From Ophelia neglecta (taxonomy: Eukaryota): 64,000 bases of DNA. Below the pieces are notes generated by a model, which saw only the letters and a list, made by a program, of their open reading frames with translations, was not told the DNA's origin and did no database searches. The DNA lies in assembly GCA_965285935.1 (NCBI GenBank), contig OZ260661.1, forward strand, positions 93,248,001 to 93,312,000. Direction: 5' to 3'. Made by a program: the position numbers and the translations under genes. Positions 1 to 64,000 of the stretch are shown piece after piece. Within the stretch, counting starts at the first letter, position 1; every line of letters starts with the position of its first letter.

Positions 1-850
1 CAATTTTAATGCCAGATTGTTTCAATTGGTTATAAAGCATTTTTTGGTTGGTCCATTGATTTTGTGTGGAATTGAACAAAGACCTGCAGGAGTGTGTTGG
101 GGCCTTCGATTGCGCCATTTGGTTATTAATTGGGATCTCAGCAATAAGGTCAGGCATCCAATGATATAATATACCCTGTACTAGTCTGATGTCCATCATA
201 TTTCGACATTTATGTGCTTTGCTGTCAATATTTCATCTTCATTAGACCGTAAGGTTATCTTTCTTGGCCCGGCTAATGACTGCGCCGGTGATTGGAATTG
301 AAAGGCAGATATCTCACTCTGATATACTCGATGCATTTCCTCATCAAATATTTTTCTCTCTTTTTTGTCTGGTCTGGCCTTTAGGAAAGTTGTAACTGGT
401 TAGATTAGGCTGTTGGTTTAAACTTCTCTGTGGAAAGAAAGCTTTCTAATGTCAATGGCTTGCAAAAAAAGAAGTTGGGTCTATGCGACCTAGGTTGACA
501 AGCAGTAACCCACTTGATTACCAGTAACCCCTAGATTTCCACGTTAAATTTGTGGCCGTACCACATATAGACTCACATATAAGAACTACATGCTAAAGCA
601 AATTTATAGTATACTGTTTGTCAAAGCCCTACAGAATTCTTAATATAGTATATATGTTACGTAAATCAGCACTAGCACTGACATAATTACATGTATACTT
701 TTCAGTGTTATCTGCAAAGGTGAATCTGCACCTGTATACATTGGTGGCTTTATTTCGAGTAAAAATAACAGGGTGGGTTGATTCGCTGTCCTTTATAGGG
801 TGTGGGATGGAGGTCTCCTCTCTCAGTGAATGGAGACCGCGAGCCAGGGG

Positions 851-904
851 GCTACGCCCCCTCCCCATCCCCCTTCGCTATGCCCCCTCCCCATCCCCCT
901 TCGC
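851..904 (+). repeat. 26-bp C-rich tandem repeat x2
   Basis: GCTA(C/T)GCCCCCTCCCCATCCCCCTTC occurs twice. Confidence 0.8.
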
Positions 905-3256
905 CTTGGAGGAGCTATCCATGCTAGAACCTATAGATGCTGTCTCGCGAAACATGTGGAGGGAAAATGAGGTCCCGGCCCTTTTGTCATCTCTGCAGAT
1001 CCACAAGTCTACAACCATCATAAAACACTCTCATTTTAAACACACAAAAAACAACTTGGCAAAAACACTTTGCCGGCGACGGTAATACGTTTGACAAGCT
1101 ACATTGATAATGTTTTCGTTCATTAATTTTGGAAAGGCAAATCTTTTCCTCTGTCATTGCTCAAATTTAGTTTCAAGCTATGGTGCAACGCATTTACATG
1201 CCTTCATTTCTCGGTGAACACGCAGGCTGACCTTTTAAATGGATGGGTTTATCATGTTACGCGTCCATTTCCCTCGAGTCCCACCAAATTATGATGTTCT
1301 TCTGCATTTTTTATGGTGTTTACCTTGTAACGGGGTAGACTGGCTTGCATTCCTTCGGCGTTTGTGTCCTCCGAAGGCTTTTTAACATTGGCATGTCAGC
1401 ATCGGGCGTCTGACCACAAAGTACCATTTGATAATTGTCTTCATTGATTTATTAACTGGCGTAGGAGGGTTCAGGAACCGCTACCGACTCATTAAATGTC
1501 GTTCTCCTGGGCTGACCGTTTGGTTAGACAAGGATTACACGTTATGGGAAGTAGCATAACAAGTGGGGTTCCTGCTTCAAACATGAGCTGCTGTATGTTC
1601 AGCGATTGCAGAAGGTTTTCGCATTGTTTATTGCACACATGCTTTGTGGTCAAATAAATATTCCCGCGCTTTCTTCGTCGGCATCGAACGCGTGATTCTG
1701 GTGGATTTACCCATTACAAACCTTGTCAACACTTTTTTCGTATAAGTACAAAATCAAATGTAAGACTTCTTCTTAACCCCAAACAAATGTGAATTGCATC
1801 AGAACATTCTACACAGTCACCAAACCGTCCAGCGCTACCTCTCGTGCTATACTGTAACCTAGTATTCAAGCAATTTTTGGGAAAACCCTGCAGAATTGAG
1901 TGAGACACCATTACAAAAAGAGGGGGGGGGGGGGGCTTAGGCCTAATGTAAAAAATCATAACAACTTTTTTCGTAAAATATACTTCCCCACCCGTGCCCT
2001 AATAGTGCGTCCCTTAAACTTAAAGTTCGCCGTTTTGCCTTATGAAGCAAAAAATAGGAATAGTGAAAGCAGGTGATGAACCAGATTGAAGTAAACTATC
2101 GCTGTGATAAACTCGCCTCGAAGCATTGGGTGTTAGTTGTGGCTTCTTTAGGTTTTTAACTATTCAGATGTGGTAAGCACCTTTACCCTTCGTCTGATTA
2201 GGGTTAAAGGTATTCCCTGTGACAAAATCCTGGTTCAGGGGTTAATTGGCAATTTTTCCTGCCAATAAAAGCTACCATATCTTTGTGCATGGCAGACGAA
2301 CATAGGATGTCAGGGTTAACAGCCACGTCTGCCTTTATTCAGCAGATGTGCACGTGACGTTTGAGTTTAAATAGAGCACTTTAAACTGTCTGCTTCTGTG
2401 CAAATATTTGTTCTCTTTGCTTTTTGTGGCTAAGAATTATTCAATGTCATGTCCGAGGTATTTCCTGGAATATTTATAAATAGAATCACAGCAATTATGA
2501 ACTGCCCCCCTCCCCCTCCCTGAACTAACCTACTTATTTCAATGTAGAATGTGTCGTTCCCCGGAAACCAGTCCTTGTTTGTGAAGAATGCAATTCACAT
2601 TGCATTTACATGGTCCTTTAATGACAAGGGCGTTCCAAATAGGTCAAAGTTCAATGTCAAACAGGGCAAATTCCATGCTCAATCATAACTGGTAGGACTG
2701 TTGGTCACATTTAAGTGTCTACAACATGAATGGAGTCCCTGATTAACTAATCTTTATTACAACCAATATAGAATACCTTTTATGGATGAGATCCTAGTAT
2801 TTGCTATAAAGGTAACACGCTTTATTTGAGTATTATCAGAATATACTTTGCACAGGTCCTAAGCACAATATTTGACAGTGTATCCAAATCAGGCGGAGTT
2901 TATTTAATAGACCTGCACTGATTTTTAGAATCTGACTTTTATAGGAGCTATGCCGAATTAAAAAAAATATATATCAAGGAAATTGTTGAGCATATCTTAC
3001 ATTTTACAATGCCTGAGCGGACGTACTCAGAAGGCCTATTATAAATTTGGGCGCCAATAGGAGCCCATCTTATTCTCTCGTGAGATGGCAGCACTGATTT
3101 CTAGGCATGTCGCTGGCTTTGCATAGCCCTCTGAGGTGTCTAAAAATAGTTGAGCACTGCCCGTGAGCGACACATGAGCTGTACTTCATTATTGCCGTCT
3201 TAGAACTTCATAGTGTAAAGGCGCTAAGTGGCTCAGCACAATAGATTGAGACTATA

Positions 3257-3413
3257 CCTTAAAGACGGTTTAAAGACCACCTCTATGTTCAGATGATCTG
3301 TCAATTCAGATCACAAAAGTTAAAATGAAGACCACACTGTACACTTGAAATACAACCTGTCTGGACAGACCACCTTCTGTTTCCGGCCAGTTTCAAGTCA
3401 CAGGTTTCCCGTA
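3257..3413 (-). mobile_element. Degenerate copy of the same MITE family in the opposite orientation
   Basis: TAAAGACCACCTCTA, CTGTCAATTCA, AACCTGTCTGGACAGACCACC and ACAGGTTTCCCGTA align in order with the reverse complement of 33976-34153. Confidence 0.65.
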
Positions 3414-4017
3414 GGTAGAGTCGTTTTCCTCTTCACATGCTTGCATCCCTGTGACATTGCGAATGGATATATACCACTACAGGTTAGAAATAAGAAATAG
3501 CTAAAAATTAACCCCTGTAGTAAATTAAAAAAGTTTTGAATTGGAAAAGAAGGGATACTCGTATAATGGCCTCTTAATTGTCCGGTATAATTAATAAATA
3601 AATTAATTAATTGCGTATAAACAAAAACATGATAAAGCTTTGTGAACACAAAAAGACTTTCAAATCGAAATCATCCGTTCGGTGTGCGTTCAACATTTCA
3701 ATTATACCCCCTCCTCCCCGGCCATGGCCACAGCCTATACACCCTTAAGCCCTCGATGCCTAGCGTCGAGAGTTAGGAAGTTGGGCTAAGTCTACTAAAA
3801 CACAGTAGGCCTAGATGTATGGACTGGGATGGAAAGGTTGATTGAGGGACAGAGATAACGTTACAAATCCACTGGCAATGTCTCCCATTAAAAAAGTCCC
3901 AGATTTCATCTGTTGAGCTCCTTTCTAGTGCAAGACCATGGTATTTTTTATTGTTTTTTGGATGCACCTGTCACCCCAATAAACTCGTTTAATATACAAG
4001 GGGGAAATCCTTGCGGC

Positions 4018-4027
4018 ATGACGTCAT
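4018..4027. promoter_or_regulatory. Perfect CRE/ATF palindrome ATGACGTCAT upstream of the first coding exon
   Basis: Exact TGACGTCA at 4019-4026 within a CpG-rich segment (about 3660-4560), about 80 nt before the ATG at 4108. Confidence 0.55.
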
Positions 4028-4107
4028 AGGCTGTGAAGTATCCCGCAATGTATTGCACCTTCCTACTAGGGACGCCAGTTAAGCGAGGTGCATCTCTGTC
4101 GGTGGTC

Positions 4108-4170
4108 ATGGACAGTAACTTGGATTTCTCGCCCTTTCGGACAAAAAACCTTGGATACAAACCTCAAACG
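4108..4170 (+). CDS. prickle: Prickle-family gene, probable first coding exon (MDSNLDFSPFRTKNLGYKPQT)
   Basis: ATG in gtcATGG context, 21 open codons, then ACG|GTAAGA donor at 4171 in phase 0, matching the phase-0 acceptor at 5336/5337. Sits in a CpG-rich region just downstream of a CRE palindrome. An in-frame ATG also exists at 4048. Confidence 0.72.
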
Positions 4171-5336
4171 GTAAGATGTCGATACTGTCTAAAGTTTACG
4201 AAAAATCGAAGAAGTTTTGATGGGGTTGAAGCCGACATTTACACATGTAAAGTTTCAAAAGTTGACGGCGTTTTTCGGAGAGTAAGCCATGTTCTTTCAT
4301 GTGGAACTGGTATGAATAGTTGTACTCCAACTGTCTATATAAACACCCTTGAAGGCGACCGTATTTCTAACTTGTTTGTTAAGATGGCTGATGGGCAATA
4401 TTTGGTGGACTTCGGGTCTCTGTTTGAGACACACATGTCTATTTAAAACAAGTCCATATTACAACATTGGATTGAGAATCTGAAGTTTCGACAGAAGGTT
4501 AATGGTAACCTATTAAACCATGTGAACACGAAACTCAGCAACGCTTCTTCAACTTCGACCTACCTACATTTTAATACTTCTCCTGGCGCACTGAATCTAG
4601 GCTGTTACAGTAGTATTTTTAAACACTGGCTGATCTTTAAGTTTCCGAAAAGGAAAAAGAGGGGGCAGGGGGGGGTCACCAACATGGTGGATTGTCAGTG
4701 GCAGTCTCCTGTCAGAGGTGGCACTGAGGCCTGGGTCTATCGAGGGCACGGAGGGCTAAGCCCCCAGACCCAACTTTTATCCCCCCCCCCCTTGGGCAAC
4801 CTCATTTATAGGGCTGTTAAAAGGTGACTGTAGGTAGAGAAGCAGTCATGGCAAATACAAAATACGGATTTTTCATCCAGTCGAATAAACAAACTCATTA
4901 AACTGGCTCACTAAACTGACTGTTAGTTAGTGACTTAGTGACACCAGATTGAAATATTTTTGCTGTTATATTAACTAGGATTTATACCATGGTTTAAGTG
5001 TATCCAAATCATAAAAATCAAAATATATATGACTTTTAAAGGTTTTATAAGGTGCTGTTTACCATTTTGTATCAATATGTACCTTATAACAATATGGCTT
5101 GTATCTAAATAACTGATACAGATGTGTAGATATTTATTGATACAATCGCTTGGACATTATGATAAGGTTTATTATTTAACTTGGCTTGAACTGTGTTTAC
5201 TTGTTGTAAAGACATAATCGTGTGGGATGATATTGGTAGGTACGGCAGGCATCAAGAGCTATAATCATACATACAGTCAACCCTGTGGCGCCACACAAAC
5301 ACTGTAATAAACTTAAACTATCATCTTTAATTTCAG

Positions 5337-5425
5337 AGTCCTTTACTCGGTAGTCCTTTAGACAGGGGAAGACCTTGTCTTCAGTGCAGAGAGAGGTGTC
5401 CAGGATTTACACCACATTTTTGGAG
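5337..5425 (+). CDS. prickle: Prickle-family exon 2, first half of the N-terminal Cys/His module (SPLLGSPLDRGRPCLQCRERCPGFTPHFWR)
   Basis: Acceptor tcatctttaatttcag|, donor AG|GTAAGA at 5426 (phase 2). DRGRPCxxCRExCPGFxxHxWR matches the N-terminal module of PRICKLE3/Testin/LMCD1 proteins as I recall it. Not in the ORF track because it is short. Confidence 0.93.
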
Positions 5426-8400
5426 GTAAGAAAGCTTTAGATTGTATTGTTTAGTATGGGTATTAGTATTTATGAATGGCTAAAAGTTGTAGCAGTCATG
5501 AGCTGCATCTTTGTAAATCCTGAATAAAAACTTGCTACACTGTTTGTTATTGCCTCACAAACAAGCATCTGTGCTCGGCAAGACTGGATGAAATGGACGT
5601 TTTTGCCATCTAGTGGAGATGTGTAGGCAAATGGTTTTTATTAGTTGATATTAGTGTTGAAGAATCGTGCCTCTGTAATCACACTTGTCTGTTGTCAAGC
5701 AGAACCCATTTCACAGCTACCTGTCTACTAAATCTACTTTCTTTCTTAATATTCTTTTGTTCATGGCTCATTTCCAGACACATCAGGGCTCAGTTTGTTT
5801 GTTGTTCTAGTTTTAAGGCAATTTAAGTAATTAGCCTCAGAGAGTGCATCTAGGATTTATCTCAAGTGCTACATCTCTATGGCCACAAAATTTCTGCTTT
5901 TGTGATTTTCCTGGCAACTGTTTTCAATTTATCGCCTGTCATATGGTTGCCATGCTGGCGTTACCATGGCTACCTAGAAATAGTCCTACATGCATGCATG
6001 CTTCTTTCACCCTTGGTGTATGTTTTTTGTCACTGCTGGTGTTTGAAGTTTGCACACACAAGGCTATATTAATCAGTGTTAATGCTAACATAAATACACT
6101 CTCTCATCCCTTAGGCCTAGATACCTCACTCTGGTTATCTTTTAACATCCAGTAAAAATTGCACTTTGGCCATGTGTATGTTTGGTTTACAGCTCCTAGT
6201 AGCACCAGGCTTGCTCTATGTTTGTTGCTTGGGGTATATTGGGGTCTCAGGATGGAGTGGCCAGGGGGCTGTGGGAGAAGACATGTAGCTGTACCCTTGA
6301 ATTTACCCTTCAGATAGCTGAGAACAGAGCTGGGCTACACACAACAGGCCCTGCACAGAGACATACCTAAACTACCCATTTCTCTGTTTGTGTTATCAGA
6401 TAAGCCAGTTCTTACAGTTGGGCCCTGGTATTAGATTTAGCTTTCGGAAGCCAAGTTGTAGGTGTTCGGGTCTTGTAAACTGTGAGACACTTGGTCCATT
6501 GCAGATTACGATTGTTTGAAGTTAGCAGTTCTGTGTTTGGCCGTGGAGGAATCAGAACATGCTCCAGCTAAAGCAGTATACTTTTACATAATACATGCCT
6601 TGGTAGACTCTATCAACTCACATCCCTAGAAGAACTGCCTAGGTTTCAGTTACCAGACCCAGGTAGCAAGATCTTAACTCAACATGCACACACACCCAAT
6701 GGTTTTACCACAACCTACCATCCCTGCTACAATCCAAGCCCTTGATTGTTTTACTCAATTGTTCTTAGATCATTCTGCTTTGTACCAAAAAAAAACTGTG
6801 CATGTAAATCTATTGTACTTTTTCACCCAAACAGAAGACTTTCTGTTAATGTTTAACCCAACTTGTCTGGGCATCTTTTGTTTAGGCAACACATGACAGG
6901 GATAAACATCAATTTCTACTCAGTGCTCAGAACCTCTCTATCCTGTATCACAAACTCCCAAATGTCATGATGGAGTCTGGTTCCTAGTGATCAAAAACAG
7001 GTGTTAATCATTTTTACTTGGAACTGTAATATTTCTGTGTGGCAATACCACAGATTATCTGGCTTTCATTGGCTGTGAAGTCAGGTGTGTTTTAGGAGAA
7101 CTCATCACCACAGTAACGCAGTAAGGCATGATGTACCGCATGATGAACCCAGAGCTTGATTGCATCCAAACTCAGACATGCCTTGTCCAAATTAAAATGC
7201 ATTATGATGCTTCAGAAATTCCATGTTCACCCAGTATACACAGCTTCAATAAGTTAGTCATTGCATCAGTGATATTCTATACAAACATTCTTTCAACAGC
7301 TATACGTTTATAATTGTAATGTTAAAATTGCTTTTTAATAGTGATCCAGAAGTGTTACATAATTTATGGGACCATTTAATTACAAGTTAGAGCTCAGAAG
7401 CTCCTCTTAAGAAAACTTGTGTTTTTTTTTACACCAGACTGGAAGGGAATGTTACTAGCAGTATCTAGAAGCCAGGAGTTTTGAGGGGGCCAAATGGGAC
7501 GTATCCCACCTATAATACAATTAGGCTGGCTTACCATGATCTTGGTTTTTCCCAACCAAGTGTATAAACCACAATTTGTACATGTACATGCTGTGCAGTC
7601 TTTTAACATATGTCTTAGCATTGCAGAAAAACAGTGATTAAAACTCTGTAGTATATTTAACTACTGTTTCAAACCTCGGAATGGATAAATCACTGTCATT
7701 TAAACCATATGGATGTAGGAAAACAATGCCCCAGTTGAGGTTTTTGAAACTCTAATGGCCAAAAAGTCCCTGATTTATCAGTTTTAACCCCTCCCAGGAT
7801 GTTGGCCCTCTGTGCTGTGCCTGCTGTTCCAGATACCCATTGAGTGCAGTAGTACGTAAAGGTTATGCCAGGCATATATTATGAGTCTGTTTTTAAAATA
7901 CAAAATTGAGCGGCATTTTCATACTCAGACTTATTTTCGTATGAGGGGATAGGGTATTATTATTTGATATGATATGAGGTTACATCTGACTAATGGCTTG
8001 ACAGAAGAAGTTTTATTGTTACAAAGTCAAATAGTTCACACCCTCGGATGTGGAGAAAACTGATCACCCCATCAATTTTGCATTGTAAATCATCTGCCAT
8101 TGATTCCTGCCGGGTTTAATTAGGCCTTGTTGTTGGGGCCTCCAACCATTTGATCCAGCACACCAGGAGGCTGAAGTTTTCACCCGATTCCTGTGAATTT
8201 ATGCACAATGGTGCGTTGTGCAACTTTGATTGTCTTGGAGGCTGTGGACGTGTGATTGTCTACTACTATTGTGATCACCTGCCGACAAACTAATTATTTT
8301 GACAGGTCAAGTTTGGGTACAATGTGAACTACTGGTGGATGTCCTGTGGCCGTTATGAAGGTGATTACCCCGAGCCTGATAAACAAGGACATGCTGTAAT

Positions 8401-11400
8401 ACAACTGGCCATTGGGTAATAGTCATGGCCAATTCTGTTTGAAATTTGAAACTTCTTTGATCAGTTTGCTTAGTGCATATATGACTGATGTACCCCTGAA
8501 TATAGCCTTTATATTATTCAAATCCTTATAAAACATGTACGTAGCTCCTTTATTTAGTATTAGTCATAAAAATCCAAGATAAGCTGCCTTCAGGCATTTA
8601 ATGAAAAGATGAATGTTGATTCACCAAGATGTTTTAGAGGTAAGCACATTAGATATTAATGTGTCAATATTATTTTCAGGTATTTATTTCGATCTGTTTC
8701 CTTTCCAGGTTGGAGCACATAGCCTTAAGCGTAAAATGTTGTTAAAAAAAGTTTAGAATTCATCTAAATGCCCAAATTACATAGCATTACAATAGTTCCT
8801 TTAAATTGGAAATGTCAGTAACATTCTATGCATGTCTGGTCATGAAAGGTAATCGGTTAGTAAAAATTGGAAATTCTATTGGTTGTTTAATAGTAGCGGG
8901 GTGTTTTTATAAGGTAAAGGCATGAAGCTGTGTTATACGGCCTGGGGGAGCCAGGGTGAAGGCTGAGGGGCAAGATTGGGTCACAGATACGCAGTTTGAT
9001 GTCTTTCAAGCGCAGGGAAGTGTAAAGTGTGAAGTACAATAGCAAAACAGTCACAAACATGCCCAAGAGGCCTCACACTTTCATTATTTGTGAGAAGATT
9101 TAGACAAGAAGGAGACGTATTTGCCTTGTGTCCATAGATGTGGCTGAATTGATGGTCAACTGAAGAGTGTGGTTGGCACACACCAAGATGATCTATTGAC
9201 CACTGAATTGTCCCAAATTGATAACATTTGTCCACTTATAGAAACCAATCAGAAGCAGTAGACATGTTTTTTTTCTGGCAAAGTAGGTTTTTTCCTAGCA
9301 AATGGATAACTTTACTGTTTTTCATTAATTTTTTCCTGCATACAAAAAATGCTTCCAAATGACCAAAGCTTATCCTCTTTGAGCAAGCTTCAGTGAGAAG
9401 AAAGTCTCACATGATTGCTCAATTTTCTCGACACTGTTTCATAAATCAGCACAGGAGACGCAGATCTTTATAGATGGCTGCGTTTGGGCAATATTGTGAA
9501 CTTAATGGGAACAAGTACTGCAAAGTGGTTGACGTCCATGCCCTGAAAGCCAATAGGATGAACTGGTGATAAGGTTCATTCTAGGCATGCTCCCCTGCAT
9601 GAGTCAGATGACAATTTTAATCTGTTCCACGCTGTGCATTTTCATCTTTACCCAGGGCTGCCTATGGTATTAAGCTGGAGGTTTACCTCTTGCCCTGAGT
9701 GTAGTCAACTGTGCCCAGCAAGACACAGTACTTTTCAATGAAAATTCCCTATTTGGATTCCTACTTGGTTTGGAATAATGACTGTCCATTATTTATAGGT
9801 TGTGGACTAATCCCAATTTAGTAAAAAGGTTCCAGAGCTGTGAGCATTGAAAGAGGATCTGGGAGAATCTGGTTAATTCACATTTTCCTTAGACCTTGAT
9901 GTATTGGTAAAACCTCATGGCGCCTGCCCAGCATGATAATACATACCTCTGTTTTGTTCACGTGTCAATGTTATATGAAGATGCGATTATGTTTAGTTTT
10001 TTTTCTGCAAAAGAAGGGAGAAACAGTTTTATATAGTTCAATCAGCAGTACACCTGTTTTATTCATGAATAAAGAATTTTTCATCCATTATTAATTCAGG
10101 GAAAAGAAATCCATTTGCGATTTTGACAGTCCTGTCACAGACCCTTCAAATTGTCATGTTCAGAACTGATAGTCGTTGGCATGATAAATGTCATTGATAT
10201 GTGGATGTCATTCTCTACTTAGGATTTTGTTTAATTTTTTATCAAACTCTAGCATTGTTAGTGTTGTATATCCATATAATTTAATCAACCCTTGCATTGG
10301 TAAGGACAGGCTTTGTAGTTTGTACCTTCAGAGTTATGCCTGATAAAAACATGTAACGTGGTTCCAGCTTTTTAATCTGGCATTCCCCCTTGAATTAATG
10401 CTCATTTACCTCATCAGCACTGATCAGTAGAAGACACCAACATTGAAAGTACACTATAATGTTACTAACTACTTGGATCCAAAACAATTTACCATATAAA
10501 CAAATTCCTGGGAGCTTTGGAATAAAATGAAGTCTGATGGAAAACAGCAATGAAATATATAAACGGTCATAAAGAATAGTAAAGAGAGTTGTGGGAGAGC
10601 TGCTGAATTTAGAAAGGGCCCTTAGGCAGGCCCAAGTGTTCAGTGAAGTGGACACAAGGGCACAGACAATCAGATTACTGTGTGTGTCTAGGGATGGCCA
10701 ATTCAATATTCACAGCAAATACATCTCCAGCATTCACTAAAATGACTCAATCCAGCCGGGGCCAGGTCACCTACAAACCTCTAGCTATCAGTTGCAGCCT
10801 TTGACTGGGCTATCCCATCTCTACTGTCTTGTAATCTACACAAGAATGTCATAAAGTGGTCTTAAGACTGAGGAAAGCCATTGTCAGCTGAGGATGTAAC
10901 ATCTCAAGTGGTGATAATCTTCCATGTTATGTGTTTATATCAGTGGTGTTGGCCTATAGGAAGGTGGCAGTGCCATTAGGCCATTGTATGATTGGTTCTC
11001 CCCTCACATAGCACCGGCCAATAATTGACAGAACCATTAGTCTGATTAACTGCCCCTTAGATTGGACATAATGAACTCACTGCTCTAATTGTTTTCATGA
11101 ATTGTTTGTCCCCTCATTATCAGTTAATAGAATTCAGCCAGACCGCCTATCAACATGCTAACTAGCTTTTTTGTTCCTGTTCCATTTTAATCCAGGTTCG
11201 CACTTAGTTTGTAGTGGTTCCCACGGCATGTGGGGTAAAAAATTCATTTAGAAGATCACTAACAGGCTATCAACTTCTCATCCTTTGAAGCCTTGAAAAT
11301 TGTGACCAATATTTGCAACCTATCTTGTCCTATCTATGATATTATAGGGCTGAGTCAGGAATGCATACGTCTGATAGCTGGAGTTATCAAAAACTAAACA

Positions 11401-14400
11401 GCAGCTGATATTTATCCAAATGCTGAAGGACTGTAATAAATCACATTATCCTCTTTAGAGCCTGCAGATTTATATATAACTAGACCCCCCTGTTTAACCA
11501 CTCTCACTGATTTGAAGCCTCCAGGGCAATTTGGATAAAATAAGAGTTAAAATAGTGGTGTGTGGTGGTCTACAAGCCTCTCAGATGTTGTTTAGTGACA
11601 GGTTTACTGGGTGATCTAAGACTGGTGGTAAATTGGACACCGTTGCTGTTGACAAACAAACCAAGGAGAAGGGAGGAGTTTGTCCTCCCTTGTTTTGGGA
11701 GAACTCATCCAGGGACTGTTTGACCCTATTGGGAGGTGGGGGGGGGGGGGGGGGGGGAGGGGGTATTTGATGGTAGAGTTGGGTTGACAGTACAAGAGGG
11801 TGTGTTTGATATGACATATGCTCAGTGATGAAGGATGGACCTGATTTGAGTTTGGACGAGAGAGGACATTTTTAGGTTAAAATAAACTACAAAAATGATG
11901 TCATCTGATAACTCATATATTCAAAGAATAGGAGAGGAATGTAGTGTAAGAAATGTGAATTGAAAAAGGAAATGTTTATGAATAACAAATACTATTTAGT
12001 TTTCAGGTGGGAAGGGGGGCTTTATTCCCAAGTATTGACAGTATGTAATAAGCCTGAAAACAGCACAATTTTGAGGAATATGCCACAAGGAATTTTTCAA
12101 CCTGAGAAAAAATACTTGCAAATTACTTTCCTTTGTCCCTTCAAATGAGTACACCTGAGGACACCAGTGTCCATTGTTCAACTCAGCATTCAGAGTAATC
12201 CTTTTATCAAAAAAGAGGTGTGTTAGTTTATCATTAAGTAAAATTATACTGTACAATTATCATGATTATTGCACCTCATTATGACTTAGTGAGTTTTTTT
12301 TCTCTCCATTAAAGTTAATATATATACTTGTATACTTGAACCCCAAAGCATGGGATGGACTGATATGGCTGGTATTTGATGACTTAAATGGTGGTGTTTA
12401 GAGTCAAAGTGTCAAATTTAGTTAGCAAGTGTCAGGTATAATTACAGTGTATAGAAAGATTGGGATATAATATATCACCTTCTTGAGAATCAATCATTAT
12501 AATAAGATGGCTACTGTATGGCTTCACACTTAACTTGGAATAGACTAGCCTACCTGGACGGAATTGAGATGAAAAATAACCCCCATAAACCCATTTCAGA
12601 AGAACAGATACGGTTTATATTTCAATTTATGTAAATAAACGCTGTAGGTGTTGGGTTTCCACACCTTTTCACTGGATAGAGTGTTTGGGATTGGGTTTTT
12701 ATGATAAATTTACGATCTCCGAATGTCATACTGATTGTCATTTCAGCATCCCAGAATTCAAAGGTGCTGATATGCATTGTGCTTATCTAAAAGGAGTTTC
12801 ACAGTTAATACAGCTGCTGAGAGATAAACGGGTATCGCTAGACTCCAACAATAAGTTATTTCCGGATATAATGTCCATATATTGACATATCTATAGCGCA
12901 TTTATTTTCTAATTATCGAAATTGTTTAATATGTTATCCATCTTGTTTTAGTCACTATAGTTGTATAATGATATAAATTGTACCTGGTATATGATACCTG
13001 TGGGACTACTTGTGTCTTTTTGCTCTGAGTGAAAGGCAATCCACATATAGTTTTGTTCCTGGCTCATTAACCAGAAGCACCTTCCCAGCATGCTTCACAC
13101 CTTTTTATCCCCTTTGACACCTTAAATATTTACCATCCTTACAAAATGGTTGACCTTAGGCACCAGATACCTTTAGGCTTTAACCATTTTTGCCATCAGT
13201 CATGCTATATGCCTGAAATGATGGCAGAATTGACCATTTAAAATAATTTGCCTGCTTCTGTATTGAAAGAAGTGTTTACTTTATCAGACGGCAATGAACA
13301 AGATGCACCATTTAGTACAGAGCGCCTTCTGTTGGCAGCTGTGGTCAGTTTTGGTTTGAGGCTAGGTTCAGGGCTATCTCATCAATCTGTATAGACCTGT
13401 CTAACTTACAGGTACCTGCTGGCTCTAGTCACTTGTCTCCGTCCTCTATCTGCCCACTGGGTCTCACAAACCTCACAGATTGTCATGTTCAGTCAGGTTT
13501 TGGGCTATGCAGAGTTTTGTAATGAGAATTTTGTTCTTTTTAAGCTACCTGTAATTGTTTTGTAAGTGGCAGGCGCCAGTATGAATGAGAAAGTCCCCAG
13601 GGACTATCTATCATCCTAAACCAAGTTTTCATACCAAAAGTAAAAGAATAAGTCTGATATATCGAAGGAAATATGTTTTTGATGATATCAATGTGCCCAC
13701 ACCTTGATTTTAACGAAAGCTGTTATTCCATTATGAATATGCATCGGCACAAGAATTTCTGTAAGAAATAATAATACTAGACCTGATGGAATAACAAAGT
13801 AAGGAACCGACCTTACATATAAACCAGTGAGTGTGCCTCCAAAGAAGGCTGGTGTTATCACCCCATTGGTTAGGCTTCTGACTGTGAAGCAGATTAGTTA
13901 ACAAGTTGTATATTCAGGAAAAATTTGTTTTTCCAATAATAATCCCACCTCCCCCTGCTGCTTTTGTAGTACATTGAATTAAACCACCCTGTGGCTGTTA
14001 TCAGCCGGCCCCACTGATGAATGCAGTACAGTTTTTTACAGTCCAAACCCTGACATACACAGTATGCAGGCTGGCTGTGGACAGCTCGGAGGGCAGCTTT
14101 CAATGATTGACCTTACGATTCAGGGAATGGTTACAAATCTGGGGTCAGACACAAACTTGTGAAAAGTACCACATCACAAAATGTCCTGTTTTACAGCAGT
14201 GTTGACCAGCCAATCAATGATATATGTTGCGGTCAATATTTAATTATTGTTTGGAAATCCTACATTGCCCGGGTTAACTGTTCTTGGTGATGAGTGTTTA
14301 GTTAAAGACGGACATTAACTCAGTGTTGAAATGAATTTTACAGTTGATGTTTAGCCTGCAGTATACCTGTGTGTGGTCCGTCTTGGCGCTGGTAAACGGA

Positions 14401-15088
14401 TGCTGCTCGTCAGTTACCACATTTTGTTTGTTTATTGTGTACCTGTCTCAGTTAGATACATGCTGTTGATGTCAATATAATTGTAATAGTTGTTACTAAT
14501 GTGTTTATACTGAGTTACATGTATTAGTCATGAGAATGACCCTCAACTAGACTTGGGTATGGACTACAGTGAGTTTAAAAAGTCCAAAATAACATTAACC
14601 TGCTTATCAAGAGAGCTATAACTACTTAGATACCACCTACAAGGGAAAGAAATATGAACATTTCTATAGTGCTAACATGGTGTTCTGGTGGATAAAAGTC
14701 ATTAGTCCAATTAATCTCTTAATAAAGTGACACTTTCCCTCCTGTGAAGAAATGGATAGCTTTTCAGATATATTCGCGTAAACTCCCATTTCTAAATTTA
14801 CTAGTTTATTATTTTGAGATATGACATACGGTATCTATATATTTTGAGCACATGTTAATTGTTATTTAACTATAAAACACAGGTGATCTTTATGAGTTCT
14901 AACCCCTGATGTACACCTTGTCTACTGGTGATAGCCAGCGGGCAGGTGATGAAGTGATAAGCTGTGGAGACTGGTCAGATGTGTGGGGGTCAGATGTGTG
15001 TGTTATGGTCAGCAACAGATCCATTCTCTGTGGGGCTGCCTGCTTTCACTGGAGTTTTAGCTGAAAGAATCAATGCATTATGCTTAGA

Positions 15089-15175
15089 CCTTGAAGTGGA
15101 CCCTCCTTTCCCTGGGTAATCCGCTCTGGCCACTAGCTAATAGGGAAGCCATTGAGAGGAGGGTTCATTTCAAGG
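15089..15175. mobile_element. Short palindromic MITE-like element, copy A
   Basis: CCTTGAAGTGGACCCTCCT...AGGAGGGTTCATTTCAAGG inverted repeat, 17/19 matches. Confidence 0.6.
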
Positions 15176-16724
15176 GGCTATGAGTCAGATTTTGATAATC
15201 AGCCTCATAAAATATAATATACTAGTATAGTGCCAACAGGGAAGTGGGCAGCACCACTGAGAATGTTTCTATTGGAGGCTGGGTGAGATTGGGATCACCA
15301 CCACCAGACCTAATCAGGCACCCCTGGCCCTGTCCGTGATAGCCACACCAGCATCCTCCCGGGCACCATTAGCACCCCAAAGTGCTAGGATCCAGTTGCC
15401 TCCCCAGACCAACAACCATTTGAAACAGATTTGGTATGTGTCTGGGAGGTGTGGGTTGAATTATCTTTGATTATCTGGGGTTGTTGCTCAGTGGGGGGCC
15501 TAGAACACCCATACCACGTAACCCCCTCCTGAAAACCCCTGTCCTATTGGGCCCCTACCTGCCTAACACCTCTCATATGATAGCCCATCGTGCTGTGGTT
15601 TCTGCCCTGGGCAGTAACTGGAGCTCTTTGTCATGTGAAGAAGAGTGCCCCCCTGAGCTCTACACAAGTGCCTCAGATCCCAGGCCTAGAGAGAACCGAT
15701 TAGCTCAATTATAAAGCTGACAGCCCTGTCAATGGGGTCAGGGTGAGGCTGACAGCCGACGGGGCATACTACTGCCTCCCTGACAGAATTATCACAATTT
15801 TAGTCCTCAGTGTCACCCTTCAGAGTCACCATGTTCCAATTTGTTGACAGATTTAAGAGTAATTTTCTGATGATTAAGTGGAGTTACAAACCTTTTATTG
15901 TTATTTACTGCTATGTGACATCAAAGTTCTCTCAGATTTAGTTCATGGGCTCTTGTTTTTTCATCCTTTGCTATAGGCCCTGTCTGATGACTGGGCGATG
16001 ACTGCCAATTTATATATTTTAATGAAAAAGCTTATTGATATGTGAGAAGGCAGTTTGTATATTGGCAGGAGAGCCCTTATCTTCTGCTGTAGTTTACCGA
16101 ATTCCCCCAACACACGTAGTAATTTTCATTGTAGCCTGACTTTAACCAAAGTCTGGTGTTCTTCACAAACTGTGTTTTTATATGTTTGTGACTTTCCGAG
16201 CAACAAGGTCCATCTAAAAATTTCAGACAATAATTATTGGCCGCCAGTCCAAACAATTATAAGCAAGATAAAGCTAGATGTCACTATATAGATGGCATGC
16301 TAAGAGGGCCAGTCTAAGTAGATGAGAGATGTTTATTGTGGTCTGCACCGCATGCACATGGCATCCCTCAAAGTTCGGGGATCTGGGATGTGATAGACTA
16401 GACTAAATTTTTTTGAACATTGTGTAGTAAAATGACTTTTTCTACTCATGGTAATTTGGCTTGTAAAATATCTTCACTATAAGTATTTACATTTATACCA
16501 ATACTTTTCAATTCTGCGATGGTTTTCCATACACCATTCAAGGTTTTGTTCATGTACATCCTGTGAGGATTCAGTCCCTATTCTTAGATCTACACCAAGC
16601 TGCTGAGGTTAGTACTCCAATATTTGGACCAGGTTTGGAGAGGAGCTGGCACATGGAACTGATTGTTGGCTTGCTGCTCCTATCAAATCATATCATGTGC
16701 TGATCTCCACCCATGGAGTCCCAG

Positions 16725-16792
16725 CCTAGGGCCCCTACCTGCCTAAGGCCCCTACCTGACTAGGGCCCCTACCTGCCTTGGGCTCCTACCTG
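16725..16792 (+). repeat. 17-bp tandem repeat x4 (CCTAGGGCCCCTACCTG)
   Basis: Four units with 0-2 differences; a lone unit also occurs at about 15549-15565. Confidence 0.9.
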
Positions 16793-19700
16793 CTATCGCC
16801 TACTGACCCTACCAATAACACCACAATCAGCAATCAATCAGAAGGAGAAACCCAAAATGTTGAAAAACTGCCGAAAACCTCCATGCTGTGATTAGAAATT
16901 CTGCTGAAACTGGCTGCACATGACTCAGAAACCTTAAACAGTGTTTTACGACAGTCAGTGACACGGCCATTTTTCAAAACTAAGGTTTGATGGATTTTGC
17001 TGCCTTTCTCAAATCCTGTTTGGCCCCCAAACTGGCCAGCTGCAGGCAGAGCAGGCAGTGAGAGAGTTGATGGGGCAGTCTGTGGGGATTGAAGACTTCA
17101 GCTTGGGGATTGGTCTTCATCCATAACACAATGTGTGCAAAGGACCTGGCAGTCTCTCAGACGGAAACTCTCCGGAAACTCGGTGGCAGGAATATACATG
17201 GGTACTTCATATCTAGGGGTGTAGGGGTGTCATAGCTTGTCAGGGATGTCAAACAAACTAACTAGGTTATCATCAGTTTTCTAAGATAATTATGACTAAC
17301 GAGTAGCTGATTAATTACATACTCCACCCACCTGACTTGTAATTCACAATATCAGGTGTTCATTAATTAAAAGTGACTACCACTTCAGATACTTTTTTAC
17401 AATACATTGTGTTCACCAAAACAACTTTTTTAGGGTGACCTTATAATAGATTTTAACATAAATTATGTCAGAAGCTGTATAAAGGTAGCTATGAGCAATA
17501 TCTGATGACTTGGGTGTAGAGTGTGACTGGACCAATACATGTAACATACCTGTGGCTGCCCCTGATGGGATAGTGAGGTGGTGTTAAGTTGACCCATGGC
17601 CACCCCATTGCAGTGATACCAGTCAGTACCGCCTATCAACCTGACAGAGCTCTCCGGTGGTGATTTCTCCTGCTTGGCTGATCATTCTCCAGCTAGACAC
17701 ACAAGTCACAACCCGTCTTAGCACTCCACCACCTCCCCCTTCTAGTTTATTGCCTGTGGATTTAATTTGACTACTGCCAGTGAAGAATCTAAGTGGAAAT
17801 CTACACATTTGTAGGCTTAAGTTGGGATGAGTTTGTTTTCAGAAATACTGGTGTTGTTTTGGACAGTTGTAAGCTCTCTCTGTTACACGGACACGCTGAC
17901 GGGCACTTCACACAAAGTGGAACTATTAACTCTGGAGCCAGCCATCTAGAAGACAAAGTAAGTTGGACACACGCCCAGCGCCCAGTAAGCTACCCGTCAT
18001 TCTGACTCATTCTTACCTGGATGGAATATTTATGGCCATTTGAAATTCAGGTGACCACTCCGGAGTCTTTGATTACACAGGGTCTTGAATGTGAATGTTA
18101 CATTGATTAGAGAGACACTGACCTGCTGACCAAGTCATTAGATTACCCCTCCACTGCGGTGTAAAGCTCAGAGACCTAGTATTCAGGAAGAGAGATAGAG
18201 AGGTAGTGTGAAGCGATCTTATTGTTGGCTGCAGGGCTGGTAAATTCATGCATCTTAACCTCAGGACCTCGGCCTATTGTCATGAATTGTATGCAACACT
18301 CGCTGCAGCTATCAGAACCATTCACTGTCATATAGTTGCCTGGATGTCTTTTGCACTTCTACAATTGGCTGAATACAAATAGGTACAATTCTAAAATAGT
18401 TCTCTACCTGAGAGGGAGGAGATGGTTGTAATTCCCATCACACAGTCCTAGGAGTAGATACAAACTGCTGTTTTGATTGATTCATCTCTTCTTTATCTTA
18501 ATTTTATGACTGAGCAAGAGTTGGGAAAAATTCTGGATAATTCCTTATCTGCTGCCAAGAATCAGCCAGATTTGAGCCAAACACGAGTGAAGTCGTAGAC
18601 AGTGGATAACATTTAACCCTAGCTCCAGATCGGTAAGTGGATTTTCAAATAGCAGTAATGAACTCTATTTGTGACTTAAAGTGATTGCTTTAGCCTTGTA
18701 CATGTAGCCATCTTCCGTCTGCTCTGACAGGAGGCAGCATGCTTTGATCGATCACCAGATTATTCTCAATGGAGCTTTGATTGTTTTCTGCTTAATTGCC
18801 CAGCTATAACACTTTTCTCTGGGGAGTTTTCTGCCAGCTAGATTTGTTCTGCGGTGATAAAACATTACAAGGAGCCGTTAGAGTGATTTACTTAAAAGGC
18901 TAGTCACCTTTGTCAGGCCAAATCCGCTTCAAAACACGGAGATTTGCCTGCAATGGAGTGGTGTTCTCGTAAAACGTAGCTGGTGAGGAATGCGGGAATG
19001 ATTCTCAAGTTTCTCCCCTCTCTGTGAATTGTCATTAAACATCGGACTGCTTTTGTTCGCAGTCAGTGTCTCTCCACACTTTACACCTGGCGTGCCAAGC
19101 ATTATGCTCTATTGATATTGTTTTACACCTTGTACCAGTTGTATTGTCCTAAAGTGGAATTTGCTGTAGCGCCCCTGGCCTAGGAAGTGTTCTGGGCTAT
19201 CTTGTTACCATGCATTAAAGGTGCACAGGCCAGAGGTGTCTGAACATGCTGGACCGATGATTTTAATTCAGATAATTCAAGCTTAAATGGGTTTTAATAA
19301 GCTAATATTCTGACTCATCAGTCCCAATTATATACCTATACATTCCATGTTTCACCATGTGTCACACCTACGTTTTTCTCAAATGCCTGGATTGTATGGA
19401 AAAATAACATGCATAGAAACTGTACCCTTCAGTTTTCAAAGTGTGCTTTAATATGATCATTTCTCTTTGGAGTTAAATTAGCCTGAGAGAATCTAGAAGT
19501 GTAGATAAAGTACTGCCTTTGTATCAAACATAAAGTGTGCGTAGCACAGAGATGTTTAGATAGGACAATAGCTATAATGACTTGATTTATACTTTATACA
19601 GATGGATGGGTTGGCCCTGAGACCTTGGCTCAGGATCTACCCTGACAACATTCTCATCTTCTAATTGCCTCATTGAGGAGCACTCTATTGCCTTCACAAT

Positions 19701-22700
19701 TGGCTATCTGATGCTTTCTCTACTGAATGTTGATAAGCTATGATTGCTGTTCCATTGAATGTCTTAGAAACCAAGCATCCAACACCCAAAAGACACTAGT
19801 TAGTCAAGAGGCCCAAGTCAGTCCTAAACACCCCTTTCATAGAAACTTTAATGGGTGATAACAGCACAAAGGTTGGCAGACCATAAGTTAGTGTTGTCTG
19901 GTATTTTGATAGATCCTGCCCAGATATCCTGCGAGTTATGGCCCTAGTTTTTGAGTTATTGCGGCCTGTTAATAATGCAGAGCCCTGGCGACTTGGATTT
20001 CACCGTGGGTGTGAGGGGCTGCGGGTCCATTCTGTTAGGTTAGCTATGTAACCACTGATCCTGTGATATAGGATGCTCATTTTTGGGTAATAGGATGTTC
20101 ATGTTAGTGTAATCACTTCAAAATGGTTTAAACCTTGCTATAACAATATACCATATTACCTAGTCTAGCCATTATCCTGACTTCATGACATATGCTGGTA
20201 TCATTTAAATTTCATCCTATGTAGTGTTGACAGTCAAATTATGAAGTAAAAACCACGTAAGCACGTATTATAGACAGTGTATTCTGGCATAAGAGGTTAT
20301 CAACAAAGTGAATTGTCTACTCCTAATCATTTATAAGACTCATGTCAACAGTGGTTTTTGCTATCGTCAAACTGTCTGCCAAACTGTCAGCGCTTGCAAT
20401 ACCTTTTAATGCTTGTGGAAATAGGAGCTGGCGTTAGGGTACAGGGCTCCATAGTGTACGGTAGGTATTAAACGGCTGGCTGCTTTATCAATGAGTCTCG
20501 TTCAGCTGATACAAGTTATAAATGTACCTCAAGTGTTGGGAACTTTCCAGAGAAAGTTGGCAGCAGGGACTTGAACGGTAATTCTTTAACAAAGTATAGG
20601 TGCCAATCATTTATTGCAGGTGGCTTCGATTTTTATGTTATCTTTACAGCACGGTTGTCACAACTTTGTTTTCCGAGACATTTATGCAGCTTCTTTTGCA
20701 GGTAAAACATTGAATATATGTTTACTGTTTTTAATAAAAGATTTGTCAATTTAAGAGTATGGTGTCTGATTGTAGGAGTTGTGGCCCTCTGGGACCAAAC
20801 AACCTTGAGGTCCTCCTTTAAAGTCACCCAGCTGGAGTTCTAGGAAAGTTCCCTGTAATCTCTCCCCATATGGTAAGTGCCCCCAGGGGTGACTCTATCC
20901 ACCAACAAGGACCACACAATGCTTAGTTACTGATGTCACCACCTCCATTTTGTTCCTAGAATGTTGATAACCATGAAAATTACAGCTGGGGGTGCTTTGA
21001 CCTAACTTCAAAGTGCCGACTTTGGAGAGTTTCCTGTTGAGCTGCAATTGTGCTGCAAAGGCATCAAGGGCAGATGCTTTACCCCATCGGCATTTATTGA
21101 CCCCTGGGGCATCAGACTAAACAATTTACAGCTTTATTTTATTAATACCCCATGCCCTTCAATGAGTTGTCCAGGCAATCACTGCCTACCGAGGTGCCGG
21201 CTCCCCACAATTATGCGAGAGTGGGTTTTAATCGTTCACTGCCAGGTGCACTGTTTTTGATTGTCGGTGCTTTCCTGGAGAGTTTAGGTATTTTGGCAGG
21301 GACTTCCCTTCTATAATATTCAGTTGCTTCTCCATAGTTTACCCAGGTGTTATTCTAAGTTGCAGGTTTTGTTTTTATGCCTCAAACTTTCTGGCTGTTT
21401 AACAGGATATCATTGCTAGCCATCAGAGTTAAGCAGGACTTAATACTGCCATCAAATACAGAAATACAGAAAGTTCCAGGGTATCCTCCATGGGTTTTGG
21501 GTTTAGCAGCTGAGATGGCATGATCTCTCAGAGCCATTGCCCAGCATCAAGGTGAGCATGCTTGTTTCTACCTAGTTGTTCTCTGTTTTCTCTGCCAGCC
21601 GTCTGTTTTCTGCGGCATACTTTGCAGGTTTGTCAGTGACATAGCTGCTCCAGGTTCTTGCCCGTCCTGCCGAGTCACCGGGCTGGTAATTAGCGGCAGT
21701 GATGGCTCTACCAGAGCTCCCGGTGAGAGTAGCTACCAGCTAGTTGTTGCCACTATACTCCTGGAGCTGGTTTTGTGTTTGTGATTGCCTCCTGGCAGAG
21801 GTTCCGACACACTACTCAAGGTGTGTCATTCCTGGTATGCTATTTTACCTTCTCATTACCTTGTTAAACATACAGCCCAGCCATTTTTATTGCCAATTTC
21901 AGGACCAGACACAGAGAGACTTAAGACTGCAGTTAGACAGACGTAACCAAATGATGTTTTGCCAAGAGTGAAGGTATATGTGGTTATTTTTAATACTGCT
22001 TTGTGTTCTAACTTACTTTTTACCATCCTTGACAGCCACTATACATACAGGCTGGGAAAGTTATGATAATCATAACAGGTTCGCTAGTTTTGAAAAGTGT
22101 TTGTGGGGGATAAATTTGTCTCTGCAAGTTGCTATGTCAACTTTTATCACAGAAGGAGTGGCCCAACTGTCAGTGACTTGACACTCACCATATTGTAGGA
22201 TGTTCTGAAAGAGTGCCCGAGATCTCTGCTGGAGATAGGAGGAGCCCTGTAATCACATCCACTAGACCATTTGACCTCCCTGACCCCGATTATACCCAGT
22301 ATTGTCAGGGGGAAATGGGAGGCTTTTGTTGGAGAAATGGTGTCTACCTGGGAAAGGTGGTGGTTATCATAAACATCTCCTAGTGATGATTCTTTACTTT
22401 AACTAAGTAGTCAGTTTAAAGAGACTTTTGGTTTGACCTCAATAAATCACCAACATCGCCAAGCTTATGTTTCATCGAAAGGAATCAACATGCGAGTGAA
22501 CTAGGGATAAAACTGGGGCAACAAGCAGTGCTGCCACTTCTGCCATACCTAGGTCTGATGTTGGACATACAGACTGACATTGGGAGAGGTCAGTAAAAGT
22601 CCCCTCGTGATGCAAGGAGGTCCTCCTATTACATGTACACCCACATATATTTGGGTTTAGGAGGACATTTTATGAGTGCAGGGGCAGTACTGATGCCAGT

Positions 22701-23139
22701 CAAGTTAATGATTCTATACTACTGCGGTTAGGTTTTTTGCACCCTGTAGAGATGAGATGGAAGGAAGGCCCCGTGTCTTGTTCAGCCCCTCATCGATGCC
22801 AATGGCCTATTGATTTGCCTAAGAGAAACTGAGCCTGTAGTGTTTGGACTGTTAGGTTATGGGTCCATCTCTTAGTTTACTGGTGGACAAACTTATCTCT
22901 GGCTAGTTTATAGACCAGCGCAGAATGAGGCAATGTTTGGCACCCAGAGTCAGCTAGAAGTAAACTCACTTAGGAGAGTTGGTGTGCCCATCTGCTCTTT
23001 ACCAGGTTATGGAGTTTACAGGGCAAAAAATTATCTACAGTAGACCCAGAAATACATATTAGGATATGAACTAATCAGCCAGTCTGTGAGAGGCTTTTCA
23101 ACTTAAACCACCCCTCAATCTACCCCAGTCTAACTGGAA

Positions 23140-24150
23140 GTTAGTTTCTAGATCTGTCTTCGTCTAACTGCAGGTACTAGATTCAGGGCCGAGTGTGCCA
23201 CAGTCTACCTGGAGCGAGATTCAGGGCTAGAGGGGTCTTGGTCTAACTCGAGGACGTTTCAGGGATAGATCTGTCCTCATCTACCTTGTTACTGTGTAAC
23301 TGTGGGTACCAGTTTCAGGGTAAGATTTAACTGTAGGTACTATATGTTTCAGGGCTAGATCAGCCCCAGTTTTACTGCATGTAGCTTCAGTCTAAATCAG
23401 CCCCTGGTTTAACTGGCAATAGTTTCAGGGCTACTTGTGCATCTTCTTAGTTAACTGTAGAGAGTTTCAGGGCTAGATCTGCCCGAATCTTACAGCCATT
23501 AGTTTCAGGGCTAGATAAGCCCCTGTTCTAAGTGGAGGTAGTTTCAGGGTTAGATCAGCCCCTAGTGGTAGTTTGAGGGCTAGATCAGCCCCTAGAGGTA
23601 GTTTCAGGGCTAGATCAGCTCCTAGCCTAACTGGAGGTAGTTTCAGGGCTAGATCAGCCCCTAGTGGTAGTTTCAGGGCTAGATCAGCCCCTAGAAGTTG
23701 TTTCAGGGCTAGATCAGCCCCTAGCATAACTGGAGGTATTTTCAGGGCTAGATCAGCCCCTAGCCTAACTGGAGGTAGTTTCAGGGCTAGATCAGCCCCT
23801 AGCATAACTGGAGGTAGTTTCAGGGCTAGACCAGCCCCTAGCCTAACTGGAGGTAGTTTCAGGGCTAGATCAGCCCCTAGCATAACTGGAGGTAGTTTCA
23901 GGGCTAGATCAGCCCCTAGCCTAACTGGAGGTAGTTTCAGGGCTAGATCAGCCCCTAGAAGTTGTTTCAGGGCTAGATCAGCCCCTAGCCTAACTGGAGG
24001 TAGTTTCAGGGCTAGATCAGCCCCTAGAGGTAGTTTCAGGGCTGGATCAGCCCCTAGCCTAACTGGAGGTAGTTTCAGGGCTAGATCAGCCCCTAGAAGT
24101 TGTTTCAGGGCTGGATCAGCCCCTGGCCTAACTGGAGGTAGTTTCAGGGA
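23140..24150 (+). repeat. Minisatellite of mixed 39-bp and 30-bp units (GTAGTTTCAGGGCTAGATCAGCCCCTAG[CCTAACTGG]AG)
   Basis: Near-identical units from about 23540 to 24150 and degenerate units back to about 23140; produces the repetitive ORFs on both strands. Confidence 0.95.
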
Positions 24151-27100
24151 TCAAGGCATGGCTATCAGCAATCAGGTACCTGCCTCTAACCTGTACCATG
24201 TGGGAGGAGAACTTGGTTTTCTGATATATACCCTGCCCGAACCTGGTTATAATGAGGCAGCCATTGAGTGTGCCTTTATATAATTATAGTGCCTAGAAAT
24301 GACAGATGTCAGGTAATCCTGTGAGCAAACTGTTCAGGCCAGCTACCTGCCTCATACATCACTCACACTCCCCGATAGAGAACTGCCAATTGGGACAAGC
24401 TGGGCGGAAACTATGTCCCAGCAGGGTGACTCATTTAGGCCTCAGATAATCATTATAACTCACTCAATTTATAGTCTACCTCCATTTATTGCTGGTCTGA
24501 TACATTGACTAACAGTTTCCCATTTTGTAGACCAGAAGTGTCAAGTTGGTTCCTCACCAATAGGTCAGAGGAGTCCTTGCACACTGGCCACAGTCACCGC
24601 TAGCTTACGTTTCCAGCATACATTCTCTGGTTTATTTAGTTAGAGAAGGCCTGAACCTGTTCTGAGGATCGCTAGCAGACATTCTAAATCTTCTTTGTTT
24701 AGCCAAGTCAGACCGTGTTTTCATGGATAGTGCTGGGCGCAACTGATACCCACAGTGTGATGGTCTGCCGTTCACATTCTGGACTTGGCTGCATGCTCAG
24801 GACATGTACTGTTTGCTGACTTAACATAGCTGGAACAGGAAAATAAATTTAGTGATGAAAATATGGCAACCAATTATTATGAAAATGGAGTTTCATTTTC
24901 TTTTTAATGACAGAATAATAAAAGTCTTCATGTAAAAGAAATAGTCAGTGGTAAATAAAAAATATAAAAAAATGGCCATGTACATTTTGTACACAGTACT
25001 GAGGAGTATGAGTAGCTCTGTGTTGTTCATGATTAAGTTATTTAGAAACTTTGCCTAGATACTTAAACTAACTTTTGTAATTACTTAAGAAGTATGGTAG
25101 TATGTTAGAAGGAAACCATGTGCTTCCAAAACTCCCAACTGGGTGTTTAAATGCCAAGTTTCAACCTGCATTGTTTACAGTTGTGTTTAATAAATCAATT
25201 TAATTTGATTAAGTACAAATGCTCATTACAACTTAACTGATTGAGCTGACAGTTTCCAGCCCATTGCCAACCTCAAATTGCCTAAACTACTGATTATTAG
25301 TCGGATTTGTAACTTGGATGACTATAATCCTTGAGTTAAGGAATGATAATGATTAATTAGTTAGGGGTACAAACACAAGTTACTACAGTAATGAGACTTA
25401 TATAATCAGGAAGCAGTTGCTTTAAAAATTTGATATTTGGTGACACTCGTCTGTTCTGGTACGTGTCCAGAGCCACAACGTCAATATTGATAGCACTCTT
25501 CTGCTAATCAGCTTAAAATAATAGATTCTGCAATAAATCTGTGTCACACACAAGAAATAATCTAAATATTGCCTCGGAAACTCGTTTATCGAGGCCTCTA
25601 TGAATTATCGTTGATCAAAAGGATTGGTGTCATTGTATTGGTGATAAATTAAAGCATTTTGATTGATTTCAGCTACTATTGGCTCCCAGGCAAGTCAGGT
25701 ATAATCTGATTTTGTTCAGCTTTGTGAGCCGAGTGTGATAATTGTTGACCTTTTGAGGTTTATGCCCATTAAATTGATCATGATACTATCTACCTGAGAA
25801 ACGTGGCAATAACTCACTTCACAATTATTTCACGATAAAATGGGCCGGAGAGAAATTCACTGATCCAATCACGAACATTGGGGACTTGTCAAAAACAGCA
25901 CAGCCGTAATGAATGGGACAAAATTGAAGCTGATCCATCTTGCCCTGTCAAAGAGTGTTTATGGCATTCAAGTCACGCCTGAATGGTTTCTAGTAATCTG
26001 TATGCATCCATTGCATGTTGTGCCCAGCACTCGGAATGTCCCCCCAGTGTTGAAATTACGATCAGTCATCTGACTTGAAGCAGAAAGTTCATTAGTTTTT
26101 TGGCTTTTTCATATTGTGTCTGAATAGTTTGGTATCTGAAATATCAATCATCATTGTATCAACTGTGGATCGAAGTTTTCAGCAAGTCGCTTTTTTGGCA
26201 CACAATCCTAATTCATTTCAATTCAATTTATGTGCAAAACTGGGTCTGCTATGAATGCACCAGAAAATTGGATTTGTTTGTGAAACTCAGTGGCTTCATA
26301 ATGTTACTCGTTGCCTAACTTATCATAAGTAACTTTAGGTATGGATTATTCAGGAAAACAGTCTTTTTTGAAAGAATTAAGTTATGCAAGGTCCATGCCT
26401 GCCGTTGAGTCCTTTATTTTGGCACGTGCATAGGGCTCTCTAGAAAGCAGGAATTCTTGAATTGGGCAAATGACATTTAAATACTTTTGTTGCCTTGGGG
26501 CTTGGCTTTCTTTCACCCTTGGAAAGACAACATAAACAGAATAAAAGAGAGCATCGATTCTCAGCTCATAAATAAACATGTTATGGCCAGGTAGTTTTTA
26601 CCTTCTGTCAGTTTCTTTCATGAACAATGTTAGCATAATTCTCTGTGAACATGTCAGGACTCCCCACAGTTTTTTTTCTTCCTCTTGTTGACAGTAATGC
26701 CAATGGAAATTCTTGTATTTCACCGTTTTTTGACGACTGTTATATACAGATAGTGGTTATCAATATGGCCGACTATAGATCTTCTTAATATTTATGGTCA
26801 CGATACCTTCTGCCAGAAGAAAAATGGCAACCATTAGCGACTGAATGACTAGGCCTCCATCCGGTTGACATCAAGAAAAAACGGTTTTAAACAACCTTGG
26901 GGTAAAAAGCAACATTTATCTTAGTCTAAGGCAAGAAAAAGCTGCCTGTAAGAGGAAAGTGGAGGGGCTGGCACCAACTTGTTCAGTTTAAATGGTTTTC
27001 TTGTGTTTTTCGTCCCTTTTGTTTAGGATGCTAACAACGGTTTTTAATTTGTAACCTTAGACTGTCTGATTTGGCAGTGCTTTCACTCTTTCTCTGTTGA

Positions 27101-28591
27101 TACGTTTTGCTTTTAAGGAACATGGCTTGTTGTATATTTTACCTTTTTTTATAGAAACTTAGCTGTTGAAATTGTTTATTTTATATTTTTAAGTTCTGCA
27201 AGGTTAAACACTGAAATGACCTTTGAATAGATCAGGACAAAAATGTTCACATTAAAGGAGCAATCTATCAGTTCAATTTCATTGTATGAAGTTCCTACTA
27301 CTTTGTTGTGTTGTTTTATTGGGCTGACAACTTGTCCTAGGACACATATTAATGTACCCTCTCATTATTCCATTGGCTGTCAAATTAGGCTGGCATCCAC
27401 CAACCAAAGATGTAAGTGGTACTGGGGCCAGTGGGCCAGTCTGTCTCCATCAGTAGTTGACATGATCTGTAATAAAGCTAGGAGTTTGCAGACCATGGCA
27501 GACGCCTTTTGGCTTATTGTACACCTAGCTGGCATTACCTCCGCCCCCCCCCCCCCTGGACAATGTGTAACTCATTACCATGGTGACAACCTTGATGCCT
27601 CTGAGAGCTATGTCTGCTACATTAGGTAGACTTATATTTGTTCATTGAAGCTCCTCGGGTGACGAGCTGTCGACTCTGTATTTCAGAGCAAACCTCTAGC
27701 CATTAGCTGTACAATCAAAGTTTTACCAATTTTAATGAACCAACAGACAGTTGATGTCATGAACATTGAAAATTAATGTACATCGTCAAAAGTCATAAAA
27801 GTTCAGAACTGGGTGAAGAAGTAGTATACCAAAATGTCATGATGCTGAAGGGGAATACATTTTTTGTTCCATTCTGAAAGAAACTGTAAATGGTTGCACA
27901 AAATATCTAGTTTATTATTTCTGAGGCACATATCATGTATGTGTAAGAGGACTGGTGGTAAATGTTATATTGATATGCAAACAAATAGAAATGGATTCAT
28001 CCCCCCCCCCCCCCCACTCCCCCACTTCTGCCCTCTAGTAGTACAAGTGATCTGCCCATGCTGGTGATCTGTCCATGCTCATGGTGCTATTCAGGTGCAT
28101 GATTTACGACTTGTGGCAATTTACACCTTTACACAAGTACTTTCCTGTGAAGTCAAAATTAAATTGTCATTAAGGACTATAAACCTGATTTATAAGGCAG
28201 CCATGTTGACACTCTCAGAGGTGTGCACTTACCGACCTTTGAACCTTATTACAATAGAAACCGTTCTCTGTTGAAATCGATTTACCAACATTTATTATGT
28301 CAAAACAAGGTCTTAAATAAGAAAAAAAAATATTATGGTTTCATTTAAAGTGTTACATTATATTTACATGTGATGAATGTTGAAGTACAAAGGCTAAGCT
28401 ATATTATGGGAGCTATTGTCATTTAAATAGAAAAGCTCAGCCCCCTTAATACCAAAGGAAGATATTTATATAAGACACAATGTTATTGGGTAGCTCTGGC
28501 CTTGTAGAGCCTTTCTAGGTGGTGCTGCACACTTCCTGTATTCACTTGTTACTTAAGATTATGTTGTGGATGAAAATCTCTCTCGAGTCCT

Positions 28592-28655
28592 TTGAAGAGG
28601 GCCCCCACTCCAAGGGTTGCTCTCTGTGGAGGGGGGAGGGGGGAGTCAACTTCAA
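28592..28655. mobile_element. Short palindromic MITE-like element, degenerate copy B
   Basis: TTGAAG...CTTCAA ends; internal CTCCAAGGGTTG is the reverse complement of CAACCCTTGGAG in copy C. Confidence 0.45.
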
Positions 28656-30402
28656 GGCACTCAATATCGGATCATGATATGTGCATTCTCTCCTATGGAA
28701 AAATTTTGTCGGTGAAAGTCAGCAACACTACCAAGAATTGTTTTGAAATAAGGAAAAGAATGCCTTTTTGACCTTAATACGTAATGGTCATTGACTCTTG
28801 GTTATTTGTTCACAAGTGGTTGACTGTGTACTCATTCCTATATATCAGGCTCTATAATAATATAGTGTATTTGTTCACGCTGTTTGTTTGACCCAGCTGG
28901 CCTGACCTCTGAAGACTGGACATGACACTAGGGTTGTGGGGAGGTGTATAATAGGTAAAATGTACAGGAAGTGTGTCAGGAGTTGACGAATGTCTCATGA
29001 CTAGTGGCGCCCTGAGTGTGAAACACCAGCTCTAGGATATCAAAGAGTTCTGAAGATATGATGAGAGCCTCTTCTACTTGGATGTCCGGTGTCTTGTCTT
29101 ACAGAAAAATGCCATAACAGGGGTATCACAGAGTGGTGAAAGTACCTTCATTGAAGGAGAAGTTGGTTAGCATATCTTGCAATCCTAGGTTAACTTTTAA
29201 ATCAAATTTAGATAGTTTTCCCTGTAAAATGAATGTATTGTTGCAGGAAGTTCCGATTTGTACTGTATTTAGAAGTAAACTTGCAAACACTGCGAAATTA
29301 AATTCTTGGCGTAAATGGCTTTTCATACCATTCTCCACTGTCTATCATGCAAATACCAGGTCCGTTATAGTGTTGACTTCAAGTGGCACAGAGTTAATAT
29401 GGACAGGTGTTGATGTGGAAGAAATTTGCTTGCTTCCATCTGCTGAGTCAGCCGTTTGAGTTTCTAATTTAGTACATTGTAAAGGAGCTCATCAGTTGCC
29501 ATAGTGTGATGGCATTCCTCTGGGATCATCGGCAGAAATAGGAAATTAAATTGTGGGCTATTTTTTTCTTCATTTAGCAATAGGACTCTGAAAATCATGG
29601 TTTAGAATGTGTGCTCAGCACAACAAGAAGAGACTGTTTATTTGTTCGGGCCTGTCGGAATCAATGCATACTCGCAGTGTCAACTTGTGATCAGATCGTT
29701 TTCCACTGCGCCTCCTGGTCTGAATCGAGACCAGGCTGGGATAACTATTGCCGGGGAATGGAGTAAACTTGTCTGTGAGTGTTTGTATGGGTCTTGCTGC
29801 GAGATCAGGCAAGGGCTTTACAAGTGGAGCAATGGTATCCAATTTGTATGGAAGATTGGGTACTGGGTGAGGATATTGCCTGGCCTATTGGCTGGCCGAG
29901 GTGACATTGTGGCAGTGCAGGATGGCAGAATATTGAATAAGATAATAAGACTGCTCATGTCTGCAATGCTATTACACTTTGAAGCAGACTATTCAGATAT
30001 ACCCCCCTCCCCCCCCCCCATCAAGCCCTTAGATTATATAGATGCAGGCTTTACATATTGGAGCAAATGGAATGGATCAAGTTTTATTGCTAGGTAAATT
30101 TTCCTAGTGTCTGCCATCTGAGTGCTGTGAAACATGATTGCCAAATCCTGAAAGACCAAAAAGACAAACATATCACACAAACATACTCAGCTCTTCATAT
30201 ACCTTTATTATTAGAGTAATAGCTAGGACAGTGGTATAGTGACATTTACAGTTTGTGAGTATGATATTTTATGATAATACGCATTGCCCTGCCTGCAAGT
30301 TCTTATTAATCTAAAGTACACCAGGGAACTTAGAAAGAAGGAAAGTTTTTAAAGACTATCACACACAGAACAAGTAATGTTAGTATGAACGCCAGTAGTA
30401 AA

Positions 30403-30560
30403 ATGCTAGTAAAGTGATTTTCTACGGCCATCAAGTTGTCCCAAATAATTTGCGTCATTTTCACTTTGTGACATCATAAAAGTCACCCAGAAAAGCAGAT
30501 AAAAGGCACCTCTTTCCTGAAAGAGTTCCGACCACTTTCGGAGATTTGTTCTGTATGTGT
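30403..30560 (+). repeat. Diverged direct repeat, copy 1 (copy 2 at about 31687-31852)
   Basis: Shared blocks TCATTTTCACTTTGTGACATCATAAAA, TTCCTGAAAGAG and GGAGATTTG in the same order. Confidence 0.8.
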
Positions 30561-30649
30561 ATGTACCCAGTGTCTTCTAGGAGAAAGTTAGATGCATAGA
30601 AAGGTTGATAATTGAAGGAATCTGTACTAAAAGTAATTTGCACCACAGA

Positions 30650-31153
30650 CTTACAAATTAAAAAGCTTTGCAAATGTCTGACAACCCAACTGCTGCATCA
30701 TGTCATTGATATTTCAATTAATAAAGCCTTACATTTGTAATGCAGATTATAAATCTGTAGCTTATTTCAGTAACCCAGTATTAAACACTTCCTCTTACTA
30801 AGCAGGTAATTTCCTATCAACAGCTGTTTGAAGATCAAAATACAAACACAAGTTTTTAGCAACCCAAGCAGACCAGCAAGACAAAAAATTGACAAACCAG
30901 GCTTACAAATTAAAAAGCTTTGCAAATGTCTGACAACCCAACTGCTGCATCATGTCATTGATATTTCAATTAATAAAGCCTTACATTTGTAATGCAGATT
31001 ATAAATCTGTAGCTTATTTCAGTAACCCAGTATTAAACACTTCCTCTTACTAAGCAGGTAATTTCCTATCAACAGCTGTTTGAAGATCAAAATACAAACA
31101 CAAGTTTTTAGCAACCCAAGCAGACCAGCAAGACAAAAAATTGACAAACCAGG
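30650..31153 (+). repeat. Exact tandem duplication, 2 x 252 bp
   Basis: 30650-30901 and 30902-31153 read identically by eye; 2-nt CT microhomology at the junction. Confidence 0.95.
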
Positions 31154-31686
31154 CTGGAACTGAGCTGGCAAAGTAACAGTTTTTGTAAATGGAAGCAGTA
31201 AATTGGAGAATGTCTGGCAGATTGGTCCAGGAACATGCCAAGGAATTTTATCTTACATTTTGTGCTGCCTGCCAAGAAGTTGGCAGCTAAAATTAGCTAA
31301 TTTGTTTTGCTATAAGTGAAAATTAGTGTTAAGAAACACATGTCTTTAGCAGTGGTGGTCAGTGTTTTCTGAAGGGGTTTTCTGTGGGGGATACAGGTTG
31401 TTTTATGGTTGTGGGTGAAAGTGAGCTGAGTGGTACTAACTAGTTATAATATTTAGTCTAAGTCAGGGGTGTAAGGTATAGTATAAGTCAGCTGGTGAAT
31501 GTGTACATACCATACAACCATACTGTAAAAACCATCAAAGGTCTTCCTTTGTAGACTAGATGCATGTGTTTAGTGAGGGTAAAAAAGTGTACAGAACACA
31601 ATGTACAAATACTGCTTTTAATCCTACCAGAAGTGAAATTAAGAAACCTGAAGTCTAGTCTATTCTCGCATAAACTGATATCGTGT

Positions 31687-31852
31687 ATGCGAGCAGTAAA
31701 TGATTTTTGGTGGCCATCATGATGTCACAAACAATTTCCATCATTTTCACTTTGTGACATCATAAAAATCACCTATAAATGAGGAAGTGAGAGGACTTAA
31801 AGCTCCTCATTCCTGAAAGAGGTCAATTACTTTTGGAGATTTGGTTCATGTG
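31687..31852 (+). repeat. Diverged direct repeat, copy 2
   Basis: Colinear with 30403-30560, with substitutions and small indels. Confidence 0.8.
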
Positions 31853-33975
31853 TGGCAAAGCATATTCTACCATTGTCTAGGTGCACAATCATAGAAATAA
31901 ATTCTGTAGTTTCGAATTCTCAAATACTTTTAAGTCCACAAAAAAAAAAGCCAATATCATGTATTGGTGATAGACCATTTGATATGCTTGGGGAAGTAAT
32001 GTATTCATGCTATAAAAAAACCTGTTTATATTGCCTACCAATATGATAGGCACACATAACGCCCAGCCATGGAGGTATTGACAGTCTGTGGCTGACGTAC
32101 CTACCTCACTGCCAGGGGAGCTAGCTGCCTCTCCCCCAGTCTTAACCACAGCACATGTCTGTGTGTACAGATCCCACACATACTAGTTTGCCTCCTTCTA
32201 GTCCACCCATTTCAATAATAAATACCAATAAATACCACCCAGAGCTCTAAAATGTTTTATTTTTCTCAGACACTGAGCTTTTAATGTCCAGACAAGTTGG
32301 GCATGAGAGAATTTCTCTGGGCGGAGACAAGGTTGTTTGGTTTTCTGGCCTCCATAAACCACAGCCACGCTGGTATCTCTCTATAGTGGTAAATCTCATC
32401 CAATTTATTTTGATTTAGGTGGAGAAATCTGACTTGGTCCTTCGGAGGGTGATTCTTGTTGAATGGAGAATCTATGGGTGGCATTCCATGGTATCAATGT
32501 GTGGCTAGTTTCATGTTGCAAACTTTTTTTGGGAAGGATGTCCAAAAAATGATAAATGAGGAATGTAGCAGGAAATAGTAGACATAATTTATTATGCAGT
32601 GTGAAAATATATATCATCGAAACTTTTCTAGAAACATATTCACCCCTGTCCCTCCTGCTTGTCAAAGGAGGGTATGTCCTGTTTGTTAGATTTAGATATG
32701 TTTGTTATTTTTCATTGTTCAATTTAATGAACATGCAAACCTATGGCAAAAAAGTCCTGCTCAATTGAGACGGTTGGTCTTCTGGCGGAATTCCCTCACC
32801 CTTTCATTCCTGTACAGAAGTAGTTTCTCTGAAAGCCCAGGTAGCCAAATTACAATTCAGACGATTTATAAAACAGAGCAGTCTGACCAGGAGAATGTTA
32901 TCTCTGATGGAATTTATATGGATTGAGGGAGGATTTAGAAAAATTTAGAGACTGTGGTTCAGCAGGATCCCATTTTTATTCACCATATAATATACCAGAA
33001 AAGAGCCTGGTTGGAGGTGAAAGCCTGTAAATCCGCCTCCGAAATATGACTGATGTTCAGCATGCCTGTTAAAGTGATCAGTAGATTCCTGGTTGGGCGT
33101 AGTAGATGTAGGGACAGGGTGCCCACCCATCTAACCTACTGACTGACGGAGTCCTATTTGATATGTCCAGGACTACAAGGTCTAGTGTGATAGAGGGGGG
33201 GGGGGGGGACATGCCCTGCTCTCCTAGCCATGCTTGGGAGCCTTGCCAGCATGCCATTCTTCTCCTATCCAGGCCGGAGAGCCTCGATAACCTCCTCCAC
33301 TGACCACCAGATAGCCTCGCAATCAGCCTCCTCCTGGCTCGGCGGCCAACATCTCCCTACCAGATAAAGGCCATCCTACACTCGTCAGCAGATAACACCA
33401 TGCCATGTTACATTATTCTCAACTCAATTACTCCACACGGCTTACTTCTCATGTGCTACAGTAACAGATAACAAGCAATTCATCAGATGCCAATGCCAGA
33501 GGTCTCCAATGAGGTGTACTGATGAGATTTTAACAGGTTTTTGCCTGAGATGATCAGAGAAAAGTTGACTAGTAATACTGTTTTCAGTCTATTATTTGTC
33601 GGCAACCAGACTGTTTTCCAAATTAATCACTCAGGCGAGAGAGAGTAAAAACCTAAGAAATGTCGGAACTATTTTCTTTTAAACATGTCAGGTAGAGTCT
33701 TCTATCAAATGATCAAAGTACTAGTCAGTATGATGTTCCAACACCTCGTTGCCCTGTCATAAATTTATAATCATTTTCTACAGGTTTTAGATTTGTGACA
33801 GTAGCTGAAGAACATTCAACAATGATTTATATTTTCAGTTTTTCAGTATTGTGTAAAATGAAAAGTATATCTTAAAAACACCTTTGAGTGAATTTTTCTT
33901 TTTCTGAAGGATGTCAGTGTTAGTTAGCTTCTATGCTATTTGTAACATTAATTTTTCTTTGTAATCCCTGATGTA

Positions 33976-34153
33976 CAGTGAAACCTGTAAATTGAGACCA
34001 CCCAAGGGACTGCAAAATACTGGTCTGAACATGGAGGTGGTCTGTTTAGACAGGTTATTTTACATTTAAACTATATAGTTTGGTCTTCTGATGAGTGGTG
34101 TGAATTGACAGGTGGTCTGAATCTAGAGGTGATCTTTAAGGCAGGTTTCACTG
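33976..34153. mobile_element. Tc1/mariner (pogo/Tigger-like) MITE, 178 bp
   Basis: Terminal inverted repeats CAGTGAAACCTG...CAGGTTTCACTG, flanked by TA on both sides (33974-75 and 34154-55), with internal GACCACC/GGTGGTC subrepeats. Confidence 0.85.
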
Positions 34154-37100
34154 TATGGCCATTCCTCCCGTTGTTTTGATGCTTGATAGCATGGACGTGC
34201 CCTCAGAACCCCGTCATCAGGGTGTACATTGCCAGTCTGTAATCAAGGTGCAGGTCATCATCATCAGACTAACTATGTTTACCTAGGGCTTCCAGGGGCC
34301 ACTGCCAATTTAATGAATTTACCTGGTCTTAAACTACACATCTACAGTCTACATGTATATTGCCCCAGGTTGGAGAAGGGGGGGGGGAGAGTACTGACTC
34401 CAAAGCTGCAGGCATAAGAATTTTCCACGGATTCGCAGATTTCCGAGTTTTTTGCCCCTCTTTGAACCCCCCCCCCCCCATCACCCCCCTGGCAGGCATT
34501 TTCAGACTTTTTCAAAGTTTCCCTTTCTCACCCTTGAAAGCTATCAGAGTTCTCAAAATCCTACCTTCTATAAGTTCTAATTTTAAAGACATATTTATAA
34601 CTTCCTGTATTGGTAATTTAGCCATTAATATTGCAGGAAGGGGGTGTTTTTGACTCTTATCACTAGAGGGCAATGCATACACAATCATTATCTTATCATT
34701 GGATATAAAAACCTACATTTGACAATTTTCTGTTAAGTGGAAGTGGTTAAAATACCCAAATATACAGATATTACAGAAAAAGGCACCCTCATTCACCATT
34801 CTGTCAAAAACCAACCCTCATCTATTGAATATTATGAGAACAGTATAGCCTCACAATTGAAAAACTCATGATTACATAGTTTATTTGTGTGTTAACTGCC
34901 CCCTCAGAGGTGTTCTGTATCTCTGTGACATCTATTAATTGCTGCAAATTGCTGCAAGTATTTAAACTGTACAGCCTCAGGCTGGACTTTAGAATTGAGC
35001 AATGTTAACAATGATGTGGTATAATATATTAGAATTTTGACAATATGTACCTTATATTATTAACATGAGGTATATGTAGGTAGATACTATGTATCAGTTA
35101 GTTCCGGCTGGGACTAGTATATTCCAGGTTCCGGCGGCCATCCTCGCTGTTCTCAGCTATGGCCTCAGGCCTGTAATGACAATGATTGTAATGATTACCC
35201 TCTTGTAATGAGTCTGTCATGTTAACCATGTCAGGACCACTATTACATTTCTCTGGACTACAAAGACAACATCATAACTAGGACCACTTACAAATTATAC
35301 ACATTGAAGTGGGATCAATTGAAATTGTATTCAATTAAACCTTGTATAATTTGGAAGTAAGCCTGTAGTCTCTGCATTAACCAACACATTTAAGCCTCCT
35401 GAAAGTTTACATTTTATCATTCTTAGTAGAAACCAGAAGTACTTCAGAAAGACAAAACTATTGGCCTCGCCTAATGGTGGTGGTCTTTGACCTAAACAGC
35501 CGTCTGCCTCTTTGGAGATTTTAAGTAAAGGCTGTGATTTTGTACAACGAGCACATTTATTTGCACTGTAATAGGTCAGTTTACCTCGGTCAGTGATATT
35601 GACCCGTCAGAGAGCCATCCCCAGTCAGTCGGGTGCTGTAATAGCCCCTTCAGTAATTTTGTTTGTTCTTTCTCTGTAGAGAGACAATGAAACATACTTT
35701 GAATGAATCACATCATTAGAGGTACAGCTAGTTCTAAGAGATCCCCAGGTCTTTTACACTCAGCATACTCACAAATACACATTTACTCTAGCCCGGATAG
35801 GATTTCACTCCATTGGGGATCAATGTGCACAGCTTTTTAAGACTTTAAAACAGTGATATGAGCTAAAGACTGATATCCTTGTAGTGAAAAAGCTGGCAGG
35901 AGCAAAACAAATAAATTACAACATTTTTGTCAATTTTAGGAAGGAATGAAGACAGTTTTAGGTTACTTTTTCTTGCTGTTTGATGTCATTTTTTAAGCTT
36001 CCTGGCCTAGGAGTTGAAGGTATTTGAGATACAGCATTTGGCCATATAACGTACAAGAACCATCTCATTGATAGAAGAGACCATCCTCGCTTGATAGAGA
36101 TAGTGACAGCAGTGAAGGTAAGAGAAATGACCACAGACAGCTTCAGAGTGTCACTCTAGTAAATGAAGTGTGAAATTCGTAATAACTGCCGAAGTTTGGA
36201 ATCCCAGAAACTCAAGAATCTTGATTAGACCAGTTATTCATGTTCGCCAAGGGTGAGGCTGGCATTAAAGTAGTATTTTATGAAGGTCAGAGTGTATCAC
36301 CGCCAGATCAGATTTATATTTCAAGCCGGAGTTGGTAGTAAAGTTATGCAGTAATTCGTCATCTTTGACAGATACACTTTTCAGTGGGATGCCGTGAGTT
36401 ATTGTACAGTGTGGCCAGTCTTTTCACACCTTCTGTTGAGATTGGATGGCCAGTTGTTCAGACTTTACACTGTGGCCCTGCTGGCACCCATCACCTTTTA
36501 TTACTGTTTACTATGCAGTAGTCTAAGTCAATCAATATCATGTGAAATAAGCACTGGTAATATTGCACAAGGTTCTGTATCAATATAGCACCGCCTCCCT
36601 ACACCCCTCCTCTTCAGAGAAACTTCTATTATTGTTATGGCCACTTTGCCCCAGGGGCTCAGTAGGCAGTCACAGTAGGAGCCCTGTTTGTGTTCATTAT
36701 GTCAGGCTGATGATCACCTCTATCTCTCCTCAGTATACCCAGCCCACGTGTCTTATGCTGGTTATTCTATTACTATTGTGGTGTTGGTAATCAGAATGTG
36801 GTATCTGAAGTATAGAGGCTTATAGACATGTCATGTGATGGGCTGAGCTAACTATACTTCAGTTATGTTTTCTGCTGGTTATTCTGGCACAAGAGGTTTA
36901 TCATTGAGTATTGCCAATCAAACTGATTCTATTAAAGATCAAGGTCTGACTAGCCACAGGCCATGCAATTTCCAAATGTCAAAGCGGAACCAGTTTCTGA
37001 GATTTAAATGTCAGATGTAGTTGTTAGGTCAGTCTCATGTCAATGATGTGGCTATCATCCCCTGTATCTTATGCCGGTGGTCAATCTCATTGAGTAGGTC

Positions 37101-40100
37101 ATGTTCCGACCTTGAAGTAGTGCGTCTATTGTGTGTTCCTGTATCTTTGTTGTATCTAAGGCGGCGATGGGGCAGTGGGGCATGACCGCCTATGAGGCTG
37201 CCTAGAAATGTCCAGGGGTGACCGCCATCTGGCCCCCTCAGCAGACGGTGGCTTGATAATGGCTTATTGTGGTTCACATTGCTGGCCCATAGGCATTTGT
37301 AGGGATTAACATTGTCAACCAGACAAATTGAGATTGCCTCTACTAATGGTCAGCTCATTTGGTGGTTTTGGGAGGGAGTGACCGGCTGAGTTTATCCGCT
37401 GGGATTATTCACGTGTTCCGGGATATTCAGGGTTCAGTGGAAGGTCCCAAACAACCATCTCCATGACAAACGTCAGCATTGATAACCAGTAAACATGGTC
37501 AGCTTAGATTTATATCAACATTCAGCTCAATAAGAATGAAATTTAGGAAAAATAGATAAAATACCAAAAATCCTGTTATAACAACAACATTTTTAAACAG
37601 GTACTTTCCTTGATAATAAATGAACAAGATTCCAGTATATTTGTATTCGGTGCTCATTAAGGAATAGCCTATGAAGAATTTGGAGACATAAATCAAAAAT
37701 TTTCTGCAATGAGTTAGTTAATTACCTGAGCATATTATTGATATCAGTGGTGAGTTAAAGCCATGAGCTGATAGGAGCTGTACCTGTATGTGTCTGGTGT
37801 GTATCCTGGATACCTGAGCATAGGGCTCTGTAGTTAATCTCAGTCTGGGAGCACTTTTTCTTGTCGCCAGTGATGATTGGTGTAAACTCTACATTGAACC
37901 ACTATGTTAACAGCAAGCTTCCTCTGATTAATGAACCAAACTCTTCAAATGACACTGTCAATCTATTTTTTTCAGTTGCAGTGTTTTCGTTTGCTCTAGA
38001 AAGTGAAATGAGCAGACGGAAATAATATAAGTTTCGTTTAGAATTGGCTTACATTGGCAACTCCCCTCTGTTTAGCAATATGTGCGCTAATAAATAACTA
38101 CCAAGGTGGTTTTCTCCTCCAGTGAGAGAGTGGTGTGTGCACGATTTTTTTGTCAAACTCATAATTACCTGCAGATAAATATAAATTTGACTATTTATTA
38201 TCCTTCAGTGAAGTCCTGGAGTCACTTTAATCAACCATGTTTTATTTATTTAAAGAAAAGCTGAAACATGGTGCATGAGTTGTCTGGGAAAATGAATACT
38301 GAAGTTAAACTTAGAAATTTGTAACCTTATTTTTTTGGAGTAATATATGGGTTTAAGTATACAGCCAGGTAATTTCACTGTTGCTAAGTTACACTATGAT
38401 ATAATGTTCATTTTCTCATGACTTGTTGTAGATTGCTAAGTTATCAAAGGGCGTGTAGCCCTGTACCTGCAGCACCCTAGTGGTTCTAGAGGGTCCTCAA
38501 CTTTCAGATAAGGTGGAGATTATCGCTCAAGCAACCATCAAAGATCCTGACATTACTAGCTTAATGTAATCAAAAATTCTATAGACCTGGTGAAAAATCA
38601 CAATAGATCCTGCTCGGCTGACATGAAAGTTTGACACATGTAAATGATATGTCAATAAGACAACGAGTCCTGTCACAAACCGACAATGGCAAGGCGAACT
38701 CCTGACAACATCACCATGGGAGGGTAAAAGGATTTCATCAAATCACCAGGATTTTAATAATCTGAGAAAAAATGCGTAAAAAACATGTCAAGTTGGGTCG
38801 ACACATGCTGCAAGCTTTTTTCTTTTTGCCCTGAGGCAAGTGATTTGAATTCTTTGTATGAGCGTCAGACAGAGATTAGATTAGTCTGATTTGGGGACAA
38901 TTGATAAAAACCCCAGCTACAGACAGAGGAATTAACCTCCAGCACCCTGCATAGAATTTCACATCTGGATTCATGTGAATCTTCATTTTTTTTCTTTTAT
39001 TTGACATTGTCTGCTGCATTTATTTACATCACAATGCCATGTCCCCCAGACTCAAAAAATGGCTCCTCTGTTTGATCAAGAAGGCACTAGGATTTGATAC
39101 AAGCTGATTAAACACTAATTTGATCCTTAATAGGAACATTCTGGTGACATAGGATTATAGTGGTCTGGGAAAATTGGTATTTATCAATGAACTCATTTTA
39201 CTATTAAAGCTGGCAGTATTATTTTGCCTGGTTCACCTTAGGAGCTTGTGATGACAGCTTGCTACATTATACATGAGTATGAAAAAAGTAAATCTCCTGA
39301 TTGTGAAAAAACATCATGTTGGTACTGGCAATTCAGATATGATTTGTGTATAGAAACAGCAGAATGAACTTCAAATAAGTATGTAATTGATACACACTCC
39401 TGGATGAAAACCGAAAACACAGATGATGAGAGGACAAGACTCTTGTTTAGCCTGGTTAACATTAATCCATGTTTGGAGTGGATTTGTTTCTAGGGCTACT
39501 TGACACTATTCTGGAGCAATCTTGGCTCGTTTTCATTGTGTCAACCTAACTAATTGCTATGTTTCCCAGCAGAGCTGCTCGTTTGCTAAATGGCAGTGGC
39601 TGGGCAGACGTGGGTGATGACATTCCTACCCTGTTAATTAGAATTGACCAAAAGGTGACGGTCACTGCCTGCTCCTGGTATCCTCTAAAGACCGTTCAAA
39701 GCCAAATAGACCTCTTGATATTCTCCTGTCAAAGGAATAATTTCATGCTTGCTCTGCTTGAAAATGCAGTCCAGAGTTTATGAAAATCCCCATCAACCCC
39801 AAACAGATACATCAGGATGGCCTGAATGCAAACTGCGACAATGTTAAGCAGAATGGACATTTGAATAACAAAGGGTATGGCCATAAAAACGTCAAGCCCC
39901 TCTTGAAGAGAGCTTTCCTCATTGGTCAGCAGGCCAGTTATTGTTTCCAATCGAGTTGATAATCTAATCCTATTTGCATGTCTTGGCCACTAATTATTAC
40001 ATATCTGGTTTTTGTCAGGACATTAGTCTTGTGTCTGCAACGCTGCAGGGCAAAAAAGGCTTAGACCCATCTGAATGGAGCCACGTGTCAAAAACATGCC

Positions 40101-40724
40101 CTAAATCAAGAGTTATGACCATGTTAAAAAGGCCCGTTGGACCTTAATTACAGAAGGTACTGCCGGAATTTGAAAAATCTTCATTGTTTTGGCTAAAATT
40201 AAATTTTGCATGCCACATTTGATAAAAATGTTATGGACCGTTTCAGACCCATGATACTGGGCACTTCTGGTGGGGGCACTGGCGGTGAGGAGCGAATTGG
40301 GAGAAAAGATCAATTCCGCTGTGGTTGACTTGACAGATGGGGATGATCGAAAGCTATCAGAGAAGTCATTGGCTGATAACCATCAGCATATCCTGAGATT
40401 CAAGCTGATGTAGGGGATTCAAGCATCTAGGGATGGATAAACAAGAAAAATTATTGGCAAGTTCCAATCTCAACAAGGGCCCATCAACAATAGACCGTGA
40501 GTCATAAGATTGGTGCGCGATCACTGCCAACGATCATTTCTGAGGGTAATTTAATTGTTGTGGAGACAATACTGGCCACAATGGCTGTCGATTCTGTCGC
40601 AGTGAAGGCATTTGACAGGCTGGGCGCTGACTAAACAGTCCAATTCGAAAGATTGGATTTCTGCCATTGTTTGATTAGACCTTGTTAAGGAATGACATCG
40701 AATGCTACTCTGCCCGTCTGCTGC

Positions 40725-40732
40725 CACTTCCG
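40725..40732 (-). promoter_or_regulatory. ETS-type motif (CGGAAGTG on the minus strand) upstream of the candidate exon at 40829
   Basis: CACTTCCG on the + strand in a CpG-enriched patch; single motif match only. Confidence 0.3.
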
Positions 40733-40828
40733 CTAACTATTTGGATAGTTTTAATCACTCACTCAGAAAGGAAGGACACTAGGATAACTTGACTAACCGC
40801 AACCGTTTTTAGCAAATTTTTTGGCACA

Positions 40829-40923
40829 ATGCGAGAAGAAGTCAATTCCGATCCGTCCCCGGACTGTTGTGGTAAAACCGAGGATTCCGGCGATGGCGGT
40901 GAAGATGCTTTCGAGGAGTGCGG
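40829..40923 (+). CDS. prickle: Candidate alternative first coding exon, acidic N-terminus (MREEVNSDPSPDCCGKTEDSGDGGEDAFEECG)
   Basis: acaATG with in-frame TGA upstream (40790-40792); 31 codons + GG|GTAATT (phase 2), in frame with exon 59684. Ten CpG in 95 nt inside a CpG-poor intron; ETS-like CACTTCCG about 100 nt upstream. Confidence 0.6.
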
Positions 40924-43900
40924 GTAATTGTCTTGATTACGTGTGTAATTATATCTTGTCTGGTGCCAGGATTGCATGATCATGTTTTTGATTTCCTAAG
41001 TTTTGTGTTTGCTGGCTTCCACCAGCTTTGATACAATGATTGATCGGAGTCTTAATGCACTCCTAGAAATGAAAAAAACATCAATTTCTCCTGTCATTCC
41101 GTGTTTTCTTTGAACACAATAATTAGGTGGGTTCTGTTGGTAGTAATTATATTTTGCTGTTGCTAGTAATTATATTTTGCCTAATTATATTTGTCTCTGA
41201 CTATATTTTGCCTGCTCAGAACAGGTGCATTGATCTGTCTAGAATGCACTCTAGTGGTAATTTCCACCGTTCTCTAGGCTCAGTTCAGGAAGCCACCAAG
41301 TGCCTTAGTTGTTGACGTTTCCTCCGAAAACTGTGATAATCCAACCGGCAGATGCTTGAGAAGGCAAAAATATCAGAAAAGCCCGAGATAAGAATACATT
41401 GGTTAGGTATCAGCCCCATTGAGCAGGAATCTTAAAATGCTCTTATTGCATAATACCATCCAATCTACTTTGGTCATATAAAACTTTGTTTATCAATAGG
41501 ATGCTGTTATCATTGGTCAAACAGTGGGTCTGTGATAGAGTGGTCTTATTGTACTAAGAGGCAATGCCTTGTGAATTCCGGGCCTTCTAGGCCGAGCAGG
41601 GCCCATATCTCAGGCTGTATCTTATAATTGACAGCTAGATTTAATGTTATTGGACCTTTGCTGTTTACTTTGATAAATTTAGGGTGTGTAGATATATACC
41701 AAGCATTGACAGGGACAGGTGAAGATTCAGGTGGATGTAGAATACATATACCTGTAGATGTTTGTGTCTGCTATATTTTGTCTTTGAATTCTGGAAGGGT
41801 AAGACTTTTATATTTCTTTAATGTGTGTGTTTCTTTAACGTATGTGTTTTTATTATCATTTTGACAGTATTTTTGGTACAATATTCCTTGAGGTATATGT
41901 GATACAATATTCCTTGTATGTTGATAATGTAGATATTTTCAGTTTGGTGCCATGATTAATTTGATGGTGTTTCAGGAATGTAGTATGGGCAAGTTATCCA
42001 TGAAGTTATAAATTTCTGTATGTAATTTTCCTTGTTAATTACGGGTGGTTATAATTGCCTGCCATATGGTGTGTCTGACAGGTTCAGGGGTATGACCAGT
42101 GGTCAATTGGCCCGTCTCAGCACCCTATTGTCTTACCCCTGACATTGTACCGCCCATGTTTAATGGCACTAGGTCTGTAGCCGGTTCCCACTCTACCGGT
42201 ATGACAGAGGTTATTAATGGACATCATTATGGTTGCCTCGTGATTATTATGGCCTTTTAACCTAGGCACATGAGTGCCCTGAAACAGTAGTTACTGTGGA
42301 ATTATTTCATTTTAATAGTTTAATGATTTAATTGATGTTCATTATCAGTCAGTTAAAGACAATTGGCTGCCAGGTATACAATGAGATTCACCAGTGTGTT
42401 TGTAATGGGCCCAGTTAGCTAATGACCATGTGTTTAAACCGATGTCACAATAGACCAAGTTGTCAATTCAGGCTGCAGTCGGACCCTGTAGTCAGGCTGC
42501 TGACCGGTACTGTTTAACACGTTTATCTGGAGATTATGAATGTGAACATCTGTGCCCTGGGCTAAGCATACAAACTTGACGGGATGGACAGAAGCTAAAA
42601 TGTCCAAATCCCACTGGCAGCAGAAGAAGAGGTCAGTTTGTTTTGGAAATTCTGCCTTGACTGACGCCATTTGTAGATGCTGTGTCTAACTGAGACAAAG
42701 ATAATTCTAGAAGTCATCTTTGTATGATTTGATTATGTATACTAGCTGTTAGCGATCATACAAGTTGTAATAGTTTGTGATGGAATATAAGGATAAGCTT
42801 TACACATATCATCAGTTCATCAGCGTCTTTCAGGTAATGTGTATACTTGTATGTTTATTCCGTGGGCCTACTCCCGGAGATATCCCCTAACACTCTCCAT
42901 TGATGGGCTGGCTTCCTTCCTCATTCACCGTCTAAGGTTCCTCTAACTCAAACATTACCAAACATTGTAATTCCAGGGTTCTGCTATTTACTGAGTATCT
43001 GCAAGCTGACAAAGTTGCTTTAGAAATTGAACAGGTTTTGGTTAGATTCAAGTTACAGTTATATCCTTGGCATTGTAGATCCACCTGGTGAGAGACACAG
43101 TCATGAACAAGTTACCCTCCATGTTGTATTACTACATTTACCATAATTGAGAACCATGAACCTGCTCACCGCATTCCCCAGGTGGATTTGATACATACAA
43201 GTAAATAACAAGGGGGGTTTCTCACCAAATGTCTGGCCACCCTCAGTTTTATACACCTAGTAAGCCAGGCTGCTAATTCCATTGAGGACTGGATGATATC
43301 TCAGTAAAGTACTAGTGCTTCTTTTTAAATACTTGGGAATTGTAACTTTTTTGGCCATTAAGTCTATTTTCCCAGGCATTAAGGAAGGTGTGTGATCACA
43401 GTTCTGACCCTTCAATTGTGATCACCTGTTTTATGTTCTGCTCTGATCTTAGGTTTATTTTCACCAAACCTGTTTTACGGTACAGACAGATTTTACAAGT
43501 ATATGTGGGTCTCCATCTTTCCTTTTTAGCTACAGAGGTCTCACCCAGAATTTTAGTCTTATATCCTAATTGTTTTGAGGGTTTATATGGATATGTAACT
43601 ACAGCTTGATTTTAAATTTGAAAACTGATGTTAAGCATGGAATTCTCACAATATATTCCTTGCTACTTTTTTCTTGGTAGTTTATGGGTACATTTGGAGA
43701 ATGTCTGGAAAGTAATAAACTCCAACGCAGGAAGCAGGAAGAAGTGTTGCTGCTAGTGGGTCATGATTTGTGCCAGGTTGAGCTCGGAATGTTTCCCATA
43801 ATTCTCTCATTGGTAGCTGTTCATTTAGCACAATCCCTGCACGTGCCTTGTGATGGCAAAATCTGTTTGAGCGATGGCAGAGCCTGGTTTAACACGCTCG

Positions 43901-45180
43901 AATGCTGGCCACTTCAATTCACCGACACTTCAGGTGATGAAACTTTCAGAGGTCAGCTAATGTGTGTAATGTAAACAAAATTATGTAAGATATTGGGTTG
44001 AAGCCCTAGAGTCCTAGTCACCTTAAAATGAACATGTGGAAAGTTGTTTGTGCCTTGGCAGATGTCATCAAGCTAAGGGAGTGATTGGAGATAAAATCAT
44101 TTGTGCAGTCAATCCCTAATGGAAGCTGACAGGCTGAGCCTTAAACCTTTCTAAATAACGCCCTGACTAGCTGATTGATTGATTGGGTGATATTGATGAC
44201 TTTTCCATACCCCTTGTATAAAAACAATTCATTTCTGGTAATCAGTCACTCATTTCACATTAACGCTCTTTGAACTTGAGTTTTTTGTAATAATCTACTT
44301 GTTTAAATGGTAACTTTTGGATATTCTTGGTGCTAATATCCATTGAGTTTTTTCAGACCGGAATTATGTGCATTATTATTATTTTTACGCTAGCAGTATT
44401 GATAACAGTACTTGTCTTTGATCTCAGAATAGTCTTTTCTGGGCTGACCCATTTCATAACTCACAGGTCATAAGACAGCTCTCGCCTGTCAGCAGTCCTA
44501 GCACTAGTCTACATTATACTAAAGACACAAAACTTCAACTCCATTCATCACACACATAAATTATGAACTGCATCGTGAGAAGTTCCCAAAAGTTGGTGAT
44601 GAGTGTCTGCGCATCTGGCCTATCTTTCCCCATGAACTCTTCGCTCCATATAATCTATATTTTACATTTTGCCAGTTTTCTAAAGAATGCAGTCAGGCAG
44701 AGTGCTTGCCTCGTCATCCGAGCTATGACTGCTATTACAAGGGTTTTACTGTGATGCCAGCAGACAGCTGTTGTATGTTGTGTTCAGATGATCTCCCAGA
44801 CCACTGTTTTGGCTGGAGACCTTGGAGTATTTAGTACCTGAGATACCGGACCCCCACAGTATCTCTCTCTGTTACTAATGGCTAGGCCTGCCCCTCTAGA
44901 TGGAGGGGTCTTGGTCAGAGAGGAGCTGTTTGTGTGGCTGTAATCTGCCAGAGAGTACACCTAGTAGATCTCTCACTTCCACTTGGCAAAGAACTGTGTA
45001 AGGCTCAGCTGAGCCTCAGCAACAGGCAGTCTGTCAGAGAAAACCAGCTTCTATTATCCTCCCCCCTCAATCCTTTAGGGGGATATAACAGCTTATATTC
45101 CTGGACATTTCCCAGTTAAAAATGTTCTGAAGCAGAAGACTCAGAGGATGATGCTGTAATGTTGTGTGCGGTTTGACATT

Positions 45181-45260
45181 AGGCTGTAGAAGTGGTCTCC
45201 CTGGTGGCTGGTGGTGGTATAGGCTGGAGAAGTGGTCTCCCTGGGGGCCGGTGGTGGTAT
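45181..45260 (+). repeat. 40-bp tandem repeat x2
   Basis: AGGCTG(T/G)AGAAGTGGTCTCCCTGG(T/G)GGC(T/C)GGTGGTGGTAT occurs twice. Confidence 0.85.
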
Positions 45261-47068
45261 ATGTTGATGGGGCACTAGTTTTCTCAGTAGGGACATACTG
45301 CACAGATGTGGTGAAGTGATACTTCTGATGGACTAGACACACGCTCCTTCCGCCAGTCACCACTTGGTGCAGACGACACTAGCCAGAAAACTTGTGCAAC
45401 CACCACTTTATACAAGCTCCTTATCTGTTTGTCATCAGTTTAGCTTGCTAGGTGGGAACTTCGGTATGTCATGAGGTGAGTCTTTCAAAACTATTCCTGG
45501 ATTTGCCATCCGATCTGCCAGGATAATCTTCTAGGCGTTCAGGATAAAAGTGGGAACTACAACATGAGTATCGGTTGACTGCACATCACCCAGCAGACAA
45601 CAATCTGAGAAAACTAGAAGGCTTTGTCATATGGATAGAATCAGAATCTATTTATTCTACTCTCATGCTCTTGCATGTGTTTCACATTGCTTGATATGCC
45701 TGGAAAAAGTTCTAAATGTTTCTGAGTGATCGTTTAGGGAGATACCTGGGACTGGTTTTTGTTTTAGTTGCGTGCGATACCTCTGGCCGGATACCGCTGC
45801 TTTGTAGACCGTGGTCTCGGTAGTCCCCAAGACGGCAGAATAGAGCCGTCCACCGCAGAAAATAAACACTAAACTTCTTTGCATAAGAATCATGTGTATT
45901 TACACAAGCATTGAGCAGAGTAGAGGTGTGCTGATGATAGCTGAATAGGCGCTGATGAATTCCGAATGCACTGGCAATGTCACGAAATGATGGAGAATTG
46001 GGCTCTCAGTTTGTGCTGGCATGCTATTAGATTGGCTTTGTGTAACTAAGGAAGTTCCTGTCCCAACATTGTGACTGGCAGTTATGAAGCAAAAGAACCA
46101 AGATCTATTCTGTGCATGTCGGTAGCCAAATAGCCGAGTTTTCCTTGTGATTTTTGTCAGTGCTATGACTCACATTGTGAGAAGGATGGCTTGGGTGGGC
46201 TAAGGATGTTTCTGTGGGTGGCACGGCAGCCCGCTGACAGTAGCATCTGCTAGGGTTTGTTCTGTACATACAGCCATATAAAAATGCTTAATTGGTGAAT
46301 TACTAATGTGGAATAAAGACAGGTTGCCTTACGCTGTTCAATCTCCTTTAACTTTGTATGCATGTGGGGCTAGGCTGCAGCCACAAGGTCAGTCCCTTAG
46401 AGCTACAAATGAGTATAGCGTCCTCTAGGGGTACATACACAATGGACATATCAAAGAGGTAAATCCCTTATAGAAATCAGCAGCAGTCATCCTGGGTCTT
46501 GGCTCTCCAGAGTTCATCGTCTGCTGACCGTCTTCTGGGCTGAGCTGCATACCAAGCTCCTCACGAGACAAACATGTTTCACTGGCTGCGGGCACAAGGC
46601 TTGGGGTAATTAAATTTCTTGTGGTGCCGATGTAGGCCCGACTTTATTGATCGACACTTGTGACTATTAGGGTATTGAGGGCCCCAATCAGCTTTATGTT
46701 CACCGCTGGAATGCATGGCGGTGCACACTGACGATTGCCTACTGATTGTGCTGGGCTGTCGGGCCGTGCTGCGCATTGTGGCTGCTCCCTGTAGATAGAT
46801 TGCTTCCTGCAGTCGGCAGCGACTGGCTTGACAAGGGATTAACAGCCCACAGAGCGCCAATCGGATTATCAGCTGACTGGCTCCTAGAAGACATTTCTAT
46901 CAGTGGCTTTGCTCCTGTAAGGAGATTGGAGGAGGTGTGAACTGGACATTGCTTCGCAGACCAACGATGGCTTGTACCAGGCTCAGGAATCTGCCTGGCA
47001 TGCTACCAGAACCTGTTGATTAGGATACATTCATGTACATAGAGGTGTGAAGTTGTCAAACAACCACC

Positions 47069-47172
47069 ATGGAGTTACAGGAATCACCAGTGGAGTATCC
47101 CATGCCATCAAAGTCTGGTATGTTAGACCCTCATGGTAGGAGAAAGCTGAAAAAGCTAAGGAAAACTAAAAG
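47069..47172 (+). CDS. prickle: Candidate alternative first coding exon, polybasic N-terminus (MELQESPVEYPMPSKSGMLDPHGRRKLKKLRKTKR)
   Basis: Near-ideal Kozak ccaccATGG, in-frame TGA at 47048-47050, 34 codons + AG|GTATGA (phase 2), in frame with exon 59684. CpG-enriched stretch upstream at about 46560-46980. Confidence 0.62.
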
Positions 47173-50100
47173 GTATGAATTTCCTCTGTTGAGTGGCAGC
47201 TTAATATTATTTTTAGATAATTGAAAAATTCCTGTCTAGTACAAGTAGGAACCCAAATCAGTGTTAGCTCCTGTGAGTCTGTTCCTAAACTACTCATATT
47301 AAAGTTGACATTTCACTGACTTCAAGTTCAGTTATCTGGAGTTAAAACTGGCACATAAGCCATGGTTAAAATAATGTTTTGTAAGTCGAGGCAAAAAAGA
47401 TCCAATGCAGTCTATAGATCAAGCTCATAGGGGTCTAACCCGATCACAGATCGGTTTCCACGGTTTTACCGAGTAAAAGTTTTCAGTTTTTCTTGGCCGA
47501 GATTCAAGTGCTTTTGGAATAAGACCTAGACAGGTTTGCCACCAGCGACAGGAAGGCAAATCACACCTGACGGAGCAGGAGTTTACTTCTCTCTCTAAGA
47601 CAAATACACAAATGTGGGAGTGGATGGCTGCGGCAACCTGGGCCTAGCCACCGGTTAGAGTACGGTTAGTGTACGAGGCCTGGGAGATTATGTGGTCAAA
47701 TAAAACTGGCTCTGTTGTGGGTGCTGGCAGCAATATTGAGGGTTTCAGGTATTAGTAATCAGGCCAGACTGGTTAAGAAGGTCGCACGGGGTCAGAACTG
47801 GCCTGGTCCTTAGATCTCAATGGCCAGTCTGTTAGACCCAGTTTGTTAACTGCAAGGCTGGAGATAAAACCTGTCAGTTAGTGACTGTAATGTATGAACA
47901 AATGGATGCATATCCAATTTGTTGGGCATTAAGGGGCAAGTTAAAACTGCATCTTAACTGCATTGATGAGTGGTGATGCTGTTTTGGCAGGTGTCTCTCA
48001 TCCTGAAGCCAGCAATGGGGGCTCTAATGGAGCTTTGGATATCAGAATGGTGCAAATCTCCATGTATAGGCGCACTCAGTGCCCACTAATGAGGAATTCC
48101 CTTGCCCAGATAGCAACCCACCAGGGAGAGCATGATGGCAGAAAACTTCTGCCAGCTTTGGACGGGATCAAACAGACAATTTGCTGGCAGCGAGATATGA
48201 TCTGCTCCGCTCTTGAGGAGACAAAGCTTGTGGCCCGGATTGGTAATTTCTGTCATGAAGAGCGGCCAACGAGGGACTGAAGCTCAACTGACAGGTTCAT
48301 GCATAACATAGCAGGCCCTGTGCCGTCGTTTTACCATCCGTCACCGTCAGGCCCGATTGAATTGCATTGCATCAACTAATAGAATCACTATTCATTCCGC
48401 TCTCAAAATCCTGGTCTCCACACTGAATTTGTCAGGTCATTCCTAGCCATGCTCTGGCATTGCTAGGAACATGAGTTCCTGAACGGCGGGATCCTAACCC
48501 TAATTTCTATAGTGACTGATGAGCTCTCACCGCAAATCCAATTCCTTTTGATTTGGAGAGTGATTGTGTTTGATTTTTGCTAATGCAGAGTAATCCGTGA
48601 CTGTAGTGTCCAGAATACACTGGCTGTATAATGAATTGGAGACAAACTGCCATCAACATCTATCATGTGACCATCCTCATTGAATGGCAATGGATGTGGC
48701 TGTATTTGCTATGATAATTGCTACAATGTTTTAAGAGTCGTGTATACACTTCCATGTAGCTTTATCATGGCATTGGTATATGATTGGACTAAGGTTAATA
48801 AGTCTGCTTGTAAACAATCAGACCGTTGTCACACTTAGGACAATCAAGTTAACAACCTTTGTAGCTACGTACATGGTGTCATCATATCTACGGTCTCCTG
48901 GCACCTCCTATCTGTATCAGCAGAATTCAGTTCGTGTCAACACAGGCTTCTCAGCAGTTACTGTAGTACTGTCTTCATTGAGATTCCAGTCCTTCCAGTC
49001 TCCTGGAGACGTCTCCTGGAGACGCCCAGGACAGCTCAGTGCTGTAATTGTTGGTCTTGTTACAATATGCAGGACATCCACCATCGGGCAGGGCTAATGC
49101 TGAGCAATTCTTTGGATCCCTCTTTGATAAATGTTAATGTGATTCATATATCTAGCCACATTGCAGTCATTTGTTGCAAACTAACCTGGCTACAGTTCCT
49201 AGCCTTGGGAAGAATACCATAGCAACCTGCTGAGTTATTAGGCAGAAAAATGTATGATTAGTCCTAAAGAATGTGAGAGATCATCTACCTAAGCCGGATC
49301 TGACCATTGGTCAGTACTTTAATGGCCATTGTAGTCATTTATCAGCTTGGAACATGACATTTGGTTCTGCCATCAATTTGTTATAGCCATTCTATTTGGC
49401 AATTCTTCCACAGATATGGTTTTATGAGATATTTCCTCAGATTTGGCCTGTGACAATGTTGTTTGAGTCATCACAAGAGACCAAATGAGCACTACATTTG
49501 TCCTCTTGTATTCTCAGCAAAAGTTGCTTACTTGTCAAAGTGAATTTGTAAATTAGTTCTGAATGAGCCCTCCCCCCCCCCCCCCCAAGTCTTCTTGTGT
49601 CCCCTGTCTTCCTGTGTGAGGACTTGGTCACCCTTAGGAGGTGTGCTGTGTTGAGTACCCCCTGGTGTAACCAAACTGTGAGGCCTGCAGGGCCTTACAG
49701 GGCCCTGGAGAGTCCTACCTGTCAGCCTCTTTACACCTCACACTTCCTAGTGTAATCCCTGTTGTCAGCTGTTGGCTAACACTGCACACTTGCTGAGCTC
49801 CATCTCATGTGGGCTGATCCCCATTCCACTGTATTGCTCCCATCTCAGAAATGAATGCTGACAGTTTGCTGAAATTAAACGCATTTCATCCTTGTGTTTT
49901 CACTGGGTTTCAACGCCTCTAGTGTAATAAACCCTAAGGGAAATTCTTATATTCAGTTTTCAAATATTGACTTCCGTTGGCAAAGGAAAGCCAATTCAGG
50001 GTGGTTAAAGGTAGCTTATTATGACAGCTTGTCTTGGTTGACTCGCTCTAATACAGCTCCAGAGGAGGTGCTGCTCATCCTCACACACTGGGCTGCTTGG

Positions 50101-52154
50101 CTTTCCTCCAACTGATGGAGTTTGTTTTGGGTCAATAAATGAGCACGGAGATGCAGCAGGGAAGTTAATGCAAGAATGAGAGTGTTCAAATGATGTGCCA
50201 CCAGAGCTGCTATGGAGAATTTCATGTTAGAAATGAGCATTGAAGGTTAAAGATACATTTTATGTTTTAACACTTTCAGTGCAGTCGGAAAATTGTTAAA
50301 TACGCATATAATCAGCCCTGGCAGAAATCCCGGTTTGTTCCAGTAAAGTGTTTTCTGGTTTCACAAATCCCAGAGCTACTCTGTAATCTGATTTCAAGCT
50401 TTTACATTTATCAAATGATTGAATTTTTTCGTGCGGTTCGACGCAGAATTCTCTCACCAACAAAATCCATTTCTTTGGTGCAGACCGGATCTGTTGTAGT
50501 GGTCATGGAGAAGTGAACGAGCTGAATCCAGCAAAAGACTGCTTTTAGCCTAGCGTTGGCGCTGTGATATGCATGTAAATACAAAAATGGGGAAAAAACT
50601 GGTGCAATTTATAAAACAATCCAGCAAAAGCACTTGTATAGACTGTAAAGAAGTATTGCTTGCATGTTTAGATTGAATTTACAAATATTTATTAGACAAC
50701 TGTAGCCGAATTGTAAGTTAAGTAAGTGCCAATCTCATACGTGAGGGCCAACTGCCTTGGATTGTGGGGCTTTACTGTCTTGTATTAGAGTACCATTATA
50801 AATGGCCCTCATGGTACTGAACATGTTAAATTTAATACTGAATCTTTCTGTCTTAAGAAGGAATCTATAATCTTTCAGTTTCTTGATATACACATGGACA
50901 TGCACATTTTGTACATTGAAAGTGCTTGAAACAGTTTACTCTCTGAATTTTTTCATGAGCAAGAGATAGAGAAGGCTCCTTGGAATGAGGCCAGTAGAAT
51001 TGCAGGACAGGCATTACTTTATTTTTACACTGTGTATTAGTGGATAAATCAGTATTGATTGATGTCTGAGTGATTGACCAGTTTGGAGGAGATGTATGGC
51101 AGGTGTACTGTAGCTGATGGCCTTCTCCTGTACAGTGGGAGGTATTATTTTATGATCGTGCCTCTGATCATCCGTCTAATGGCAGTGTTTGGCCACTCAC
51201 AGTTCATAGCTCATTTCACCTGAATTCCTTCACCATAACCTCATAACACTCAATGGCGCAGAGGAAAAGAGTTTTTTCCTGCCAATTTTCATACAAGTTC
51301 AATAGACCCAGGCCTGGTTGGGCAGACATAATACAAATCACAGACCGGCTTTCACCAAATTGATTTGTGTATTTGTTATTAGGCAGTTTAATGGGGGCAA
51401 TTTCTCAAACTTTTCACTTTGACCCTTGACCAAATGAATAAAATTAGCCGCTTCTGGATACTGTGGCTGCTGGCTAGTCCATCAAGGCTTCATTTGTAGT
51501 CATCTGGCTGGAGAAATCTCCATTACCTTCTTCAGTAATCACCCAAACTAATATAGCATGCTCCATTGCTTGCTAACTGCAGGCTGACGATGGTGTGACG
51601 ATGAAGCTAGCAGCCCTGACGTGTTGAGTCCAGCATGCCCAGCGTGCTGAGTCCACCATGCCCAGCCCATTGCCCAGGCCATTGCCCGGCCATGGCTGGT
51701 CTTATTTTGTACTGATCAAATTCCCAGCTATACTCACTAAAGTTTGGGCTGCTGCACACTTCGCCTGATCATCGGTTGGAATATTCATATTCAGCAAAAT
51801 AATATGAATGAAAGTGTTGATAATAATACAAAATAAAAGAGTAAAACTACTGTAAACTGCTGTTAACAGTGAAAAGGAAAAAAGAAAATTATGAGGTTGA
51901 AAAAATAACCCACTGTAAGTGAATAACTAGTGTTATATAGGGCACTCCATTTAGAGAGTCATATTTTATTAATTTGTCAACAAAATGGCCCTGTAGCAAA
52001 TAGATGCTCTGGTTTTCTATACATCAGGTGTTTTATTGCAGTATAAATGCCCTCTTATCATAATGGAATCCTAATGAGAACCCTTCCTAACACATCATGC
52101 CATCCTACCATCCTCACCTGCTATCACAAGCTAATGCCGCGGTGGAAAATAGCA

Positions 52155-52217
52155 AAATCCGTCTGATTGTCTCTGAAATCCTTCTGATTGTCTCTGAAAT
52201 CCGTCTGATTGTCTCTG
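52155..52217 (+). repeat. 21-bp tandem repeat x3 (AAATCCGTCTGATTGTCTCTG)
   Basis: Three units with one substitution. Confidence 0.9.
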
Positions 52218-55200
52218 ACGCCTAACATGTGAGATTTTGATCAATCATGTTCTAATAAAGTGCCCTATCAGAACTGTGTTCAATGCAGGACTTACCAGTC
52301 ATGATAGATCCAGCGAACCGGTAGACAGAATTGAGGGAAATTCATGTCGAATTTGAAGCCCCTATCAATGAATGGTCCCTTCTATCCTGCTGTCTTTCTT
52401 TGTCTTTTAATGGTGTTTTTATTCCTGATAAAAACAATCAATATTAATATATTTTTATTGAGCATGAAAGCCTTACAGAGCTACTGATCCTGTTGATATG
52501 ACATGCTCGTATTAAGGCCTATTGTACAGTGATTGAAGAGAATAGAAATGTGATAAATGTGAAATATCTAGTTGGCACTTAAAAGAGGGATATCAGCCAA
52601 TATTCCATCTAGCTAATCACCTATTTAATTGAATTAAGAAAGGTTTTTTTGATGGGTAATGAATACAGGAATTGATGAGGACTGCCAGCCCACTATTATA
52701 GGTCCAAATGATGATCAGGGACTGAGTGATGGGAGGTTACATCACAATTGTTCAGGGGCACCCGGCAATGTGGGGTTCATATCTTATTTATGTCAGTTAA
52801 AATGAGCACATGGCTGCTAATACGTAGATAGACTTGCAGGCTGTCCTGCTATTTTGTCAATTTTGGTATTTTCTGCACTTAACTCGAAATAAACTTCTCT
52901 GTGAAGTGGGGATCAGCTGACTTGAATTCTGGTAAATGTGCCCATAAACAATGAACAAGTGACATGGTCCCTGAAATTACTCCCGGCTTAAATTGGTCTC
53001 ATATTGTTGTTAGACCAGCAGAGAGCAAGTGGTAGAGAATATTACTGTTTTATGTCGCTGCCCTCTGGCATACAAACGCCAAGTTAGTTGGGCATGCTCG
53101 GTACTTTTTATGTTTTTGTTTATCGGCACTCTGAATTTGTCCCGTGGGAGTCTGCACCCCTATCTGGGACCTAATAGGAACCATCACACAGTACTGAAAT
53201 CTGCCGAGGGGCTTCCAGTCAACAGTTGGCTGATCAAAAGGAAGTTGGAGAGCAGTGTTTCAGGACTGAAGCTCACCTGTCTACATAGGTAATATATCAG
53301 GGATTGCTGACTGGGCCAGTCTGGGTGGAGTGGATTGGAGCATTCCTGTAAAGCTGTGTGTGTCAGACTCAGGTAGGCCGGGAGCAGTGGATGGGGGGAC
53401 TGGGGGCTGACGGCTCACCTCTCTACAGACAGGCAGAGCAGGCAAGTTATCTCAGGTAGGAAGCAGTGGATGGGGGAGGGGGGGGGGGCAATATAAAGGG
53501 CAAGCTCAGGGGCTGATTAGCCTGATCAGGGCACAGGTGTGGCAGAGTAAACATTGGCATTGACATCCTAAAATGTCAGGATAATCTGTGGCACCCCACG
53601 TTCTATCTGAGAGGAGATAGAAGGAAGACCTTTCCAAAGAACACATTGTCCTGGGGTGGAAAAGTATGGCTTGTCCTAGTATCAGGCTGGGAGGGGTGAA
53701 CTGTACATGGAGAAATGTATTGACACTGGAGTAATATACTTATCCTATCAGCTCAATTATCTGGAAAGCAAAACTGATACTAGTAGGCTATGTTGCTGTA
53801 GTCAGAAGACAAGGAGGCATGCCTTCATATAGGGTGATATCATATTGAAGAAATTAGAATCTTTAGAAACGCACTAAGAAAGATCTGGGTGTTAGAGCTA
53901 TAGTATTTAATCAATTTTTTGCTGAATTTAAAAAAGAAAACAAGACACCCCCCCCCTTCACCCACTCCCATTTTACCAGACAAACACATGGAAGTGTTGT
54001 CCCCACATCTGCCAGTCAGTTCTGTTGACCTGGCTTGTGCACAGCTGACCCCAGTTTCCTGCCTTTGCCCTGAAGCCCAGGTATGTCCTTACTCCTGATT
54101 GTGTTAACAGCCCAGCACAGGCTACCCAGTCACAATCAATACAAATCAGTTCACCTTCAGACTGGCTTACCATCGTCTCAGGCAGATTAACCAACAAAAG
54201 TGTGCTGGCTTGTACTTTACCTTGACTCAAGCCTTGTCTTAAGTGGAATAGGAACTGAAAGAATTGGCAGCAGTGTGCCCACTCCGTTTGGAGCATGTTG
54301 GCCTACGGTAATGTGTAACTAAACAAAGAGGCTAATTACGTTTACCAAGCCTTACAGACTGCAGGACTTGTCTTGAAAGATGATGAATTAAGGGCTAGAA
54401 GGGTTGGGTAAATATTCAACACCAAGGATATCCTTCCTCTAAGTGGTAGAAAGTTGCGACACATTCTTGACTTTGGTGCAGTTTTTGCACACGTCAAACT
54501 CTTGCAGACTCTCCATGCTTTCAGCAACACATTAGCCAGGTTTTTCCGTGTTCACCCACATGCCTCTTTTGAATGGCTCCAGTGTAATATGAAAAGGATT
54601 TTTTGCAAATTCTAATGCATCTTGCAAAAAATTGCCTGTAAGCGCGGTATTTACAAAGAGTACATTGACAAGCTTGTTGTTAGCTTGGGTCTCAGTAAAC
54701 TGCTCAGCAGCCGAGTGGGACAGTATACAAGGGTTAAAATAGACACAAACGAGGCTGCAAGGACCTCGATTGTTCAGCTGTAGTCCAAGGGTGGGTATTC
54801 AAAAAATGCTTTAAATTCAATCTTGGTTCTTAACATCAAATATTAGCTAGACACTTAAACTTTTATTTAGGAAGGCAAGGAGGTCATCCAATTTCAGGGG
54901 ACCCTTGTACATCCACAACTGAGAAGTTTACAGGGTCTGGTCTTACCCCAGTAATATGGCAAATGATAACGGACTTTTGACATTTCAATCTAGGCAGACT
55001 ATCTCTGCACATCACCAATAACAGCATCCCTAGGATTCCATTGAGTTTCCTCGACTAACATATGGAGCTGCAGGGTTTTTTGTGTTGATATAACTGTAAT
55101 ATCAAGCTGGGATCATCTGTGTGGTCAGAGATCATTGAGCCACAATTGCCGAAATACACATTTCCTGGTGGTCACCTATGTACCAATGTTTTCAGTCTTG

Positions 55201-55438
55201 GAGTATTAAACCAGGTACCTGTGCATTACATTTTCCCCTCATAAAACCTCACTTTGTCTGGTGCCAACCTGTCTTTGCCGGTGTTTTTATATGTAATAGG
55301 ACTAGAGAAAAAACCTAGTGAAATCTTCTACTCTGTTGCTTGTCTGTAAATGAGCTAGGCAGACACCTCTTGATTGCAGGAATTGAATCAGCTTTTTGTA
55401 CGGACATAAAAGAAACTTCAGCTTGCACTGCGGCTATG

Positions 55439-55763
55439 TTAGATGTTTTCCTGCTTTTCTGTTTTAAATGTAACTTTGATGGGTGGAAGTTTGGTGGTTT
55501 TATTGCCGTCTGCCTGGTATCTCTCCAGTCGAGAGCCCATTAGGACTGCAGCAGACGGTGGGCCAGAAGTCACTGTCGTCTGCCGACAGTGCATGCCCAA
55601 AGATGTCGTGTTGCAAGCACAGTAACAACAGTTTGCCATTGGATTATGTCCGCTTGCATACCCGGTGCTGTCAAACATGATATATGTACCCATCGGCCAT
55701 GTGCGGGCTGCAGGCCTCCATACAGGGCTGCTACTATCCTTTGGACAATAGGACTGTCTGGGC
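55439..55763 (-). CDS. Candidate terminal coding exon of an unknown gene nested antisense in the prickle intron (PRQSYCPKDSSSPVWRP...KTTKLPPIKVTFKTEKQENI*)
   Basis: Minus-strand acceptor tgtatgttttcattctgcag|, 1 nt + 107 sense codons + TAA, local GC/CpG enrichment, and AATAAA on the minus strand at 54862-54867. No upstream exon identified. Confidence 0.4.
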
Positions 55764-58597
55764 CTGCAGAATGAAAACATACACACCTTAAAATGTGGAT
55801 AGCAAGTGAGTTTCAATTGTAATGTGTGTGAAAAAGTTGAATTATTAGGGAATATTAATTTAAACAAAGTAATATTGATATTGCTATTCTGCAATATTTC
55901 CTTTGCAGAGTTGAATCAGAATTGCACCCTGAGTGTGTGAGAAGTCTCCATTAGAAACATTAAAATGTCATCTCCATATCTCTCATATTGTTGGTCCCAC
56001 CCAACATGGGAAACTTATCCAAATGGTACATTTTTATTAATCTTTACTAGTGCCAATGCCTGTTTTGGATATTTATTTCTGCTGCTGCCCACTTTAGAGT
56101 GATTGGTATTTCTGTGGTGGCCCTCCGTGGAGTGATGGTGTCTTCAAGGAGACCCTGGCAGTCTCTAGTCCCTCGGTGACCCCATCCCCATAATCATGGA
56201 AGACTGAACGAGCACCCACAATTTGTACAGTGTCATCCCTGCTACAACATACTGACAACCAATCTATTAACTTACTCCTCCACTCACTAAATAATGGCAA
56301 ATAATGGCAGCAAGCAGATCTTACTGACTTGGGAAAGACTGAGCAATGACTGAGATAGAGCACGCATTAGAAGATTGTTTAGGATGAGTTTTTTCCTACT
56401 ATTTATCAAGTGCAGTCATGTTTAAGCAAAATGAACAGATGGTTTGATTGTGGGGGGATCTTTACTAGATTTTCTTACATTACAGAATAATAAACAGGAA
56501 TGATTCTTCTTTGATATCGACTGTTTTTCTGTTGTTTTCTCTGTGAGCTTTGCTGTGAAAATTCCAACAAGCCAAAATGCTATACAGAGTGTTTATTATG
56601 GATACCATTTCCATACAGTTATTGAATTCTATAAGGCAGTGTTGTCATTTTGGGTATTGTATTCTGAAGACACTTGTTAGTGGAGGCCTGCGGTCTTTCT
56701 CTGTCTTTCTGCCGTCTGTCTGCGCCTTCTCGGCACATCTCTGTCCCAGACTGACTGCTGGCAATCTGGCCTCAAGATGAAAGTGTGCCAAGGTGACCTT
56801 CACCAATTGATACCTTATTAATATGGACATAAAACAAAAGACTTTGCCTTAGGGCAGGGATAACAATCAACTCTACATGCTAACCTAGCACTTGCCTTCT
56901 GGCTAAAGACCTACAAAACTCATCTATCAATGATGTATTGTTGGGATGTAAATTACTGGTGAGACTTCTGCTGCATATGTATACCTACAGTATATATATT
57001 GTCTCCTTATAAGAAGGTAGCTGGAGCGACATATTTGGTGCCAAGGGCCGGGAGGGAGTGTTTGGGGGGGGGGGGGGGGAGGGAGGGAGGGTTGGAGGCG
57101 TGGATGATATCAATCAGAATTAAGTCTTATTTGTCTTCAGCTGTATAAGTTGATTTATATTTCATAACTTTTTAGTTTAGCCTTGGTTTTAAATGGCTGC
57201 TATGTCTACTCCGTTTCACTGGTGTCAACGCTATTGATTGAGTACCTAAGACCGAGGCTGGGGGGAGGGGCAGGCATGATGGATGGTTTATAGATGGGCT
57301 GACAACTTCCCCTCTGGTCAGGGAAAAGGTGAACAACAAAATGCCCATTATTCTCAATTTATGTATGTAAATCCTGCTATTTTCTTGTATTTAAAGCTTT
57401 TTATTATACATAAATGATTTATTGTGAAATAAGCTAGGAGGAAAAACAACAGAATACATGTAGTTAACAATATGATAAGATCATCAGTGAGTCTCTAATG
57501 TTGTAATCTATTGGGCCTAGATATTCACTTTTTTCACCGGACTGATGGCTTGGGTAGGCTGGAGTAATAACCTGATCCCCCAGGAGTATGCTCCCTGTCT
57601 TGGTCTTGTCTTCAAGACACACTCCACACTGCATAATAAATCTACCATCAGTCATTGTTTTCCTCCCTATGCAATTCTATTCTAATAAATGTCCTGAGGG
57701 GGGAGGCTGGTAAAGGAAAAATTGGATGACCTTGTGGTAGGATTTCAAAAGGCCCCCACCCCTCCTGGGTAATCATTTTCTGTAGGGAATGCTGAGGAAA
57801 ATCACAGTTGATGAATAATCCACAGCTCTTCAATCATTTTTGTCTCCACCAAGCTGGTTTGTGTTGCTTTCAGCTGAAGATATGATCTGGCCCACCCAAG
57901 AGGGACTAGCGTTTTTCTCTCCGCCATTGTCGATCTATCTGAGGTTTTCCTCCTCATTCCTCCATAATAATGCACCGATAATGACCCGTCTCCCGCCAGT
58001 CGAGAATTTCCTCAGACTGTTGATGGCCGTTTGTTTGATTGTTTAATCATACCAAAATGTCCCTGTCAGGCATTATACCCTTCTGAGAGGCTTTAAATGC
58101 TGCCAAACCACAATAAAACTAGTGAAAAGGTGTTTAATATAAGCTGCAGCGAAAGCATTTAACTGTTTTCAGACGATAATTGAGGGGCAAATTCTTACTT
58201 TGTTCTCTCTCGGGTTTTTTTGCCGTAGATGTTATTAAGGTGAAGAAAAAGTGCAGGTTCAGACCTCAGAGTGTGATGGGACTAATGGCAAAACACATAC
58301 CAAGTGCAAAATGTTTTAAAAACAGTTTATGAAAGGAGCACTTAACAGTTTTGTCCTACCCAGTATGATACACACAACACAGCGTTAACTTTCCTGTCTC
58401 TGTTTTCTTAAGGTTCATAAAAAGTTCCCCGTAAAATCCAATATTATTGGATAAGATCTACCAGCTACTGCCCCCATAGTAACATTAATGTTAGCTGTTA
58501 ATTAGAAAAATTCTCATTGGTGCTGCCCACTGTCACCTATACAATCTCACATGTCTAGCCCTGTTAGTTGAAAAGACATAATACAACTCGGAGCCCC

Positions 58598-58690
58598 TGA
58601 AGTGGACCCCTCCTCTGCTTATTTAGCTCTCTTTGGCCCCTGGTCAGAGACGTCAACCCTTGGAGAGAGAGAGGGGGGGGGTCCACTTCA
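58598..58690. mobile_element. Short palindromic MITE-like element, copy C
   Basis: TGAAGTGGACCCC...GGGGTCCACTTCA perfect 13-bp inverted repeat, same terminus as copy A. Confidence 0.6.
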
Positions 58691-59683
58691 AGTGGCCCTG
58701 ATTAATATCCTCCCTCCCCAGTTTTCTGTAAATTAAAGGAATTTGTGAGTGGAAACAGTGAAGCAGGCAGCACCATTGAGAAGGGTTTTATTTGATAGAC
58801 CAGTGGTAGGAGAAATGTGTTGTTTTTGTGGGTGGGGGCATATTATATCACCTCAGATGGGAGTTGATAAATGAAATATTTCCTGCCTGTCCAGATATCG
58901 GGCGACTCTCCTGCTGGGTGGCCATTGTATGAGCAGATGAGGGGCACATCTCCCGGGTATTATGTAAACTTTCCAGTGAGTGGGAGTGTGTTGGTATCAA
59001 AGCCATCTTTGTCAGGGATCCACCTGACCCCTGCCTCTGACACTGTATCTCATTGACTGGCTAGTCATATTGATGAAATTCAAATTTTAACAATATCCTC
59101 CTCCTCACTCTGAGTAGCCACAAGATTGCCTCACTTATCTATGGCCAGTTCTGGGAGCAGACTCAGCACCCTCTCTCTGGCTAGAAAGCAGCAGATATTT
59201 ATATTTCTGGAAGATCCAAACAGTTCTTTGAGGAAGTTTTAAGATTTGCCAGGATAGTGAGATTATCAGCCATGGAAATGCATTGAGGAGGCTTGAGAAA
59301 TGCCCAAGAATCGTTTTCTATACGACTGTTTACAGTATGTTTAACTGTGGTATCATGATTTAAGATTTATTCATTCAGATGATGGTGGCCAAATTATTCT
59401 GTGTCACTCAGCAGCAATAAGTTTTTCAGCAGCAATAAGTTTTGAGAATTAGCAATTTCACAAGTACTTTCTGGAAATTGTATTAGTCTTGTATTTGTCT
59501 ATCATTTGTCTATCATGCTTTCCACAGGGAGATACTGAAAATTGGAATGTTTCAAACAATACATAGTGAATATAGAATTTCATTTCTGCAATCATTTAGA
59601 TTTGATTTAGAGGCTGTCATTTCGTGTTGTCACATAATTTATATCATGGCATTGTTATCACTGATTCTTCCTTTTGTTTCCAG

Positions 59684-59861
59684 AAAGATCTGTCGTAACT
59701 GTAAGTGTTCCCGTGAGTCACACGATGTGCCCACACCCGAGATGGATCGCAGCATGAATAAGTTGGTCCACGAGCTACAGAGGAACTCTACCTCGGATGA
59801 CGACAGTGGCTGTGCCCTGGAGGAGTACACCTGGGTACCTCCTGGACTCACCCCTGTACAG
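59684..59861 (+). CDS. prickle: Prickle-family exon 3, second half of the Cys/His module and start of the PET domain ([15 protein letters not shown]...[28 protein letters not shown])
   Basis: Acceptor ttcttccttttgtttccag| with phase-2 entry (AG|A = Arg, giving [11 protein letters not shown]); donor CAG|GTAAGT at 59862 (phase 0). [21 protein letters not shown] is a hallmark Prickle motif. Confidence 0.96.
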
Positions 59862-61874
59862 GTAAGTCACATATAACCTCTTACACCTTACACACCCCCA
59901 CTCCACCCCCTTTATAGGGAAATCAGAGAAAATAGTCTGCAACTCACTGAGGAGATCAGGTACATCTTTATACCCAGGTAGCCTGCTGAAAATCTTACAA
60001 TTGTTTATATTATATTGTTTGTCAAAAGATTTAAATAAAGCAAGAATCAGTGAAAACAAAGTTAAACAAAATTCATATTGCCACATGCTTTAACGATTGA
60101 TGTGCATTATCAGAAAAACAATCTGCATGTATTTGGGTGCAAAGTTATGATTGATTACCGAATGTTAGTTGATTTTCATCAATGCAAATCATATGGCTTA
60201 GACACAGCTTTTATCAGATATGACTCAACTATCCAGTGTCAGCCTCACTGAGTCAAATTGAAAAGAATGCAGAAAGTGGGGCTAACAAGATCACAGCAAA
60301 CGGCAACAATTATGATTTTAATGAATACCATTGAGAGGCCGGTGTAGTGGCTCGACTGGCTTGCCCGTCTTTTAAGGTCTTTTGTGTTGGTAGGAGACGG
60401 GGTCAGAGGTATAATAGGACAGGATTTCTAGGTCAGTTCAGGACAGGGCCAGACCTGACCGCCACTAGTTTTTGACTGACTGATGAAGTTGATCACATTA
60501 ATACATCTGATCCAGGCTGACCGCGGTTGTCAGGGTATCTTGCTAAGTGGAAACTTTTTAATCAGCTAAGATACACTGGGATTGTTAGTATTTTATTGTC
60601 AGCAACTCATTTCCATGTTCTCAAGTATTTAATCAATGACCACGACCAATATTGCAGTCTCCGGAAAGAAAATTAAATAATTCCATCCATTTCATTTGCA
60701 TACAACTTTTCAATTATGCCGCCATCGTCCGGTTTAATCACCAGAACGACACCCTTGTCGGAAGTCTCTAAAAGAGGAGGGGTGTTTAGGGAAGTGGCGT
60801 GCACGTTTTTGTTTCAAAGTTAAGGACACAATTACAGCGTTCTGGACGGCTGACATTCATCTCATAACTCCCGTGGAAATCCAACACATGTTTTAGGGTC
60901 AATTTCACTCTCTTTTATTCATAATCAGAGACCAAATGTGCCATAAAAGTCTGCTCCTTTGCATATTGAAGCTACCCCAGGGTGGATTCAGTACGGAAGC
61001 AATATTTAGATTAACTATCAGAAAAATACTGAAAGCAATATAGAGCGTAATAATTCCATTATGATAACACAATAAAATGCACAACACTCATAATCATTTT
61101 GGCAAAGTAGTGTGGCTATCATTATGCAGAAGAAGAATTAACCTTTTTCCTCTAATCAAATTACCAAATCTAATTTTATGTGAGCGGTTTACAGTCAGAG
61201 ATATTATGGATGCAAACATGCACTGCTTTGCCTTGAGGCTGGCTTGCAAGGCTGAGGCATCCTTATGCAGCCTTGTTTTGCCATTAGGCCAAAGCAGAAT
61301 AATGAGAAGCAATTTGCCGAAATGGGGCGGAATAAAGTAAATGGCACTCCAGAGAAATTATGATATTAGTCGAGTTAAAACTACGGCAAGCGGTGCAGAA
61401 ATAGCACCGGATAAATCTAGATAGGGATCACTTGTTTGCCGGAGAATGTAGAATATGCAATTATGCTTGAAGATTATTTTCTATTCACCTTGATCGGCCC
61501 AGAGGAGATGTTTTCATGGTGACAAAATACTGAAAATTGTCCATTTGTCACTTCATTTATGAGATTGCAGACGATTAAGTCCGCCTTGTAGATATTGTTG
61601 GCCTATGGTTAAATTAACATGGATTGGGTAGATTTCCATCTAACACAGCCTTCAGGTGTAATTTTATGATTTCTTTATTTCATCATTGCCGCTTAACTCG
61701 GCAGTTATTCCTTGATATATCATGCACTTTTGATGATTTGAATAAAAGTAACACCCTAAGGAAATTATGGCAGGTCCGAGTGTTCATTGATATTTCACAG
61801 TTAGTTATGATCAAACCTGATTTTTGAAGCTGTCTTAGGCCATTGTATCTCCTCTATAATTGGAACTTGACCTG

Positions 61875-62507
61875 ATGAGTAAGGATTGTGACAGTACAGA
61901 GGAGCAAACTGCAGGCAAAATGTTTGAGGAGGAGAAGAAAATCATGCACTTGAAAAACTTTAGGGTCTCAGTTGCTGTTAGGAGTCCCAGCCCACAAAGA
62001 AAGGCATTCCCTGCACGGGACAAACGTGAAAGGGGTGGATCTCCAATCATATGGGTGGATGGAGTGGAAAAGGGATCCTCACCCGGCAAGGACCAAGCTA
62101 GCATTGATGGCCAAACCACCCAACTGGAGGTAGCTTGTGCAGACAAGACTAAGAACTTTAAGAGCTGCCCTGATCTGCGTCCACGTTGTCTGGGTTCAAG
62201 GCCAGACCCCATGTTGGTGAGTCTGAGGCCAGTGGATCTGGCTCCTGTACCCAATAAGAGAGCCATCAAATCCAAGTCCTTGGAACGCAGCTTTAAATCC
62301 AGAGATCTTACTCAAGCAATAGAATCTGTGTTTGATACAAAGGAGGCAAGGTCTGATGAAGACTCGCTGCTTGGTTCACGAGATACCAGGGTGACACCTA
62401 ACAAGCCTAGCCTTCCACTTCATCCACTGAACAAGCGACTGCCAAGGTTCTCTATAGATAAATACTGTGTGAAAAAGCTGACTTTGTACCGACTCTCTAG
62501 GCTGCTG
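61875..62507 (+). CDS. Candidate alternative first coding exon of 211 codons (MSKDCDSTEEQ...KKLTLYRLSRLL), phase-0 donor
   Basis: Longest non-repeat ORF in the window, with protein-like charged, S/P-rich composition; in-frame TAA at 61857-61859; CTG|GTAAGT at 62508 in phase 0, the same phase as the exon-3 donor. The ORF reads as intron-like after the donor. Confidence 0.6.
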
Positions 62508-64000
62508 GTAAGTGATCATCATTATTGTCCTGCAATATCCAGTGCTGTCTGGGCAACTTTTATTGTATTGCCACAACATTGTTTCATCATGGTGAATGTT
62601 TTATGCAATTAAATCATTTGAAGAGAACATTTTATTGCTTAGCGTGTGAACGGAATATTTTGTTAGCTTGCTCTCTGATCTGGATTAGGGATAAAATGCT
62701 AATAAAATGTGGAAAAAGAGTGGTGGTCCATTATGATTTGATGTAGATAATAACCACAGCAGGCGGAATGTTAGAGCATAAAGTGGACAGGCACCATATG
62801 GGACAGCCATGTTCCATGGGACAATGGATATGGCCAGTATTTATGAAACTAAAAATGAGCATCAGGGTTTGTAATTAGACATTCCAGGCAAGGCGGCTGG
62901 CCTATCCCGTAAAATATAATGGACAGATATTATGACCCTGGTCTCCTGTGAGTATTTTCTCTAAATGCGAGGAAACCAATGGAAACACCTCTGAATGGCG
63001 ATTCCTGGTGTGGCAACAAATTAGAATTGCAAATAAAATTGCCGGTCTCCCGTGTCAATGGACAAAAGGCCTACTTGTGAAGTGGCGATCAGGATGGATC
63101 CCGAGAGAGTTAGTTTGCCACTCTTGTAATTAAACATCTCATCAGAGCGCGGCGACGCTCGCCACAACATCGCCTGGCTTCCTCACTGGTCAGATGCAGA
63201 CAATAGTTCCGCAGTCAATGATTGCCTGGCAGCCGTATGGAAATATACCAAGCATATTCCAAAGTCTGCTGGCTGCCTCAAGGGAGTCTAAACTCTCTCA
63301 TGCATATTTAAAGCTGCTTACAAATGATATTGCTGCTTGCATGTAGAAGAGGTAGAGATCTGAACTACGATCTGATCCTGTTCTCCGTCACAATTCTCCG
63401 CAGTGCCACCCGCTTTTCTGACGATAATTTCCTATCTCCTTGTATGATTTGCGTTTGCCTGTGATCCTTGGGTGTGGTGACCCTATGGATCCCCTCTCCT
63501 GATAGCTTTGTCCTTAACCAATCTGCCGACAATAGATATCTCTCAAACGACATGTCATGTTCATGTCTCCTGATACACAGACATTTTGGAGGCACCACTG
63601 GCTATAAATTAGGTGAAAGGCAAAGTCTTGTTAGTCAGAAATAAATATAAAAGATATCTCTTTATGCCAGAATCTCTTTGACTCTTCTTGTCAATGGTTC
63701 TATCTGAGTGCCTTTCAGTTCATTGGCCTAGCTAGCTATCACAGAGAACCTTGGTGGTTTGTGGGTACTACGGTTTTAAGAAGGTTTTTATGAATCTGTG
63801 TGTGAATCTCTGAGCCCAGTCCTGGAAGATAAATTTGAAATTTTAGTTATCTTGGAAATCAAGGCTTTCACTTGCAATAGATTTCTGCTGTCTGATCAGT
63901 GGTAGATTGACAGTCAATGTACATTGAGTATGATACACTCTCAGCAACTCAGGATAGCAGCAGTACCCAGACATCATCAGGGCCAGAGATAGTCAGACTG

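Follow-up and report, generated by a model that had tools for sequence, protein, structure and literature searches.

Candidate alternative start exons in two giant introns of the prickle gene of Ophelia neglecta

In Drosophila, the choice between the Pk and Sple N-termini of Prickle decides which global cue orients planar polarity. In the 'delta-N' forms of p63/p73 and LEF1/TCF, a promoter within a large intron supplies a short N-terminus of its own that replaces a functional module, the remainder of the protein being shared, and in the protocadherin and UGT1A arrays a row of alternative first exons, which are mutually paralogous, is joined onto common exons. Among vertebrate Prickle proteins, PRICKLE3 keeps a Cys-rich module ahead of the PET domain and PRICKLE1/2 begin just before PET. 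The Drosophila isoforms Pk, PkM and Sple are attributed to alternative start sites or 5' exons (Gubb et al. 1999, as reported in PMC9634456), and according to PMC4764577, which deals with Sple function, vertebrates do not conserve the Sple isoform. In the published view, this isoform logic is conserved only within insects (PMC4764577). The N-termini of vertebrate PRICKLE1-4 differ among members, and PRICKLE3 starts with its own N-terminal signal (PMC11116189).

The window analysed here, a 64-kb stretch of Ophelia neglecta DNA, contains the 5' part of a prickle gene that spans ~96 kb. Two giant introns of this gene are, as a fairly likely reading of the sequence, carriers of conserved alternative start exons that would join shared exons, and several Prickle proteins with different front ends are probably made, as from the fly gene. 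The start exons would fall into two tiers: tier A, comprising a polybasic exon and possibly an acidic one, would splice to exon 3, and tier B, comprising exons L, S and C, would splice to PET exon 4. The set would be a variant of the fly Pk/Sple principle, in that it belongs to the same gene family and would join mutually exclusive 5' exons with their own start codons onto shared PET/LIM exons, one N-terminus being very short and another long, poorly conserved and disordered. It differs from the fly in that three of the exons lie inside an intron that splits PET, whereas the fly isoform exons join upstream of an intact PET, and in that at least five variants are possible compared with three. 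The 'delta-N' forms likewise carry an N-terminus of their own in place of an N-terminal module, but belong to unrelated families, whereas the prickle exons are several and are arranged in two tiers. The canonical and polybasic routes differ from each other as PRICKLE3 differs from PRICKLE1/2, although vertebrates use four genes where one gene with putative exon choice would serve here. The row of alternative first exons also recalls the protocadherin and UGT1A arrays; however, an all-against-all blastp of the alternative exon peptides gave no pair below E 0.7, and the exons are therefore mutually unrelated and not paralogous.

The gene is a complete lophotrochozoan prickle, a planar cell polarity gene, with a Cys-rich module, a PET domain, three LIM domains and a CIIS tail. 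It is single copy; a single further gene of this genome has a PET domain, and that gene is not of the prickle type. The PET family (PF06297) is matched at positions 3-29 by exon 3, 33-69 by exon 4 and 69-102 by exon 5, and PF00412 matches in the LIM1 exon and in two stretches of the last exon, giving three LIM domains after PET. The last exon holds a 787-codon open frame that encodes a long C-terminal tail and ends in CIIS (a CaaX box) followed by a stop. No solved relative of PET was found in the PDB. The arrangement of exons 2 and 3 is the same in a Capitella gene model, and exon 3 is 95-98% identical in amino acids to that of a related species. PET exon 4 lies 31.6 kb beyond the window end, with a phase-0 acceptor at C1:93343647. 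Frames across junctions were checked with a local script, and databases were searched exon by exon and not with spliced models. A search with exon 3 for spliced transcript fragments gave 333 matches, and the 120 inspected were all unspliced genomic ORFs reading into the intron. A search of sequencing runs for this organism listed three DNA-like runs and none of RNA. The coordinates and features described in an earlier note on this DNA were all present in the sequence; its position 59862 is the G of the exon 3 donor, the last base of exon 3 being 59861. The frame check also bore out that the phase-2 GT donors of the acidic and polybasic mini-ORFs fit exon 3 and that the phase-0 donor of the 211-codon ORF, here exon L, matches the acceptor of exon 4. 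Coordinates are collected in Table 1.

Table 1. Features of the O. neglecta prickle locus, in window coordinates except for S and C, which lie beyond the window end; a slash in a sequence marks the exon end.
Feature	Position	Strand	Description
CpG-island-like stretch around exon 1, presumed main promoter	3301-4550	.	CpG o/e at least 0.85, against a locus mean of 0.31
Canonical coding exon 1	4108-4170	+	21 codons; phase-0 donor acg/gtaaga; sequence and frame check
Canonical exon 2	5337-5425	+	First half of Cys-rich (testin / PRICKLE3-type) module; phase-2 end gag/gtaaga
Weak candidate	21520-21551	+	10 codons + AG/gtgagc; no CpG island here; unsupported
CpG island, candidate internal promoter	40501-41200	.	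CpG o/e 0.87-0.96, 99th percentile of the 104-kb locus
Acidic mini-exon candidate	40829-40923	+	31 codons + GG; weak donor cgg/gtaatt, phase 2
Weak candidate	45471-45475	+	ATGAG/gtgagt; the relative's contig starts ~0.4 kb further downstream; unsupported
Intron 2 conserved non-coding series	45860-57865	.	Collinear blastn, 69-85% identity; blocks 45860-45958, 46859-46897, 48135-48316, 48489-48670, 48923-48996, 51389-51568, 54308-54412, 57797-57865
Polybasic alternative ATG exon	47069-47172	+	34 codons + AG; phase-2 donor aag/gtatga fitting exon 3; conserved
Constitutive exon 3	59684-59861	+	Second Cys-rich half and PET positions 3-29; phase 2 in, phase 0 out
Conserved non-coding module, candidate promoter/enhancer	60870-61382	.	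0.5-1 kb upstream of L; raised CpG
Alternative ATG exon L	61875-62507	+	211 codons; phase-0 donor ctg/gtaagt fitting exon 4
Alternative ATG exon S	G000:C1:93319493-93319561		23 codons; phase-0 donor fits PET exon 4
Alternative ATG exon C	C1:93331312-93331947		212 codons; phase-0 donor fits PET exon 4

A 44-kb contig from a related species is collinear with coordinates 45.9-92 kb, the window numbering being continued past its end. A phase-blind six-frame scan of this contig gave exactly four coding-like conserved blocks besides exon 3, namely the polybasic exon, L, S and C; S and C, whose donors fall at 71561 and 83947 in the continued numbering, came from this same scan and lie past the window end, and hence were invisible to the earlier note. 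All four keep the ATG, and the GT donor without a change of codon phase, and similarity does not extend past the donor. In every case the phase matches that of the next constitutive exon, for which the chance is about (1/3)^4 = 0.012. Synonymous sites are saturated (pS 0.68-0.84) compared with pN of 0.15-0.34. The kept ATG, frame and donor and these substitution patterns show the polybasic exon, L, S and C to be functional coding sequence under purifying selection. A further block, D (89756-89815 in the continued numbering, 88% identical), was weighed as a possible fifth exon but rejected, all six frames giving a match and the putative donor falling in phase 1, and is classed as non-coding. 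An origin of the exons from repeats or transposons was rejected, L and both mini-ORF regions being single copy, and Rfam gave no match. Around exon 3 of Owenia, of Capitella and of two more contigs, no homologue of any alternative exon was found within reach, and the system may therefore be restricted to a clade.

The counterpart of the polybasic exon lies at the collinear position of the relative (L013:1510-1617), the one relative in which its conservation was seen; it shares the ATG and the AG/GT phase-2 donor and shows a 6-nt in-frame indel. Its pN of 0.25 against a pS of 0.68 corresponds to a dN/dS of about 0.17. A weak Capitella match to this exon was set aside, having no ATG, basic tail or donor, and Pfam has no family for either the acidic or the polybasic mini-ORF. 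S and C were each confirmed in one relative; all seven differences (7/7) in the S core are synonymous, and C has no Pfam family.

Exon L is kept in two other species, with phmmer homologues P0001 (E 1e-47) and P0002, and in the relative it also lies 2 kb downstream of exon 3. Three species have an identical donor (gtaagt), beyond which similarity is lost; in the third species, which has the same ctg/gtaagt donor, identity is 53% over the phmmer match and 52% over the full alignment, and dN/dS against the nearer species is 0.48. The open frame of L runs to 250 codons, a length reached in 0/200 shuffles and therefore beyond chance. Most of the encoded peptide is disordered; conserved motifs occur at its N-terminus, in its middle and at its C-terminus, and its AlphaFold model has a mean pLDDT of 51 and helices at 9-27 and 194-210. 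A phmmer search of 1.8 billion representatives returned just two hits, neither an annotated insect protein, and found no similarity to insect proteins at E<=0.001; P0001 was the sole match of a word search, and L has no Pfam family and no usable ESM Atlas match.

Exon 1, the acidic exon and the stretch immediately upstream of C have strict CpG islands in this otherwise CpG-depleted locus, and a weaker island lies upstream of L (o/e at least 0.7 at 60451-61750). CpG peaks are likewise present upstream of L and C in the relative, and none was seen at S or the polybasic exon in the locus CpG scan. The non-coding module upstream of L is 73-74% identical by blastn over 116 + 266 nt and contains long identical TAAT-rich runs. 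The intron 2 blocks are classed as non-coding because their matches are spread over several frames and both strands.

The most likely mechanism would be the choice of an alternative promoter and first exon, each conserved exon supplying its own ATG start and a conserved GT donor in phase with the next shared exon. In tier A, a Lys/Arg-rich or an acidic peptide would stand in for the first half of the zinc-binding Cys-rich module, and tier B would give isoforms without the entire Cys-rich module and the first ~30 PET positions. The outcome would be at least five different N-termini on one LIM-plus-tail core, analogous to Pk/PkM/Sple in Drosophila. We infer which exon each donor would join, a promoter of its own for each exon, and any effect on polarity. 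The earlier note had placed all the N-termini on a shared core, which holds for the polybasic (and acidic) route, where PET stays whole, but not for the intron 3 exons, which sit between PET positions 29 and 33 and would remove the first third of PET, from profile position 1 to ~31. We know of no described precedent for PET-truncated isoforms in prickle.

That cut into PET is one reason to consider that L, S and C are instead exons of some separate gene or genes, small-protein or lncRNA-like, nested on the same strand within the prickle intron, and are never joined to exon 4. Likewise, no annotated prickle protein among the 1.8 billion representatives is detectably related to L, and the ~3 kb of intron 3 before exon 4 that lies outside the relative's contig could hide further exons. 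However, the donors at the ends of L, S and C are all conserved, which requires a downstream splice partner for each, and from L to about 92 kb there is no other coding-like conserved block with an acceptor, block D being non-coding. All three are in phase 0, the phase of exon 4, and one common downstream partner is the simplest reading. Nested genes are therefore unlikely.

It is quite improbable that the conserved exons are internal, either cassettes or leader-trans-spliced exons, for example as an L-S-C chain or with the polybasic exon between exons 2 and 3. Conservation begins at the ATG and not at an acceptor, although the phases are symmetric enough to permit such an arrangement. S and C each have a phase-0 AG a few codons before the ATG in O. 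neglecta, and an AG upstream of the polybasic exon would make a 120-nt in-frame cassette, but these upstream AGs are without pyrimidine tracts or their phase is not conserved in the relative. S and C as internal exons were rejected, no acceptor being conserved; L has an in-frame stop 5 codons upstream of its ATG with no usable AG between; and a cassette within the zinc module would break the module.

The view that everything but the canonical route consists of chance open frames and GTs in long introns is very improbable, as it fails to explain the kept ATG, frame, in-frame indels, donor and dN/dS well below 1 in four exons as well as the long open frame of L, and comparison with relatives has already refuted it for the polybasic exon, L, S and C. 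Chance is, however, the best reading of the weak candidates at 21520 and 45471, and is live for the acidic candidate at 40829. Counted by phase, candidates with an ATG ORF of at least 60 nt and a donor come to 5/5/5 on the + strand and to 7/7/7 on the - strand, phase-matched mini-ORFs are unenriched at other length cut-offs too, and short candidates like that at 21520 are numerous in every phase. An ATG mini-ORF with a phase-matched GT is thus no evidence on its own, because it is equally common in all phases and on the opposite strand, and the weight that the earlier note had given to phase matching falls away. Its idea of alternative ATG-bearing 5' exons phase-matched to shared exons is partly supported by the sequence comparison: the polybasic and 211-codon exons are conserved in relatives in ATG, frame and donor, 21520 and 45471 are at chance level, and the acidic exon as an alternative first exon is suggestive only. 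The acidic candidate lies within the only strong CpG island of intron 2. A protein word search with its ORF gave no candidate, the 44-residue query being too short to inform. By a codon-usage log-likelihood, this ORF falls within the highest-scoring 0.1% of open windows in the introns, but the score was discounted as CpG-confounded, the genuine exon 2 scoring below 0.

The reading of these exons as alternative starts of prickle invites a wider and rather doubtful extension, in which N-terminus switching is old in protostomes or bilaterians, L is the counterpart of the fly Sple N-terminus, and the intron 3 exons give PET-truncated variants that couple core polarity to different upstream cues. 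The fly Sple N-terminus presumably holds Ser-Leu-Pro-Arg-x-Met-Lys-Pro, which resembles the conserved middle motif of L in P0002. The presence of at least four conserved alternative start exons in a single-copy lophotrochozoan prickle suggests that diversifying the N-terminus of Prickle is recurrent and perhaps ancient, and vertebrates would have achieved Prickle N-terminal diversity by paralogues instead. The finding offers conserved short motifs, namely a polybasic tail, an RVxF-like KKRVTF and an amphipathic C-terminal helix, and the tier that truncates PET would, if it is expressed, represent a Prickle protein of a new kind.

On sequence grounds the locus is a complete prickle gene, since exons 4 and 5, the LIM1 exon and a large last exon encoding LIM2-3 and a long tail with a terminal CIIS were located downstream of the window. 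The window lies on contig C1 of a chromosome-level genome of 762 Mb (G000:C1:93248001-93312000); 80 kb of downstream sequence were retrieved, and the first 40 kb of these were appended as positions 64001-104000. The genome has just one other PET gene, which lies on contig 7 and is not of the prickle type. The coordinates in the earlier note for exons 1-3, two mini-ORFs and the 211-codon ORF were all correct when sequence and frame were checked. Exons 2 and 3 encode a testin/PRICKLE3-like Cys-rich module ahead of PET, and the PET profile matches exon 3 at profile positions 3-29 and exon 4 at 33-69. Among the matches listed, the closest named matches to exon 3 are annelid proteins (Owenia, Capitella), with scores no higher than that of vertebrate Prickle3. 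In another species group (stretch L022:6574-6750, P0064, P0067 and P0069), the second half of the Cys-rich module is degenerate in the exon-3 homologue, which also carries an in-frame ATG directly ahead of the PET part and may be the start exon itself; in vertebrate PRICKLE1/2, the first coding exon plays the same part.

Features of the prickle locus (positions past 64000 lie in the appended downstream sequence)
Feature	Position	Details
Exon 1	4108-4170	
Exon 2	5337-5425	phase-2 end
Candidate at 21520	21520	10 codons
Acidic mini-ORF	40829-40923	weak donor cgg/gtaatt, 2.8 bits
Candidate at 45471	45471	1 codon
Polybasic mini-ORF	47069-47172	
Exon 3	59684-59861	phase-2 entry, phase-0 end
Exon L	61875-62507	211 codons; phase-0 donor ctg/gtaagt
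Exon S	71493-71561 (L009:7493-7561; G000:C1:93319493-93319561)	23 codons; 7.5 kb past window end
Exon C	83312-83947 (L010:9312-9947; G000:C1:93331312-93331947)	212 codons
PET exon 4	95647-95760	phase-0 acceptor
Exon 5	near 96.7 kb	
LIM1 exon	~97.1 kb	
Strict CpG island	0.9-2.0 kb (901-2050)	2 kb upstream of exon 1
Strict CpG island	3.3-4.55 kb	covers exon 1
Strict CpG island	40.5-41.2 kb	holds acidic ORF; sole one in 54-kb intron 2
Strict CpG island	82.45-83.05 kb	0.3-0.9 kb upstream of C
Strict CpG island		downstream of gene

The earlier note had argued for a bank of alternative first exons from open frames that end at phase-matched donors, but such candidates occur at chance level. Using a simple donor matrix, intron 2 contains 5/5/5 ATG-ORFs of at least 60 nt with a GT donor per phase on the + strand and 7/7/7 on the - strand, and the phase-matched class is likewise unenriched at other length cut-offs (e.g. 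18/33/22 at 5 nt or more). An ATG open frame ending at a GT of the right phase is thus unremarkable by itself. The acidic, polybasic and 211-codon regions are each single copy in the genome. The acidic ORF and the candidates at 21520 and 45471 fall outside the span of the relative's contig, and the acidic ORF had no match in a word search, which carries little weight for so short a query. Elsewhere in the intron, a minisatellite at 23346-24149 (period 39/69, ~22 copies) gives rise to the longest open frames seen on either strand of the window and is not coding, and a 252-nt unit at 30646-31155 is present in two tandem copies that are 99% identical.

Some twenty conserved blocks show the 44-kb contig of the relative, followed to both ends, to be collinear with positions 45.9-92 kb. 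Synonymous sites are saturated between the two species (pS 0.68-0.84), and therefore whatever still aligns is under constraint. The blocks were sorted by a phase-blind six-frame comparison, in which one class matches both strands in many frames and is therefore composed of non-coding elements. One such element of 60 nt, ~6 kb before PET exon 4 (89756-89815; L011:5756-5815), is 88% identical between both species and matches in all six frames. Besides exon 3, four blocks are coding-like: the polybasic exon, L, S and C.

The stop-to-stop frame of L, at 250 codons, is the longest non-repetitive frame in the window and was reached by 0/200 shuffles. A phmmer search with L against 1.8 billion representatives returned two matches, both unannotated ORFs: P0001 (53% identity, E 1e-47), on a 1.3-kb contig of one species, and P0002, on the relative's contig, where an exon-3 homologue lies 2 kb upstream with 95-98% protein identity and with spacing exactly as in the window. 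Conservation in L is confined to three islands, one at the N-terminus, one in the middle and a helix motif at the C-terminus, separated by linkers that evolve fast and vary in length; AlphaFold predicts disorder except for two terminal helices, and the comparison with the nearer species gives a dN/dS of 0.48. The gtaagt donor occupies an identical position in all three species.

The polybasic exon retains the same ATG, the reading frame and the same AG/GT donor in the relative, with a 6-nt in-frame indel; similarity stops at the donor, and pN is 0.25 against a pS of 0.68. In the core of S, 7/7 differences are synonymous, and its phase-0 donor is gag/gtaaga here and gag/gtaggt in the relative. 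C has only 96 codons in the relative but keeps its start, a 20-residue motif and a phase-0 aag/gta donor. A KKRVTF stretch in S resembles the RVxF phosphatase-1 docking motif, and a similar R-V-[ST]-x-A-V string lies near the start of L.

The best-supported reading is that the gene has alternative 5' coding exons in two tiers. The canonical exons 1+2, the polybasic exon and perhaps also the acidic one would join exon 3, and the choice among them would set whether the Cys-rich module is whole; L, S and C would join exon 4, giving proteins that lack this module and the first third of PET. The four coding-like exons are unrelated when compared among themselves, and each of their donors is in phase with the constitutive exon that follows. 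One rival is that L, S and C belong to nested independent genes. A second is that the conserved exons are internal or cassette exons; in all four, conservation starts at the ATG, not at an acceptor further upstream, and the upstream AGs are unconserved or without pyrimidine tracts. As for chance, the probability of the four-fold phase match is ~0.012 for a phase-blind scan.

CpGs are strongly depleted across the locus (mean o/e 0.31), and strict CpG islands, defined as windows with o/e of at least 0.85 and at least 10 CpGs, occur only at the tabulated places. The stretch 0.5-1 kb upstream of L has a weaker island together with a long conserved module rich in TAAT, and CpG peaks likewise lie upstream of L and C in the relative; the scan of the locus found no island at S or the polybasic exon. 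As promoter hints for the alternative exons, the islands are suggestive rather than conclusive. The module between exon 3 and L (60850-61400) is very strongly conserved and non-coding, with long identical TAAT-rich runs, and resembles a developmental enhancer or promoter. A CpG-island-like stretch directly follows the prickle stop codon (101.8-103.5 kb; stretches L012/L018); this and the 901-2050 island may represent a neighbouring gene's promoter and an upstream non-coding first exon, respectively. Three adjoining open frames of 178-190 codons (L020:224-1790), which lie ~25 kb downstream of prickle, look like a reverse-transcriptase-type retroelement remnant.

The interpretation in the earlier note is partly supported: from its exon set, the polybasic exon and L stand as conserved, with two further exons added from beyond the window, whereas those at 21520 and 45471 do not rise above chance level and the acidic ORF is still a candidate. 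The alternative exons of fly prickle are spliced on ahead of a PET that stays intact, which would not hold for L, S and C here, and with the exons searched one at a time and not as a joined spliced model, no similarity to insect proteins was detected. The system may be limited to one clade, because the surroundings of exon 3 in Owenia, Capitella and two other contigs yielded none of the alternative exons. Such a two-tier set would concern research on both planar polarity and isoform evolution.
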